From positions 152,832,001-152,896,000 of the forward strand of contig CM059431.1 in the NCBI GenBank assembly GCA_030390025.1: 64,000 nt of DNA, given 5' to 3'. The stretch comes from Squalus acanthias. Its lineage: Eukaryota. Positions 1-64,000 of the stretch are shown one piece after another. The position numbers and the translations under genes were made by a program. Every line of letters begins with the position of its first letter. The stretch's first letter is position 1. The notes beneath the pieces were generated by a model. It saw only the letters and a list, made by a program, of their open reading frames with translations, ran no database searches and was not told where the DNA came from.

Positions 1-1305
1 TTAAAAAGGCCTCTGACAGTGAGACTCTCTCTTTAAAAGTGTCTCCGATGGTGAGACTCCCTCTTTAAAAGGGTCCGTGATGATGGGACTCTCTCTTTAA
101 AAGGGGTCCCTGGTGGTTAGACTCTCTCTTTAAAAGGGGTCCCTGATGAATAGACTATCTCTTTAAAAGGTGTGCCTGATAGGAAGTATCTCCGTAAAAG
201 AGTTCCCTGATCAAAAGAGTCTCAGTTTAAAAGGGGTCCTTGATAAAAAGACAGTCTCTTTAAAAGTCCTAACTGACAGAAGGACTTCCTCTTTAACAGG
301 GCCTCTGATCATGAAACTGTCTCTGTCAAAGGGCTCCCTGATCGAAAAACTCCCTCTTTTAAAGGGTCTCTGACGGTGAGAATCTCTTTAAAATTAATTC
401 CTTTTGTTGAGACTCTCTTTTAAAAAGGTGTCTCTGATGGTGAGACTTCCTCTTCAAAAGGGATCCCTAATGGGGAGACTCTCTCGTTAAAAGGGGTCCC
501 TGATGGGGAGACTCTTTAAAAGGGGTCCCTGGTGGGGACACTTCCTCTTTAAAAGGCGTCCCTGATGGCGAAACTCTTTCTTTCAAAGCGGTCCCTGATG
601 CTGAAACTCCATCTGTAAAAGGAATTGTAATTATCACTTCAATGGTGAGACTCTCTCTTTATAAGGTGTCCCTGATGGTGAGACACCCTCTTTAAATGTG
701 ACCCTGATAGTGAATCTCTCTCTTTAAAACGGTTCCCTGATGGTAAGACTCTCTTTAAAAGGGCTCCCTGATAAAAAGACTCCCTCTTTAAAAGGGTCTC
801 TTATGGAGAGACTCCCTCTTTAAAAGAGGATCTGATGGGGAAAATTCCTCTTTAAAAGAGATCCCTAATGAGGAGACAACCTCTTTAAAACGGGTCCCTG
901 ATTGAGACACACCCTCTTTAAAAGGGACCCCTGATGGTGACATTCTCTCTTTAAACGGTGTCCCTAATAGGAAGATTCTCTTTAAAAGGGGTCCCTGATA
1001 GAAAGACTCCATTTTTAAAACTGGGTCGCCAATGGTGAGACTCTGTATTTAAACGGGCACCCTGATAAAAAGACTACCTCTTTGAAAGGGTCTCTGATGG
1101 CGAGACTACCTCTTTAAAAGGGATCCCTAATGGGGAGACTCTCTTTAAAAGGGGTCCCTGATTGAGAGAATCGCCCTATAAAAGGTTTCCCTGATGGTGA
1201 GATTCCCTCTTTACAAGTTGTCTCTCATGGTGAGGCACCCGCTTAAAAAGGAATCCCTGATGGTGAGTCTCTCTCTTTAAAAACGTACACTGATGCAGAG
1301 ACTAT
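1..1305 (+). repeat. 33-bp satellite array (segment 1)
   Basis: Tandem 31-34-nt units of TTTAAAAGGGGTCCCTGAT(GGTG/AGAA)AGACTCCCTC; the ORF track shows the matching 11-aa pseudo-repeat LKGVPDGETPS. Confidence 0.97.
621..641 (+). mobile_element. 21-bp relic of the 3' terminus of a foamy-like LTR
   Basis: GGAATTGTAATTATCACTTCA matches the LTR end at 29076-29096 (GGACTTGTAATTATCCCTTCA) at 19/21 positions, ends in CA and is not satellite sequence. Confidence 0.65.
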
Positions 1306-1665
1306 GGGGTAGAAATTAGGTCGCGCCCCATTTGGGGCCCAAATATCGTCCGGACGCAAATATTAGCGCCTGGCGCTAATTATCGGCACTGACAGGAAAC
1401 TTCACTTTTACCGCCCCGGGAGGTGAGTGGAGCGCTAAAGCAGGCGCTGCACACCTCTCTTAAGGAGCAAAGGCCAAGGAGTGAGGCGCTAACTCAGCGC
1501 ACGAGCGCAGCGCAGCTGCTGCCAGTTAGCGAGGGAACACAGACACACTGGCGCCGGCCACTTCTTAAAGCGGGGGGGGGGGGCACTTGCTCCCCAGCCA
1601 CACCCTGCTCATTGCAGCCTTGAATCTCAGCCTGGAGAGACCTGTAATCCATTTTGCAGCCAAGC

Positions 1666-3528
1666 ATGGAGAGGGTGAGAGAACGCGCTCATCGCTTCAC
1701 CGAGCGGGCCTTGGATGCTCTGGTTGACGCAGTGGAGCGCAGACGATGTATGCTGTTCCCTGAGAGTGGCAGGAGGCCTTTGCCACGCGAGTTCAGAAGA
1801 GTGTGGAGGGAGGTGGCTCAGAGCGTCTCCTCCAGGAGCATGGTGCCCAGGACCCATACTCAATGCCGCAAAAAGTTCAACGACCTCACTCGGGTCGTCA
1901 GGGTGAGTGGCTTTTAATCAATACCTCTCCATCCCTCCATCTCAACCTCACTCTATGGCCAGAGGGTCTTAAAACCCCACTGCACAACACTCATCCAACA
2001 CCTATGGCCCTTTCATCAAACACACACACACATTCCACACTTTACATACAGTAAGAGCTATTCACCTATGGGAGGCACATCAGGCAAGACCATGGGTGTA
2101 TTTTGTAAGGGCTATTCACCTATGGGAGGCACATCATGCAAGACCATGTCTGTATATTGTAAGGGCTATTCACCTATGGGAGCCACATCAGGCAAGACCA
2201 TGGCTGTATATTTACTCAGATGCTGTCCTTTTTCTTGCAGGCTAAGCTGGCTCATAATCGGAGACAGCAGCAACGGACGGGTGGAGGGCGGCTTCAGCTG
2301 CAACCACTCAGCGATCTGGAGGAGCGCGTCCACAGGATTGTGGCAAGCCGGGTGATCAGTCCCGTCGCCACTGGTGACGCCGACCCCGTTGTGGACAGCA
2401 TTGTCCTCTGTCCTTTCACTTGTCCCTCACAATACCAGCCTTTGACACTTTCAATCCAACTTGCTAACTCGCTGCACTTATTCCTCCCTTACTGCCACCC
2501 TGTCCTCACGCTAAAGCCACTCTTGTACCTCCCTGCTTTCAGATGGTGATTCACCAGCTGAGGAGACGGGCCCTGAAGCTGCCACTGGGAGTGATGCTGC
2601 AGCTGAGGAGAAAGAGGAAGCCAGAGCATCAGTGCCACCCTCTCCCGAGGAAGCCCATGCCCACACTGGGAACACGCCTTCCCCGGAGGGGAGCAGGGGG
2701 GAAGGGGCTGATGATGGTGAAGCTCCAGGACCCAGCGGGCTGCAGCAACGCCATGGGGGGGGGGGGGGTAGGGAAGAACGGGGGCCTTCTCCCCAGAGGG
2801 AGAGTATGCCAGACACTCCTACTGCAATGGACGCAGAGGAGGAGCGGCTGATTGCTGAAATGAACACCCAGGCGGTGGGCATGCACACTGAGCTCATGGG
2901 TGCAGTGGGAAGGGTGCCCGAATGCATTGAGTCACTGGCAAGGAGTGTGGAGCACTTCGCTGTAGCACAGGCGGATGCCACACTAACGCTTAGTGCTGCA
3001 ATTCAGTCACTGGCTGCCGTGATCCCACCTCTGACTGCTCTCATACAGACTCAGATGGAGGCCACGCGAGCACAGACTGCTGCCAACCTCGATGGTTCGT
3101 GCACATTTCCCCGGGGCTGTCACCGCGCCGCAGCAGGCCAGCAATCTGTTCTCCGGCAGATTGCTCCGGATGCTGAAGTGCTGCCCCGTGGGAGTGCCAG
3201 TGTGTCGGGCGAGCAGGGAGTTGCTGGCCTCTCTCACGATGACAGCATTCCTGCTGCCAACACTGTCACTTCTCCACTGCACTTGCCACCGCCTGTAGGA
3301 CAGACTGCTGCCGCCCATGCAGAGTTGGTGCAGTCTGCAGCCGGGCACTCCAGGCCCAGAAGTGGTCGAGGCCGTCCTTCAGGGGCATCTGCAGTGTCAG
3401 GCTCTGACGAGCAGCAGCCTTCCACCAGCCTTGCTGCAGCCACTGAGCTCCCATTACGGAGGAGCAGTAGGGTTAGAAGGGGGGAAGTGTGCAAGGGAAG
3501 GAGATCACCCTCGAAGGGCAAAAAGTAG
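1666..3528 (+). CDS. Harbinger Myb/SANT-like DNA-binding protein; predicted exons 1666-1902, 2241-2397, 2543-3528
   Basis: RFTERALDALV...WREVAQSVS...QCRKKFNDL Myb/SANT motif, continuing AKLAHNRRQQQRTGGG. Intron 1 is GTGAGT...TTGCAG. Intron 2 starts with GC and ends TTTCAG. Phases join in frame to the 298-aa ORF. Confidence 0.8.
2051..2213 (+). repeat. 54-bp x3 minisatellite in intron 1 of the Myb gene
   Basis: GTAAGRGCTATTCACCTATGGGAG... starts at 2051, 2105 and 2159. Confidence 0.9.
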
Positions 3529-3822
3529 GAGGTGTGCCAAAATACTGGTCATTTTTTTATTAAAGGCCGAGGTTCATGGTCCAACTTTTGTTTAGTGTTT
3601 TGGACATTATCTCCAGGTTGTGAGAACCAGTTATGTTATTGACTGTTTTTTTGTGTTTATTTCTATGAGTTTGTCATGAGGAATTGACACACACAGAGTT
3701 TGTAAAATAAATAAGTTTCTGTATTCAAAATATACATGGCTGGTGGTTGGAATTATTGGTGCCTTGGCCGGCTTAGGGGTTGCGTGCTGGGTTGATTAGT
3801 GTTTGTAGCAATGGCAGGGGCC

Positions 3823-4983
3823 CTAGAAGCGGCTTGCTATTCGTCGTTGACGGACGGCCCTTGCAGTTTGACCATTGTGGGCCGCCCTCCTGCCTTGGTG
3901 CTGCTGATGATCATCGTCCTCGTCCTCTTCCTCCTCTTCCTCCTCCTCCTCTGGTGGTGCTACAAGGCCTGGTGGCATTGGCTGGGTCCTGAGGATTGCC
4001 ATGTTGTGCAACATGCAGCACACGACTACGAAGTTCGAAACTTGCTCAGGCGAGTACTGCAGTGCTCCTCCGGAATGGTCCAGACAGCGGAACCGTTGTT
4101 TCAGCACGCCGATTGTGCGCTCAATAATGTTCCTGGTTGTTTGATGGCTTTCATTGTACCGCAGCTCAGCAGGGGTGTTTGGCGTACGGAGCGGTGTCAT
4201 CAGCCAGGTGCTCAATGCGTACCCCTTGTCCCCCAGAAGCCAACCAACTGGCTGATGCGGTGCCTCGAAAACTTCTGCCACAGTAGTCTGGCGCAGGATG
4301 AAAGCTTCGTGGCAGCTGCCCGGATAGTGGGCATTGACAGCGAGTATCACCTGTCTGTGGTCACAGACCAACTGCACATTCAAGGAATGGAACCCCTTTC
4401 TGTTCCTGAATTCCTCTGCATTCTCTCGCGGAGCACGCAAAGCCACATGCGTGCAGTCAATGGCGCCCTGCACCATGGGGAAGCCTGCTACCCTCGCAAA
4501 GCCCAGAGCACGGTCACGCTTCTTGTCTGGGGTCATAGGGAAAGAGATGAAGTCTCGTCTCCTTCTGAAGAGGGCATTGGTGACCTGCCGGATGCAGCGA
4601 TGCACCGCAAACTGGGAGATATTGGCGAGGTCCCCAACAGCAGCTTGGAATGAGCCAGTGGCGTAGAAGTTCAAAGCCACTGTGACCTTCACTGCCACCG
4701 ACAGAGACGTCCTGGACCTCAGTTGAGGCTGCAGATCTGGCTGCAGCAGGTGGCAGAGCTCAGTGACCACCTCCTTGCTGAATCGCAGCCTTCGCAAACA
4801 CAGCTCCTCGGACATATGGATGTAGGAGAGCTGTTCACGATATACCCTGGGAGGGTAAGCTCTCCTGTACATGCGCCTGATGGCCCTCCTCCGTCTGGCC
4901 ATCATTGCCACTCTCTGTCTGCGTCTCTGTATCCTCCGATTCAGCTGGAGCAGGACGACGCCCCCAATCATTGCAGCCCCCAT
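3823..4983 (-). CDS. Harbinger DDE transposase (HARBI1-like nuclease family), uninterrupted
   Basis: Motifs GAIDCTH, NRKGFHSLNVQLVCD, LLGDKGY, YNESH, IERTIGVLKQRFRCL, CCMLHN and an acidic tail; first ATG at 4983 within ORF 3823..5052. Confidence 0.95.
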   Translation of the reverse strand: MGAAMIGGVVLLQLNRRIQRRRQRVAMMARRRRAIRRMYRRAYPPRVYREQLSYIHMSEELCLRRLRFSKEVVTELCHLLQPDLQPQLRSRTSLSVAVKVTVALNFYATGSFQAAVGDLANISQFAVHRCIRQVTNALFRRRRDFISFPMTPDKKRDRALGFARVAGFPMVQGAIDCTHVALRAPRENAEEFRNRKGFHSLNVQLVCDHRQVILAVNAHYPGSCHEAFILRQTTVAEVFEAPHQPVGWLLGDKGYALSTWLMTPLRTPNTPAELRYNESHQTTRNIIERTIGVLKQRFRCLDHSGGALQYSPEQVSNFVVVCCMLHNMAILRTQPMPPGLVAPPEEEEEEEEEDEDDDHQQHQGRRAAHNGQTARAVRQRRIASRF

Positions 4984-7900
4984 ATTCTCTTTGCCAGAAA
5001 AGTAATGAGGTACAGCAACTAAAGTAGCAACAAAGTTAGGATGAATAGGCAAAACTACCTCACAAAGCGTTGAGTCAATGTAGAAGTCTCTCTCTCTCTC
5101 TCTCCGAATCTCTCTCTCTCTCTCAGAACGAGTGGTGCATAAATGTCGACCACAGAAAAAGACAGGAAGAGGCCCCCTTTAAATAGCGCCCCCCCACAGC
5201 CCCACACCGATTGATAACGTTCCAGTCTTCCGGTCGTTGGAAGCACAGGCGGTAAGGCAGGGGGCGCCACTCAATTTCCGCTCCGGGGCGCCCCAAGGGC
5301 GTTGCACCATGGAATTACGTCACAATCTGCGCGCGCAGGTGGTCGCAGCGGTAAGTTTTAGCGCAGCCGCACAATCTCAAGTTAAGTTCTCGAGCGGCGC
5401 AAACAGCGCTGCGCCCGGGCGTTAGCGGCTTAACGCCCCATTAGCGCCCTATTAAGGCGCTAACGGGAGGCGCATTCAAGTGCTCTATCTCTTTAAAAGC
5501 GGTCGCTGAAGCCTAAGCAGCCTCTGTAAGAGGGTTCCCTGATGATGAAACTCCCTCTTTAAAAGCGGTCACTGGTGTTGAGACTCTCTCATTAAAAGGG
5601 GTCCCTGACGGGTATACTCCCTCTTTAAATGGGGTCCTTGAAGGCGAGACGCTCTCTTTAAAAGGGGTCCCTTCTGGAATTTCTGTCTCATTAAAAGTGT
5701 TCCAAGACGGAGAAACTCAATCTTTAAAAGTGACCGTTGATGGTGAGATTCTATCTTTAAAAGGGTTCCCTGATGCTGAAACACCCTCTTTAAAACGGGT
5801 GAGACACACTCTTTAAAAGGGGTCCCTAATAGTGAGACACACTCTTTAATAGGGGACCCTGATGGTGAGAATCTCTCTCTATAAGGGGTGCCTGATAGTG
5901 AGACTCCATCTTTAAAATCGGTCCCTGATGGTGAGACTCCTTCTTTAAAAGGGATCCCTGATGGTAAAACTATCTTTAAAAGGGCTCCCTCATAGAATTA
6001 ATCCCTCTTTAAAAGGGGTCCCTGATAGAAAGTCTCCCTCTTTAAAAGTGGTTCTTGTAGGACAGACGCTCTCTTTAAAAGTCTCTCTGATGGTGAGACT
6101 ACCTCTTTAAATGTTCTCCCTGATTGTGAGACACCCTCTTTAAAAGGGGTCCCAAATTGGGAGAGTCTCTCGTTAAAAGTGTCCCTGATGGAGAGACTCC
6201 CTCTTTAAAAGGTTTCCCTGATAGAAAGACATCCTCTTTAAAAGGGCCCCATCATAGAAAGACTACCTCTTGAAAGCGAGCCCTGATGGTAAGACTCTCT
6301 TTAAAAGGGGTCCCTGATGGAGAGACTCTCTCTTTAAAAGGGGCCCCTGATGAGAGAATATCTCTTTAAATGCTGTCCCTAATGCCGAAACTCCCTCTGT
6401 AAAAGGGTTCCCAGATGGTGAGACTCCCTCTTTAAAAGATATCCCTGGTGGAGAGACTCTCTTTAAAAGGGTTCCCTGATGCTGAAACACCCTCTTTAAA
6501 AGGGGTTCCTGATGGTGAGACTCCCTCTTTAAAAGGGGACCTTGATGTCGAGATTCTCTATTTAAAAAGGTCCCCTGATGGGGTGGACTCCCTCTTTAAT
6601 AGGAGTCCCTGATGCTGAACACCCTCTTTAAAAGGGGTCCCTGATAGAAAGACGCCCTCTTTAAAAGGGGTCCCTGAAAGAAAGACTGTCTCTTTAAAAG
6701 GGGTCCCTGATGGTGAGCCTCCCCCTTTAAAAGGGGTTCCTGATGGTGAGACTCCATTTTTAAAATGGGTCCCTGAAGGTGTGACTCCCTGTTTAAAAGT
6801 GGTCCCTGATGGCGAGACTGCCTCTTTAAAATCGTTCCCTGATGGTGAAACCCCCGCTTTCAAAAGGGTCCCTAATGTTGATACTCCATCTTTAAATGAT
6901 CTCACTGATAGAAAGGCTCCCTCTTTAATAGGATCCCTGATGGTGAGACACCAACTTTAAAATATGTCACTGATGCTGAGACACCCTCTTTAAAAGGGGT
7001 CCCTGATGTTGAGAATCTCTCTTTAATAGGAGTCCCTGATGCTGAAACACAATCTTTAAAAGGGCTTCCTGAGAGAAATAAGCCCTCTTTAAATGGGGTC
7101 CCTGAAAGAAAGATTTTCTCTTTAAAATGTCTCCCCGAAGGAGAGGCTCACTCTTTAATAAGGGTCCGTGATGGCGAGACTTCCTCTTTAATAGGGGTCC
7201 TCGAGGGAGAGACTTCCTCTTTAATAGGGGTCCGTGATGGTGAGACTCCCTCTTTAAAAGAGGTCCCTGATGGAGAGTCTCTCTCTTTAAATGGGGTCAT
7301 TGAAGGAGATACTTACTCTTTAAAAGGGGCCCCTGATGGTGAGATTCGATCTTTAAAAGGCCCCTGATGCTGAAAAACCTCTTTAAAACGGGTGAGACAC
7401 CCTCTTTAAAAGGGGACCCTGATGGTGAGACTCTCTCTTTAAAAGGGGTCCCTAATGGTGAGATTACATCTTTAAAGGGTGTCCCAGATTGTGAGACCTA
7501 TTCTTCAAAAGGGTCCTTAATGTGGAGACTGTCTCCTTAAAACGGGTCCATGATAGAAAGACTCTCTTTAAAATGTGTCCCCGAGTGTGAGACACCTCTT
7601 TAAAGCGGTCCCTAATAGAAAGACTCTCTCTATAAAATGGGTCCCCGAATGTGAGACACCTCTTTATAAGGGGTCCCTATTAGAAATACTCTCTCTTTAA
7701 AAGAGCTCCCTGATAGAAAGACTCCCTCTTTCAAAGGGATCCCTGATGGTGTGACTTTCTCTTTAAAAGGGGTCCCTGATGGTAAGACTACCCCTTTAAA
7801 AGGGGTTCCTGTTGGCGAAACTCTCTTTTTAAAAGGCGTCCCTGATGCTGAAACTCCCTTTTTAAAAGTGGTCCCAGATGGTGAGCCTCTTTAAAATGTT

Positions 7901-10343
7901 CCCCAAATGGGGAGGCTCTCGCTTTAAAAGGGGTCCCTGATAGAGAAACGTTCTCTTTAAAAGTGGTTTCTAATGGTGAGTCTCCCTCTTTAAAAGGGGT
8001 CCCTGATGGTGAGACTCCCTCTTTAAAAATGGTCCCTGACGCTGGAACTCACTCTTTCAAAAGGTGTCCCTGATGGAGACACTCCCTGATTAAAAAGGAT
8101 CTCTGATGGGTGAGACTCGCTCATTAAAAGGGGTCCCTGATTGTAAGACTCACTTTAAAAGGGCTCCGTGATAGAAAGACTCCTTCTTTAAAATGTGTCC
8201 CTGATGGCGAAAATCTCTCTCTAAAATGGGTCCCTGATGTTGAGACTCCTTCTTTAAAGGGTTCCCTGATGCCGAAACTCTCTCTTTAAAAGGGTTCGCT
8301 GATGGTGAGAGTCTCTCTTTAAAAGGGGTCCCTGATGGCGTGACTCACTCTTTAAAGGGGGTCCCTGATGGAGAGACTAACTCTTTAAAAGCGCTATTGA
8401 TGCTGAATCTCCCGCTTTCAAACGATGTCCCTGATGGCGAAACTCTCTCTTTAAAAGCGGTCAATGATGGTGAGACTCCCTCGTTAATAGGAATCCCTCA
8501 TGGTGATACTCCCTCTTTAATAGGAGTCCCGGATGCTGAAACACCCTCTTTAAAAATATTCTCTGAAGGGGGTACACCCGCTTTAAAAGCGGTCGCTGAT
8601 GGTGAGACTCCCTCGTTAATAGGAGTCCCTGATGCTGAAACACCCTCCTTAAAAGTGGTCCCTGATGGTATGCCTCTCTAAAAGGGGTCCCTAATAGGTA
8701 GACTCTCTCATAAAAAATTGTCCCTGGTAGAAATAAACTCTCTTTAAAAGGAGACCCCGAGGGTGAGACTCCTTCTATAAAGAGGGGCACCTGAATTTGA
8801 GACATCCTCAATAAAAGGGGCACTTGATGGTGAAACTCCCTCGTTAAAAGGAATCGCTGATGGTGAGACGCACTCTTTAATAGGGTTCCCTAATGGTAAG
8901 ACTCACTTCAAAAGGGATCCCTGAAAGAAAAACTTCCTCTTTAAAAGGGGACCCTGATGGCGAAACTCTCTCATTAAAAGGGGTCCCTGATGGTGAGAAT
9001 GCCTCTTTAAAAGGGGTCTCTGATTTTGAGACTCCTTCTTTAAAAGGGGCCCATGATTGTGAGTCTCCCTCTTTAAAAGGGGCCCCTGATGGTGAGTTTC
9101 CCTCTTTAATAGGAGTCCCTAATGCTGAAACCCTCTGTTTAAAAGGGGTCCCTGTTGGAAAAACTCTCTTTAAAGGTGTCCCTGATAGAAAGACTCTCAC
9201 ATTAAAAGGGGTCCCTGAAGTGGATACAGCCTCTTTAAAAGGGGTCCCTGATGGTGAGACTATCTCTTTAAAAGGGGCGCATGATTGTGAGTCTCCCTCT
9301 TTAAAAGGTGTCCCTGATGTTGAGACTCGCACTTTAAACTGGGTCCCTGGTGGAGAGACTCTCTCTTAAAAGTGGCAATGATGGTGAGTCTCCCTCATTA
9401 AAAGGTGTCCCTGATTGTGAGACACACCCTTTAAAAGGGGTCCCTTTTTGGGACACCCACTCTTTAAAAGGATCCCTTATGGTGAACCTTCCTCTGTTAA
9501 AAGGACCCCTGATGGGGAGATTCCCTCTTCAAAAGGGATCCCTTATGGTGAGACTCCCTCTTTAAAAGGGGTCCCTTTAAGAAAGACTCTGTCTTTAAAA
9601 GGGTTCACTGATGATGAGTCTCCCTCTTTAAAAGGGGTCCCTAATGGCGAGACCCCCCTTTAAAAGGGATCCCTGATAGAAAAACTCTCTCTTTAGAAGG
9701 GGTCCCTGATGGTAAGTCTCCCTCTTTTAAAAGGGTCCCTGATGGTGAGACATCAACTTTAAAAATGTCTCTGATGGTGAGACTCCCGCTTTAAAAGTAT
9801 TCCCTGATAGAAAGAGTCCTTCTTTAAAAGGGATCCCTGATAGAAAAACTCTCTCTTTAAAAGGGGTCCCTGATGGTGCGACTCACTCTTTAAAATGTGT
9901 CCCTGATGTTGAGATTCCCTCTTTAAAGGGGGTCCGTAATCAGAGACTCTCTTTAAAAAGCTCCCTGATAGAAAGAAGCCGTTTTAAAAGTGTCTCTGAT
10001 TGTGAGACACCCTCTTTAAAAGGGGTCCCTGATGTCGAGACTCTCTCTTAAAAAGCGTTCCCTGATGGTGAGACTCTCTTTAAAAGGGCTCCATGAGAGA
10101 AACACTCCCTCTTTAAATAGGTGTCCCTGATGGTAAGGCACCCCCTTTAAAAGGGGTGCCTGAGACAAAGACTCTCTCTTTAAAAGGCTTGCCTTATGGT
10201 GAGACTCCGTCTTTATAAGGGGTCCCTAATGGTGAGACACCCTCATTAAAATGTATCCCTGAGTGTGGGAGTCCCTCTTTAAAATGAATCCCTGATGGTG
10301 AGATTCACTCTTTAAAAGGGGTTCCCCAAAGAAGGACTCCATT

Positions 10344-10466
10344 AAAGCAGGGACAGGGTACTGGATTTGGATGATCAGCCATGATCGTATTGAATGGTGG
10401 AGCAGGCTCGACGGGCCGAATGGCCTACTCCTGCTCCTAGATTCTATGTTTCTATCTATGTTTCTA
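10344..10466 (+). mobile_element. Extremely 5'-truncated CR1 LINE, or tail of a CR1-dependent SINE
   Basis: GATCAGCCATGATC...GAATGGTGGAGCAGGCTCGACGGGCCGAATGGCCTACTCCTGCTCCT followed by a (CTATGTTT)n tail; absent from the duplicated satellite site near 13160. Confidence 0.88.
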
Positions 10467-10659
10467 AAAGGGGTCCCTGATGGGGAGACTGCCGCTTTAA
10501 AAGGGGTCCTTGATGGTTGGTGAGACTCCCTCGTTAAAAGGGGTCCCTGTTGGTGAGACTACCTCTTTCAAAGGGGTCCCTGGTGGAGAGACTCTCTCAT
10601 TAAAAAGCTTCCCTGACGGAGATACACCCTCTTTAAAAGGGGTCCCTGATTGTGAGACT

Positions 10660-11035
10660 CCTTTTAAAGAGGGAGTTTCAGCATCAGGGACACCTTTTAA
10701 TCAGATAATCTCCCCATTAGTGATCACTTGTAAAGAGGGAGTCTCACAATCAGACACCCTTTTAAAGAGGGAATCTTTCTATTAGGGACCCCTTTTAAAG
10801 AGGGCGTCTTTCTATCATTTTAAAGAGAGTCTCCCCATTGTGGACCGCTTTTAAGAGGGAATCTCACCATCTGGGACACATTTTAAAGAGGGTGTTTCAG
10901 CATCAAAGTCTCTTATCAAAGAGGGAGTCTCCCCCATCAGGGAAGCCTTTTAAAGAGAGACTCTCGACATCAATGACCCCTTTTAAAGAGGGAGTCTCAT
11001 CATCAGGATCCCCTTTCAAATAGGGTTATTTCAGC
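10660..11035 (-). repeat. Inverted satellite block (copy 1)
   Basis: Monomers read as reverse complement (AAAGAGGGAGTCTCACAATCAG...) between plus-oriented monomers. Confidence 0.92.
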
Positions 11036-13508
11036 TCTTTAAAAGGGTTCCCTGATGGTGAGACTCACTCTTAAAAAGGTTCACTGATGGTAAGACTCTC
11101 TTTAAAATGGCTCCCTGATAGAAACATTCCCTCTTTAAAATGTTCTCTGATGGTGAGATTCCCTCATTAAAAGTGCTCCCTGTCAGAAAGTTTCACTCTG
11201 TAAAAGTGATCCCCGATGGTAAGACTTCCTCTTTAAAAGTGATACCTGTTGGTGAAATCCCTCTTTAAATGGGCTCCCTGATAGAATGTTACCCTCTTTA
11301 AAGATTCTCTGTCGGTGAGACTTCCTGTTTAAAAGGTGTTACTGATGGCGATGCTCCCTCTTTAAAAGATGTCTCTGATGGCGAGACCATCTCTTTAAAA
11401 GATGTCCCTGATGGTGAGACACACTCTTTAAAAGTATTCCCTAATGGTGAGCATCTCTCTTTAAAACGGGTCCCTGATGTGGGAGACTCACTCATTAATA
11501 GGTGTCACAAATGCTGAAAAACCCTCTTTAAAAGGGGTCCCTGATATTGAGACTCGCTCTATTTACTAGGTCTCAATCATGGGGAGACTCTCTCTTTAAC
11601 ATTCTTCCCTGATGCAGAAACACCCTCTTTAAAAGGTGTCCCTGAGGGTGATATTCACTCTTTAATATTACCTGATGATGAAACACCATCTTTAAAATAG
11701 GTCCCTGATAGAAAGACGCCCTCTTTAAAAGGGGTCCCCGATAGAAAGACTCTATCTTTAAAATGGGTCCCCGAGGGAGGCACTCCCTCTTTAAATGTGC
11801 TCTCTGATAGAAAGACGCCCTCTTTAAAAGGGGTCCTTGATAGAATAACGCTCTCTTTAAAATGGATACCCGAGGTTGAGACTCCACTTTAAAAGGGGAA
11901 CCTGATAGAAAGACGCCCTCTTTAAAATGGGTCCCTGATAGAAAGACTCTCTCTTTAAAAGGGGTCCCTGATGGTGAGACTCCCTCTTTAAAAGGCGTCA
12001 CAGGCGGTTAGGCTGCCCCTTTAAAAGGGGTCCCTGATACAAAAACTCTCTCTTTAAAATGGGACCCTGATGGCGAAACTCTATCTTTAATAGGGGTCCC
12101 TGATGGGGAGACTGCCTCTTTAAAAGATGTCGCTGTTGGTGAGATTCCCTCTCTAATAGGAGTCCCTGATGCTTAAAAAACACCATCTTTAAAAGGGGTC
12201 CCTGATAGAAAGACACCTTCTTTAAAAGGGGTTCCTGATAGAAAGGCTCTCTCTTTAAAATGGTACCTTGATGGTGAGACTCGCTCTTTAAAAGGGTCCC
12301 TAATGGTGAGACACCCTCTTTAAAAGGGGTCCCTGATGCTATGCCCCTTTAAAAGGGGACCCTAATAGGTAGACTCTCTCATTAAAAATGCTCCCTGATA
12401 GAAAGAAACTCTCTTTAAAAAGTGACCCCGAGGTTGAGACTCCCTCTAAAAAAGGGACACCTGAATTTGAGACATCCTCTTTAAAAGGGGTCCTTGATGG
12501 TGAAACTCCCTCGTTAAAAGGAACCTCTATTGGTGAGACGCACTCTTTAATAGGGATCTCTGATGGTAAGACTCACTTTAAAAGGGATCCCTGATAGAAA
12601 GACTTCCTCTTTAAAAGGGGACCCTGATGGCGAAACTCTCTCATTAAAAGGGGTCCCTGATGGTGAGAATGCCTCGTTAAAAGGGGTCTCTGATTTTGAG
12701 ACTCCTTCTTTAAAAGGGGTCCCTGATGGTGAGACTCCCTCTTTAAAAGGGGTCCATTAAAGATAGACTCTCTCTTTAAAAGGGTTCCCTGATGGTGAGT
12801 CTCCCTCTTTAAAAGGGGTCCCTAATGGCGAGACATCCCTTTAAAAGGGATCCCTGATAGAAAAACTCTCTCTTTAAAAGGGGTCCCTGATGGTGCGACT
12901 CACTCATTAAAATGTGTCCCTGATGTTGAGCTGCCCTCTTTAAAGGATGTCCGTAATGGGGAGACTCTCTTTAAAAAGCTCCCTGATAGAAATAAGCCGT
13001 TTTAAAAGTGTCTCTGATTGTGAGACACTCTCTTTAAAAGGGGTCCCTGATGGTGAGAAACCCTCTTTAAAAGGGGTCCCTGAGTGTGGGAGTCCCTCTT
13101 TAAAATTAATCCCTGATGGTGAGATTCACTCTTTAAAAGGGGTTCCCCAAAGAAGGACTCCATCTTTAAAAGGGAACCCTGTTTAAAAGGGGTCCCTGAT
13201 GGGGAGGCTGCCTCTTTAAAAGGCGTCCCTGTTGGTTAGACTACCTCTGTAATAGTAGTCCCTCAAGCTAAAACACCCTCTTTAAAAGGGGTCCCTGATA
13301 GAAATACACACTCTTTAAAATGGGTCGCTGATATTAATGCTCTCTCTTTAAAAGGGGTCCCTGATGGTGAGGCTGCCTCTTTAAAAGGGTTCCCTGATAG
13401 CAAGACGCCCTCTTTAAAAGGGGTCCCTGATAGAATGACGCTCTCTTTAAAATGGGTCCCCGAGTGTGAGACTGCCTCTTTAAAATGGGTCCCTGATAGA
13501 AAGACACT

Positions 13509-14273
13509 GGCCCGAAAATTAGACCTAATACGGGAGATTACGTACTGTGTGCTCTCGCGTATTAGGTCCCGAAGTGCCGGTTTCCTGCATGCACTGCGGA
13601 TGCGCGGGAAACCGGCACTTCGGGTATTGCGAAGGGGGCGGTTCCTAAGTGAATTGCGTGCGCGCTACAGGTTGTGCACATGCAGCGCAGTTAGATTTTT
13701 TTTCAGGTTTGAACGCGCAGGTAAGTGTTGAAGATTTTACACATAATGAAAGCAGGCGTAAGACCCACATTTAACAAGGTAAGTAGCTAATTAAGTTTTA
13801 TTTTAAATTTTTTTAAACAGGTTTATATTTTTTAGAGACTTTAAAGAAAGGTAAGTTTATTTTTATAACTTTTAAAAAGAATTTAATTTTTTTCAAATAT
13901 TTAAATTTTTGTTTAAAGTGGTTAATTTATTTAACTATAGTTATTTTATTAATGTGATGGCTTTTTTTAAATTTAATTGAGGTTTAGCTGTTCTTTTGGG
14001 GGCTTGTTGTATTCATAGTTTTGACAGCTCTTGCTGTCAAAAGTATGAATGAAAGATGGTGTGCTGCCATTGGCTCTAACTGGCCCACGTGATACCAGAG
14101 GTAGCATCGAACTAACTGCGCCTCTGGGACACGCACACACTGCGCACCAGAACCAGGGGGAGGCCCAGGAACTGAAGTTCGTGTGGGCCAAAAACCATAA
14201 GGGTAGGCATGGAGTGCGATATCGCGGGGGATCCTTACACCCGCGGCAACCATCGAAGTCCAATTTCTGGGCC
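13509..14273. mobile_element. Non-autonomous Harbinger-type MITE (765 bp)
   Basis: TIRs GGCCCGAAAATTAGAC / GTCCAATTTCTGGGCC; 3-bp TSD ACT (13506-13508 and 14274-14276); internal palindrome AAGTGCCGGTTTCCTGCATGCA...TGCGCGGGAAACCGGCACTT; AT-rich core; no transposase. Confidence 0.88.
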
Positions 14274-15314
14274 ACTATCATTAAATGTGATTGCTGATGT
14301 TGAGACTCCCTCTTTAAAACGGATCCCTGATGGTGACACACCCCCTTTAAAAGGGGTCCCTGATAGAGACTCTCTCTTTAAAAGGGGTCCCTGATGGTGG
14401 GAATTCCTCTTTAAAAGTGTCTCTGTTGGTGAGACTCCCTGTTTCAAAGGGGTCCCTGGTGGAGAGACTCTCTCATTAAAAATCTTCCCTGACGGAGATA
14501 CACCCTCTTTAAAAGGGGTCCCTGATTGTGAGACTCCTTTTAAAGTGGGAGTTTCAACATCAGGGACATATTTTAATGAGAGAATCTCCCCATTAGGGAT
14601 CCCTTTTAAAGAGGGAGTCTCACAATCAGAGACCCTTTTAAAGAGGGAATCTTTCTATTAGGGACCCCTTTTAAAGAGGGCGTCTTTCTATCATAGAGCC
14701 TTTTTAAAGAGAGTCTCCCCATTACGGACCCCTTTTAAGAGGGAATCTCACCATCTGGGACACATCTTAAATAGGGTGTTTCAGCATCAAAGTCTCTTAT
14801 CAAAGAGTGCATCTCCCCCATCAGGGACGCCTTTTATAGAGAGACTCTCGACATCAAGGACCCCTTTTAAAGAGGGAGTCTCATCATCAAGAACCCCTTT
14901 CAAATAGGGTTGTTTCAGCTCTTTAAAAGGGTTCCCTGATGATGAGACTCACTCTTAAAAAGGGTTCCCTGATGGTAAGACTCTCTTTCAAATGGCTCCC
15001 TGATAGAAACATTCCCTCTTTAAAATGTTCTCTGATGGTGATATTCCCTCATTAAAAGTGCTCCCTGTCAGAAAGTTTCACTCTTTAAAAGGGATCCCTG
15101 ATGGTAAGACTTCCTCTTTAAAAGTGATACCTGATGGTGAAACTCCCTGATAGAAAGTTGGCCTCTTTAAAGATTCTCTGATGGTGAGACTACCTGTTTA
15201 AAAGGTGTCACTGATGGTGATGCTCCCTCTTTAAAATATGTCCCTGATGGCGAGACCCTCTCTTTAAAAGATGTCCCTGATTGTGAGACACTCTCTTTAA
15301 AAGTATTCCCTAAT
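14274..15314 (+). repeat. 33-bp satellite (segment 3) with inverted block copy 2 at ~14536-14919
   Basis: Near-copy of ~10500-11455. Confidence 0.95.
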
Positions 15315-15550
15315 AAAAACATAAGAACATAAGAAATAGGAGCAGGAGTAGGCCAATCGGCCCCTCGAGCCTGATCCGCCATTCAATAAGATCATGGCTG
15401 ATCTGATCCTAACCGCCAATCTACTATCTATCACAGAACCATCTCCTGCATCTAACAGAATTGCACACACGAAATAGGAGCAGAATCAGGCTACACGGTC
15501 CCTGGGCCCGCTCCACTACCCACAGGGCCATGACCGATCCGAACCTAGAC

Positions 15551-18427
15551 TCATGTCCAAATTCCTGCCCGCTCCCCGTAACCCTTAATGCCCTTTACTT
15601 CTAGGAAACTGTCTATTTCTGTTTTAAATTTATTTAATGATGTAGCTTCTACAGCTTTTTGTGGCAGCATATTCCATGGACCTACCACCCTCTGAGTGAA
15701 GTAGTTCCTCCTCATCTCAGTTTTGAAAGGGCAGCCCCTTATTCTAAGACTATGTCCCCTAGTTCTAGTCTCACCCGTCATCGGGAACATCCTCCCCGCA
15801 TCCACCCGATCCAACCCCTTCACAATCTTATATGTTTCAATAAGATCGCCTCTCATTCTTCTGAACTCCAATGAGTAGAGTCCCAATCTACCCAACCTCT
15901 CCTCATATGACCACCCCCTCATCCCCGGGATTAACCGAGTGAACCTTTTTTGCACTGCCTCGAGAGCAAGGATGTCTTTCCTTAAGTAAGGACACCAAAA
16001 CTGTATGCAGTATTCCAGGTGCGGTCTCACCAATACCTTGTACATCTGAAGCAATACCTCCCTATTTTTATATTCTATCCCCCTAGCAATGAAAGCCAAC
16101 ATTCCATTTGCCTTCTTAATCACTTGCTGCACCTGCATACTAACCTTTTGAGTTTCGTCCACCAGGACCCCCAGATCCCTTTGCACTTCAGTACTCTCCA
16201 GTTTCTTGCCATTAAGATAATAAATTGCTCTAGGATTTTTCCTGCCAAAGTGCATCACCTCACACTTTCCAGTGTTGTATTCCATCTGCCAAATCTCTGC
16301 CCACTTACTTAGCCTGTCTATGTCCCCTTGCAGGTTTTTTATGTCCTCCGCACTCACTACTTTCCCTCCCATCTTTGTATCATCTGCAAATTTTGATATG
16401 TTACACTTGGTCCCTTCCTCCAAATCGTTAATATAGATTGTAAAGAGTTGCGGACCCAGCACTGACCCCTGTGGAACACCACTAGTTACTGATTGCCAGT
16501 CTGAGAATGAACCATTTATCCCAACACTTTGCTTTCTGTTAGATAGCCAATCCTCTATCCATGCCAGAATATTACCCCCCATCCCGTGATTTTTTACCAT
16601 AAGCAATAATCTTTTGTGTGGCACCTTGTCAAATGCCTTTTGGAAGTCTAAATACACTACGTCCACTGGTTCCCCTTTATCCACTCTATATGTTACTTCC
16701 TCAAAGAACTCCAGCATATTTGTCAAACATGACTTCCCCTTCGTAAAACCATGCTGACTTTGTCCTATTAAATTATGATTATCCAAATGTCCTGTTACTG
16801 TTTCCTTAATAATGGACTCCAAAATTTTACCTACCACATATGTTAGGCTAACCAGTCTATAGTTACCAGCCTTCTGTCTACTGCCCTTTTTAAATAAGGG
16901 TGTTAAATTAGCAGTTTTCCAGTCTGCCGGGACCTTAGCGGAATCCAGGGAGTTTTGAAAAATTATTACCAATGAATCTACAATCCCTACCGCCACTTCC
17001 TTCAAGACTCTAGGATGTAAGCCATCAGGTCCAGGTGATTTATCCGCCTTGAGTCCCATTATTTTACCGAGTACCACTTCCTTAGTGATTTTGATCGTGT
17101 TTAGCTCCTCTCCCCCTATAGCCCCCTGTTTGTCCAGTGTTGGGATATTCTTAGTGTCCTCTACTGTAAAGACTGATACAAAATATTCATTCAGTGTTTT
17201 TGCCATCTCCATATTTCCCACCATTATTTTCCCGGTCTCTTCCTCTAAGGGACCAACATTTACTTTAGCCACCCTTTTTCTTTTTATATAACTATAAAAA
17301 CTCTTACTATCTGTTTTTATATTTTTTGCTAATTTACTTTCATAATCTATCTTCCCTTTCTTAATCAATCTTTTTGTTATTTTTTGCTGCCTTTTAAAGT
17401 TTTCCCAATCCTCTGTCCTCCCACTAGATTTTGCTACCTTATATGCCCTTGTTTTTAGTCGAATACTATCCTTAATTTCTTTACTTAGCCACGGATGACT
17501 GTCCTTTCTTTTACACCCTTTTCTTTTCAGTGGAATATATATTTTTTGGAAGTTGTAAAATAACTCCTTGAATGTACACCACTGATCATGTGTCGTCTTA
17601 CCCTTTAATCTATTTTCCCAATCCACTCTACTCAATTCCGCTCGCATACCTTCATAGTCTCCTTTATTCAAGCTTAGCACGCTTGTTTGAGATCCAACCT
17701 TCTCACCCTCTAATTGAATATGGAATTCAACCATGTTATGGTCACTCATTCCAAGGGGATCCTTTACTAGGACATTTTTAATTAATCCTGTCTCGTTACA
17801 CAGGACCAGATCTAAGGTTGCTTGCCCCCTGGTCGGTTCAGTTACATACTGCTCAAGAAACCCATCCCTAATACACGCAATGAATTCATCCTCAAGGCAG
17901 CCCTGCCCCATTTGATTTGTCCAATTAATATGATAGTTAAAATCCCCCATAATTATAGATGTTCCCTTATTACATGCCTCAACTATTTCCTGATTGATAC
18001 TCCGTCCAACAGAGTTGCAACTGTTCGGAGGCCTATAGACTACGCCCACTAGTGTTTTTTTCCCCTTATTATTCCTTATCTCCACCCAAACTGTTTCATT
18101 ATCATGATTTTTTGACCCAATATCATTACTCTGTATTACAGTGATTCCTTCCTTTATTAACATAGCCACCGCACCTCCCCTTCCTTCCTGCCTGTCCTTC
18201 CTGATCGTTAAATAACCTGGTATGTTTAATTCCCAGGCATTGTCACCCTGCAGCCATGTTTCTGTAATGGCCACAATATCATAACCATATGTAGGTATTT
18301 GTGCCATCAACTCGTCTTTTTTGTTACGAATGCTACGTGCATTCAGATAGAGAACTTTCAAATATGCTTTGTGGCACTTAGTTCCTGCTTTTTCACTTTT
18401 TACCACTTTACCTTTTACTCCACACAC
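15551..18427 (-). CDS. CR1 ORF2: AP endonuclease plus reverse transcriptase, 958 aa, uninterrupted
   Basis: LYLNARS, ITETW, GDFN, SDH (APE); KSPGPDG, YLDFQKAFD, GVPQGSVLGP, FADD (RT). Confidence 0.96.
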   Translation of the reverse strand: MCGVKGKVVKSEKAGTKCHKAYLKVLYLNARSIRNKKDELMAQIPTYGYDIVAITETWLQGDNAWELNIPGYLTIRKDRQEGRGGAVAMLIKEGITVIQSNDIGSKNHDNETVWVEIRNNKGKKTLVGVVYRPPNSCNSVGRSINQEIVEACNKGTSIIMGDFNYHINWTNQMGQGCLEDEFIACIRDGFLEQYVTEPTRGQATLDLVLCNETGLIKNVLVKDPLGMSDHNMVEFHIQLEGEKVGSQTSVLSLNKGDYEGMRAELSRVDWENRLKGKTTHDQWCTFKELFYNFQKIYIPLKRKGCKRKDSHPWLSKEIKDSIRLKTRAYKVAKSSGRTEDWENFKRQQKITKRLIKKGKIDYESKLAKNIKTDSKSFYSYIKRKRVAKVNVGPLEEETGKIMVGNMEMAKTLNEYFVSVFTVEDTKNIPTLDKQGAIGGEELNTIKITKEVVLGKIMGLKADKSPGPDGLHPRVLKEVAVGIVDSLVIIFQNSLDSAKVPADWKTANLTPLFKKGSRQKAGNYRLVSLTYVVGKILESIIKETVTGHLDNHNLIGQSQHGFTKGKSCLTNMLEFFEEVTYRVDKGEPVDVVYLDFQKAFDKVPHKRLLLMVKNHGMGGNILAWIEDWLSNRKQSVGINGSFSDWQSVTSGVPQGSVLGPQLFTIYINDLEEGTKCNISKFADDTKMGGKVVSAEDIKNLQGDIDRLSKWAEIWQMEYNTGKCEVMHFGRKNPRAIYYLNGKKLESTEVQRDLGVLVDETQKVSMQVQQVIKKANGMLAFIARGIEYKNREVLLQMYKVLVRPHLEYCIQFWCPYLRKDILALEAVQKRFTRLIPGMRGWSYEERLGRLGLYSLEFRRMRGDLIETYKIVKGLDRVDAGRMFPMTGETRTRGHSLRIRGCPFKTEMRRNYFTQRVVGPWNMLPQKAVEATSLNKFKTEIDSFLEVKGIKGYGERAGIWT

Positions 18428-18539
18428 TCTGTCCCTTTATGCCACGCTCTGATTTGTGATTCCCCTACTGCTACCTATGTCTATGACCCTCTCTGTTGTC
18501 ATTTTTATTTTTTGCTCTCTTGAAACCTCCCCCCCACTA

Positions 18540-19496
18540 ATTAGTTTAAAGCCCTCTCCACAGCCCTAGTTATTCGATTCGCCAGGACTCTAGTCCCACA
18601 CTGGCCAAGTGAAGTCTGTCCCAACGGAACAGCTCTCTCCTGCCCCAGTACTGGTGCCAGTGTCCCAAGAAGCAAAACCCATTTTTACCACACCAGTCTT
18701 TGAGCCACGCATTCAACTCCCTGATTTTATTTACCCTAGCCAAATTTGCTCGTGGCTCAGGTAGTAATCCAGAGATTATTACCCTCGAGGTTCTGCTTTT
18801 TAATTTGTCCCCTAGCTGCTCAAACTCCCTCAGCAGAACCTCTTTCCTTGTCCTATCTATGTCATTGGTACCAACATGGACCACGACAACTGGATCCTCC
18901 CCCTCCCACTCCAAGTTTCTCTCCAGCCCAGAGGAGATGTCCTTAACCCTGGCACCGGGCAGGCAACACAGCCTTCGGGACTCTCGCTCTTGGCTGCAAA
19001 GAACCCTATCTATCCCCCTAATGATACTATCCCCTACCACTACAACATTTCTTTTTACTCCCCCCACTTGAATGGCCCCCCCTACCACGGTGCTGTGGCC
19101 AGGTTGCTCATCCTCCCTGCAGTCTCCGCTCCTATCCACACAGGGAGTAAGAGCCTCGAACCTGTTGGACAAGAGCAAGGGCTGCGGCTCCTCCAACACT
19201 ACCTCCTGGATCCCTGTAACTGCCTCACTCGTAGTCACACCTTCCTGTCCCTGACCACGGGCTACTTCTGAATTAGTTACTCTAATTGGTGTGACTACCT
19301 CCTGAAACACGGAGTCCAGGTAACTCTCCCCCTCCCTGATGTGTCGCAGTGTTTGAAGCTCGGACTCCAGCTCATCAACACAGAGCCGGAATTCCTCGAG
19401 CAGCCAACACTTACTGCAATTGTGTTCACCGTGAACATCAATGGTGTCCACCAGCTCCCACATATTGCAGCAGTAACACATCACCTGCTCTCCCAT
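18540..19496 (-). CDS. CR1 ORF1: zinc finger/leucine zipper plus SGNH esterase, with a 1-bp deletion near the C-terminus
   Basis: CxxC...CxxC, heptad LCVDELESELQTL, GDS, HVGTND, DRLH; reads AGTGTGGGACT at ~18600 versus AGTGCTGGGACT in the related copy at ~60130. Confidence 0.9.
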
Positions 19497-19711
19497 TCTA
19501 TGTAATTAATTAAAATTTATTATTTACCCTTCAGTTAATTTATGCCAGCAGTCTCCGCTACACCACAGATACCCGAGAAACTATAAACTATGGAATTGAA
19601 GTTTTGTATAAAAAAAAGAGAAATACTCACCAACCAATCACTTACCTGCTTTCTGGTGACGTCACACTTCGATTATTTTTTACCTCTCTCCTGCTCTCGG
19701 CTTGGTGAAAA

Positions 19712-19934
19712 CCTACCTGGTCGCTGCCGCCTTTTACCGCCGCCGCCTCGCCGCTGTTGCTCCACCCAGGTCCGCCGCCTCTGTGGGCCTACCTGGTCGC
19801 TGCCGCCTTTTACCGCCGCCGCCTCGCCGCTGTTGCTCCACCCAGGTCCGCCGCCTCTGTGGGCCTACCTGGTCGCTGCCGCCTTTTACCGCCGCCGCCT
19901 CGCCGCTGTTGCTCCACCCAGGTCCGCCGCCTCT
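19712..19934 (-). repeat. 76-bp x~3 GC-rich monomers at the CR1 5' end (putative internal promoter)
   Basis: Identical units start at 19712, 19788 and 19864; CRE palindrome TGACGTCA at ~19657 lies just inside. Confidence 0.9.
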
Positions 19935-22670
19935 GGGGAGCATCTCTCTTTAAAACGGGTCCCTGATGTGGGATTTTCGCTCTTTAATAGGAGTCACAAA
20001 TGCTGAAAAACCCTCTTTAAAAGGGGTCCCTGATATTGAGACTCACTCTTTTTACTAGGTCTCAATCATGGGGAGATTCTCTCTTTAAAATTCTTCCCTG
20101 ATGCAGAAACACCATCTTTAAAAGGTGTCCCTGAGGGTGAGACTCACTCTTTAATATTACCTGATGATGAAACACCATCTTTAAAATGGGTCCCTGATAG
20201 AAAGACGCACTGTTTAAAAGGGGTCCCCGATAGAAAGACTCTATCTTTAAAATGGGTCCCCGAGGGAGGGACTCCCTCTTTAAAAGTGCTCTCTGCTAGA
20301 AAGACGCCCTCTTTAAAAGGGGTCCTTGATAGAATAACGCTCTCTTTAAAATGGATACCCGAGGTTGAGACTGCATCTTCAAAATGTGTCCCTGATAGAA
20401 AGACTCTCACTTTAAAAGGGATCCCTGATGGTGGGACACCCTCTTTAAAAGGGGTCCCTGATGGTAAGACTCCCTCTTTAAAAGGGTTCCCTGATGGTGA
20501 GACTCCGTCTTTAATAGGAATCGCTGATGCTTAAACATCCTCTTTAAAAGTGAATGCAGATGTCAAGACTGCCTCCTTAAACGATGTCCCTGATGGTGAG
20601 ACTCCTCTTTAAAAGGGGAACCTGATAGAAAGACGTCCTCTTTGAAATGGGTCCCTGATAGAAAGACGCCCTCTTTAAATTGGGACCCTGATAGAAAGAC
20701 GCCCTCTTTAAAAGGGGTCCCCGATAGAAAGACTCTATCTTTAAAATGGGTCCCCGAGGGAGGGATTCCCCCCTTAAAAGTGCTCCCTGTCAGAATGTTT
20801 CACTCTTTAAAAGGGATCCCTGATGGTAAGACTTCCTCTTTAAAATTGTCCCTGATGGTGAAACTCCCTCTTTAAAAGGGCTCCCTGATAGAAAGTTACC
20901 CTCTTTAATGATTCTCTGACGGTGAGACTGCCTTTTTAAAAGGTGTCACTAATGGCGATGCTCCCTCTTTAAAAGATGTCCCTGATGGCGAGACCCTCTC
21001 CTTACAAGATGTACCTGATGCTGAGACACTCTCTTTAAAAGTATTCCCTAATGGTGAGCATTTCTCTTGAAAACGGGTCCCTGATGTGGGAGACTCACTC
21101 TTTAATAGGAGTCACAAATGCTGAAAACCCCTCTTTAAACGGGGTCCCTGATATCGAGACTCACTCTTTTTACTAGGTCTCAATCATGGGGAGACTCTCT
21201 CTTTAAAATTCTTCCCTGATGCAGAAACACCCTCCTTAAAAGGGATCCTTGATAGAATAACGCAATCTTTAAAACGGATACCCGTGCTTTTAGACTGCAT
21301 ATTTAAAATGGGTCCCTGATAGAAAGACTCTCTCCTTAAAAGGGGTCCCTGATGCTGAGACTCCCTCTTTAAAAGTCGTCCCAGACGGTGAGGCTGCCCC
21401 TTTAAAAGGGGTCCCTGATACAAAAACTCTCTCTTGACAATGGGACCCTGATGGCGAAACTCTGTCTTTAAAAGGGGTCCCTGATGGGGAGACTGCCTCT
21501 TTAAAAGATGTCGCTGTTGGTGAGATTCCATCTGTAATAGGAGTCCCTGATGCTAAAAAAAAATCCTCTTTAAAAGGGGTCCCTGTTGGAAAGACACCTT
21601 CTTTAAAAGGGGTTCCTGATGGTGAGACTCGCTCTTTAAAAGGGTCCCTAATGGTGAGACACCCTCTTTAAAAGGGGTCCCTGATGGTGAGACTCCCTCT
21701 TTAATAGGGTTACATAATGGGGAAAATCTCTCGTTTAAAAGGTGTCCCTTATGGTGAGAATCCCTCTTTAAAGGCATCCCTGAGTGTGAGACTCCCTCTT
21801 TAAAAAAGATCCCTGATATTAAGATTCTCTTTAAAAGGGTTCCCTGAAAGAAAGTCTCCCTCTTTAAAAGGGGTCTCTGATGGTGAGACTCTCTTTAAGT
21901 TGGGCTCCCTGATAGAAAGACTCCCTCTTTAATAGGGTTACCAAATGGGGAGACTCTCTCGTTTAAAAGGGGTCCCTGATATTGAGACTCCCTCTTTAAA
22001 AGTGTCTCTGATAGTGAAACTCTCTCTTTAAAAGGACTCACTGATAGATGGACTCCCCATTTAAAAGGGGTCCCTGATGGTGAGACTCACTCTTTAAAAG
22101 GAGACCGTGATGGAGAGAATCCCTCGGTAAAATGGTCTCTGATATTGAGACTCCCTCATTAAAAGGGGTCTCTGATGGTAAGACTCTCTTTAAAAGGGTT
22201 CCCTGAGAGAAAGACTCCCTCTTTAAAAGGGTCTCTGATGATTAGACTCCCTCTTTAAATGGGCTCCCTCATAGAAAGACTTCCTCTTTAAAAGGGATCA
22301 CTGATGCTGAGACTCACTCTTCAAAAGAGCTCCCTGAGATAAATATTCCCTCTTGAAAATGGATCCTGATGGTGAGACACCCTCTTTAAAATGTGTCCAT
22401 GAAGGGGATTATCCCTCTTTAAAAGGGGTACCCGATGGTGCGACTGTCTCTTTAATTTGGGTCTCTGATGGGGAGACTGCCTCTTTAAATGGACTCCCTC
22501 CTGTAAAGACTCCCTGTTTAAAAGGGGTCCCTGATGTGAGACTCCCTCTTTAAAACAGGTCCCTGATGGTCAGACTTCCTGTTTAAAACGTGTCGTGATG
22601 GTGAGGCTCTCTCTTTAAAAGAGGTCCCTGATGAAGACACACCCTCTTTACAAGGGATCCCCGATGGAGA
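19935..22670 (+). repeat. 33-bp satellite (segment 4)
   Basis: Same monomer; parts duplicate 11170-12320. Confidence 0.96.
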
Positions 22671-23323
22671 AACAGAGTGTTAATCTGCGAGTTTGATGAG
22701 TGAGGGAGTAAATCTTAAAGGTTAATCTCTTAATTTTATAAATTCTAGTCTTATGTGCTTGCAATTAACATTAAAATTTACTGTTTCAAGTTTTAAGTTT
22801 CTTCAAGGCTTGGGCAGGGCTAATCAATCACTGTGCTGGAGAGCAGGTGAGTGTAATTAATTAATTAAGTGGTCCAATCTGGTTCTGTCACTGCCAGAGA
22901 GCTCACTTATGTAAATCTCAGCATTATAAATAAGGGAGGCTAGAGTGTAGTTCGTCACGAATTGCAGATCGGAACAGAGTGTTATGCTGCGAGTTTGGTG
23001 AGTGAGGGAGTTCGGGGAGGGAGGTGTTCCTTTCTTTTTCCATCTTTGTCAGCTTCCAGGAGAGCAAGAGCTAAAACGCTGCACAAGGCGGGACAGAGAA
23101 CAAGCAGTGAGTATTTCTACTGTCTTTCTACATTCCAGTCATTAAAGTAAAAGTAAGGTCTCTAGTTTAGAGTAAGTAGTGTTTAAAGGGAGGTAAGGTC
23201 CATCGTGTATTTAATATTATTTGATTTAAAGGGAGTAAATTAAGGGTAGGACATGGCAGGGCAGCTCGGCAGTCTGGAGTGCTCCTCCTGCGCTCTGTTT
23301 ATAGTCAGGGACACTATGACTCC
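22671..23323 (+). mobile_element. 5' fragment of a CR1 LINE (5'UTR plus first ~23 codons of ORF1)
   Basis: ATG at 23253 gives MAGQLGSLECSSCALF (CxxC start typical of CR1 ORF1); leader ACAGAGTGTTA...GAGTGAGGGAG repeated at 22672 and 22974; TATAAA at 22925. Confidence 0.7.
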
Positions 23324-26300
23324 AAAAGGGGTCCCTGATGGACACACTCCCTCTTTAAAAGCGGTGCCTGATGGTGAGACTCCCTCTTTAAAAGGTGTCA
23401 CTGATGCTGCGGCACCCTCTTGAAAATGGGTCCCTGATTGTGAGACTGCCTCTTTAAAAGGGGTCCCTGTAGGAGAGACTCATCAATAGTGGTCCCTGAA
23501 GGGGATACACCCTATTTAAAACGGGACCCTGATGGTGAGACTCTCTCTTTAAAAGTGGTCTCTGATGGGGGGACTCTTTCGTTTAAAAGGGGTCCCTGAT
23601 GGTGAGACTCCCTGTTTATGAGGGGCCCCTAAATGTGAGACTCTCTCTTTAAAAGCGGTCCCTGTTGTTTAGACTCCTTCTTAAAATTTGGGCCCTGATG
23701 GTGAGAATCCCTCTTTAAAAGGGGTCCCTGATGGGGAGACATCCTCTTTAAAAGGTGACCCTGATTGAGACACTCCCGCTTTAAAAGGGGGTCTCTGATG
23801 TTAAGACTCACATTAAAAGGGCTCCCTGATTCAAAGACTCCCTCTTTAAAAAGGGGTCCCTGATGTTGAGATTCCCTCTTTAATCGGAGTCCCCGAAGCT
23901 GAAACATCTTCTTCAATACGGGTCCCTGATGGTGCAACTGCCTCTTTAAAAGTGTCCCTAAGAGGGAGACTCTCTCTTTATGGGGTTCCTGATAGAAAGA
24001 TGCCGTCTTTAAAAGGGGTCCTTGATAGAAAGACTCTCTCTTTAAAATGGGTCCCTGATGGTGAGACACCCTCTTTAAAAGGGGTCCCTGAAGGTGAGAC
24101 TCCATCTTTAAAAGGGGTCCCTCGTGGAACGAACTCTCTCGTTAAAAAGGGTTCCTGAAGGGGATACCCCATCTTTAAAAGAGGTCCCTGATTGAGAGAC
24201 CCTCTCTTTAAAAGGGGACAATGATGGTGAGACATTCTCATTAAAAGGGATCACAAATGGGGAGACTCTCTCGTTTAAATGGGGTCCCCGATGATGAGAC
24301 TCCATCTTTAAAAGTGATCTCTGATGGTGAGACTTCTTCTTTAAAAGGGATCCCATATGGTGAGACTCCCTCTTTAATACGAGTCCCTGATGCTGAAACA
24401 CCCTCTTTAAAAGGTGTCCCTAATGGTGAGGCTGCCTCTTTAAAAGGTGTCCCTAATATGGAGACTCTCTCTCAATTGGATCCATGATAGAAAGACGCCC
24501 ACTTTAAAAGGGGTCCCTAATAGAAAGACTCCATCTTTAAAATGGGTCCCTGATGGGGAAACAACCTCTTTAAAAGGTGCCTCTGATAGAAAGCCTCCCT
24601 CTTTAAAAGGTTCTCTGGCGGTGAGTCTCCTTCTTTAAAAGTGGACTCTGATGCCTAACCACCCTTTTTAAATGTGATCCCTGATGGTGAGCCTCTTTAA
24701 AAGGGGTCCCTAATGGGGAGACTCTCAATTTAAAAGGGATCCTTGTAAGAAAGATTCCAATTTAAAAATTTCTCAGATTGTGAGATTCTCTTTTTAAAAG
24801 GTGTCCCTGATGATGAGACTCCCGCTTTAAAAGGGGGCCCTGGGTTTGAGACTCTCCCTTTAACATGTCTCCCTGCTACAAAGACTCCCTCTTTAAAAGC
24901 GTCTCTGACGGTGAGATTCTCTCTTTTAAAGTGTTCCCTGATGTTGAGCCTCTTTAAAAGAAGTACCTAATGGGAGACTCTCACTTTAAAAGGCGTCCTT
25001 GAAAGAAAGAATCCTTCTTTAAAAGGGTCTCTGACGGTGAGATTGACTCTTTAAAAGGGGACCTTGATTTTGAGACTCCCTCTTTAAAAGGGGTCCCCGA
25101 GTGTGAGACTCCCTCTTTAAAAGGGGTCCCTGATGGTAAGACTATCTTTAAAAGGGGTTCCTGATTGAAAGACTCCCTCTTTAAAAGGGATCGCTGATGG
25201 TAAGACATTCTTCAAAAGAGCTCCCTGAGAGATAGATTCCATCTTTAAAATGTGTCCCTGAGGGTGAGACTCCCTCTTTAAAAGTGTCTCTGATGGTGAG
25301 ACTCCCTCTTTAAAGGGCACCCTGATAGAAAGACTCTCTATTTACAAGGAATCCCTGATGGTGAGTCTCACTCTTTAAAAGGACTCCTTGATAGAAAGAA
25401 TCACTCTTTAAAAGGGAACCCTGATGGTAAGGCTCTCTTTAAAATAGCTCCCTGATAGAAAGTCTCCCTCTGTAAAGGGGATTCCTGATGGTGAGACACA
25501 CTCTTTAAAAGGGATCACCGATGCTAAGACTCACTCTGTAAAGGGGATTCCTGATGGTGATACTCAATCTTTAATGGATCCGTGATGGTGAGACTCTCTC
25601 TTCAAAAGTGTTCCTTAATGGTGAGACTCCCTCTTGAAAAGGGGTCGCTGATGGTGAGACTCCCTCTATAAAAGGGGTCCCTGGTCGAGAGACTCTCTCA
25701 TTAAACTGGGTCCATGAAGGGTAAACAACATCGTTAAAAGGGATCCCTGTTGGTGCGACTCACTCTTTAAATTGGGTCTCTGATGGCGAGACTCCCTCTT
25801 TAAAATGACTCCCTGCTGGAAAGACTCCCTCTTTAAAAGTGATCCCTGATGGTGAGACTTCATCTTTAAAAGGGATCATAATGGACATATTCTCACTTTA
25901 AAAAGGGGTCCCTGATGCTGAGACACGCTACGTAAAAGGGATCCCTGACAGAAAGACTCCCTCTTTAAAAGGGGACCCTGATGGCGAAACACTCTCATTA
26001 AAAGTGTTCCCTGATGGGGAGACTGCCTTTTTAAAAAAGTTCCCTGATGTGGAGACTCCCTCTTTAAAAGGGATCCCTGATGGTGGGACATCACCTTTAA
26101 AAAGGGTCCATGATAGAAAGACTCCCTCTTTAAAAGGGTTCCCTGATGGTGAGACTCACTCTTTAAAAGGGGTCCCTAATGGTGAGACAACCTTTTTAAC
26201 ATGGGTCCCTAAAGGTGAGACTCCCTCTTTAATAGGGTTCCCTAATGGGGAGACTCTCTCGTTTAACAGGGGTCCCTGATGCTGAGACTCCCTCTAAATA

Positions 26301-26454
26301 AGAGGCCCCTGATGGTTAGACTCGCTCTTTAAAAGTGTCTCTGAAGGTGAGTCTCCCTCTTTAAAGCACACCCTGATAGAATGACTCCCTCTTTACAAGG
26401 AATCCCTGATGGCGATTCTCTCTCTTTAAAAGAGGTCCCTGATGGTAAGACTCT
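23324..26454 (+). repeat. 33-bp satellite (segment 5)
   Basis: Same monomer. Confidence 0.96.
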
Positions 26455-27397
26455 TGTGAAGGAATAGCCAGGATTCAGAATAATATACGATAAGAAAAAG
26501 AGATTTCTGAAATTATTAATACATGACGTACTGGGTTTAAAATCATAAGCCTTAGCAGACACAGGCTGCAAACAGAATACAGGCTTATGAGATAAGATGG
26601 TTTGTTAACACAAAGCTGTTAACACAAGTTCGAGTAAAAACCTGGTTTAAGAACGAAGTGGAAAAAAGCTGTTCAAATACGTTCTGTTATTAACGAAAGA
26701 ACAGTTCAAATACATGTTAACCAGCCGAATTGCAAGCATATTTTTAAAACTGTCTCCATAGAAAATATCAAGAGATGTCCTGCAAGATACCGAAACGGCG
26801 GAAAAATACAAGGTGCAGTTGTACACTGTCTTTTAAGAGCCAGCTTGGAGCACGACACAGGAAATGGATGCGATCGAATTACTGATGATGGGAAGTCAGA
26901 AGGTGTACTCGGCTCTTCTACACGCTGCTTGGCAACGCATCAGGATTAGGATTTGCGAAACGCAACACCGAAACAAGGAAAGATCAACGAGTTACTTCAG
27001 CAAAGGAGGAAGACATCGCGGATAAAGAAATAATTAACTGAGTGCCTCGTAAGGCCTATACAGATACAAACATCTGTACACACGCTGGATCGAAGGAACA
27101 GCGTGTCAAGCTTCAACTAATTTCAAATGACGTCACCTTGACTCGTATGAAGAACTCACCTCTACATCTGCTGATTGAACATTTTAAGTACATTTTGTTT
27201 GGCTCATACATGTCTATGTTATCATCCTTTTAAATTGTGTACAATTTAAAATAAGGCAAAACATTGTCCTAGGATGATTTAAAAGGAATTTTCATGTTGC
27301 ACATGAATGTTCATCTCGTAAAATGAATATGCTATTGTAACCTCATAAGCAATATTGATCAAACCTTGTCCTGAAGTTTTAAGCTCATCTTTTGGTC

Positions 27398-27407
27398 AAG
27401 GCGGGGC
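27398..27407 (+). promoter_or_regulatory. Polypurine tract (degenerate)
   Basis: AAGGCGGGGC immediately before the TGTGAAGG start of the 3'LTR. Confidence 0.65.
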
Positions 27408-29096
27408 TGTGAAGGAGTAGCCAGGATTCAGAAAAATATATGACACTAAAAACAGATTTCTGAAATTATAAATAAATGACATACTGGGTTTAAAAATAGT
27501 AAGCCTTAGCAGACACAGCTTGCAAACAGAATACAAGCTGATGAGATAAGATGGTTTGTTAACACAAAGCTGTAAACACAAACTTTGATATGGGAATGGG
27601 ATAGAGACAAAGGCAATGCCCTATGGAAGCAAACCATTGGGAGGTTCCTCTAGAGTTTGGGAGAAAATCAATGGAATGACCCCCCAAGTAAAGTGTTATA
27701 ATCTAACACGTCTAACAGGTGCACAGGACTTTAAAAAAAAACAAGTGCATTTGAAAAAATGACATCAAGTAAGAAATACCTGTCGTAAAATAGTTTTATG
27801 TTAAACTTAGAAACAGGAAACACGATTAAATATGCAACCAATTCACATCGCGAGAAAACAAGTAAACACTGAGTTAAAGTGTTTTCAATTTACATATTGT
27901 AAATATAATACATACAGAAGGCTTTGAAGAAATGACATCAAGTAAACGAAACGCCTGCTGAACAAATAGTTTTAATGCTAAGCTTGAGGATGGAGTCACA
28001 TTGTCTGATAAAAAAACAATTGATGTAAATAAGAAATGTATGGAACACCCTAGATAAAGTGGTTTTAATTTACAAGTTGTAAAAGGTACACAAACATGAC
28101 GACTTTGAAAATATTACTTCAATGGATACACCAAGCAATCACATTGATCTTGTATTGAACATGGAATACCACGGAGACACAACGCCTGATAATAACCAGT
28201 TAAAGTAATATTAGAAAATCAGTAGAAAGACTTTGATAAGAATTGCGTCAAACAGAAACCATTGCTGTTCTTGTTTATATGACGGTTTTTGAAACCTCTA
28301 TGCTACAGACATAATTATGCATGCAATATCTAAATTGAGAGTAAAGACAGAAAGCATTCAACAGAGATATCAATAAAGAATAGAACAAAGTCAGCAAAGA
28401 CATAACTTAATACAATTAAGCTTACATCATCAGGAAAACTGCAAAGGATAAACCACCCAAAAAAGATATAAAAATAGATCTTTTCAAACAGAAAAGTCAG
28501 AAGTCACTGGGACGACAAGCGTTTCTCAACTTCACAGACATTCTCTGTAAGTTTACAACGTTTGAGTCTCGGGTAATCAAGGTATTTGATTGTGGTGGAT
28601 ATTCTGGATTAAGAAATAAGTAGAAGTGTGGAAATGTAACGAAGTTAAGTTTTGAGAATAAGGATCTCTGATAAGAAATGTAAGCTATTTGTATTTTGAA
28701 CGATTAAAGTTGTGATTGCCATAATATATGTAATCTAAATGTCGGTTCGTCAATAAATCTATATATTGTTAAAATTGTCTCAAAGAACAATACTGTATTA
28801 TCTTGCGAACTCAATTGCTGTGCAATCAAAGGACTGGTAGAATTCTCAGGGGTATTCCGGACCCTCATAATATCCTGAAGTTTTCAGTCTAGTTAAACAT
28901 TTTAAAAGTACTTACTGGAGGACGGTAACAACTTTAGACCGTTTCTTTCCTTTATGAAAAGGTAGCCTGACCTTTAGACCCAATTAAGCGTCTTATAGGA
29001 ACCGGCTACCGCAAACTTTAGTTGAAGGTAAACGTCTGGGGAATACGCCTGATCTGTGGTAGTCCAAAAGGGCTAGGACTTGTAATTATCCCTTCA
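27408..29096 (+). repeat. 3' LTR (1689 bp) of the foamy-like element
   Basis: Homologous to 44375-45794; TATAAAA at ~28467 and AATAAA at ~28752. Confidence 0.92.
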
Positions 29097-32000
29097 TTAT
29101 CTTTAAAAGGGCTCCCTGAGAGATAGACTCCGTCTTTAAAAGGGTCTCTGATGATGAGACTCCGTCTTTAAAAGCGTCCCTGATAGTAAGACTCTTTAAA
29201 AGGGTTCCCTGAGAGAAAGACTCCATCTTTAAAAGTGTCTCTGATGGTGAGACTCCCTCTTTAAAAGGGATCCCAGCTGCTAAAACTCACTCTTTAAAAT
29301 GGAACCTTATATGGTGTCACTCCATCATCAAAAGGGATCCTGATGGTGAGACTCACACTTTAAAAGGGGTCCCTGATGGTGTGACTCCCTCTATAAAAAG
29401 GGTCGCTGGTGGAGAGACTCTAACGTTATCATGATTCCCTGAGGGGGATACACCCACTTTAAAAGGGGTCACTCATGTTGCGACATTGTCTTTAAAAGGG
29501 ATCCCTAATGGGGATATTCTCTCTTTAAAAGGGGTCCCTGATGCTGAGACTCCCTCTTTACAAGGGGTCCCTGATGGTGAGTCTCACTCTTTAAAAGGAG
29601 ACCCCGATGATGACTCACTCTCTTGAAAAGGGTCTCTGCCAGTGAGACTCCCTCTTTGAAAGGGATCCCTAATGGAGACATTCTCTCTCTTTAAAAGTGG
29701 GCCCTGATGGTGAGAGTCCCTCTTTAAAATGCCTCCTAGAGAGAAAGACTCCCTCTTTAAAAGGGTCTCTGATTGTGAGACTCCCTCTTTAAAAGGGTTC
29801 CCTGATAGAAAGGCTCACATTAATGTAGCTCCCTGATAGAAATAATCGATCTTTCAAAGGGCTCCCTGAGAGAAAGACTCCCCCTTAAAAGGGTCCCTGA
29901 TGCTGAGACTCCCTCTTTAAAAGGGGTCCCTAATATAAAGACTCCCTCTTTACAAGGGGTCCCTGATGGTGAGTCTCACTCTTTAAATGGAGACCCTGAT
30001 GATGACACACCCTCGTTAAAAGGGTCTCTGCCAGTGAGACTCCCTCTTTGAAAGTGATCCCTAATGGGGAGATTCTCTCTCTTTAAAAGGGGTCTCTGAT
30101 GGTGAGACTCCCTCCTTAAAAGGGCTCCCGGATAGAAAGACTCAACTCTTTAAAAGGGATCCCTGATGGTGAGACTCAATCTTTAAAAGGGACCCAGATG
30201 CTATGACTCACTCTTAAAAAGGGGATCCCTCATGCTGAAACTCCCTCTTTAAAAGGCTCCCTGAGAGAAAGGCTCCCTCTTTAAATGGATCCCTGATGAT
30301 GAGACTCCATCTGTAAAAGTGATCCCTGATGGTGAGACTCGCTCTTTAAATATGGTCCCTGATGGTGAGACACCCTCTTTAAAAGATGTCCCTGGTTGAG
30401 ATATTTTCTCATTAAAATGTGTCCAGGAAAGGGATAGACCCACTTTAAAAGGGGTCCCTGATGGCGCGACTGTGTCTTTAAATTGGGTCTCTGATGATGA
30501 GACAACCTCTTTAAAAGGGGACCCTGATGCTGAGGCTCCCTCTATATAAGGAGTCCCTGATGGTGAGACACCCTCTTTAAAAGTGTCTCTGATGTTGAGA
30601 CTCCCTCTTTAAAAGCACTCCCTGATAGAAAGAATCCCTCTTTACAAGGGGTCCCTGATGGTGAGTCTCACTCTTTGAAAGGATCTCTGATGGTGAGACT
30701 CCCTATTTGAAATGGATCCCTCAAGGGTAGATTCTCTCTTTTTAAAAGGGGTTCCTGATGTTGAGTTTCCCTCTTTAAAATGGGTCCCTGATTATGAGAC
30801 ACCCTCATTGAAAGGGGTCCCTGAGTGTGAGACTACCTCTTTAAAGGGGTCCCTGATGGTAAGACTCTCTTTAAAAGGGCTCCCTGAGAGAAAGACTCCC
30901 TCTTTAAAAGGGTCTCTGATGGTGAGACTCCCTCTTTAAAAGGGCTCCCTGATATAAAAGACTCATTCTTTAATAGGGTTCCCTAATGGGGAATCTCTCT
31001 CGTTTAAAAGGGCTCCCTGATGGTGAGACACTCTCTTTAAAATGTCTCTGATGGTGAAACAACCTCTTTAAACTGAATCCCTGATTGAACGACTCCCTCT
31101 TGAAAAGTGCTCCCTGATGGTGAGCCTCTTTAAAAGAGATACCTAATGGGAGACTCTCACTTTAAAAGGCGTCCTTGAAAGAAAGAAACCCTCTTTAAAA
31201 GTGTCCATGATGGTGAGACTCACTCTTTAAAAGGAGACCCTGATGGTGAGAATCCCTCTTTAAAAGGGTCTCTGATGGTGAGACTCTCTCTTTAAAAAGT
31301 GTCCCTGATAGTAAGATTCTCTTTAAAAGGTTTCCCTGAGAGAAAGACTCTCTCTTTAAAAGGGTCTCTGATTGTGAGACTCCCTCTTTAAAAGTGCTCC
31401 CTGATAGAAATACTCCTTCATTAAAAGGGAACCCTGATGGTAAGGCTCTCTTTAAAATTGCACCCTGATAGAAAGCCTCCCTCTTTAAAAGAATCCCTGA
31501 TGGTGAGACTCCCTCTTTAAAAGGGATAGAAGATGATAAGACTTACTCTTTAAAGGGGATCCCTGATGGTGAGACTCACTCTTTAAAAGGGGTCCCTTTA
31601 GGTGAGACTCCCTCTTTAAAAGAGGTCCCTGATGGTGAGACTTCCACGTTAAACTTCCCTGCTGGAGAGACTCTCTCATTAAAATGGGTCCGTGAAGGGG
31701 ATACTCTTTCTTTAAAAGGGTCCCTGATGGTGCAACTCTCTCTTTAAATTGGGTCTCTGGAGGTGAGACTCCCTCTTTAAACGTAATCCCTGATGGTGAG
31801 ACTTCTTCTTTGAAAGGGATCCCTAATGGGGATATTCTCGCTTTAAAATGTGTCCCTGATGCTGAGACTCCCTCGTTAAAAGGAGTCCCTGAATGAAAGA
31901 CTCCCTCTTTAAAAGGGGACCCTGATGGCGAAAGTCCCCCTTTAAAAGGGGTCCCTGATGGGGAGTCTGCCTCTTTAAAAGATGTCCCTGATGGTGAGAC

Positions 32001-35000
32001 TCATTCTTTAAAATGGATCCCTGATGTTGAGACTCTCGCTTTAAAAGAGATCCCTGCTGATGAGACTCACTCTTTAAAACTGGTCCCGGATGGTAAGACT
32101 ATCTTTAAAAGGGGACCCTGAGAGAAAGACTCCCTCTTTAAAAGGGGTCCCTGTTGTTGTGACTCTCTATTTAAAAGGGATCCCTGATGGTGAGACTCCC
32201 TCTTTAAAAGGGGTTCCTGATGGTGAGGCTCCCTCTTTAAAAGGTGTCCCTTTTGGGGAGACTCCCTATTTAAAAGGGATCCTGATGGGGAGACACCCTC
32301 TTTAAAAGATGTCCCTGATGAAGATACACCCTTTTTAAAAGGTGTCACTGATGGAGACTCTCTTTCTTTAAAAAGGGGTACCTGATGGAGGGGACATAAT
32401 CTTAGAATAAGTGGCTCCTCTTTCAAAACTGAGATGAGGAGAAACTTTTTCACTCAGCGGGTAGTGGGTCTGTGGAATTTGCTACCCCAGGAAGCTGTGG
32501 AAGCTACTTCATTAAATAAATTTAAAACAGAAATAGACCGTTTCCTAGAAGTAAAGGGAATCAGGGGTTACGGAGAGCGGGCTGGAAATTGGACATGAGT
32601 TTGACTTCGGATCGGTCAAGGCCCTGTGGGTGGCGGAGCGGGCCCAGGGGCCGAGTGGCCTGGTCCTGCTCCTACTTCTTGTGTTCTTTAGAGTTGGGGT
32701 TGGATCAGATCAGTCATGATCTCATTGATTGGCGGAGCAGGCTCGAGGGGCTGGTGAGACTGCTTCTTTAAAATGTGTCCCTAATGGGGAGACTCTCCCT
32801 CTATGGGGTCCCTGATAGAAAGACGCCCAAATTAAAAGGGGTACCTGATAGAAAGACTCTTTCTTTAAAATGGGTCCCTGATGTTGAGACTCACTCTTTA
32901 AAAGGGGTCGCTGATTGTAAGACTCACTTTAAAAGGGCTACCTGATAGAAAGACTCCCTCTTTAAAAGGGTCTCTGATGTTGAGTCTCCCTCTTTAAAGG
33001 TACTCCCTGATAGAAATACTCCCCATTTAAAAGAGATCCCTGATGGTGAGACATCTTCTTTAAAAGGGATCCCTAATGGGGACACTCTCTCTTTGAAAGG
33101 TGTTCTTGAAAGAAAGACTCCCCCTTTAAAAGGGTCCCTGATGGTGAGATTCTCTCTTTAAAAGCGGCCCATGATAGAAAGAATCTCTCATTAAAATTGG
33201 TCATTGATGGTGAGACTCACTTTATAAAAGGGGTCCCTGATGGTGAGATTCACTTTTTAAAAGGGGTCCCTGACGGTGAGACTCTCTCTTTAAAATTGGT
33301 CATGATGTTGAGACTCTTTCTTTAAAAGGAGTCTCTGATGCATAACCTCCCTTTTTAAAATTGTTCCCTGAAGGTGAGCCTCTTTAAAAGGGGTCCCTAA
33401 TGGGGAGACTTTCACTTTAAATGGGGTCCTTGAAAGAAAGAATCCCTCTTTAAAAGTGCCTCTGATGGTGAGATTCTCTCTTTAAAAGGGGATCCTGATG
33501 GTAAAGCTCTCTTTAAAAGTGCTTCCTGATGGTGAGACTCTTTCTTTAAAAGGGACCACTGATCGACAGACACCCTCTTTATAAGGGATCAATGACTGTG
33601 AGACTCTCTCTTTAAAATTGGTCATGATGTTGAGACTCTTTCTTTAAAAGGAGTATCTGATGTATATCCACCCTTTTTAAAAGTGGACCCTGAAGGTGAG
33701 CCTCTTTAAAAGGGGTCACTAATGGGGAGACTTTCACTTTAAAAGGGGTCCTTGAAAGAAAGACTCCCTCTTTAAAAGGATCGCTGACGTTGAGATTCAT
33801 CTTTAAAATTAGTCCCTGATGGTGAGACTCCCTCTTTAAAAGGGGGTCCTGAGTGTGAGACTCACCCTTTAAAAGGGATTCCTGCTAGAAAGACACCATC
33901 TTTAAAAGCATCTCTGACGGTGAGATTCTCCAATAAATTGGTCCCTGACGGTGAGCCTCTTAAAAAGGGGTCCCTAATGTTGAGACTCTCACTTTAAATG
34001 GGGTCCTTGAAAGAAAGAATCCCTCTTTAAAAGGGCCTCTGATGGTGAGATACTCTCTTTAAAAGGGGAACCTGATGGTGAGAGTAACTCTGTAAAAGGG
34101 GACCCTGATGGTAAGGCTCTCTTTAAAAGTGTTTCCTGATCGTGAGTCTCCCTCTTTAAAAGTTATCACTGATAGAAAGACTTTCACTTTAAAAGGGGTC
34201 CATGATGGTGAGACTCCCTCTTTAAAAGGGGTCCCTGATGGTGAGATTTCCTCTTTAAAAGGGGTCCCTGATAGTGAGACTCCCTCTTTAATCGGAATCC
34301 CTCATGCTGAAACATCCTCTTAAAAAGGGGTCCGCAAAGGTGAGACAGATTCATTAAAAGTGTCCCTAATGGGGAGACTCTCTCTTTCTGGTTTCCCTGA
34401 TAGAAAAACGCTTTTTTAAAAGGGATCCTTGATAGAAAGACTCTCTCTTTAAAATGGGAAACTGATGGTGCGACTTCATCTTTAAAAGAGGTCCCTGATG
34501 GTGAAACTCTATCTTTAAAACGGTTCCCTCGTGGAGAGATCCTCTCTTTAAAAGGGGACTCTGATGGTGAGATTTCCTCATTAAAAGGGATCCGTAATGG
34601 GCAGACTCTCTCGTTTAAAAGGGGTCACTGATGTTTAGACTCCCTCTTTAAAAGGTGTCCTTTATGGTGAGACTCCCACTTTAAAAGAGATCTGTGACGG
34701 TGAGACTTCTTCTTTAAAAGGGTTCCATTCTGGGGTGATTCTCTCGTTAAAAGGGGTCCCTGATCGTGAGACTTCCTCTCTACGGGACCACTGATAGAAA
34801 GACGTCCTCTTTAAAACGGGTCCCTGATAGAAAGACTCTCTCTTTAAAATTGTTCCCTGATGATGAGACTCACTCTTTAAAAGGGGTCGCTGATTGTAAG
34901 ACTCACTTTAAAATGGCTACCTGATAGAAAGGCTCCCTCTTTAAAAGGGTCTCTGATGGTGAGTTTCCCTCTTTAAAAGTACTTCCGGATAGAAAGACTC

Positions 35001-37075
35001 CCCCTTTAAAAGGGATCCCTGATGGTGAGACATCTTCTTTAAAAGGGATCCCTAATGGGGAGACTCTATCTTTAAAAAGGGTCCTTGAAAGAAAGACTCC
35101 ATCTTTAAAAGGGTCTCTGATGGTGAGATGCTCTCTTTAAAAGTGGTTCCTGATGGTGAGACACCATCATTAAAACGGTTACCCTGATGTTGAGAATCTC
35201 TTGAAAAGGGGTCCTTGTTGGGTAGACGCCCTCTTTAAAAGGGTTCCTTAATGGGGAGACACCCTCTTTAAAAGGAGAACCTGGTGGAGACACTCCCTCT
35301 TTAAAAGTGGTCCCTGATGGTAAGACTCATGTTAAAAGGGCTCCCTGATATAAAGAATGCCTCTTCAAAAGGGGACCCTGATGGCGAAACTCTCTCTTTC
35401 AAAGGGGTACCTATTGGGAAGAATCACTCTTTAAAAGTGGTCCCTGATGGTGCAACTCCATCTTTAAATGAGGTCCCTGATGTTGAGAATCCCTCCTTAA
35501 TCGGAGTCCCTAATTCTGAAACATACTCTTCAAAAGGGGTCGCTGATGTTAAGACTGCCTCTTTAATAATGTCCCTAATGTGGAGAATCTCACTTTATGG
35601 GGTCCCTGATGGAAAACCAACTCTTCAAAAGGGGTCCTTGATAGAAAGATTATCTCTTTAAAATGTGTCCCTAATGGTCAGACACCCTCTTTAAAAGGGG
35701 TCCCCGATGGAAAAGTCTCTCTCTTTAAAGTGGTCCCTGATGGTGAGACTCACTCTTTAAAAAGGTCCCTAATGTTGTGACACCCTCTTGAAACGTGGTC
35801 CCTGATGGTGAGACCCTCTCTTTAAAAGGGGACTCTGATGGTGAGACTTATTCCTTAAAAGGGTTCCCTTATTGTGAGACTATCTCGTTAAAAGTTGTCC
35901 CTGATGGAGTGACTCTCTCGTTAAAAGGTGTCCCTGATGGAGTGACTCCCTCTTTAAAAGGGGTCCCTAATGGAGAATCTCCCTCTCTCTATGGGGTCTA
36001 TTATAAAAAGACGCCCACTTTAAAAGAGGTCCCTGATAGAAAGACTCACCATTTAAAAGAGATCCCTGATGGTGCAACATCTTCTTTAAAAGGCATCCCT
36101 AATGGGGAGAGTCTCTTTAAAAGGGCTTATGATAGAAACACTAATTCTTTCAAAAGGGTCTCTGATGGTGAGACTACTTCTTTAATAGGAGTCCCTGATG
36201 CTGAAACATCCTCTTTAAAGTGGGTCCCTTTTTATGAGACTGCCTCTTTAAATGTGTCCCTAATGGGGAGACGCTCACGTTAAAAGGGGTCTCTGATAGA
36301 AAGACTCCATCTTTGAAAGGGGTCCCTGATAGAAAGTATCTCTCTTTAAAAGCGGTCCCTGATGGTGCGACTGTCTCTTTAAAACGGTCGCTGCTGCTGA
36401 AGCACTCTCTTTAAAATGGGCCCCTAATTGTGAGACTGCCTTTTTAAAAGGGGTCCCTGATGTCGAGACTCTCACTTCAAAAGAGATCCCTGATGGTGAG
36501 ACTCCTTCTTTAAAAGGGCCCCCTGATCGAAGACTCCTATTTAAAAAGTTCTCTGATGTTGAGACTCCCCCTTTAACAGGGCTCACCGATAGAAGGACTC
36601 CCTCTTTAAAAGTGTCTCTGATGGTTAGAGTCTCTCTTTAACAGGTGTCCCTGATGGTGAGACACGCCCTTTAAAAGGGGTTCCTCGTGGAGTTATTCTC
36701 TCATTAAATGCGTCCCTGACTGGGATACTCCCTCTTTAAAAGAGTTCCCTGATGGGGAGACTCCCTCTTTAAATGAGATCGCTGATAGTGAGATTTGCTC
36801 TTTAAAAGGGCTCCCTGATGGTGAGACTCCCTTCTTAAAAGGTGTCCCTAATGGGGAGACGCTCACTTTGAAATTGGTCCCTGATAGAAAGACCTACTCT
36901 GTAAAAGGACCCAGACAGAAAGACTCTCTATTTAAACGGGTCCCCGAGGGTGAGTCTCCATCTTTAAACAGGGTCCCTGATGGAAAGACTCTCTTTAAAA
37001 TGTGCCCCTGATGGTGAGACTTCCTCTTTAAAAGTGAATCTTGATGGTAAGACTCACTCTATTAAAGGGATCCCT
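29097..37075 (+). repeat. 33-bp satellite (segment 6)
   Basis: Same monomer; contains a CR1 fragment. Confidence 0.96.
32389..32752 (+). mobile_element. CR1 3' fragment (end of ORF2 plus 3'UTR, terminal microsatellite missing)
   Basis: Encodes GHNLRISGSSFKTEMRRNFFTQRVVGLWN; same subfamily 3'UTR as 15315-15750. Confidence 0.9.
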
Positions 37076-38501
37076 TGAAGGGATAATTACCAGTCGTAGC
37101 ACTTCGGGCTACCCCAGATAAGGCGTATTGCCCAGACGTTCACCTTCAACTACAGTTAGAGATAGCCGAATCCGAGAGACGCTTAATTGGGTCTACAGGT
37201 TCAAACTATCTCTCCCTAAAGGAAAGGACCGACTTGAAGACGTTACCGTCCTCCAGATCGCACTTTTAATAAGTTTAAATAGACTGTAAAGATCTGGATA
37301 TTATGAGGGTCCGGGAAACACCACAGAATTCTGCTACTCCTCACAAAAAAGCGTTCAAAATTGAGTTCTCGAGATTGATACAGAAGTACTATGTGAGACA
37401 ATTCTAAAAATATTTAGATTTATTAAAGAGCCGGCATAAACTTAACAGTTGGTGATTTCAATCGCAACTTTAAAACTTCAAAATTCAAATGACTTACATT
37501 TCTTATCAGAGATCCTTATTCTCAAATCTTAACTTCGTTACATTTCCAAATTCGTACATATTTATAATCCAGAATATCCATCAAAATCAAATAAAAGTTA
37601 ATTTTGATCCCCGAGACTAAAAAAGATAAAAATTTACAGAGGCTGCCTCTGAAGTTGAGAATCGCTTTGACGCTTCCAGCGACTTCTAACTTCCTATCTG
37701 AAAGCACTATATTTTATACCCTTTTTTGCAGTGGTATATTCTTTGAAGATTTCTTCTGATGTAAGCTAATTATCTCCAGTCATCTTTCTGTTGACTTCTT
37801 TCTATTCTTACTTTCAATTCAGCTGCTAACTTGCAGAATTCTGTCTCTATCTTTAGGTGTTCGAAGTTATCATACAAAATGGTCATGACAGTTGTATCAA
37901 TTTGATGACATTCTTACGAAGGTCTCCTGTTGATTTCTTAAATTACTTTAACTGCTTGTATTACAGACTTCGCATCTCCTTGTGTTCCAATTTCAACACA
38001 TAAACCATGTGATTACTTGATGCATCTTCTGTTTTTACCTTTTACAATATGTAAATCAAAGCACTTCAATCGAGTACTTGATTGTTTCACTAGCCATCTT
38101 AGTTGGTTATATTACAAACTTATGTTTCCTGTCTTTCATTTGATGTTACTTTTACAAAGACACATGGTTTTTTAATGCTCTGTGTTTCTGTTCGAAGTGT
38201 TAGTTTATAACACGTTAAACTGGGTATAGCTATTGTGTTGGTTCCAAACTGCAGACTTCTTGGAACCTACAATCCTCTGTTTCAATGAGGCCATTGTCTC
38301 ATTGTCAATAACCAATTCCTATTTCATAAGCTTGTATGGTGTTTCCGGCTTTGTGACTCATCGTATCTCAGAAGCCTGTATTTACAGTTTTTTGTCATTC
38401 AGGCTTTTAGATTTTTAAATCCAGTTTGCCATATTTTAATAAAACCAGAATTCTGTTCATAGGATGGTGTATTTTTCTGAAATATGTCTAATTCCTTTAC
38501 A
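37076..38501 (-). mobile_element. Solo LTR (1426 bp) of the foamy-like family
   Basis: Reverse complement runs TGTAAAGGAAT...ATTATCCCTTCA; perfect 4-bp TSD CCCT (37072-37075 and 38502-38505). Confidence 0.93.
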
Positions 38502-41500
38502 CCCTGACGGGGATACCTCCACTTTAAAAGTAGACTCTGATGCTGAAACACCCCCTTTAAATAGGTTCGCTGATGCAGAGAATTCCTCTTTAAAAAGTGT
38601 CCCTGGTGGAGAGATCCTGTCATTAAAACGGGTCCCTGAAGGTGATACTCCCTCTTCAAAATGGGACCTAATGGCGAGTCTCTCTCTTTAAAAGGTGTCC
38701 CTGATGGGGAGACTCCCTCTTTAGAAGGGGTCGCTGATTGTGAGACTTCCTCTTTTAAAGGGGTCCCTGGAGGTGAGACTCCCTCTTCAATAGGAGTCCC
38801 AGATGGTGAGACTGTCTCTTTAAAATGTGTCGCTAATGGGGAGACCCCCTCTTTAAAAGGGGTCCCTGATAGTAAGACACTCTCTTTAAAATGGGTCCCC
38901 GAGGGTGAGACCCCAACTTTAAAAGGGGACCCTAATTGAAAGACTCTCTCTTTGAATGTTTTCCCTGATGGTGAAACTCCCTGTTTAAAAGATGTTACTG
39001 ATTGTGACGCTCCCTCTATAAAAGGGTTCCCTGAGGGTGAGATTCTTACTTTAAAAGGGCTGCCTGATAGAAAGACTCCCTCTTTAAAAGGGTCTCTGAT
39101 AGTGAGACTCCCTCTTTAAAAGGGCTCCCTGATAGAAAGACTCACTTTAAAATGTTCACAGACGGTGAGACTCTTTCTTTAAAAGTGATCCTTCATGGTG
39201 AGACTCACTCTTTAAAAGGGCTCCCTGATAGAAAGACTCCCTCTTTAAAAGGGTCTCTGACGGTGAGACTCTCACTTTAAAAGTGATCCCTGAATGCGAG
39301 ACGCTCTTTATAAAAGGTGTCCCTGGAGCGACTCTCTCATTAAAAGGGGTTCCTGACAGGGATACCCCCTCTTTAAAAGGGGCCCCAGTTGGTGAGACTA
39401 TCTATTTAAAAGGGGTCTCTGATGGGGAGACGCCCTCTTTAAAAGGGATCGCTGATAGTGAGACTTCCTCTTTAAAAGGGTTCCCTGATGGTGAGACTAC
39501 CTCTTTAATAGGAGTCTCTGATGCTGAAACATCCTCTTTAAAAGGGTTCCCTGATAGTGAATCTGCCTCTTTAAAAGGTTCCCTGATAGAAAGACTCACT
39601 CTTTAAAAGGTATCCCTGATGGTGAGACTCACTCTTTTACTGGGAACCCTAATGGTGAGACTCATTCTTTAAAAAGGCTCCCTGATAGAAGGACACCCTC
39701 TTTAAAACGGTCAGTGACCGTGAGACACTATCTTTAAGAGTGATCCCTGATTGTGAGACTCTCTCTTTAAAAGGGGTCCCTGATGTTGAGACTTCCTCTA
39801 AAAAAAGGTCACTGATGGTGAGACTCCCTCTTTAAAATGGCTCCCTGTTAGAAAGACTCACTCTTTAAAAGGGATATCTGATGGTGAGACTCTCTCTTTA
39901 TAAGGGGTCCCTGATGGTGAGACTACCTCTTTAAAAGGGGCACTGATAGAAAGGCTCTCTTTTTAAAATTGATTCCTGATCGTGTGACTCACTTTTTAAA
40001 AGGGGTCACTGATGGTGAAACTTCCTCATTATAGGGGTTCCCTGATATTGACACTTATTCTTTAAAGGGGTCCCTTATGGAAAGACTCACGTTTTAATAG
40101 GGATCCCTGACGGGGATACTCCCTCTTTTAAGGGGCCCCTGATGGCGAGGCTCTCTATTTCAAAGGCGTCCCTCATGCTGAAACACACTCCTTAAAACGT
40201 GTCCCTGATGGTGAGACTCCTTCTTTAAAAGGGGTCCCTGATGGCGAGAATCTCTCTTTAAAAGGGATCCCTGATGGTGAGACTCCCTCTTTAGAAGGGG
40301 TCCCTGATAGAAAGACTCTATTTTTAAAGGTAGTCCCTGACGGGGATACTCCCCCTTTAAAGGGGCACCTGATGGATAGGCTCTCTATTTGAAAGGGGTC
40401 CCTCATGCTGAAACACCCTCTTTAAAAAGGGTCCCTGATGGTTTGTCTCCTTCTTTAAAAGGGGTCACTGACGGCGAGACTCTCTCTTTAAAAATGATCC
40501 CTGTTTGTGAGATTCTCTCTTTAAAAGGGATCCCTGATGATGAGACTTCCTCTTTAAAAGGGGTCACTGATGGTCAGACTTCCTCTGTAAAATGGCTGCC
40601 TGTTAGAAAGACTCCCTCTTTAAAAGGGTCTCTGATGTTGAGTCTCCCTCTTTAAAAGGCCTCCCTGATAGAAAGACTCCCTCTTTAAAAGGGGTCCCTG
40701 ATGGTGAGACTTCCTCTTTAAAGGGGTCACAGGTGGAGAGACTCTCCCATTAAACGGTGTGCCTATTAGGTGATTCTCTTTAAAAGGGGTCCCTGATAGA
40801 AAGACTCCCTCTTTAAATGGGTCTTTGACGTTTAGATTCCCTCTTTAAAAGGGATCCCGAATGGCGTGACTCTCTCTTTAATATGGGTCCCAGATGGGAA
40901 GACCTCATCTTTAAAAGTGGTCCATGATGGGGAGACTCCCTCTTCAAAAGGGCTCCCTGATAGAAAGGCTCCCTCTTTAAAAGGGATCCCTGATGGTGAG
41001 ACTCACTCTTTAAAAGGGCTCCCAGATAGAAAGACTCCATCTTTCAAATGATCTCTGACGGTGAGACTCTATCTTTAAAAGGTGTGCCTGATGGTGAGAC
41101 AACCTCTTTGAAAGGGGTCCCTGATGGTGAGACTCCCTCTTTAATAGGAGTCCCTGATGCTGAAACACCTATTTTAAAAGGGATCCCTGATGTTGAGATT
41201 GCCTCTTTAAAAGATTTCACTAATGGGGAAAATTTATCTTTAAAAGGGGTCCCTGATAGCAGACGCCCTCTTTAAAAGGAGCCCCTGTTAGAAAGAATCC
41301 CTCTTTAAAAGGAGTCCTTGGTAGGAAGACACTCTCTTTAAAATATGTTCCCGAGGGTGAGACTCATTCTTTAAAAGGGCTCCCTGATAGAAAGACTCAC
41401 TCGTTAAAAGGGTCTCTGATGGTGAGACTCCCTCTTCAATGGGAGCCCTAATGGGTAGATTCTCTCTTTAAAAGCGGTCCCTGATGGTGAGACTCACTTT

Positions 41501-44374
41501 ATAAAAGGGGTCCCAGAGCGTAAGATTCACACTTTAAAGGGGATACCTGATGGTGGGAAATCAGTTCTTAAAAAGGCTCCCTGATGGAAAGACTCCCTCT
41601 TTAAAAGGGTATCTGATGATGGGATTCTCTCTTTAAAAGGGGTCCCTGATTGTGAGATTCCCCGTTTAAAAGGGATCCCTGATGGAGGCACTCACTATTT
41701 AAAATGTGTCCCTAATAGGAAGATTCCATTTTAAGGTGTCTCTGATAGAATGACTTTATCTTTAAAGGCGTTCCTGCTGGTGATTCTCCTTAAAAGGGGT
41801 CCCTGATGGTGAGACACCCTCTTTAATATGAGTCCCTTTTGCTGAAACACGCTTTTTATAAGGATACCCTGATGGCGAGCTACATTAAAAGGGGTCCCCA
41901 ATGGGGAGACTCTCTTTATAAAGGGGTTCCTGATGGTGAGAATCACTCTTTAAAAGTTGTTCCCATTGGTGAGAATCCCACTTTAAAAGTGGTCCCTGAT
42001 ATGAGACTCCCTCTTTAAAAGGGGTCCCTGATGGTGAGACTCCCTCTTTAAAAGGTATCCCTGATGGTGATACTCTCTCATTAAAAGGCATCCCTGATGG
42101 TGAGACCATCTCTTTAAATGCGCTCCCTGAAGGTGAGACTCTCTCTTTTTAAAAGGGTTCCGTGATTGTGATACTCCATCTTTTAAATAGGCCCCTAATA
42201 GAAAGACTCCATCTTTAAAAGTGTTCCCTGATGGGGAGAGAACTTCTATAAAAGGGTTCCCTGATAGTGAGACACCCTCTTTTAATTTTGGCCCGGATGG
42301 AGACACTACCTCTTTAAAAGGATTCACTGATAGAAATACACCCACTTTAAAAGAGGTGCTTGATAGAAAGACATTCTCGTAAATAGGGGTCGCTGATTGT
42401 AAGACTCTCTCTTTAAAATAGGTCCCTGATGGTGAGACTCACTCTTCAATAGGAATCCCTTATGCTGAAACAACCTCTTTAAAAGGATTCCCTGATGGTG
42501 AGACTTCCTCTTTAAAAGCGGTCCCTGATAGTGATACTCTCTATTTAAAAGGTGTCCCTGATGGGGAGACACCATCATTAAAAGGTGTCCCTGATAAAGA
42601 CACTCAATTATTTAGAACGGGTACCTGATGGTGAGACTCCCTCGTTAAAATAGGTCCCTGCAGGGAATAATCCCTCTTTTAAAGGGGCCCTTGATGTTGA
42701 GATAATCTCTTTAAATGGGGATCCTGATGCTGAAACACCCTCTTTAAAACGGGTCCCTGATGTTGCGACTCCCTCTTTAAAACGGGTCCCTAATGGTATG
42801 ACTACCTCTCTAAAAGCGGTCCGTGATGGTGAAACTCACTCTTTAAAAGACATTCCTGACAGGGGCACTCCCTCTTTAACAGGGGTCCCTAATGGCGAAT
42901 CTCTCTCTTAAAAAGTGGTATCTGATAGATAGACTCTCTCTTTATAATGGGTCCACGAGGGTGAGACTCCCTCTTTAAAAGGGTTCCCTGATGGAAAAAC
43001 TCTCTCTTTAAAAGGGGTCCCTGATGGTGAGACTCCCCACTTAATAGGAGTCCCTGATGCTAAAACACCCTCTTTAAAGGTGTCCCAATAGGAAGATTCT
43101 CTTTAAAGAGGTCCCTGATAGAAAGACACTCTCTTTAAAAGTTGTCCCTGATGGTGATACTCTCTCTTTAAAAGTCTTCCCTGATGGAGAGACTGTATCT
43201 TTAAAAGCGTTTCTAGATGGTGACACTCTCTCTTTAAATGGGGTCAAAGATGGGGAGACACCCCCTTTAAAAGGCGTACCTGATGGAGACACTCGAAACT
43301 TTAAAAGTTGTCCCTGATAGTGAGACTCTCATCTCAAAAAAATGTTCCCTAATTGGAAGATTCTCTTTAAAAGGAGTGCCTGATAGAAATAAATCCTCTT
43401 TAAAAGGTGTCCCTGATGGTGAGAGTCCTTCTTTAAAAAGGGTCCCTGGTGGACTGAATCTCTCATTAAAAGGAGTTACTGAAAGGGATGCTCCCTCTTT
43501 AAAATGGGTCACTGATGGTGAGACTATCTCTTTAAAAGGAATCCCTCATGGTGAGACTCACTCTTTAAACGGGGACCCTGCTGGTAAAACGCTCTTTAAA
43601 AGCGTTCCCTGATAGAAAGACTCCCTCTTTAAAATGGACTCTGATATGGAGACTCCATCTTTAAAAGTTCTCCCTGATAGAAGGAGTCCCTCTTTAAAAG
43701 GGATCCCTAATGGCGAGACTCTCTCTTTAAAAGGGATCCCTTAAGGTGAGTCTCCCTCTTTAAAAGGGCTCCCTGATGGTGAGACACCCTCTTTAAATAT
43801 GGTCCCTGATGGTGAGACTCTCTCATTAAAAGGGTCCCTCTTAGAAAGAAACCCTCTTTAAAAAGGGTCCTTGATAGAAAGTCATTCACTTAAAAAGTGG
43901 TCCCTGATGTTGAGACTCTCTCATTAAAACTGTCCCTGATAGAAAGATGCCCTCTTTAAAATGGGTCCCAGATAGAAAGTCTCTGTCTTCAAAATGGGCC
44001 CAATAGGTAGAGTCTCACTCTTTAAGAGGGGTTTCTGAAAGAAAGTCTCTATCTTTAAAAGAGTTCCCTGACGGTCAGCATCACTCTTTAAAAGCGTTCC
44101 CTGCTGGTGAGAGTCCCTCTTTAAAACTGTTCGCTGATGGCAAGATTCTCTCTTTAAAATGCGTCCCGGATGATGAGACACACTCTTTAAATGGGCTCCC
44201 TGATGTTGAGACTCCCTGTTTAAAAGGGGCCCATGATGGGGAGATTATCTCTTTAAGAGTGGTCCCTGATGCTGAAACACGCTCTTGAAAAGGGGTTCCT
44301 TTTGGTGAGACTCTCTCTTTAAAACACGTCCCTGCTGGCGAGACTCTCTCTTTAAAAGGGGTCTCTGATGGGGA
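38502..44374 (+). repeat. 33-bp satellite (segment 7)
   Basis: Same monomer. Confidence 0.96.
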
Positions 44375-45794
44375 TGTGAAGGAATAGCCATATTCAGAAA
44401 AATACACCTTGCTATGAAATATTGTGACTTAATTAAACATGACAAACTGGGCTTGCAAATCTGAAAACCTCAGAAGCTGTAAACAGAATACAGGCTTTTG
44501 AGATAAAAATAGTTGTTGACACTCAAACAATAGCCTCATTGAAACAGAAGTTTAAAGTTTCCTGAAAGTCTGAAGCCTTGGAAATGAACACAATACCATA
44601 CCCAGTTGAAGGTGTCTTGAACCAATACTTTGAAATAAAACAGAGAACATTAAATAAACATGTGCCTTTGTAAAAATGACATCAAGTAAAAGGAACACCT
44701 GCCATCAAATCATTTTTATGTTAAACTTTGAACACGGAGACAGGAGTTTGTGTTTATACCAACTGAGCTAAGAAGACAATGAGATACCCGGTTGAGGTGT
44801 TTTTAATTTACATATTGGAAAAAGATACAAAAAGAATACTTTCATAAATATGACATCACTAGATGCAACAGCCTTCACATTGTTTCTGTGTGGAACTTGG
44901 AACACCTAGGACACCCGAAGTCTGTAATACAACCAGCTGAGGTGACTTAAGAATTTAATAGAAGTCTTTCGTAAGAATGGCATCAAATAGACACATCTGT
45001 TACAACCGTTTTTTTATGATGAACTTGGAACACCTAAAGGAGGGGACATAATTCTACTAAAAACAAGCTGAACTAACTGTAAGAATAGAAGGGGTCAAAA
45101 GAAATGTGACTAGTGATAATTAACTTACATCAGCAGAAAACTTCAAAGGATATACCACTGAGAAAGAGTATAAATATATAACTTACAAATGGGAAGACAG
45201 AATTCGCTGGAAGGAGCAAACCTGTTCTCAGACTTAAGAGGCAAGCTCTGTAAGTTTTCAATTCTTTAAGACTCGGGTATCAAGGTATTTGATATTGCTG
45301 GATGTCCTGGAATAAGACTAAGTAAGAAATGTAAAAGTGTAGAGAAGTTAAGATTTGAGAATAAGGAGCACTGATGATAAGAATTGTAAGCTTTTTGTAT
45401 TTTGAACTGTTAATGTTGCTACTGAATCACCAACTGTAACTACATCTTGGTTCTTTAATAAATCTGTATATTTTTTTAGAATTATCTCACACAGTACTTC
45501 TGTATCAAATTCGCGAACTCAATCTCTGTACACTCTTTGAAGAGGAGTTGCAGAATTCTGGGGGAGTTTTCCAAATCCTCATAATATCAGGAAGGTCACA
45601 GTCTAGCTAAACTTATTAAAAGTGCTATCTGGAGGACGGTAACATCTTCAGGTCGATCCTTTCCTATAGGGAGAGATAGTCTGGACCTCTAGACCCAATT
45701 AAGCGTCTCTAACTTTAGTTGAAGGTGAACGCCTGGGGAATACGGCTGATCCGGGGTAGCCCAAAAACGGCTAGAACTAATAATAATCCTTTCA
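44375..45794 (+). repeat. 5' LTR (1420 bp)
   Basis: TGTGAAGG...CCTTTCA; TATAAA at 45169 and AATAAA at 45457; homologous to the other two complete LTRs. Confidence 0.93.
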
Positions 45795-45796
45795 GT

Positions 45797-45812
45797 TGGC
45801 GCCCAACGTGTG
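45797..45812 (+). promoter_or_regulatory. Primer binding site, tRNA-Lys1,2 type
   Basis: TGGCGCCCAACGTG two nt after the LTR end; this is the PBS type used by foamy viruses. Confidence 0.92.
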
Positions 45813-46056
45813 TGTTAACGAGTTGATACAGAACCTAAACTTATATTTATATCTATATCCATCTTGTAGATTGTTAAGTATAGATGGATGTTTTACTGAC
45901 AGTGGTAATAAGACCCAGACTTACGTCTCTAGAGACAGCAAGTCCCTGATCAGGCCTTGTAAAACTTAAATCAGAACGCCCTCAATATACCATTGAGGCC
46001 TAGAACTTTCTTATAAAGTTCATATTAAAACCTAACCGAGATTAGGTCCTTAAGAA

Positions 46057-47600
46057 ATGGCAAACCCTGTCGTAATTGGCCAAGTCTTTTTATTAGGAAA
46101 TTCAAACGATTCCTTTATTAGGGGAAATAATTCTATCCCTTTACCTTCACAAAACCAAGTGATAGTTTTTGAAATAGGAGGCTTTGATGCTGATGGAGCA
46201 GTTAGAACTCATGGCACGATTGATGTTGATCCCCAGAATCAGTTGATACGGAATATCCAGTAGGATATTGAAACAAATATTCCAAATCCACTGAATTCCT
46301 TAATGATAACGTGCACACCTGCACAATTGGGAGGCCTAATGAACGGTGCCCAACAAGGTGGTGGCAACCATGGCAGAATAGTAGGACCAGGAGCTGCCTA
46401 GGCTCCCGGGGGACATGGATTCGGTTGAAGTCGAAGCTCATGATGAAATAAATGAGCAGAATCTTCGAGAAAAATATAGACAGCTTAGAATCCATTATAA
46501 TCAATGCCGACAGGCACTAGCTCAATCATATCTAAATGCTGGTGGCGCAATGCTTACTGGTCCAGTAAGCCAAACCCAGCAACCACACATTGCTCCCCAA
46601 GGACAAGTAAACCTAAGCTCTATCTGCACAATATGTGGTAAGCCGGGAAACACCAGCCAGGAAAAAACCTGCTGGATTCTAACAAACCTTGATAAATTGG
46701 AAACCTCTTGCCAAGAATAAAATGCCCCACACCTGAGGCAACTACTGCAAATGATACTAAGTTCAGACTTAATTCCCCCATTAACAAATGGGTTAAATAT
46801 ACGCCTACGTTCTCACGGCAACTCAGGGAGGGCATGTAATGGGTTCCATCAAGGAAATACTCACTAATACCGCCACAACTAAAGGGCTGGTAGCTGCCTA
46901 CAGATTAGGCAATGTACTTACACAGGATAACTGAGGCATTGTCCATGGTTGCCTGGCCAATCAATACCAAAATAAAGCCCTCAAACTTGCCTTTGAGGGG
47001 GTTTTAAACGATTATCGAAATAACCAACAAAGATGGGAAAATTTCAATCGCATTATCCAATTAAATCATTACCTCTTAGGTCTACCCCAAACTAAAACTA
47101 TAATGAGATCAGAAACTAGGGATATAAAAACCGGAGAAGGTACCTTTTGTACTCAGAAACAAGGACTGTTTAGACCCAAGTCTCAAGTCCACCCCGCCCA
47201 GACACAAGCTCGTGGCTCGGGAACCCCCAAGAGGGTATTCCAGAAGGTTTACATCCGCAACTCGCCCACAATACGAGGAAGATTTATCCCCGGAAAGATA
47301 GGATAGAAGAGGGGCTAGATCTCAAAACGAAAGTGAAGGACAGTGGACTCCCTATGGGGATAGCTTTTACACTGGCCAAAACTATCAGAGAGCCATGAGG
47401 GGCTACCGGGAAATCCGAAATGGGGATCAAAACGATTCCCAGCAGAACCAACGTCCACCCCAACAGGAGGATCGTCAAGATAATAAACGGTCCGACAAAC
47501 TCCGAAGGGATCTGGAAAACATGATACCCCCAAGAGGGAGGAACAAAAATCAGTTAAAATAATTAAAGACAAAGCACCAAATAAAACTCAGGATCCTGAG
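46057..47600 (+). pseudogene. gag: Foamy-like gag (stops and frameshifts)
   Basis: N-terminal coiled coil; ICTICGKPGNTSQEKTCWILTN spaced like PFV IRSVTGEPPRNPREIPIWLGRN; LPGQS (~46950, PGQA-like); HYLLGL (~47067, YxxLGL-like); Q/R/G-rich tail. Confidence 0.8.
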
Positions 47601-47601
47601 T

Positions 47602-50600
47602 ATGGACAGTCCCAGGATTCAAGGCCTGGCATCCAGCCAGCGCCTCTTGAATTCCCCTATGCCCTGGCAAACTTACCCACAAACACACAAGTGAAGGCCC
47701 TGTTTGATACGGGAGCTGATAACACTGTCATAGATCCTGCAATTATAAAAACTAACAGGACAGATTTGGGAAGCCCAATTTGTTAAATACCAATAGGGGG
47801 ATTCACACAAGACAAAATCAAAAAAAAATATTATTACAAAATACCTATTACCATATATGGATTCACGGTGACCCTAGATGTCGGACTGTTACCACAATTG
47901 GCCTGTTCCCTCATTATAGGACAACCAGACATGAAACATTACCTTAAAATTTCAACCAGATCTGTAGAAGCATCCGCAGACCAGGATGACAGGGAAAAAC
48001 ATGTTCGGACACAGCTTGATCGCACTTGCCTAGAGGGGGAGGCAAAGACCTCCTCGAGCAACTCCTTAATATATTATACCCTTATCTACAACGCCATCCA
48101 AATCAATGTGGAAAGATAAACATCAAATCCCACCCACTTGCTGCTGGCTGGAACAAACCTAAAAACCAGTGCCAATTCAGGACAACAAAGGAAAAATAGA
48201 TCTTCTAACAACGCTCAAAGAACTAACACAACAAGGTGTCTTAATCAAAATGGCATTTAGAACGAATTCACCATTGTTCGGTGTTTCTAAACCAGATGGG
48301 AGTTGCAGATTATTAGTCGATTATACAGATTTAAATTAGATAACAGCCCCACATACTGCACAAAAGCAAAATTCCACAGCCCTTCTCTCTGGAATCACGA
48401 GGGAAAAATATAAATCTTGTATTGGTCCAGCAAACGGCTTCTGGTCACATCCAATCGAAAAAACTGATTGGCCAAAAACAGCGATGACTGGACCCAATGA
48501 TTATCAGTACTGCTGGACCAGATTGTCCCAGGAATTTCAAAACAGCCCCGTTCTCTTTTCAGTCCACAAAATAGACCATTTAAAATACCTACCTAACGTC
48601 AATTCTTATGTGGACGATATATCTCTGTCACATGACAATCTCCAAGAGCACTTGAAAGTCATTGATAGTGTTTTATCCAGACTTACAACTGCTGGGTAAT
48701 TAATCAACATAAAAAAGAGTCAACTAGTTAGGGAAGAGGTAGATTTTCTGTGCCTGCAAATAACTGGATTCGGTAGAGGACTAACTCAATTCTATAAAGA
48801 AAAATTATCCACCATTCAATATCCTAAAATTCTGAAAAATCTGCAAGCAAGTTTAGGACTCCTGAATTTTGCTCGATCCTTTACGCCAACCTTTGCCGAG
48901 CTCTCAGCACCCCTGTATGCTAGAGTGGGCGAAGCAGAAAAAGGACCATTCATATTTTCACCAGAGGATTACTCAAAATTGCAACAATTATGCCGAGAGG
49001 TACGAAAAGGCATAGACGTGGAGCAGATGGTCCTGCAAGTTCCCCTCAATATTCATCTCAGGTCATTACCTAAAATGGCAGTTGCAGTTTTCTATAATGA
49101 AAAGAACATAGTGCCCATTCAGTTCCATTTGTATAACTTTTTCAATGTCGAAAGGAGGTACATTAAAAAATAAATGTTCATGACTATAGTAGTCCAATGA
49201 CTCATCAAGGCACGAACCCTTCTGGGAAATACCCCATTACCATCTATACTGAAATTACCGATTTAAGATCAGTATTGAGGATGGCCTCTGATGAAAAAAG
49301 AGCCATCCAGATCTGATATGATAAATGGGCAATCTTACTTGAATGATCCAACACTGATCATTAAATTCCTCTCCCCGGAAATGGACAGAGCTTATCCCCA
49401 TCATGGAGAATGAGGATACGGAGCAGCGAATGAGACAAATACCTATGAGACCGCTTACATAATACCATCAAGTCATTTAATTTGATGGGTCGTTAATGAC
49501 GATTAAACAAGGGACATCCCAACAATCCTCAGCTGGGATGGGGATAGTAGTAGTGACCTTTCGAGATTCCTATTCTTTTTATACAGAAGAATTACTGTCC
49601 ATACCCTTTGGCCATAAGACAGCGCAGTATGATGAAGCTGCAGCACTACGGTATGCTTTAGAAAAGGCAGACCTTATTAAACCCACACGAATCTGTATGG
49701 ATAGTGACTACCATAACAGAGGAGATAACCAAGATCTAGTTTTCTGGGAACAAACAAATTTTACCAATCATAATTGTAAACCCATAAAACATAAGTCATT
49801 GCGGGAAGACATTCTCCTTTCGAGAGTAGAGAAACAGAATTGTCAGGTGATTCATGTGAACGGGCATACCAATGGGAGAGTTCGCTCAAAAGGAAACAGT
49901 CTTGCAGACGAACAAGCGAAACGTTTAGTCGGCTTGACCCCCCCTCGAGAGGGGCCTGCCAATATTAATGTTATCACTAGGGCAGAACGGGCAGCTAATC
50001 AGGATGAGGAACTGATTCAGCTATTAGACCCAACAAAAGAGAGTCCACCAGGATATCCACCAAAGTACTTTTACTCGGAACCCGTACGGGTATTGTGCTA
50101 GTTAAGTTGCCCAAGGGAAACCGAGGAGTACCCCTGAGACACAAACGAGAACAGCTTGTAAAAGGAGCTCAAGAGGACATAAGTCAAGCACATTGTGGTG
50201 CCAGAACAACATTCTGCAAATTGACCTCCTTATCTTGGTGGCCAGGCATGCTTAATGCCTGTAAAACATACGTGGCAAATTGTGAGCCATGCCAGTTAAC
50301 CAACAAGTCATCACTAATTAAGCCACCACCATTGGCTCCTGTGAAAGCTGATGAGTCAATGGGGAAAATTCTTTATTGACTTTATTGGACAACTTCCCCC
50401 GTCTTTGGGATACAGACATGTTCTCGTTTGTGTAGGTGGGTGCACTTTCTTCTGCTGGCTGGTCCCCACTAAAATTGTTTCAGAAAACGCACTAGCTAAG
50501 GCTTTTTCTAACATAATTACTGTAGCTGATGCACCCAAAATCTTACACTCCGATCAAGGCAGAGCCTTTGTCTCCAAGGTCTTCGAAGACTACTGCAAAT

Positions 50601-51392
50601 AAAGGGGGATTGGGTTAGAGCACAGCACGCCACGTCATCCGCTATCAGTGGGGCTGGTGGAACGTAAAAACAAGAAAGTAAAACAGCTATTCGTCAAACT
50701 GTTGAGATTCAGGGGGAATAAGTGGACCACCGTTATTCCGAAGGTGCAGCTATCACTTAGTAATGTTCCCGCATCTGCATCAGGGACAGAGTCCCCTAAA
50801 ACCCCATATTATCTGATGTGTGGAGTTGACATGAATACACCACTTACCCATAGTTATTTTATTGCCTCTGCACTCTCTGAGTCCTTGACCCGACAGTGAC
50901 AGTTAGATTTTAAAAAGAAGTAAAAGAGGAGATTCATCAAATTGATCAGAGGATAAGGGAAGCAAAAAGGCAGAAACGATTGACAAACAATGCATGGAAA
51001 CCCCTAGTAGGAGAATGGGTACAGGAAAAGAAGTTCGAGCAAAAACCTAGTTTAAGACCGAAGTGGAAAAAACCTGTTCAAATACATACTGTTATTAACG
51101 AAAGAACAGTTCAAATACATATTAATTAACCGAATGGCAAGCATATTCTTAAAACTGTCTCCATAGAAAATCTCAAAAGATGTCCTGCGGGATACCGAAA
51201 TGGAGGAATAATACAAGGTGCAGTCGTACACTGTCTTTCAAGACCCAGCTTGGAGCATGACACAGGAAATGGATGCGATCGAACTACTGATGAAAGTCAG
51301 TCAGACGGTGTCGCCGACTCATCCACACGATGCTTGGCAAAGCCTCAGGAATTGGATTCGCGAAAATTAACAACTGAAACAAGGAAATATTA
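47602..51392 (+). pseudogene. pol: Foamy-like pol: protease, RT, RNase H, integrase (multiple stops and frameshifts)
   Basis: LFDTGA; ANGFWSHPI; QYCWTRLSQEFQNSP; YVDD; SIPFGHKTAQ; AHCG...WWPGM...CEPC; KFFIDFIGQLPPS; HSDQG; VERKN; WKPLVGEWVQE; SLRPKWKKP; TVSIENLK. Confidence 0.95.
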
Positions 51393-51512
51393 ACGAGTTG
51401 CTTCAACGAAGGAGGAAGACATCGTGGATGAAGAAGGAATCAACTGAGTGCCTGGCAAGACCTTTATGAAAACAAGAATCAGTACACACACCGGATCGAA
51501 GGAACAGTGTGT
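51200..51512 (+). pseudogene. Short ORF in the env position overlapping the pol tail (ORF-X); second copy at 26795-27120
   Basis: ATG inside pol codons AAT-GGA; the two copies have stops at different codons; merged reading is ~108 aa. Confidence 0.5.
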
Positions 51513-52689
51513 GACCAGTGCTAGTGCGAGCAAGCACTGAGTGCGAGTCAGCAGAGAGTGCTGCGATTGGGTAAGTGTGACAGTTCTTTAATTGTTAGTT
51601 CTCTTTAAATCATTCTTGATAAGAGTACTTAAGCAGTTTAAGTGAAGGGTAAAAGTTAAATATTTGGGATTCTGTTGGTTGAAGAAGATTGGCTGCCTCA
51701 TCAGCCAGTAGAAGGAGACTGAGGAGAGCAGCAGCAGCAGCAGAAGCAGAAGCAGAGTGGTGGTCTCCTTGACCAGGGAGAGGAGGAGGAACCAGAACCA
51801 GACTGCAGACCACCACCAACCCAACAACCACTCCAACTGAGGTGCCTGGAGAGAGAGGACAGGAGAGGAGAGGGAGAAGGAGAAAGGAAGGCCAAATAAA
51901 CATCACCAGAGGAGGAGAGGCCTTTCCATAGTGCCTCCCCAATTGGCCTCCATTTTAGGAGAGGGAGAGAGGGGAGAAAAACAACACCAGCAACCATCAT
52001 CTGCTTGGAAGGAGGGAGGAAGAAAAGAACAACTGCAGGTGAGTTTGTTTTGCAGGTGGGGGGAGGAAAGAAGAAAAGAAGAGGGCCGGAATATCCAAGG
52101 GGTGTGTGTGTGTGTGTGTGGCTTTTGAAAGAACTAGGCCGCACACACCACTAATTAAACACCCCTTCCCATTGCCTGACCTGGGACAGCTGGAGCTGCC
52201 TAGGTGAAGTCCCCAATTCAATTAACCTGATTGGGGCATCGTTAAGACCTGGTGCAGGACTGAGCCTGGGCATCTCTAGCTTTCCCAGGTGAAGACATCT
52301 TCTCCCCCCACCAGAAGACCACCGGAGAGGACTCTAATTTACATCGGAGAGTGCACCCCCTGCCAACACCCACCCACCCACCATCCTGAGTGGCGACCCT
52401 GCCCTTGTGGCTTCCCTCCTTCCCACCCCCACTCTCTCTCTCTTTGTCTCTTGTCTCTCTCTGCCTCTCTCTCTATCAGATAGGCACCTCAATTTACTTT
52501 TATTAATTGCCCATTGAGCAGAGGGGAGAAGGCCCCTCTCCTAATCCATTCAAATAAAGGGAGAGGTGTACCTTCAATTTAAGAGCTCCCTCTGCTCAGG
52601 GGAAAAAAAAAAACCCACAAAACCCAATGCCATTAACACCGTCAGGCCTGTGACTTGGGGTGAGTGTAGCCCTTAAAGACCCACCCATT

Positions 52690-54876
52690 ATGGCGAGCAC
52701 ATCTTCGTCGGTGGCGGGGGCAGCGAGGACGTATGCGAGCGTAGCAGCTGCGGCCACGGCCGCAGCCACGAGTCCTCCTGTTACCCCGTCACCTTTTACC
52801 CTCCTTACGAGGACGAATGGGGTCAAGAGCTACACTCACCCCAACATGAGTATAGAGGCGTGTGTAAAAGCCATGGCTGGGGTTGTCGGCCCTTCAGCCA
52901 TCGTTGCCGCCTCTAAAATGTACGGCAAGGCTGTGTTCTTCCTGGGGTCGGAGCGGGCGGTGTCCCTGGCCATCGAGAAGGGGCTCACCGTGGGCGGGAC
53001 CTTCCTGCCGGTGGACCCCCTTGAGGCCACCGCGCAAAGGATAGTTATTTCCAACGTCCCGCCCTTTGTTCCGGGTGAGCTCCTCCTCCCCCACCTACGT
53101 CAACTGGGGGAGGTGAGGTCGGGGATCACACCCATCCACTCGGCTTCCGGGAAGCCAGCCTCCGGCACGTCTTCTCCTTCCGGCGCCAGCTTTTCATCCA
53201 GCTGGCGTGGGAGGAGGACGCGGACGGCGCGTTCATGGTGCTCCACGGGGGGACTGCCCATCGCGTCTTCTGGACCTCGGACGGCGTGCGGTGCTACGCC
53301 TGTAAGGGGGTGGGGCACGTCCGCAAAAACTGCCCCGCCTCCAAGGCCGCCACGACACCTGGCGCGGCCAGGGCTGGCGCCGCAGCACCCACTCCACCTG
53401 ATACTACCCGCGCGTCGAAATCCACAGATGCGCGGTCGACGTCGGGGGCCAACACCATCACGGCCTCCAGCGGGGGGGAGGGAGAGCGTCCGAGGGGAAG
53501 GAAGGCGCTGAGAAAGACCAAACACCTAAGGGCGGATCCCCTCGTGGAGGAAACCACCGATTTGCCTGAACTCACGCCCGCGCTCATCGCGGAATTGACG
53601 GGGACGCGTGAGGCTGGGGGGGTCCTCGTGCCCGGGCACGTGACCGTGACCACAACTGCCAAGGCAGCTAAATCAAGACCTGCGGCCGGGCTCGGGCCCG
53701 AGGGGCCCAAGAAACCCAGTCATCGGAAGGGGGCAGACAGGGAGGCCCCAGCAGACATGGAGGCCTACCCCTCTCCGGGCCCCAACATGTTAAAAAGGAA
53801 GCTCTACCCCCAGGAGGAGGACAGAGAGGAGGAAGGTCCCTCCGCAAAAGGGGAGTCGTCGCCCGCCGCGGGTGCTGCGCCCCACCCCACCGCTGTCACC
53901 ATCGTGCGCGATCGGCAGGGGTCTCCTGTCCCTCGGGAGGGTGAGACAGACAAGTCTGTCGCACCCGTGCCTCCCGGGGATGGGGAAGAGACCCTGCCCG
54001 TGGGTGGGTGCGCGGAACAACCCGCGGAATTAAATAAAAAAGGAATACCAGAACCGTTGCTCCTCGCCGGGTCGGGCGTCCTGGGGACTGGGGCGGGCGA
54101 GGCCAAAGAGGCCGGTACTGAGCCCGCCCACTACGACCCAGATATATCCCAGGGACTGCTCGAACTGGTCGAGGATTGTAATACGAATCCCCAGCCCGCT
54201 GGGTCGGAGGCTGGTGGCGGGGAGATAGAAAGCCCCCTGACTCCGTCTCTGACGTTGGCGCCGGACGTGCTAGAAGAACTGGGAATTTTTTACTCCCCAG
54301 TTTCTCCGGTCGCTCCGGCGCCTGAGGCAGAGGGGGGCCCCCGAACCGCTGCCGCCACCCGGCCCGGCGCCCCTGAAGGAGCCCAGGGTGGACTCCTCTG
54401 CCACCGATCCTGGGGGTGGGATCGTGACAGACGCGGGACCGGCCGGTGCGGCAGGGCCGTTCACTGCACCCCGTGCGACGGACTGGTTGGCCGCCGGTGA
54501 CGACCTCCCAGAGGAGGACGGGGAGTCGGTGTTGGGCACTGAGGACGATTTGGAGTCCATCACCAGTGAGACGGTGGACGCCCTCGTGCCTCGCACCGCC
54601 TCTCCCTTCATCCCCGTAGGGAAACTCCGGGTTTTTATGGCCACGTGCCGGGGTCGTCATCATAAGATCCGGCTGGCCCTCGACAAATGGTCGGAGCTGG
54701 CGCTGCTCGTCCGGTCCGTCCGCGCCGCCATTAAAATCATGGGCGCGGACAAGGACGTAAACCGGGCCGAGCTGCGTCGGCTCAAGGCGTTCCACGCTGG
54801 GCTGCTGAGGGAGTGGCGGTCGTCAGTGACCGCGCTCCCTCCCCCCCGTTGGGTAGAGGTTGCACTATGCTTCTGA
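52690..54876 (+). pseudogene. Tx1 ORF1 (gag-like with CCHC knuckle), two frameshifts
   Basis: IVAASKMYGKAVFFL, ISNVPPFVP, CYACKGVGHVRKNC; split over ORFs 52660, 53235 and 54388. Confidence 0.88.
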
Positions 54877-54877
54877 G

Positions 54878-57800
54878 ATGAAGATAACCATAGCCAGCCT
54901 CAACATCAACGGCAGCAGGGAGGCGCGCCGTAGATTCAATAACTTCTCGGTCCTTCGGGACGGGAAATATGCAGGTGTGCTTCCTGCAAGAAACCCACAC
55001 CGTTCCGGGAGACGAGGCCACGTGGCTCCTGGAGTGGCAAGGAGGTGTCAGCATGAGTCACCTCTCCAACAATTCCTGCGGGGTGGCCGTCTTGCTGGCC
55101 CCGCATTTTCAGCCGGGGATCTTGAGGGTCAAGGAGCACGTGCCGGGCCGCTTGCTCCAAGTCACTGTTCGCCTGGGAGGCGTGCCGCTCCATTTAGTGA
55201 ACATCTACGCCCCCCAGTGCGCTTCTTCGGAGAAGTGTCCGCTCTTCTGGGCTCCATCGACGTGGGCGAGTGCGTCGTCCTCGGGGGGGATTTCAATTGT
55301 ACCCTCGAGGTGCGGGACCGGTATGGTCCCCCGCGAAGCCCGGCGGTGATGGAGAAGTTGCAGGACCTGGTCGGGTCCTTCGACTTGGTGGACGTCTGGC
55401 GAAATCTCCATCCCGACTCCAGCGCCTTCACTTGGGTGGGGTCTGGAGGAGGGAGGTCCAGAATCGACTGCCTTTACATTTCCCGGGTGTACGTCTCCTG
55501 TGTTCCGGCAGTTTCCATGCTGCCGGTGCCGTGCACGGACCACCACCTGGTGTGGGCGGAGCTCGCTCCGCTGCGCGCGCGGGGGGAGGTCCGCGTACTA
55601 GCATTTTAACAACCTGCTGCTGGAGGACGCGCGGTTCCGGGATTCGTTTCGCCGGTTCTGGGCCGACTGGAGAAGGAAGCGGGGAGGCTTCCCCTCCTTG
55701 AGGCTATGGTGGGACGTGGGCAAGGCTCACGTCCGCGTCTTCTGTCAGGAGTACGTGAAGGGGTCGACCAAGAGGCGGGAGGCACGGGTCGGGCGATTGG
55801 AGAAAGAAGTGCTCGACCTGGAGTCCCGTCTCGGTCAAGTCGTCGAAGACCCGGCCCTGCGGAAGGTGTATGAAGAGAAGAAGGGCGCGCTGAAGGACCT
55901 GCAGTTAGTCGGGTCCCGAGGCGCGTACGTGAGGTCGCGGATCCAGTTCCTGCGGGACCTGGACCGCGGCTCCCCCTTCTTCTACTCGCTGGAAAAAAGA
56001 CGGGGGGTCCGTAAGCAGCTCTTGGGGCTGCAGGCCGACGACGGATCTCTGGTCTCGGATCCGGAGGGCATCAGCGCGGAGGCCCGGGCCTATTACAGGG
56101 CTCTGTTCTCTTCGGATCCGTCCAGCGAGGATGTGCACAGAGTTTTGTGGGAGGACCTGCCGAAGGTCGGCCCGGAGGGCGCCGAGAATTTAGAAGCTCC
56201 GCTAAGCCTGGCGGAGCTGACCGGCGCCCTGCGCCAGCTCTCGAGGGGCAAGTCCCCGGGGCTGGACGGGCTGACCGTGGAGTTCCACAGGGCGTTCTGG
56301 GACGTCTTGGTGGACGACTACGCGCGGGTCCTGGGGGAAAGTCTGGCGACCGGGGAGATGCCCCTCTCTTGGCGCAGGGCGGTCATCGTCCTGCTGCCCA
56401 AGAAGGGTGATCTCCGCCTTCTTAATAACTGGTGCCCGGTCTCCCTCCTCAGCACGGACTACAAAATTTTCGCCAGGGCTATGTCTGCTCGCCTTGGCAC
56501 CGTGCTGGCCCACATGATCCACCCCGACCAGTCCTACACGGTCCCGGGCCGGTCAATCCACGACAACATCCACCTGGTCCGGGACCTGGTCCACCATTCC
56601 CAGAGGGCTGGTCTGTCGGTCGCCTTCCTTTCCCTGGATCAGGAGAAGGCGTTCGACAGGGTGGATCCCGAGTATCTTTTCGGGACTCTGCGCGCATTCG
56701 GGTTCGGGACGCATTTCGTCGCCCGGATCCGACTTCTGTACGCCGCCGCGGAGTGTCTGGTTAAAGTTAACGGGTCTTTGACGGCGCCCCTTCGCTTCGG
56801 GAGCGGGGTGCGTCAGGGATGCCCCATGTCCGGTCAGTTATACGTCGTTTGCGTGGAGCCTTTCCTGCGCCTCTTGCGGAAGAGGTTGACGGGACTGGCT
56901 CTGCAAGGGCCGGGTGTGGAGGTGGTCCTCTCGGCTTACGCCGATGACGTACTCCTCGCGGTCACGGAACCCGTCGACTTGCGGAGGATGCGAGAATGCC
57001 AGCAGATTTACTCGGACGCATCCTCCGCCAAGATCAACTGGGAGAAATGTTCTGGATTCCTGGTGGGCCCATGGCAGGTGGACTCCCTGCCGGAGGAGTT
57101 CAGGACCTTTGCCTGGAGCACAACGCACCTCCTCTACCTGGGAGTCTACCTCAGCCCGGCCGAGGACGCCTGGCCGGCGAACTGGCAAGAGCAGGAGGCC
57201 AAAGTCACCGCTCGCCTAGGACGCTGGAGAGGACTACTCCGAGTGTTGTCCTACAGGGGTGGAGTGCTGGTCATAAATCAGCTGATGGCCGCCATGTTGT
57301 TGTACCGGTTGGTCACTTTGATCCCTCCCCCTGCGTTTGTCGCCAAGATGCAGAAGAAGCTCGTCGACTTCTTCTGGGACAAAAGGAAGCACTGGGTCTC
57401 TGCTGCGGTTCTGTGTCTCCTGCTTAGGGAGGGCGGTCAGGCGCTGGTGTGCCTTCGCACCCAGGCGGCGACTTTCCATCTTCAGACGCTGCAGAGATAC
57501 CCATACGTGGAGAATCCTCCTTGGTGGCGTGCGCTGGCTACGTATTTCTTCCGCCAGCTGCACGGCCTCAATTACGACACGCAGCTCCTGTTCGTGAGAG
57601 TGGGCGGCACGTGTGCCAGCTTGCGGGAGCTGCCTTTCTTCTACCAGGAACTGCTTTTGGTTTGGAATAGCGTCGCCTCCAGGCGCAGTTCTCCCCCATC
57701 AGGAGCGGCGGCAGTCCTTCGGGAGCCGCTGCTCAGGAATCCGCACCTCCACGAACGCGGGTTCGGTCGTCTGGCGGAGGGCAGGGCTGTGACTAGAGTC

Positions 57801-58751
57801 GGGGACCTGCTCGATGGCAGAGGAGCGGGCTGGATGGCGGCAGAGGAGTTGGCGAGGCGCATGTCTTGGATCAACGTCCGGCTCGCGGTCAAAGCCATCG
57901 AGTCGCTAAAAGTGGCACTGGGCCCCGACTCCACTAGGTGTATCGAGGAGGCTCAAGCACGTGGGGCGATCCCGTCCGAGCTGACCCCCGTTCGGACGGA
58001 ATTCCTTATCAGCGCCCGGCCCCGACTCCTCCCTCGGGAGCCGCCGCCTCACCACTTGAGCCTTCTCGGAGAAATGCCCTCCGTGCCCTTTCAACCCGCA
58101 CGGAGGCGTTTCCAGTACGGGCTGCTCCTGCACACTCTCCAGTTTGCCATCTTCGTCTGCCGTCCGGACACGCCTTGGCGTACCATCTTGCCGTCCGGCG
58201 GAGGCGAAGGTCCCCAATGGAGGGCTCTCTAAGCGGGAGTCTTCCCTTGTTCTATTGGGGACTTGGCCTGGAGGGTGTTGCACGGAGCAGTCCCGTGCAA
58301 TAGGCTGTTAAGTAGGTTTACGGACTCCAAGGCCGCTTGACATTTCTGCGGCCTGGAGGAGTCCGTGTTTCACGTTTACGTAGAGTGTGAGAGTTTGCAG
58401 CCCCTCTTTCATTACTTGAAGGGGCTGCTTCTCAATTTCTGGTTGCACTTCAGCCCCACGCTCCTGATCTACGGTCACGCGGTGTGGAGGGGAGCGGGCA
58501 GGTCGGAGGACCTCCTCGTGGGACTGCTCTTGGGCCTGGCTAAGAAAGCCATTAATTGGTCCAGGCAGCGGGTGGTCGAGGGGGTCATTCGGCCCGATTG
58601 CCTGCCTCTCTTCCGCGGCCATGTTCGCGCCCGGGTGGCCCTGGAGATGGCGCACGCGGTGTCCGCCGGCACGCGTGAGTTTTTCCGCGACCGGTGGGTG
58701 CCCCGGGGACTGGAGTGCATCGTCACCCCTGACTACCAAATTTTAATTTAA
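54878..58751 (+). pseudogene. Tx1 ORF2 (APE, RT, C-terminal zinc motif), frameshifts in APE and a stop at 58230
   Basis: ASLNING, FLQETH, GGDFNC, TDH; KSPGLDGL, LDQEKAFD, GVRQGCP, AYADD; FCGLEESVFHVYVEC. Confidence 0.93.
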
Positions 58752-59233
58752 TTTGTTAAGTTTCCTTTAAAGTTTTATTTCCTTACAGATAATTGATTGG
58801 TTTACATTAAAAGAGTAAGAAGAGTAAAACAAGTTTGCAATGCAGTAGGAGTACATTTGCACAGCAACAGTTGAAAACAGTTTTCTAATCAATCAGCAGG
58901 GGTGACTCATTTGGCTGTAAACAAACAAACAGTATAAAAAGACCAGTGCTAATGCGAGCAAGCACTGAGTGCGAGTCAGCAGAGAGTGCTGAGTTTGGGT
59001 AAGTGTGAGTTCGGGTGAGTGAAGTGTAGGGTGCTCTTTTCAAACTTTAACTCTGTGGGTTGCAGTTAATAAGGCCTTCCTGGTGCAGAGTGACTGTTGG
59101 TAAACTATTTAACTTGTGTAATTTAGAGGGATTGATTTAATTTAAATCCAATTAATTAGAGGGGTACTACCATCTATAATCGGGCAGAAAGTGTCCAAAT
59201 CTAACAATAAAACAAATTAATTAATTACATAGG

Positions 59234-60190
59234 ATGGAGCAGGTGATGTGTTACTGTTGTGAAATGTGGGAGCCGGTGTACCCCATTGAGGCTCACGGTG
59301 ACTACATTTGTGACAAGTGTCTGCTGCTACAGGAACTCCAGCTCCGTGTTGATGAGCTGGAGTCTGAGCTTCAGAAACTGCGACACATCAGGAGGGGGAG
59401 AAGTACCTGGACTCTGTGTTTCAGGAGGTGGTCACACCTATGAAGTTAATTAATTCAGATGTAGCCCATGGTCAGGGACAGGACGGTGTGACTACGAGTG
59501 AGGCAGGTACGGGGATCCAGGAGGTAGTGTTGGAGGAGCCACAGCCCTTGCTCTAGTCCAACAGGTTCGAGGTTCTAACTCCCTGTGGGGACAGGAGCAG
59601 GGACTGCAGGGAGGATGAGTAACGTGGCCACAGCACCGTGGAACGGGGGGCCAATAAAGAGGGGGGAGTAAATAGAAGTGTTGTAGTGGTAGGGGCTAGT
59701 ATTATTAGGGGAATAGATAGAGTTATCTGCAGCCGAGTGCGAGAGTCCCGTAGGCTGTGTTGCCTGCCCGGTGCCAGGGTTAAGGTCAACTCCTCTGGGC
59801 TGGAAAGAAACTTGCAGTGGGAGGGGGTGGATCCAGTTGTCGTGGTCCATGTATGTACAAACGACATCGATAGGACAAGGAAGCCGGTTCTGTTAAAGGA
59901 GTATGAGCAGCTAGGGGTCAAATAAAAAAAAACAGAACCTCAATGGTAATAATCTCTGGATTATTACCTGAGCCACGAGCGAATTTGGCTGGGACAAATA
60001 AAATTAGAGAGTTAAATGAGTGGCTCAAAAACTGGTGTGGTACAAATGGGTTTTGCTTCCTGGGACACTGGCACCAGTATTGGAGCTGGAGGGAGCTGTT
60101 CCGTTAGGACGGGCTTCACTTGGCCAGTGCTGGGACTAGAGTCCTGGCGGATCATACAACTAGGGCTGTAGAGAAGGCTTTAAACTTTCT
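59234..60190 (+). pseudogene. CR1 ORF1 (zinc finger plus esterase), decayed
   Basis: MEQVMCYCC...CDKC...LCCLPGARVK...HVCTND; closely similar to ORF1 at 18570-19496. Confidence 0.9.
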
Positions 60191-60427
60191 AATGGGGGGG
60201 GGGGGGGGGGGAGGTTCCTAGAGAGCAAATAAAAATGAAAATAGAGAAGGTCATAGACTTAGGTAGCAGTAAGGAAATTAAAAACCAGAGTGTGTCAGGA
60301 AGGGGCAGAAGGTATGGAGTAAAAGGTAAAGTAATAAAAAGGGCAAAAGCAGGAACTAAGTGTCACAAAACATATTTGAAAGTTCTCTATCTGAATGCAC
60401 GGAACATTCATAACAAAATAGACGAGT

Positions 60428-63400
60428 TAGAAACATAGAAACATAGAAAATAGGTACAGGAGTAGACCATTCGGTCCTTCGAGCCTGCACCGCCATTCAA
60501 TGCGTTCATGGCTGAACATGCTACCTCAGTACCCCATTCCTGCTTTCTCGCCATACCCCTTGATCCCCCTAGTTGTGAGTGTTATATCTAACTCCCTTTT
60601 GAATATATTTAGCGAACTGGCCTCAACAACCTTCTGTGGAAGAGAATTCCATAGATTCACCACTCTCTGGGTGAAGAAGTTCCTCCTCAGCTCAGTCTTA
60701 AATGGCTTCCCCTTAATCCTTAGACTGTGACCCATGGTTCTAGTTTTCCCTAACATTGGGAACATTCTGCCCGCATCTAATTTGTCTAAACCAGTCAGGA
60801 TTTTAAATGTCTCTATAAGATCCCCCCTCATTCTTCTGAACTCCAGAGGATACAAGTTCAGTTGACCCAATCTTTCTTGATATGTCAGGCCGGCCATCCC
60901 AGGAATCAATCTAGTGAACCTTCGCTGCACTCCCTCGATAGCAAGAATGTCCTTCCTTAAGTTAGGAGATCAAAACTGCGCACAATACTCCAGGTGTGGC
61001 CTCACCAAGGCCCTGTACAACTGCAGCATCACCTCCCTACTCCTGTACTCAAATCCCCTTACTATGAAGGCCATCATTCCGTTTGCTTTCATGACTGCCT
61101 GCTGCACTTGCATTCCCACCTTCAGTGACTGATGTACCATGACGCCCAGGTCTCGTTGCACCTCCCCTTTCCCTAATCTGCCACCATTCAGGTAATAGTC
61201 CGCCTCTCTATTTTTACCACCAAAGTGGATAACCTCACATTTATCCACATTGTACTTCATCTGCCGTACATTTGCCCATTCACCCAACCTGTCCAAGTCA
61301 CTCTGTAGCCTCCTAGCATCCTCCTCATTGTTCACACTGCCTCCCAATTTAGTGTAATCCGCAAATTTGGAGATATTACAATTAATCCCTTCGTCCAAAT
61401 CATTAATATATAATGTAAACAGCTGGGGTCCCAGCACCGAACCCTGCGGTACCCCGCTGGTCACTGCCTGCCATTCTGAAAAGTACCCATTTACTCCTAC
61501 TCTTTGTTTCCTGTGTGCCAACCAGTTCTCAATCCACGTCAACACATTACCCCGAATCCCATGTGCTTTAACTCTGCTCACCAATCTCGTGTGGGACCTT
61601 GTCGAATGCCTTCTGAAAGTCCAAATACACCACATCTACTGGTTCCCCCCTGTCCACCCTATTGGAAACATCCTCCAAAAATTCCAGAAGATTTGTCAAG
61701 CATGATTTCCCTTTCACAAATCCATGCTGACTTGGACCTATCATGTCGCCACTTTCCAAATGGTCTGTTATGACATCTTTAATAATTGCTTCCATCATTT
61801 TACCCACGACCGATGTCAGGCTGACCGGTCTATAATTCCCTGCTTTCTCCCTCCCTCCTTTTTTAAAAAGAGGGGTTACATTGGCCACCCTCCACTCCAT
61901 CGGAACTGATCCAGAGTCTAAGGAATGTTGGAAAATGATCGTCAATGCATCCACTATTTCCAAGGCCACCTCCTTAAGTACTCTGGGATGCAGACCATCA
62001 GGCCCCGGGGATTTTTCAGCCTTCAGTCCCATCAATTTCCCCAATACCTTTTCCCGACTAATAAGGATTTCCCTCAGCTCCTCCCTCTTACCAGATCCTC
62101 TGACCCCTTTTATTTCCGGCAGGTTGTGTGTGTCCTCCACAGTAAACACCGAACCAAAGTACTTGTTCAATTGATCAGCCATTTCCGTGTTCCCCATTAC
62201 GACTTCCCCTGTTTCCGATTGCAGGGGACCTACGTTTGTTTTTACTAACCTCTTTCTTTTTACATATTTATAGAAGCTTTTGCAGTCCATTTTAATGTTC
62301 TCTGCAAGCTTCCTTTCATAGTTTTATTTTCCCTGCCCTAATCAAACACTTCGTCCTCCCCTGCTGAGTTTTGAAGTTCTCCCAGTCCCCGGGTTTGCTG
62401 CTACTTCTGGCCAATTTGTATGCAACTTCCTTGGTTTTAATAATATCCCTGATTTCCCTTGTTAGCCATGGTTGAGCCACCTTCCCTTTTTTATTTTTAT
62501 GCCAGACCGGGATGTACAATGCTTGTAGTTCATCCATGCGATCTCTAAATGTCTGCCATTGCCCTACCACTGATAGCCCCTTAAATATCGCTTGCTAATT
62601 TAACCTCACCAATTCACGCCTCATACCCTCAAAGTTGCCCTTATTTAAGTTCTGGACCATGGTCTCTGAATTAACTCTTTCCTTCTCCATCCTAAATGTA
62701 GAACTCCAACATACTATGGTCACTCTTCCCCAGGGGGGCTCGTACCACAATATTGCTGATTAGTCCTTCCTCATTACACAACACCCAGTCCAGGATGGCC
62801 TCCCCTCGCGTTGGTTCCTCAACATATTGGTTTAGGAAACCATCCCTTAAACACTCCAGGAAATCCTCTTCCACCGTATTGCTTCCAGTTTGAGTAGCCC
62901 AATCTATATGCATATTAAAGTCACCCATGATAACTGCTGCGCCTTTTTTGCACGCACCTCTGATTTCCTGTTTCATACCCTCCCCCACCTCACTACTGCT
63001 GTTTGGAGGTCTGTACACAACTCCCACTAACGTTTTCTGCCCTTTGGTGTTCTGCAGCTCAACCCATATTGATTCCACATCCTCCAAGCTGATGTCCTTC
63101 CTAGCTATTGCATTAATCTCATCTTTAACCAGCAATGCTACCCCACCCCCTTTTCCTTTTATTCTATCCTTCCTGAATGTTGAATACCCCTGGATGTTCA
63201 GTTCCCAGCCTTGATTGTTCTGCAGCCACGTCTCTGTAATCCCAATCACATCGTATCCGTTAGCATCTATTTGCACAGTCAATTCATCCACCGTATTACG
63301 GATACTCCTTGCATTAAGACACAGAGCAGTTAGGCTTGTTTTATTAACATCCTTTGTCCTTTTAGACTTATGATTTAGTATGGCCCTTTGTGTTTCTTGC

Positions 63401-63526
63401 CTTTGTTTACTGGGCCTTCCCCTATTGTTTCTCACCCTTCTAACATTTGTTTCTGAATGCATATTACTTCCCCCTGTTTCGCTACATAGATTCCCATTCC
63501 CCTGCCATATTAGTTTAAATCCTCCC
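60428..63526 (-). mobile_element. CR1 LINE (different subfamily): complete but frameshifted ORF2 and 3' tail
   Basis: APE (LCLNARS, ITETW, GDFN, SDH) and RT (GVPQGSVLGP, FADY) split across five ORFs; (TGTTTCTA)n tail at ~60430-60450. Confidence 0.93.
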
Positions 63527-64000
63527 ATAGATACATAGATACATAGAAGATAGGAGCAGGAGTAGGCCATCCGGCCCTTCGAGCCTGCTCCGCCATTTAA
63601 TGAGATCATGGCTGATCCTCCAATTCAGTATCCCGTCCCCGCCTTCTCTCCGTAACCCTTAACCCCTTTTGCCTGTAGAAATATATCTAATTCCCTCTTA
63701 AATATATTTAATGAGCTGGCGTACACTGCCCTCTGTGGCAATGAGTTCCACAGGTTCACCACCCTCTGAGTGAAGAAATTCCCCCTCATTTCTGTCCTAA
63801 ATGGTTTAGCCCTTATCCTTAAATTATGTCCTCTAGTTCTGTTCTCACCCGCCAAGGGAAACATTCCTTCTGCATCTAGTCTGTCTAGACCTGTCAGAAT
63901 TTTATACACTTCTATGAGGTCCCCTCTCAATCTTCTAAACTCCAGTGTGTACATCCCTAAACTACATAGTCTCTCCTCATAAGTCAATCCCGCCATTCCT
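63527..64000 (-). mobile_element. 3' end of another CR1 LINE, running out of the window
   Basis: LEFRRLRGDLIEVYKI...FFTQRVVNLWN; 3' stem-loop and (TATGTATC)n tail, inserted at the ORF1/ORF2 junction of the preceding element. Confidence 0.93.

Follow-up and report, generated by a model that had tools for sequence, protein, structure and literature searches.

Organization of the locus

The window, i.e., the whole 64,000-nucleotide stretch of Squalus acanthias DNA analyzed here, begins with a 33-bp tandem repeat spanning 44.4 kb, after which comes a mobile-element cluster. Foamy-like retroviral DNA lies within or directly beside this array at four places. For comparison, contigs from four of nine listed runs (three coded organisms) were aligned on positions 26250–29300, with depth serving as a rough guide and not as a copy count; because at best 27% of the words in the solo-LTR region were present in a run, these runs probably derive from relatives rather than from the same species.

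1–44374, + strand: diverged 33-bp satellite array; satellite accounts for ~29.6 kb, two short blocks are inverted, and segmental duplications are old
620–641, + strand: 22-nt relic of an LTR 3′ end, ending in CA; left joint to satellite via a short AGGA microhomology, remainder of the element deleted
26455–29096, + strand: deleted provirus (173-bp 5′ LTR stub, integrase end, ~300 bp, purine tract, 1,689-bp 3′ LTR)
26455–26627, + strand: 173-bp stub left of the 5′ LTR in the deleted provirus, matching the 3′ LTR start at 156 of 173 sites
26627–27407, + strand: integrase C-terminal end, short downstream stub, and purine-rich tract adjoining the 3′ LTR; SH3_11, 85.6% identity to 51031–51512
27408–29096, + strand: 3′ LTR of the deleted provirus, 1,689 bp, TG...CA, with internal U3 duplication; empty-site joint from 26453 to 29100 in four of four runs
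37076–38501, − strand: solo LTR, 1,426 bp, with a perfect CCCT 4-bp target duplication
44375–45794, + strand: 5′ LTR of a decayed provirus, 1,420 bp, followed by GT and the primer site
45797–45810, + strand: primer-binding site TGGCGCCCAACGTG, 2 nt past the terminal CA
46057–47559, + strand: decayed gag with stops and frameshifts; weak Gag_FV_central match
47556–51512, + strand: decayed pol (protease, RT, RNase H, and integrase ending in a foamy-type SH3), then a short stub, from profile and similarity matches

The four insertions had been located in an earlier note made from the letters alone, and all four were confirmed, with the relic refined to 620–641 and the deleted provirus to 26455–29096.

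Satellite monomers were on average 80% identical to the majority unit (803 monomers, gap-free scoring), with uniform values along the array (79–81%), and segmental duplications within the array are likewise old (90–95% identity). This level of monomer identity argues against an actively homogenized core, although it does not by itself locate the array; for the (peri)centromeric position assumed in the earlier note, we found no support. The two inverted satellite blocks (10650–11034 and 14526–14918) have the same junctions and lie inside a 990-bp duplication of 91% identity. A 238-aa frame at 38399–39115 was rejected as a gene and treated as a chance frame, because it has no Pfam match and runs from satellite into the LTR.

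The provirus starting at 44375 is interrupted at 51512 by CR1/Tx1-type DNA, so that satellite is seen on its left flank only, and it may mark the array edge. Past this point, a 68-bp stretch present at 51513–51580 and 58941–59008 (95.6% identity) brackets a 7.4-kb block with a Tx1-like LINE (zinc knuckle, RT); the pair may stem from a long duplication or from the 5′ ends of two CR1 copies.

A foamy-like endogenous retrovirus

Judged by similarity, with FLERVs compared by description, the element is a foamy-like (spuma-related) endogenous retrovirus, and the family assignment of the earlier note therefore stands. The RT of the provirus at 44375 matched the foamy PR-RT with an E-value of 1e-74 (vs 2e-22 for Ty3 and 6e-18 for MLV), and its integrase is homologous to that of PFV (E 6e-45, next match 8e-7), a virus with which the element also shares the 4-bp duplication. 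Among 31 database matches, the top 13 had the foamy Pol architecture, at 39–42% identity. The primer site, which we take to be of the tRNA-Lys type, lies directly past the 5′ LTR, as expected for a foamy-like element.

The Gag_FV_central match in gag was weak (E 0.017) and below the Pfam cut-off, as was SH3_11 in the deleted provirus (E 0.0045, below the curated Pfam cut-off). Database searches with the decayed gag found no true relative, with all Atlas matches below 0.9, and a match of Gag to a tandem-repeat bird protein was discarded as spurious. The RT search at near lengths yielded no match. An LTR motif occurring three times in the window, and in none of 100 shuffles, was found at 0 loci in metagenome and viral contigs. 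No env or accessory gene was recognized in the two internal regions, of which the deleted copy has just ~300–600 bp between integrase end and 3′ LTR and the other is cut at 51512. The region from integrase end to 3′ LTR (27100–27407) was covered in all four runs, including one X1 contig with a depth of 197 that spans into the LTR, which suggests that the env-less layout is common to several copies.

FLERVs have been described from sharks (PMC5512871; ERV-Spuma in PMC10699275; both in excerpt). With the FLERVs of fish, sharks, and amphibians, as far as the available text of these accounts describes them, the element shares a foamy-type RT and integrase, long LTRs, a tRNA-Lys-type primer site, the 4-bp duplication, and decayed copies; the excerpted sources give a tRNA-Lys primer-binding site for most mammalian foamy viruses (PMC5512871) and 4-bp duplications as the rule for fish FLERV copies (PMC5210030). 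It differs from them in that no env was recognized in either copy, in its purine tract/LTR border, which reads GGGCTG rather than the GGGTG motif given for teleost copies in the portion available, and in its association with satellite, which does not appear in the accessible parts of three FLERV accounts (PMC5512871, PMC5210030, and PMC10699275).

Four separate integrations

Next to the identity of the family, the history of the individual copies can be read from their ends and target sites. Relative to the monomer, the target 4-mers begin at phases 32, ~8–10 (in a 31-bp variant monomer), 27, and 2, on both strands, and the top matches of each flank do not include the flank of another foamy insertion, which agrees with the earlier description of different flanks and a different monomer position for each. 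A sequence-specific targeting of one fixed monomer position fails on these four differing phases and two strands. A clustering of phases was also rejected, as chance alone would place four starts inside an arc of 14 nt with a probability of 0.34. The three full LTRs were 78–80% identical to each other in pairwise comparisons. Because of this low LTR identity and the four phases on both strands, the four insertions are separate events, in line with the independence claimed before.

The 4-bp target duplication is perfect at the solo LTR, and its length is backed by empty sites at the deleted provirus. At the latter, the duplication has decayed (CTCT/TTAT), but empty paralogous monomers within the window, at 742 and 30858, read CTCT, and contigs from four of four runs skip 2,646 bases, i.e., the 2,642 bases of the element plus 4. 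The deleted provirus thus entered by a normal 4-bp integration. Its 3′ LTR, ending at 29096, is ~265 bp longer than the other two LTRs owing to an internal tandem duplication in U3 (27750–28120).

This insertion is old, because the two LTR starts show 17 differences over 173 sites and because a contig of another organism (organism D; record 26 of run X8) bridges the deletion junction. From these differences, over 173 sites only, we estimated an age of 61–171 Myr if sites change at 0.5e-9 per year, as PMC10699275 (available in part) assumes for the catshark, or 15–43 Myr at 2e-9.

For the relic, the 21-mer at 621 has 2 mismatches to the end of the 29096 LTR. When 4,478 LTR 21-mers were scanned against satellite-only DNA, two matches with ≤2 mismatches were obtained, both from the LTR end and both at the 620–641 relic, while ≤3 mismatches gave 7 matches. 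By these counts the relic is not a chance match, though very little of the element is left and a single junction is present. The idea that it joins an LTR start to an LTR end was discarded, since its left part is in register with the monomers and such a fusion yields no duplication. The LTR start at 44375–44385 (TGTGAAGGAAT) loosely resembles a common satellite monomer variant (TTTAAAAGGAAT), a microhomology that may favor deletions like the one that formed the relic.

Other mobile elements in the array

The foamy-like copies do not have the array to themselves. Satellite masking left nine gaps of ≥40 bp before 44370, corresponding to two foamy insertions, one stretch of degenerate satellite (43285–43351), and six other inserts, which the earlier note had passed over:

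1304–5477, − strand: Harbinger-type DNA transposon; transposase ORF 3823–5178, DDE_Tnp_4 E 7e-38
10343–10465, + strand: CR1 3′ tail fragment, 86–93% identity to the CR1 tails at 15337–15403 and 63542–63645
13513–14272, no strand: MITE judged Harbinger-type by eye; inverted ends, 3-bp ACT duplication
15315–19937, − strand: near full-length CR1 with open ORF1 (esterase) and ORF2
22673–23314, no strand: unclassified 640-bp piece, CR1-5′-like by eye; no BLAST match elsewhere in the window
32389–32751, + strand: CR1 3′ fragment, 79% identity to 15360–15760

Overall, six of the ten inserts in 1–44374 are non-foamy (three CR1, two Harbinger-type, and the unclassified piece). By bases, CR1-like DNA makes up 13% of this stretch (unclassified piece included), Harbinger-type DNA 11%, and foamy DNA 9%. 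The earlier statement that no other LTR family occurs in the 44 kb holds for seven of the eight gaps of ≥40 bp up to 44374 other than the degenerate satellite, counting the two foamy ones; for the eighth, at 22673–23314, it is left hanging on an unclassified piece.

The CR1 at 15315–19937, with both ORFs open, looks much younger than the foamy copies. Its 5′ end (19712–19938) carries three near-identical 76-bp GC-rich repeats. Both Harbinger-type inserts, at 1304 and 13513, lie near monomer phase 7–10.

Copy number, likely local excess, and probable dispersal

Summed contig depth over R-U5 reached 170,000–427,000 in run X1 and 335,000–342,000 in run X2, compared to ~12–30 for most long pieces. 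Allowing for overlap and capture, LTR copies would number in the thousands or tens of thousands, with a rough range of 4,000–50,000. The four LTR ends in 44 kb correspond to ~90 per Mb, i.e., ~5–160 times the genome average for 4,000–50,000 copies in an assumed 3–7 Gb, so that on these rough copy numbers a local excess over the genome average is likely. Some of it is likely particular to the foamy family: the 13% of CR1-like DNA in the array is not above the level of 21.78% given for the whale shark, a different species (PMC8455134, in excerpt), and the excess is in this sense selective.

The same runs speak to where the rest of the family lies. Across the four runs, we counted 74–495 satellite depth-bases per LTR, compared to ~7,400 in this array, a ratio in which sequencing coverage cancels. 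By this indirect measure, the family reads as dispersed, and these values suggest that most copies lie outside this satellite. Satellite at the density of this window could host 1–7% of LTR ends (raw depth ratios, not copy numbers). Depth figures may, however, under-count satellite that lies in long contigs, and a one-sided tenfold correction raises the hostable share to 10–27% for organism A, 28–34% for run X8, and 46–67% for run X6. In simulations, capture was similar for both components, at 4–70% of bases for satellite pieces and 6–50% for pieces of the other two LTRs. Among the 15 joints and 24 loose ends listed for 26250–29300, none connects LTR sequence with a different flank at either 26455 or 29096, which we regard as neutral evidence.

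A probable ordinary accumulation in gene-poor DNA

Given these observations, we lean slightly towards an ordinary pile-up, in which an abundant and old foamy-like family with a bias for gene-poor chromatin was retained in gene-free DNA. The insertions were made by integrase, with 4-bp duplications, at unrelated monomer phases, and by three LTR lineages ~20% apart. In this reading, a long-lived, gene-free satellite block took in a very abundant and old family on at least four occasions spread across tens of millions of years. Decay of the copies followed, by LTR–LTR recombination, which left the solo LTR, and by deletion, which left the gutted provirus and the 22-nt relic; CR1 and Harbinger-type elements entered the same satellite block. 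The local excess would then come from a large supply of copies, the usual foamy bias towards gene-poor chromatin of the lamina type, and a lack of selection against insertions, and probably not from recognition of satellite or centromeric chromatin.

This explanation is consistent with the predominance of non-foamy inserts, the lack of a fixed phase, the huge R-U5 depth, the low number of satellite bases per LTR, and the age of the deleted provirus. It also fits wild-type PFV, which avoids genes and favors lamina-associated domains in HT1080 cells (PMC6282019; PMC12125541, the latter in excerpt). On the other side, ~90 LTR ends per Mb is high for passive retention alone, the excess is foamy-selective relative to CR1, and a tenfold under-capture would bring the hostable share to the 46–67% obtained for X6. 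In addition, the preference of PFV varies with cell type: in HepG2 cells, the wild-type virus favors promoters, and lamina domains are disfavored (PMC6282019).

Targeting and chance as alternatives

The excess could alternatively result from real targeting, with an integration complex biased to satellite or centromeric chromatin like that of Tal1 in Arabidopsis, which we consider unlikely. The array was struck by three LTR lineages, the excess is foamy-specific relative to CR1, and precedents exist in the available text of PMC5857280: Tal1/ATCOPIA93 of Arabidopsis lyrata inserts into centromeric satellite arrays, a targeting demonstrated by mapping new insertions, and KERV has accumulated densely at wallaby centromeres. 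Like Tal1 and KERV as described there, the elements studied here are LTR elements found repeatedly inside a satellite array; unlike them, these are old copies of a family that apparently lies mostly elsewhere. The depth ratios indeed place most copies outside satellite, the array is 20% diverged, and it took up six other inserts. Satellite-targeted integration, the central proposal of the earlier note, is accordingly not borne out, with a raw hostable share of 1–7% of LTR ends and other element classes also entering the array.

The mechanism proposed for such targeting has to be turned around. The earlier note invoked tethering of Gag to nucleosomes as the route to centromeres, yet this runs the wrong way, because in PFV it is the loss of tethering that leads there: the tether-dead Gag mutant R540Q integrates at centromeres (PMC6282019; PMC12125541, seen as an excerpt), whereas wild-type PFV is not centromere-directed. 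This redirection by R540Q is itself a point for targeting and leads to a sharper hypothesis, namely a naturally tether-less lineage, and the shark elements may correspond, in nature, to the PFV Gag mutants that lack nucleosome tethering. That a shark foamy-like lineage has preferred (peri)centromeric satellite over many lineages and tens of Myr, perhaps through a lost or changed Gag nucleosome anchor, is in our view quite unlikely.

As criterion for the tether, we used the Y-x-x-R arginine anchor (foamy CBS, invariant Tyr537/Arg540). The state of the chromatin-binding motif is not readable in this Gag: the C-terminal region (47174–47298) is open in three frames, one with a Y-x-x-R match and another with a loose look-alike, and the searches gave no intact relative for comparison. 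A further difference from PFV lies in the integrase, where the residue at 50558–50560, aligned to the target-DNA contact Ala188, is Arg, which may be real or due to decay. PFV integration prefers a central pyrimidine-purine step (PMC4005685, in the portion available). Such a step is present in one of the four target 4-mers as it stands and in a second in the majority monomer, against a background of 15.7%, and four sites are uninformative in this respect.

Equally, the cluster could be a product of chance, with no real enrichment, if one window with a very abundant family was picked afterwards from many; we see this as improbable. For 50,000 copies in 3–7 Gb (assumed genome sizes), 0.8–7 of 185 stretches would be expected to carry ≥3 copies and 0.06–1.3 to carry ≥4, and no more than three of the four events are large, with one event at the array edge. 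For 4,000–20,000 copies, at most 0.05 of 185 stretches would be expected to carry ≥4, and among 185 windows chance accounts for four copies only at the upper end of the 4,000–50,000 range.

Finally, a multiplication or shuffling of one or two insertions by array duplication is very improbable and largely refuted already: the array does hold segmental duplications of 90–95% identity, the duplication at the deleted provirus is imperfect, and the relic is nearest to the LTR end of that provirus, but the LTRs are merely 78–80% alike and sit at four phases on both strands, none of the top matches of each flank is the flank of another foamy insertion, and empty-site contigs show the expected 4-bp duplication.

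Implications

In a literature covered by titles and abstract beginnings, and with most subscription journals outside coverage, we found no paper on satellite-associated foamy-like elements in sharks. The locus represents a well-preserved record of an abundant foamy-like family entering and decaying in satellite DNA, with empty-site monomers alongside. If a genome-wide bias were real, it would bear on whether pile-ups of retroviruses at vertebrate centromeres reflect targeting or retention, and would tie this question to the Gag tether mutants of PFV. Should a tether-less lineage prove true, it would show in the germ line a phenotype known for PFV from the laboratory, and would give vertebrates a retroviral equivalent of the centromere-targeting elements of plants.

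Follow-up and report, generated by a model that had tools for sequence, protein, structure and literature searches.

A foamy-like endogenous retrovirus family of Squalus acanthias whose short ORF-X is very probably a stump of env

The window analysed here, a stretch of 64,000 nucleotides of the Squalus acanthias genome (GCA_030390025.1, contig CM059431.1, positions 152,832,001 to 152,896,000), sits in an array of a 33-bp satellite in a 3.7-Gb genome and contains two forward-strand copies of one LTR family (26455-29096 and 44376-51512), which are 85.5% identical over their shared part (51200..51512 of the second copy against 26626-27106). The first copy has the order 173-bp LTR stub, integrase tail, spacer, polypurine tract (PPT) and 1689-bp LTR. 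The stub (26455..26627) corresponds to the first 173 bp of U3 (89.7% identity to 27408-27581) and is joined through an internal deletion to the 3′ end of pol (26627..27041), which codes for the integrase C-terminal SH3 domain (Pfam SH3_11, E 0.0026, short of the cut-off) and a long C-terminal tail, in a frame broken by a 1-nt loss near 26966. The PPT (27398..27407), recognized from its sequence, lies at the same position in env-less and env-bearing copies of the family, and is followed by a complete 3′ LTR with TG...CA ends (27408..29096; delimited by LTR comparison). The copy that the earlier note on this DNA called the 26455 element is not whole: the LTR stub is fused directly to the integrase tail, and no primer binding site (PBS), gag, protease or reverse transcriptase (RT) is found within it. 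The same fusion recurs in three further loci (L001, L016 and L017), which are segmental duplicates of this copy, as L021 is of the second one; two of the three have the same left flank, from which it follows that the 26455 copy represents one insertion duplicated along with its satellite array.

The second copy consists of an LTR, a PBS and a decayed gag-pol, and ends at 51512, where another element cuts in. Its 5′ LTR (44376..45794) is ~70% identical to the LTR at 27408 by LTR comparison. The adjoining PBS (45797..45810), identified by its sequence and by the recurrence of the motif downstream of the 5′ LTR of further copies, is what we take to be a tRNA-Lys type site as in foamy viruses. The gag and pol remnant (46057..51447), with stops and frameshifts, was assigned from the RT, RNase H and integrase zinc domains detected in the window frames, with support from the Gag_FV_central and Spuma_A9PTase domains detected in other family copies. 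Frame and alignment place the ORF-X of this copy at 51200..51512, with stops at codons 4, 57 and 90 and an interruption by the inserted element. The latter is a 7.5-kb element (51513-59008) with 68-bp direct end repeats and two frames, one with a zinc knuckle and one of 876 codons for an RT, and the foamy-like copy is not resumed downstream of it within the window. A further LTR at 37076-38501 on the reverse strand looks like a solo LTR; the three LTR types in the window (27408, 44376 and 37076-38501) are ~70-77% alike, as against 84-92% for pol. The satellite array also hosts a DDE_Tnp_4 (Harbinger-type) transposase frame and LINEs with an endonuclease-RT and an esterase-type ORF1 (3823-5178 and 15551-19505, both on the reverse strand, and 59206-63999).

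The foamy origin proposed in the earlier note is borne out by the proteins of the family. The integrase, taken from a natural open frame of another copy, matches that of the exogenous foamy virus PFV with E 2.5e-78 as against 3.2e-9 for Ty3, the protease-RT region matches foamy chains with E 1.7e-131, and the foamy scores for both integrase and protease-RT are far above those for Ty3, MLV and HIV. Gag_FV_central scores above the cut-off in all three Gag-bearing frames, Spuma_A9PTase does so in three of the five frames scanned, and Gag itself matches PFV Gag (E 4e-7). A foamy-type Env with leader, SU and TM is absent from all 99 env-less loci studied and is present, but decayed, in the env-bearing sister loci described below. 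As a separate observation, gag and pol of the family lie in one frame, with a TGA as the junction codon in 36 of 52 copies (TGG in 8, TGC in 4, TCA in 3 including the window copy, where the junction is at ~47618-47620, and GGA in 1). The TGA is also present in one of two env-bearing sisters, and most copies have no Met within 15 codons behind it. The arrangement suggests stop readthrough or an unusual splice, to judge from the codons at the junction, and not the PFV layout.

The part of the first copy between integrase and LTR is as short as the earlier note had described: the TVSIEN motif begins at 26749, the distance from the K codon (26746) to the 3′ LTR (27408) is 662 bp, and ~630 bp separate the end of the motif from the PPT. 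ORF-X does open on the N-G codons of the pol tail (ACG at 26795, ATG at 51200); phmmer pairs these with the N-G codons of the PFV integrase tail, at which PFV env presumably starts, and in the env-bearing sisters of the same family env begins at the ORF-X start codon. The frame of ~108 codons, which the earlier note had assembled from two damaged copies, is open in many copies and ends at a +324 stop in 92% of the aligned rows; 7 of the 44 aligned loci have the ATG and neither a stop nor an indel. (The main alignment comprised 44 of 59 loci plus five partial rows, with 12 left out that had large insertions, deletions or truncations.) As evidence for the frame the second window copy holds for the start, and it does not for the last codons and the PPT, the copy being cut at 51512. 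A transmembrane stretch is lacking, as had been stated: the highest 19-residue Kyte-Doolittle means for two ORF-X copies are 0.27 and 1.06, and those of two Env leaders are 2.18 and 2.37. The family pol stop, a TGA at 27039-27041, occurs at +245 in 98% of the aligned rows, such that pol overlaps ~82 of the 108 ORF-X codons; since the same stop is found in three of four env-bearing sisters, this overlap predates the deletion of env.

Two other points about ORF-X were corrected by alignment. In the first copy it has an ACG start, a stop at codon 14 and the frameshift near 26966, and the lesions of the two copies are not copy-specific: the codon-14 stop is present in 15 of 17 loci of a subfamily that we call A, 16 of which have AAG at the start and have thus lost it, and the codon-4 stop of the second copy is present in 10 of 23 loci of subfamily B, of which 22 have the ATG start. 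The codon-4 stop is at a non-CpG site, only 2 of 146 comparable columns are equally polymorphic, and no site in a 735-nt block co-segregates with it, so that it may mark a mutation hotspot. A later Met, at codon 24, follows both of the shared stops. Likewise, the CRE palindrome noted after the stop (TGACGTCA at 27128) is found in one of 49 aligned rows, namely the window copy itself, and is a one-copy mutation; the site reads TGACGTCT in 24 of the 49 rows. The spacer of ~290 nt from ORF-X to the PPT has stops in all three frames; a candidate coding frame in it (dN/dS 0.39, 0.19-0.83) was one of 11 frames tried, has fixed stops and was put down to chance.

We assembled 99 env-less loci from four selections: 20 from the 40 scored matches to the window element, 39 by the integrase core, 20 by the ORF-X protein and 20 by the LTR-PBS junction. 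The distance from integrase to LTR is constant, with medians of 674-682 bp across the four selections, and the motif-to-LTR distance is 600-720 bp in 19/20, 25/39, 19/20 and 10/20 loci, respectively; the loci outside this range reflect insertions, deletions, truncations, a motif beyond the fetched stretch or pattern misses. The short spacer is not a deletion private to the window copy in a family that mostly holds a full ~3-kb env: DNA from the interior of env (SU or TM) is matched by 0 of the 99 loci. Two deletion junctions, which are mapped below, are present in 77 (junction 1) and 81 (junction 2) of the 89 loci that bear the integrase motif. In a second alignment of 65 rows, which is without L062, L065, L067 and the env-bearing L090 and L091, 61 env-less rows cluster apart from four sisters with a support of 0.84. 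The junctions common to the family, together with this grouping of the env-less rows, indicate that env was lost once. A contig from run X1, which carries another organism code (record 6), covers both env-deletion junctions (window 26800-27165) at ~86% identity, a weak hint from sequence similarity that a related organism might have the env deletion in common.

A genome search with the Pfam Foamy_virus_ENV model returned 11 matches at six places, and none in 14 control genomes; two env DNA probes found two more env-bearing places, bringing the total to 8, which is a floor. The six sister loci that we fetched settle what ORF-X is made of. In five of them the ORF-X sequence opens env (blastp 72% identity, E 2e-49), and the sister Env frame runs on through a hydrophobic span (around residues 110-135) to the Foamy_virus_ENV match (E 2.6e-6, just under the cut-off). 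Codons 1-92 (26795..27070) are the cytoplasmic N-terminal part of the Env leader, ORF-X nt 1-277 aligning to env nt 1-277 of the sisters (DNA 75-88% identical), as the earlier note had allowed in speaking of an Env-leader vestige. The following ~11 codons (27071..27103; ORF-X nt 277-310), between the two deletions, derive from the beginning of the Env TM subunit: blastn matches them to env nt ~2000-2035 of L085 and L087 and to the equivalent position in L091, about 18 residues downstream of the basic SU/TM cleavage site. The remainder (27104..27397) is post-env, pre-PPT sequence, which aligns to the final ~350 nt upstream of the LTR of env-bearing sisters and provides the last five ORF-X codons and the stop (27118-27120). 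The leader is thereby cut ~17 codons upstream of its membrane anchor and ~30 nt downstream of the pol stop, and the lost sequence amounts to about 1.7 kb in one deletion and about 1.4 kb in the other. The joins carry microhomologies of 2 nt and 4 nt and no GT donor; an origin of the deletions by splicing was considered, since deletion 1 has an acceptor-like right end, and was rejected, as GT is absent at the left end in 4/4 sisters.

This mapping bears directly on the other option of the earlier note, that ORF-X is a newly gained accessory gene replacing env, tas and bet. ORF-X does look like an orphan: four of four copies hit 0 Pfam families at E 10, PDB sequences yield 0 matches, none of six candidates from a 5.8-billion protein set (lengths 59-189) was upheld, and the ESM Atlas gives no usable match. 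Direct matches to mammalian foamy leaders are likewise absent from the Pfam and PDB searches. The sole match in a profile search of 1.84 billion representatives (P0001) is a single-member tandem-repeat protein aligned over 28 short stretches, and was dismissed as chance. However, each of the three ORF-X pieces has its counterpart in the env or post-env DNA of the sisters, which refutes a novel gene, and we give the idea practically no credence; its expectation of purifying selection is not seen either, and inactivating changes occur in many copies.

The sisters have ~560-750 nt after env, and we found no Tas or Bet homologue in them, the one post-env frame tested (144 codons) having no Pfam match. 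In L086 (1599-2030, reverse strand) and L090 (~7560-7850, forward strand) the post-env stretch is longer and includes a protein-like motif rich in Cys and His, also without a Pfam match and absent from three other sisters, which is possibly a small accessory exon. The first ~95 nt after the sister env stop match an interspersed repeat that 13 of the 99 loci carry at unrelated positions, and it would seem that the env-bearing virus picked up a fragment of a host repeat. One sister, L091 (G000:C4:156770500-156780499), has its own env deletion (~nt 150 to 1790) along with a pol deletion, as a single occurrence.

We then asked whether selection acts on the stump. Over codons 1-92, the net pairwise dN/dS is 0.92 (0.39-3.01) for sisters versus B, 1.02 (0.60-1.93) for sisters versus A, 0.68 (0.16-3.14) for sisters versus C and 1.50 (0.75-4.61) for A versus B; over six comparisons (three close sisters and the env-less groups) the values are 0.68-1.50 and every interval spans 1, so that the dN/dS below 1 named as a check in the earlier note did not emerge from what is a test of weak power. 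Upstream pol has values of 0.29 (0.15-0.53) within the sisters and of 0.53-0.54 when sisters are set against env-less groups. The low power is evident from the leader itself, which among the env-bearing sisters reaches only 0.68 (0.35-1.38), and from the A-B comparison, which is without power, the integrase control in pol giving 0.88. Within groups, the ORF-X frame has a dN/dS of 0.5-0.8 in most cuts, and non-coding control frames have 0.75-2.15. Deletion 1 keeps the reading frame, as one in three deletions would by chance. That subfamily C has few stops is uninformative, 17 of its 21 loci having been chosen from stop-free rows; and since subfamily A has a pol deletion of its own, the loss of ORF-X there is uninformative on a role in trans. 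A role of ORF-X in trans, or from the codon-24 Met, is possible.

Such a role is the substance of a second alternative, in which the stump was kept on purpose. In PFV, the interaction between Gag and Env maps to the Env leader. A Gag-Env interaction is described in the accessible text on PFV (PMC3705263). A soluble leader fragment that would bind the Gag N-terminus could aid capsid assembly, retain capsids in the cell or block related viruses; the cytoplasmic part, made in trans by autonomous copies as a small soluble protein, might steer capsids to the nucleus or shield the cell from infectious relatives. The cut falls just before the membrane anchor and spares the very part that meets Gag in PFV, the ATG is kept in 22/23 B loci, and the frame is unbroken in 7/44 loci. 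Yet the cut is also ~30 nt behind the pol stop, which accounts for its site without any function, no selection signal is seen, start loss and stops are common to many copies, and the protein-set searches recovered no relative outside this genome. We regard retention for a function, in either form, as very unlikely.

Instead, we consider it very probable that two deletions in a foamy-like endogenous retrovirus reduced env to the stump seen as ORF-X, and that the env-less form then spread to hundreds of copies, likely by intracellular retrotransposition in the germ line. The deletions would have arisen once, through template switching at the 2-4 nt microhomologies. ORF-X likely survived because pol covers ~82 of its codons and stops ~30 nt before the first breakpoint: any deletion sparing the pol tail would leave a stump, which as a protein would be dispensable. 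Foamy Gag is without a membrane-targeting signal and needs Env for budding (PMC3705263, in its accessible text), and reverse transcription is late; primate foamy genomes can retrotranspose and Env-deficient PFV vectors reintegrate (PMC3185757, likewise). On account of the need for Env and the late reverse transcription, the loss of Env alone would trap DNA-containing capsids in the cell, which may then re-enter the nucleus. Copies with full gag-pol would supply the proteins, also to deleted subfamilies reduced to the LTRs, PBS, 5′ gag and 3′ pol.

The make-up of the family fits the class of env-less retrotransposons in its shared env deletion, its excess of env-less copies and its integrase-type insertions. 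First-look counts give 515 candidates by integrase (40 scored) and 797 by ORF-X (150 scored), as against at least 8 env-bearing loci in the same genome, that is, roughly 60 to 1 when the 515 are set against the 8. Among 27 elements whose ends were examined, both ends could be called in 19; an exact 4-bp target site duplication (TSD) flanks 11 of these and one with a single mismatch flanks five, while the three without a match are the window copy and two with doubtful ends. The LTR pairs of 12 elements are 1.9-5.4% apart. Subfamily B includes copies with full-length gag-pol, and subfamilies A and C have shared pol deletions; C keeps ~317-375 nt behind the LTR and ~2.3 kb from 3′ pol to the PPT, although most deleted copies examined were chosen by their 3′ part, so that the apparent retention of 3′ pol may in part reflect this choice. 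A subfamily in which the stretch from gag to RT is deleted, beginning ~317 or ~375 nt after the LTR and reaching RNase H (L024, L045, L049, L055, L056, L058, L060-L078 and L117), has the layout of a minimal foamy vector. Tandem proviruses sharing one LTR, or an LTR directly abutting another, were observed in L027, L029 and L014.

The same data bear on a third alternative, in which ORF-X is equally dead and the env-less genomes spread as defective passengers, with Env from helper proviruses or an exogenous virus. In its favour, this genome does harbour env-bearing sisters with a similar pol (82-90% DNA identity over gag-pol to the second window copy), and the pol-deleted subfamilies were clearly mobilised in trans. 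Nonetheless, we hold helper Env to be unlikely in view of the ~60 to 1 excess of env-less over env-bearing loci in the first-look counts, the full-length gag-pol in many env-less copies, and the env-less LTRs, which are only ~69-76% like most sister LTRs, in contrast to the 82-90% of pol, and which fit a long separate replication. Of the earlier designation as a foamy-derived intracellular retrotransposon, the foamy origin and the family-wide loss of env are thus established, and the intracellular route is the likely reading by analogy with foamy biology. ORF-X itself is most likely an ordinary remnant, and the wider import lies with the family, which provides a dated series in which to study how a foamy LTR functions when no Tas is detectable.

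Among known systems, exogenous foamy viruses such as PFV are alike in the Gag central domain, the A9 protease, the RT and integrase best matched by foamy proteins, the long LTRs and the 4-bp TSD, and the sister Env resembles theirs in its leader, two membrane spans and basic SU/TM site. In contrast to them, the window family has Env mostly deleted, Tas and Bet are not detected, and env overlaps pol by 82 codons. PFV Pol is described in the accessible text of PMC3185757 as made from its own spliced RNA, unlike the single gag and pol frame split by TGA in 36/52 copies here. The foamy-like endogenous retroviruses (FLERVs) of fish, amphibian and shark (CmiFLERV, ERV-Spuma.0-Sca, NviFLERV and AciFLERV), compared by description only, belong to the same kind of lineage; the shark ones are described with pol only, or with a Gag or Env domain not detected, in the accessible portions of PMC5512871, PMC10699275 and PMC5210030, and those portions contain neither a mapped env deletion nor a contrast of env-less with env-bearing copies. 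Titles and abstracts of the openly accessible literature yielded no foamy-lineage env-deletion family with env-bearing sisters, although the present family may be named in supplements.

Mass spread after env loss is itself known, as far as the accessible accounts go, from IAP (derived from IAPE), MusD and MuERV-L, which are alike in combining a small number of env-bearing relatives with numerous env-less copies and with subfamilies that are deleted and non-autonomous, but are of beta-like or ERV-L lineages; what is added here is the origin of ORF-X. The IAP switch involved a change in Gag targeting. For a foamy-type virus, unlike IAP, loss of Env alone would be expected, by analogy with foamy budding, to suffice for trapping capsids. 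The family extends to the foamy lineage the pattern of Env-less 'superspreader' ERVs (Magiorkinis 2012, as cited in the accessible part of 10.1101/2021.11.23.469661). The closest experimental parallel is provided by Env-deficient PFV vectors, which require 5′ gag, 3′ pol and the PPT (CAS-I, CAS-II and CAS-III), about the portions kept by subfamily C, and for which the accessible text of PMC3185757 reports ~5% reintegration under what it terms an artificial condition. In contrast to these vectors, the window family is natural and germ-line, and the genome likely records the natural reintegration of Env-deficient foamy genomes in hundreds of copies, with the sisters present and the junctions readable.

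Follow-up and report, generated by a model that had tools for sequence, protein, structure and literature searches.

In the mammalian foamy viruses (Spumaretrovirinae: PFV/SFV, FFV, BFV and EFV) pol is started separately and lies in another frame than gag, and separate expression of Pol from a spliced mRNA is the textbook trait that distinguishes foamy viruses from other retroviruses. Further traits of the canonical Spumaretrovirinae are the lack of a Gag-Pol fusion, accessory genes (tas/bet) and an internal promoter downstream of env, late reverse transcription and budding that depends on Env. Endogenous foamy-like elements of the same clade as the family described here are found in newts, stork, coelacanth and teleosts (NviFLERV, ERV-Spuma-Cbo, CoeEFV, AciFLERV and AliFLERV). 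By published coordinates gag and pol overlap in different frames in NviFLERV-2, Cbo, Aci and Ali, whose pol starts separately and which also have accessory ORFs, and none of the elements of these hosts is presented as an env-less burst in the available descriptions. AciFLERV has a 4-bp TSD and a Lys PBS, as in the present family, according to the available text of PMC5512871. In cartilaginous fish, the host group studied here, that text gives CmiFLERV of the elephant shark as known from pol only, and ERV-Spuma.0-Sca of the small-spotted catshark groups with AciFLERV/AliFLERV in the available part of PMC10699275.

Retroviruses making Gag-Pol by readthrough (gamma/epsilon; XtERV-S, SSSV and a zebrafish ERV with UGA) share with the present family an in-frame gag-stop-pol arrangement and a downstream structure, but are not foamy viruses. 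ERV-L/MuERV-L and IAP are env-less ERV 'superspreaders', in which env loss led to intragenomic amplification and to non-autonomous derivatives. Env loss, amplification and such derivatives are all shared by the present family, the parent of which was in contrast foamy-type, with env-bearing relatives persisting in the same genome.

We here analysed a window of 64,000 nucleotides of Squalus acanthias DNA, containing a foamy-like ERV that is decayed and 3'-truncated, with an LTR-PBS-gag-pol layout. Taken jointly, we consider it fairly probable that this copy belongs to a family of which an env-deleted branch was amplified, likely intracellularly, with Pol likely made by UGA readthrough.

Layout and foamy affinity of the element

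The features of the window, all belonging to the element, its relatives or the insertion that cut it, were as follows.

26455..29096, + strand: gutted copy of the env-less clade, comprising the start of an LTR, the end of integrase with the shared junction, a polypurine tract and a 3' LTR (27408-29096)
37076..38501, - strand: solo LTR of the same family, with 4-bp TSD AGGG
44375..45794, + strand: 5' LTR of 1420 bp, TG..CA, sitting in a 33-bp satellite; 5' flank GGGA
45797..45814, + strand: PBS for tRNA-Lys(CTT), with 14 contiguous nt (15/18) complementary to the 3' end of the host tRNA-Lys(CTT)
46057..47618, + strand: gag, about 520 codons, broken; foamy central (capsid) domain, without Cys-His box
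47619..47621, + strand: gag/pol junction codon, TCA in the window copy and TGA in most family members
47622..47645, + strand: predicted GC-rich hairpin directly 3' of the junction codon
47622..51393, + strand: pro-pol, broken; protease DTG at 47706, RT YVDD at 48607, RNase H at about 49481-49930
about 50110-51200, + strand: integrase within pro-pol, then a C-terminal tail
51200..51476, + strand: env remnant, the first 92 leader codons, which overlap the end of pol; the membrane anchor and all other parts of env are deleted
51475..51512, + strand: env-deletion junctions, with a 35-nt mid-env island followed by the initial post-env bases
51513..60429, + strand: LINE insertion truncating the provirus, which we take to be CR1-like, with a nested Tx1-like 7.1-kb element at about 51689-58815

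An initial annotation of this DNA had listed a 1.4-kb LTR and a Lys-type PBS, both of which were found, the LTR matching the solo LTR as well as the paired LTRs of sibling copies. The integrase motifs that it named were located at 50366 (KFFIDFIGQLPPS), 50546 (HSDQG), 50657 (VERKN) and 51049 (SLRPKW), the YVDD of RT was likewise in place, its PGQ-like motif of gag was PQGQ at 46595, and Cys-His boxes were indeed lacking in every gag frame. Its YxxLGL-like motif corresponded to YLLGL at 47070, where LGL aligned with the motif of prototype foamy Gag while the Tyr was one place off. The description of the element as well preserved had to be abandoned, with nine in-frame stops across six pol segments, about ten frame changes, a terminal branch of 0.064-0.068 compared with about 0.02 in siblings, and an end at 51512, where the LINE begins, without a 3' LTR.

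Dating the window copy from its own LTRs was impossible, since no matching 3' end was found in the 28 kb beyond the window. Its 5' LTR differed by 4.2% (K2P) from that of a duplicate locus sharing the flank. The tail of this duplicate stems from a different insertion, with 16.8% divergence between the two LTRs and disagreeing TSDs. The idea that the window copy represents a subfamily under selection of its own was rejected, its extra divergence being neutral (0.83 vs 0.81 and 0.81), and taken by itself the copy is an ordinary dead insertion. The family as a whole had the tRNA-Lys PBS, TG..CA LTRs, a polypurine tract and a 4-bp TSD, the latter exact in five of the six sibling LTR pairs with clean ends and matching at 3/4 bases in the sixth.

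RT, integrase and the Gag central domain were clearly foamy-like, with matches well outside what chance would give. Profile searches with RT gave E=1e-73 to foamy PR-RT, followed by 2.7e-22 (4ol8), 1.7e-21 for Ty3 Gag-Pol and 4e-17 or weaker for p80 RT/RNase H entries, presumably MLV-type; the integrase core gave 2.7e-45 to foamy integrase as compared with 9e-7 for the next match, and Gag_FV_central (PF20672) was found above cut-off (E=5.6e-10). An RT tree of 49 rows, including no named lokiretrovirus, placed the window inside the foamy-like clade (100/99), apart from Gypsy and other retroviruses, its position within that clade being weakly supported (92/74, 83/62). Sibling copies contained Pfam Foamy_virus_ENV, all six fetched env loci belonged to the same family (82-89% nt identity over gag-pol), and the 92 Env codons kept in the window shared 67% identity with the beginning of env in a sibling that carries the gene. 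The profile matches, the tree and the sibling Env together bore out the assignment to a spumavirus-like ERV.

RT (about 40% identity), integrase, Gag central and Env all found their best matches in the mammalian foamy viruses, which also share YVDD, the lack of a Cys-His box, the tRNA-Lys PBS, the long LTR and a long Env leader that overlaps the end of pol. In contrast to them, gag and pol of the present family share a frame interrupted by TGA, pol lacks a start codon, no accessory ORF was found after env, and most copies have no env. The protease has DTG and gave no A9 profile match on broken sequence, and no WxxW was seen in the first 15 residues of the Env leader. The post-env region comprised about 530 nt from env stop to polypurine tract, with no ATG ORF of at least 60 aa in the four of seven copies having a located polypurine tract and with 55 stops in 1235 codons of the best frame, while the end of env had 0 in 409; these decayed copies thus yielded no foamy accessory gene. 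Protein searches of limited sensitivity returned no close relative, the best protein identity being 39-40% and gene models of C. milii and S. torazame being only 34-41% identical. The proposal of a possibly undescribed lineage was supported as far as searched, with CmiFLERV and ERV-Spuma.0-Sca compared by their published descriptions; the present family lies outside the teleost clade, whereas ERV-Spuma.0-Sca groups with AciFLERV/AliFLERV. A host-gene exon of catshark matched at 81%, in indirect support of a cartilaginous-fish host.

Loss of env and spread of env-less copies

The absence of env in the window copy is a deletion, beyond mere truncation. Its two deletion junctions, together removing about 3.2 kb of env, were common to all 20 fetched env-less siblings, in each of which the integrase was followed by a short tail and a 3' LTR (296-334 bp in the 16 siblings measured, with later insertions in the remaining ones). 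Two DNA trees gave the env-less copies as one clade (100/100), nested inside rarer env-bearing copies, and matches to the junction patterns, which are lower bounds, numbered at least 316 env-less and at least 15 env-bearing sites, with 0 in controls. The former count overstates the number of coding copies, because at least 13 of 30 PBS-to-junction pairs were short non-autonomous copies. We rejected splicing as origin of the env deletion because the left ends, GA and CG in the env-bearing copies shown, are not GT, although the right ends of both deletions finish in AG; the microhomologies at the junctions, AG and CAGCG, fit deletion without splicing. LTR divergence was 0.013-0.054 for env-less and 0.023-0.074 for env-bearing copies (leaving out a pair at K2P 0.004, the alignment of which ran into flank, and a pair with 98 aligned bases), and as these ranges overlap, env-bearing helpers may have been available.

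We infer that an env-bearing virus would have entered the germline and that in one descendant two template jumps guided by microhomology would have removed env, with the 92-codon leader start retained. Since foamy virus budding depends on Env (available text of PMC7828637), the env-less form would stay inside the cell and reinsert there, thereby likely spreading to hundreds of copies via retrotransposition inside germ cells. Such amplification fits the laboratory result that primate foamy virus can retrotranspose intracellularly, as given in the available text of PMC3705263. Copying in trans would account for the subfamilies with internal deletions, and the window copy would later have decayed, been duplicated together with its flank and been cut by LINEs.

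The gag-pol junction

In sibling copies gag and pro-pol share a reading frame that only one stop codon interrupts, which makes stop-codon readthrough likely. Among the 100 sites listed (of 153), the junction codon was TGA in 78 and a sense codon in 20 (15 TGG, 4 TGC and 1 TTA); with regards to copies covering the junction, TGA was found in 10 of 14 env-less and in both env-bearing ones. The first Met after the junction codon was at position 29 or later in 25/25 rows (one row having no Met), with the protease site at 28 and no Met between the two. Directly at +1 after the TGA starts a strong predicted hairpin (z -3.2), which ranks first among all 30-nt segments of the internal region in the window copy and first or second in five of five siblings. 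A 1-kb gag deletion was present in 8 of the 20 fetched non-TGA copies, which were thus copied without needing the stop. The TGG-junction copies found no support as a single clade beyond one group of six (87/92), the others being unresolved in a tree leaving out nine short rows.

These features suggest that Pol is likely made by UGA readthrough; ribosomes would stop at the UGA to give Gag, with occasional hairpin-aided readthrough giving Gag-Pol. UGA readthrough sites are known in other aquatic retroviruses (available texts of PMC13517186 and PMC8278194). The UGA-AGG context of the present junction is not among the motifs tested in the available text of PMC13517186, a 2026 review with 0 occurrences of 'foamy' or 'spuma' in that text, and most structures that it lists lie farther from the stop than the present hairpin. 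We found neither an env-less foamy burst nor a readthrough foamy gag-pol in the openly accessible papers searched.

Competing readings and wider meaning

The same family with the same env loss could instead make Pol from a spliced mRNA, joining an upstream start to an acceptor just past the TGA, with the shared frame being coincidental, for which the chance is one in three. A spliced pol mRNA is the rule in every foamy virus studied (available text of PMC7828637), and AG dinucleotides do occur in the pol frame a few codons past the TGA. These candidate acceptors, however, have no pyrimidine tract and are located inside the hairpin, the stretch from junction to protease site offers no Met, the donor-like GTAATT that follows the gag ATG occurs in the window copy alone (siblings having GTCGGA or similar), and gag and pol of described foamy ERVs overlap in different frames, so that we regard spliced Pol as unlikely. 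Four contig sets, of small share and guessed type, contained family deletions with no GT..AG joint among the joints listed, giving no evidence either way. A far less credible view is that the element is no foamy relative at all, but a Gypsy element, a lokiretrovirus or a class III ERV (ERV-L/S-like), carrying motifs that resemble those of foamy viruses. The class III ERV XtERV-S also has an in-frame TGA layout (available text of PMC8278194), the broken protease sequence matched only generic aspartyl-protease profiles, weakly, with no match to Spuma_A9PTase (PF03539), and Gag_spuma_N (PF03276) gave no match on broken sequence, a blank that is uninformative by the search tool's own note. With foamy proteins being the best match by wide margins for RT, IN, Gag-central and Env, and with the 100/99 clade in a tree without named lokiretroviruses, this view is largely refuted.

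The env-less copies could also be passengers, packaged and copied in trans by env-bearing proviruses and possibly spreading from cell to cell like defective genomes. Non-autonomous subfamilies clearly exist, LTR ages overlap with those of env-bearing copies, and the tree of copies is star-like; moreover, dN/dS among env-less copies gave no clear purifying signal for RT alone (0.80 vs 0.65 and 0.72 in other frames) or gag (0.82). The env leader remnant, at 0.57 with an interval of 0.28-1.30, and a dN-on-dS regression, in which control frames were equally flat, spoke for neither view. Speaking against passengers, pooled pol of 19 env-less copies had a dN/dS of 0.50 (95% bootstrap 0.43-0.62) vs 0.75 and 0.79 in other frames, RNase H and integrase were at 0.43-0.55 among copies all sharing the env deletion, and full-length gag was kept in 22 of 34 PBS-to-stop pairs. 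The env-less copies were furthermore monophyletic in the 3' half of integrase, which argues that the selection signal was not imported from env-bearing copies. We therefore find mere passengers improbable and prefer self-driven amplification, own Pol apparently still being in use after env loss as judged by pooled pol dN/dS.

The presence of in-frame gag-UGA-pol in env-bearing as well as env-less copies would mean that separate expression of Pol is a trait either lacking in part of the foamy viruses or acquired after their origin. It is a tentative and rather doubtful extension that shark foamy viruses kept an ancestral Gag-Pol fusion by UGA readthrough and had no accessory genes, with spliced, Gag-independent Pol coming later, and that the same lineage shows in nature how env loss turns a foamy virus into a self-driven retrotransposon. 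The family appears to record, in one genome, the passage from enveloped virus to env-less amplifier to gutted passengers, and its gag/pol junction is a short segment on which readthrough is measurable. The tree neighbour P0121, joined to the window by a weak branch (92/74) and having a Gag with no detectable similarity to that of the present family, contains one unbroken ORF of 1687 aa with the protease at residue 523.

Identity and state of the window copy

The window element belongs to the clade of foamy-like ERVs, as the initial annotation had proposed, and all of the motifs quoted there were found in it. With stop codons read as X, its RT matched foamy PR-RT structures at E=1e-73 (runner-up 2.7e-22) and its integrase core matched foamy integrase at E=2.7e-45 (runner-up 9e-7). 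An RT tree of 49 rows, picked from search matches and holding no named lokiretrovirus, ERV-L or coelacanth sequences, placed it within the foamy-like clade (100/99) but not in the clade with the teleost elements. There it stood beside the mammalian foamy viruses, joined at weak support (92/74) to an unnamed protein and to a gene model from Scyliorhinus torazame. Its closest protein identity was 39–40%. The host portion of a catshark gene model had an 81% match, in keeping with a likely cartilaginous-fish host. Pfam matches to RT, RNase H, the integrase zinc domain and the foamy Gag central domain were above cut-off, with weaker matches for the integrase core and protease, and the PBS was complementary to host tRNA-Lys(CTT) over 14 contiguous bases. 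The limits of the copy were as follows.

44375, + strand: 5′ end of the foamy-like ERV, where the 33-bp satellite stops
44375–45794, + strand: 5′ LTR, its ends set through comparison with a solo LTR of the window and with sibling LTR pairs having 4-bp target duplications
51512, + strand: 3′ end of the window copy, at the start of a LINE that holds a nested Tx1-like element

The description of this copy as well preserved had to be abandoned, as it is badly broken and stops at 51512 against the LINE. It is decayed, and its value lies in the gag-pol layout and env-loss history of its family. The element departs from two canonical spumaretrovirus features, namely a separate, self-started pol frame and accessory genes.

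The diverged 33-bp satellite forms a long array (window 1–44374), broken up by several retroelements and carrying three insertions of the foamy-like family; further LTRs were found past the window end. An inverted segmental duplicate of the window copy (loci L013 and L114) lies ~0.47 Mb off in the S. acanthias genome (G000:C7, ~153.35–153.38 Mb), with its 3′ part derived from a different insertion.

Foamy-like ERVs are already on record for elephant shark (pol only; PMC5512871), small-spotted catshark (PMC10699275), coelacanth (PMC3386198), amphibians (bioRxiv 2020.12.18.423569) and teleosts (PMC5210030, PMC12642411); birds are also among the described hosts. In our literature search, which took in few subscription papers and only part of the supplements, neither an env-less foamy burst nor foamy-virus readthrough turned up. 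In the catshark gene model P0034, a PRDM11-like PR domain is joined to a piece of foamy-like RT, a fusion that is probably an annotation artefact.

The gag-pol junction

In sibling copies, i.e. other copies of the family in the same genome, gag (~520 codons) and pro-pol lay in one frame with a single stop between them. The junction codon was TGA in 10 of the 14 env-less and both of the env-bearing copies covering the site, while 100 listed of 153 genome-wide sites gave 78 TGA, 15 TGG, 4 TGC, 2 TAA and 1 TTA; the window copy has TCA (47619–47621). The protease site follows 28 codons on, and none of 25 rows had a Met in between. A predicted hairpin begins at the base right after the junction codon; in the window copy no other 30-nt stretch of the internal region is as stable, and in all five siblings compared it ranks 1 or 2.

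Because of this in-frame gag-stop-pol arrangement, the lack of a Met, the hairpin and the known retroviruses with in-frame UGA, the simplest reading of the sequences is that Pol is probably made by readthrough. An in-frame UGA, as in the window family, has been described for XtERV-S (PMC8278194) and for SSSV and a zebrafish ERV (PMC13517186). It is possible that Pol instead comes from a spliced mRNA, as it does in foamy viruses, where it is not made as Gag-Pol (PMC7828637). The layout seen here differs from that of other foamy-like elements, since gag and pol overlap in different frames in the newt NviFLERV-2 and the teleost AciFLERV and AliFLERV (published coordinates, PMC5512871 supplement), and out of frame in the stork element (published coordinates, PMC6955096).

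The window element's tree neighbour P0121, an unnamed foamy-clade protein of 1687 aa, is encoded by a single intact ORF that runs from an N-terminus the size of Gag through protease, RT and RNase H to integrase. This single Gag-Pol-like ORF fits the readthrough reading, with a weak tree placement, and its Gag gave no alignment with that of the window family.

Changes of the junction codon affected mainly the third base (the TGG and TGC codons) and never the first among the 100 listed sites. Trp and Cys are residues also inserted by UGA readthrough. The third-base bias may be explained by copying from a few deleted masters.

Loss of env and spread of the env-less copies

Scores were obtained for 40 (83–100%) of the 555 candidates from a DNA search of the genome, and the 20 best after the window were fetched as siblings. 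In all 20, later insertions aside, only a short tail and a polypurine tract lay between integrase and the 3′ LTR. The foamy Env profile of Pfam matched 11 times, and all six loci fetched belonged to the window family. Comparison with env-bearing copies revealed that ~3.2 kb of env was absent as two deletions flanking a 35-nt island, both at identical places in the window and all 20 siblings, with a short ORF at 51200 representing the env start (67% identity). The deletion junctions had microhomology and no GT donors. Junction-specific 22-mers, one mismatch allowed, identified at least 316 env-less versus at least 15 env-bearing sites, and in trees of two regions the env-less copies formed a single clade (100/100) nested among env-bearing copies. 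The latter, themselves decayed, had ~530 nt from the env stop to the polypurine tract, in which no open frame was found; the parent seems to have been a foamy virus with a simple gag-pol-env make-up, although decay weakens this test.

LTR-pair distances were 0.013–0.046 for eight long env-less, 0.015–0.054 for five short env-less and 0.023–0.074 for seven env-bearing copies. At an assumed 2.2e-10 per site per year (PMC4422223), the first range would translate, very loosely, into roughly 30–105 million years. Internal repeats within the 5′ half made LTR length (L034–L046 LTRs) vary between ~1.07 and 1.7 kb, and the shorter form was found in env-bearing copies.

Pairwise dN/dS of pol was 0.50 (0.43–0.62) among 19 env-less copies, compared with 0.75 and 0.79 for the two alternative frames, and 0.35 among six env-bearing copies. 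The low value stemmed from RNase H and integrase, and was not seen in RT alone or in gag of the env-less copies. An env-less master line was probably self-driven, accompanied by passenger copies; according to reviews, intracellular retrotransposition is described for primate foamy virus (PMC3705263) and Env is required for foamy budding (PMC7828637). Spread of the env-less copies through helpers is a live rival to such a self-driven line, and many family copies are non-autonomous: among the matches listed, 13 of 30 PBS-to-junction pairs spanned only ~2.4 kb each and 10 of 34 PBS-to-stop pairs missed ~1 kb of gag.

Two non-autonomous subfamilies were noted, one having a 3.3-kb gag-to-RT deletion with two breakpoint variants (L115–L120) and the other a 1-kb gag deletion (L094, L098, L100, L101, L103, L105, L112 and L113).

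Neighbouring LINEs

The non-LTR element at window 51689–58815, which we take to be Tx1-like, has a zinc-knuckle ORF1 and a long RT ORF. It interrupts a LINE within the 5′ part of the latter, accompanied by an 8-bp duplication, and its empty site was seen in the duplicate locus L013. A second LINE (60431–64000, minus strand), encoding endonuclease and RT, is nested in the first in the opposite orientation.
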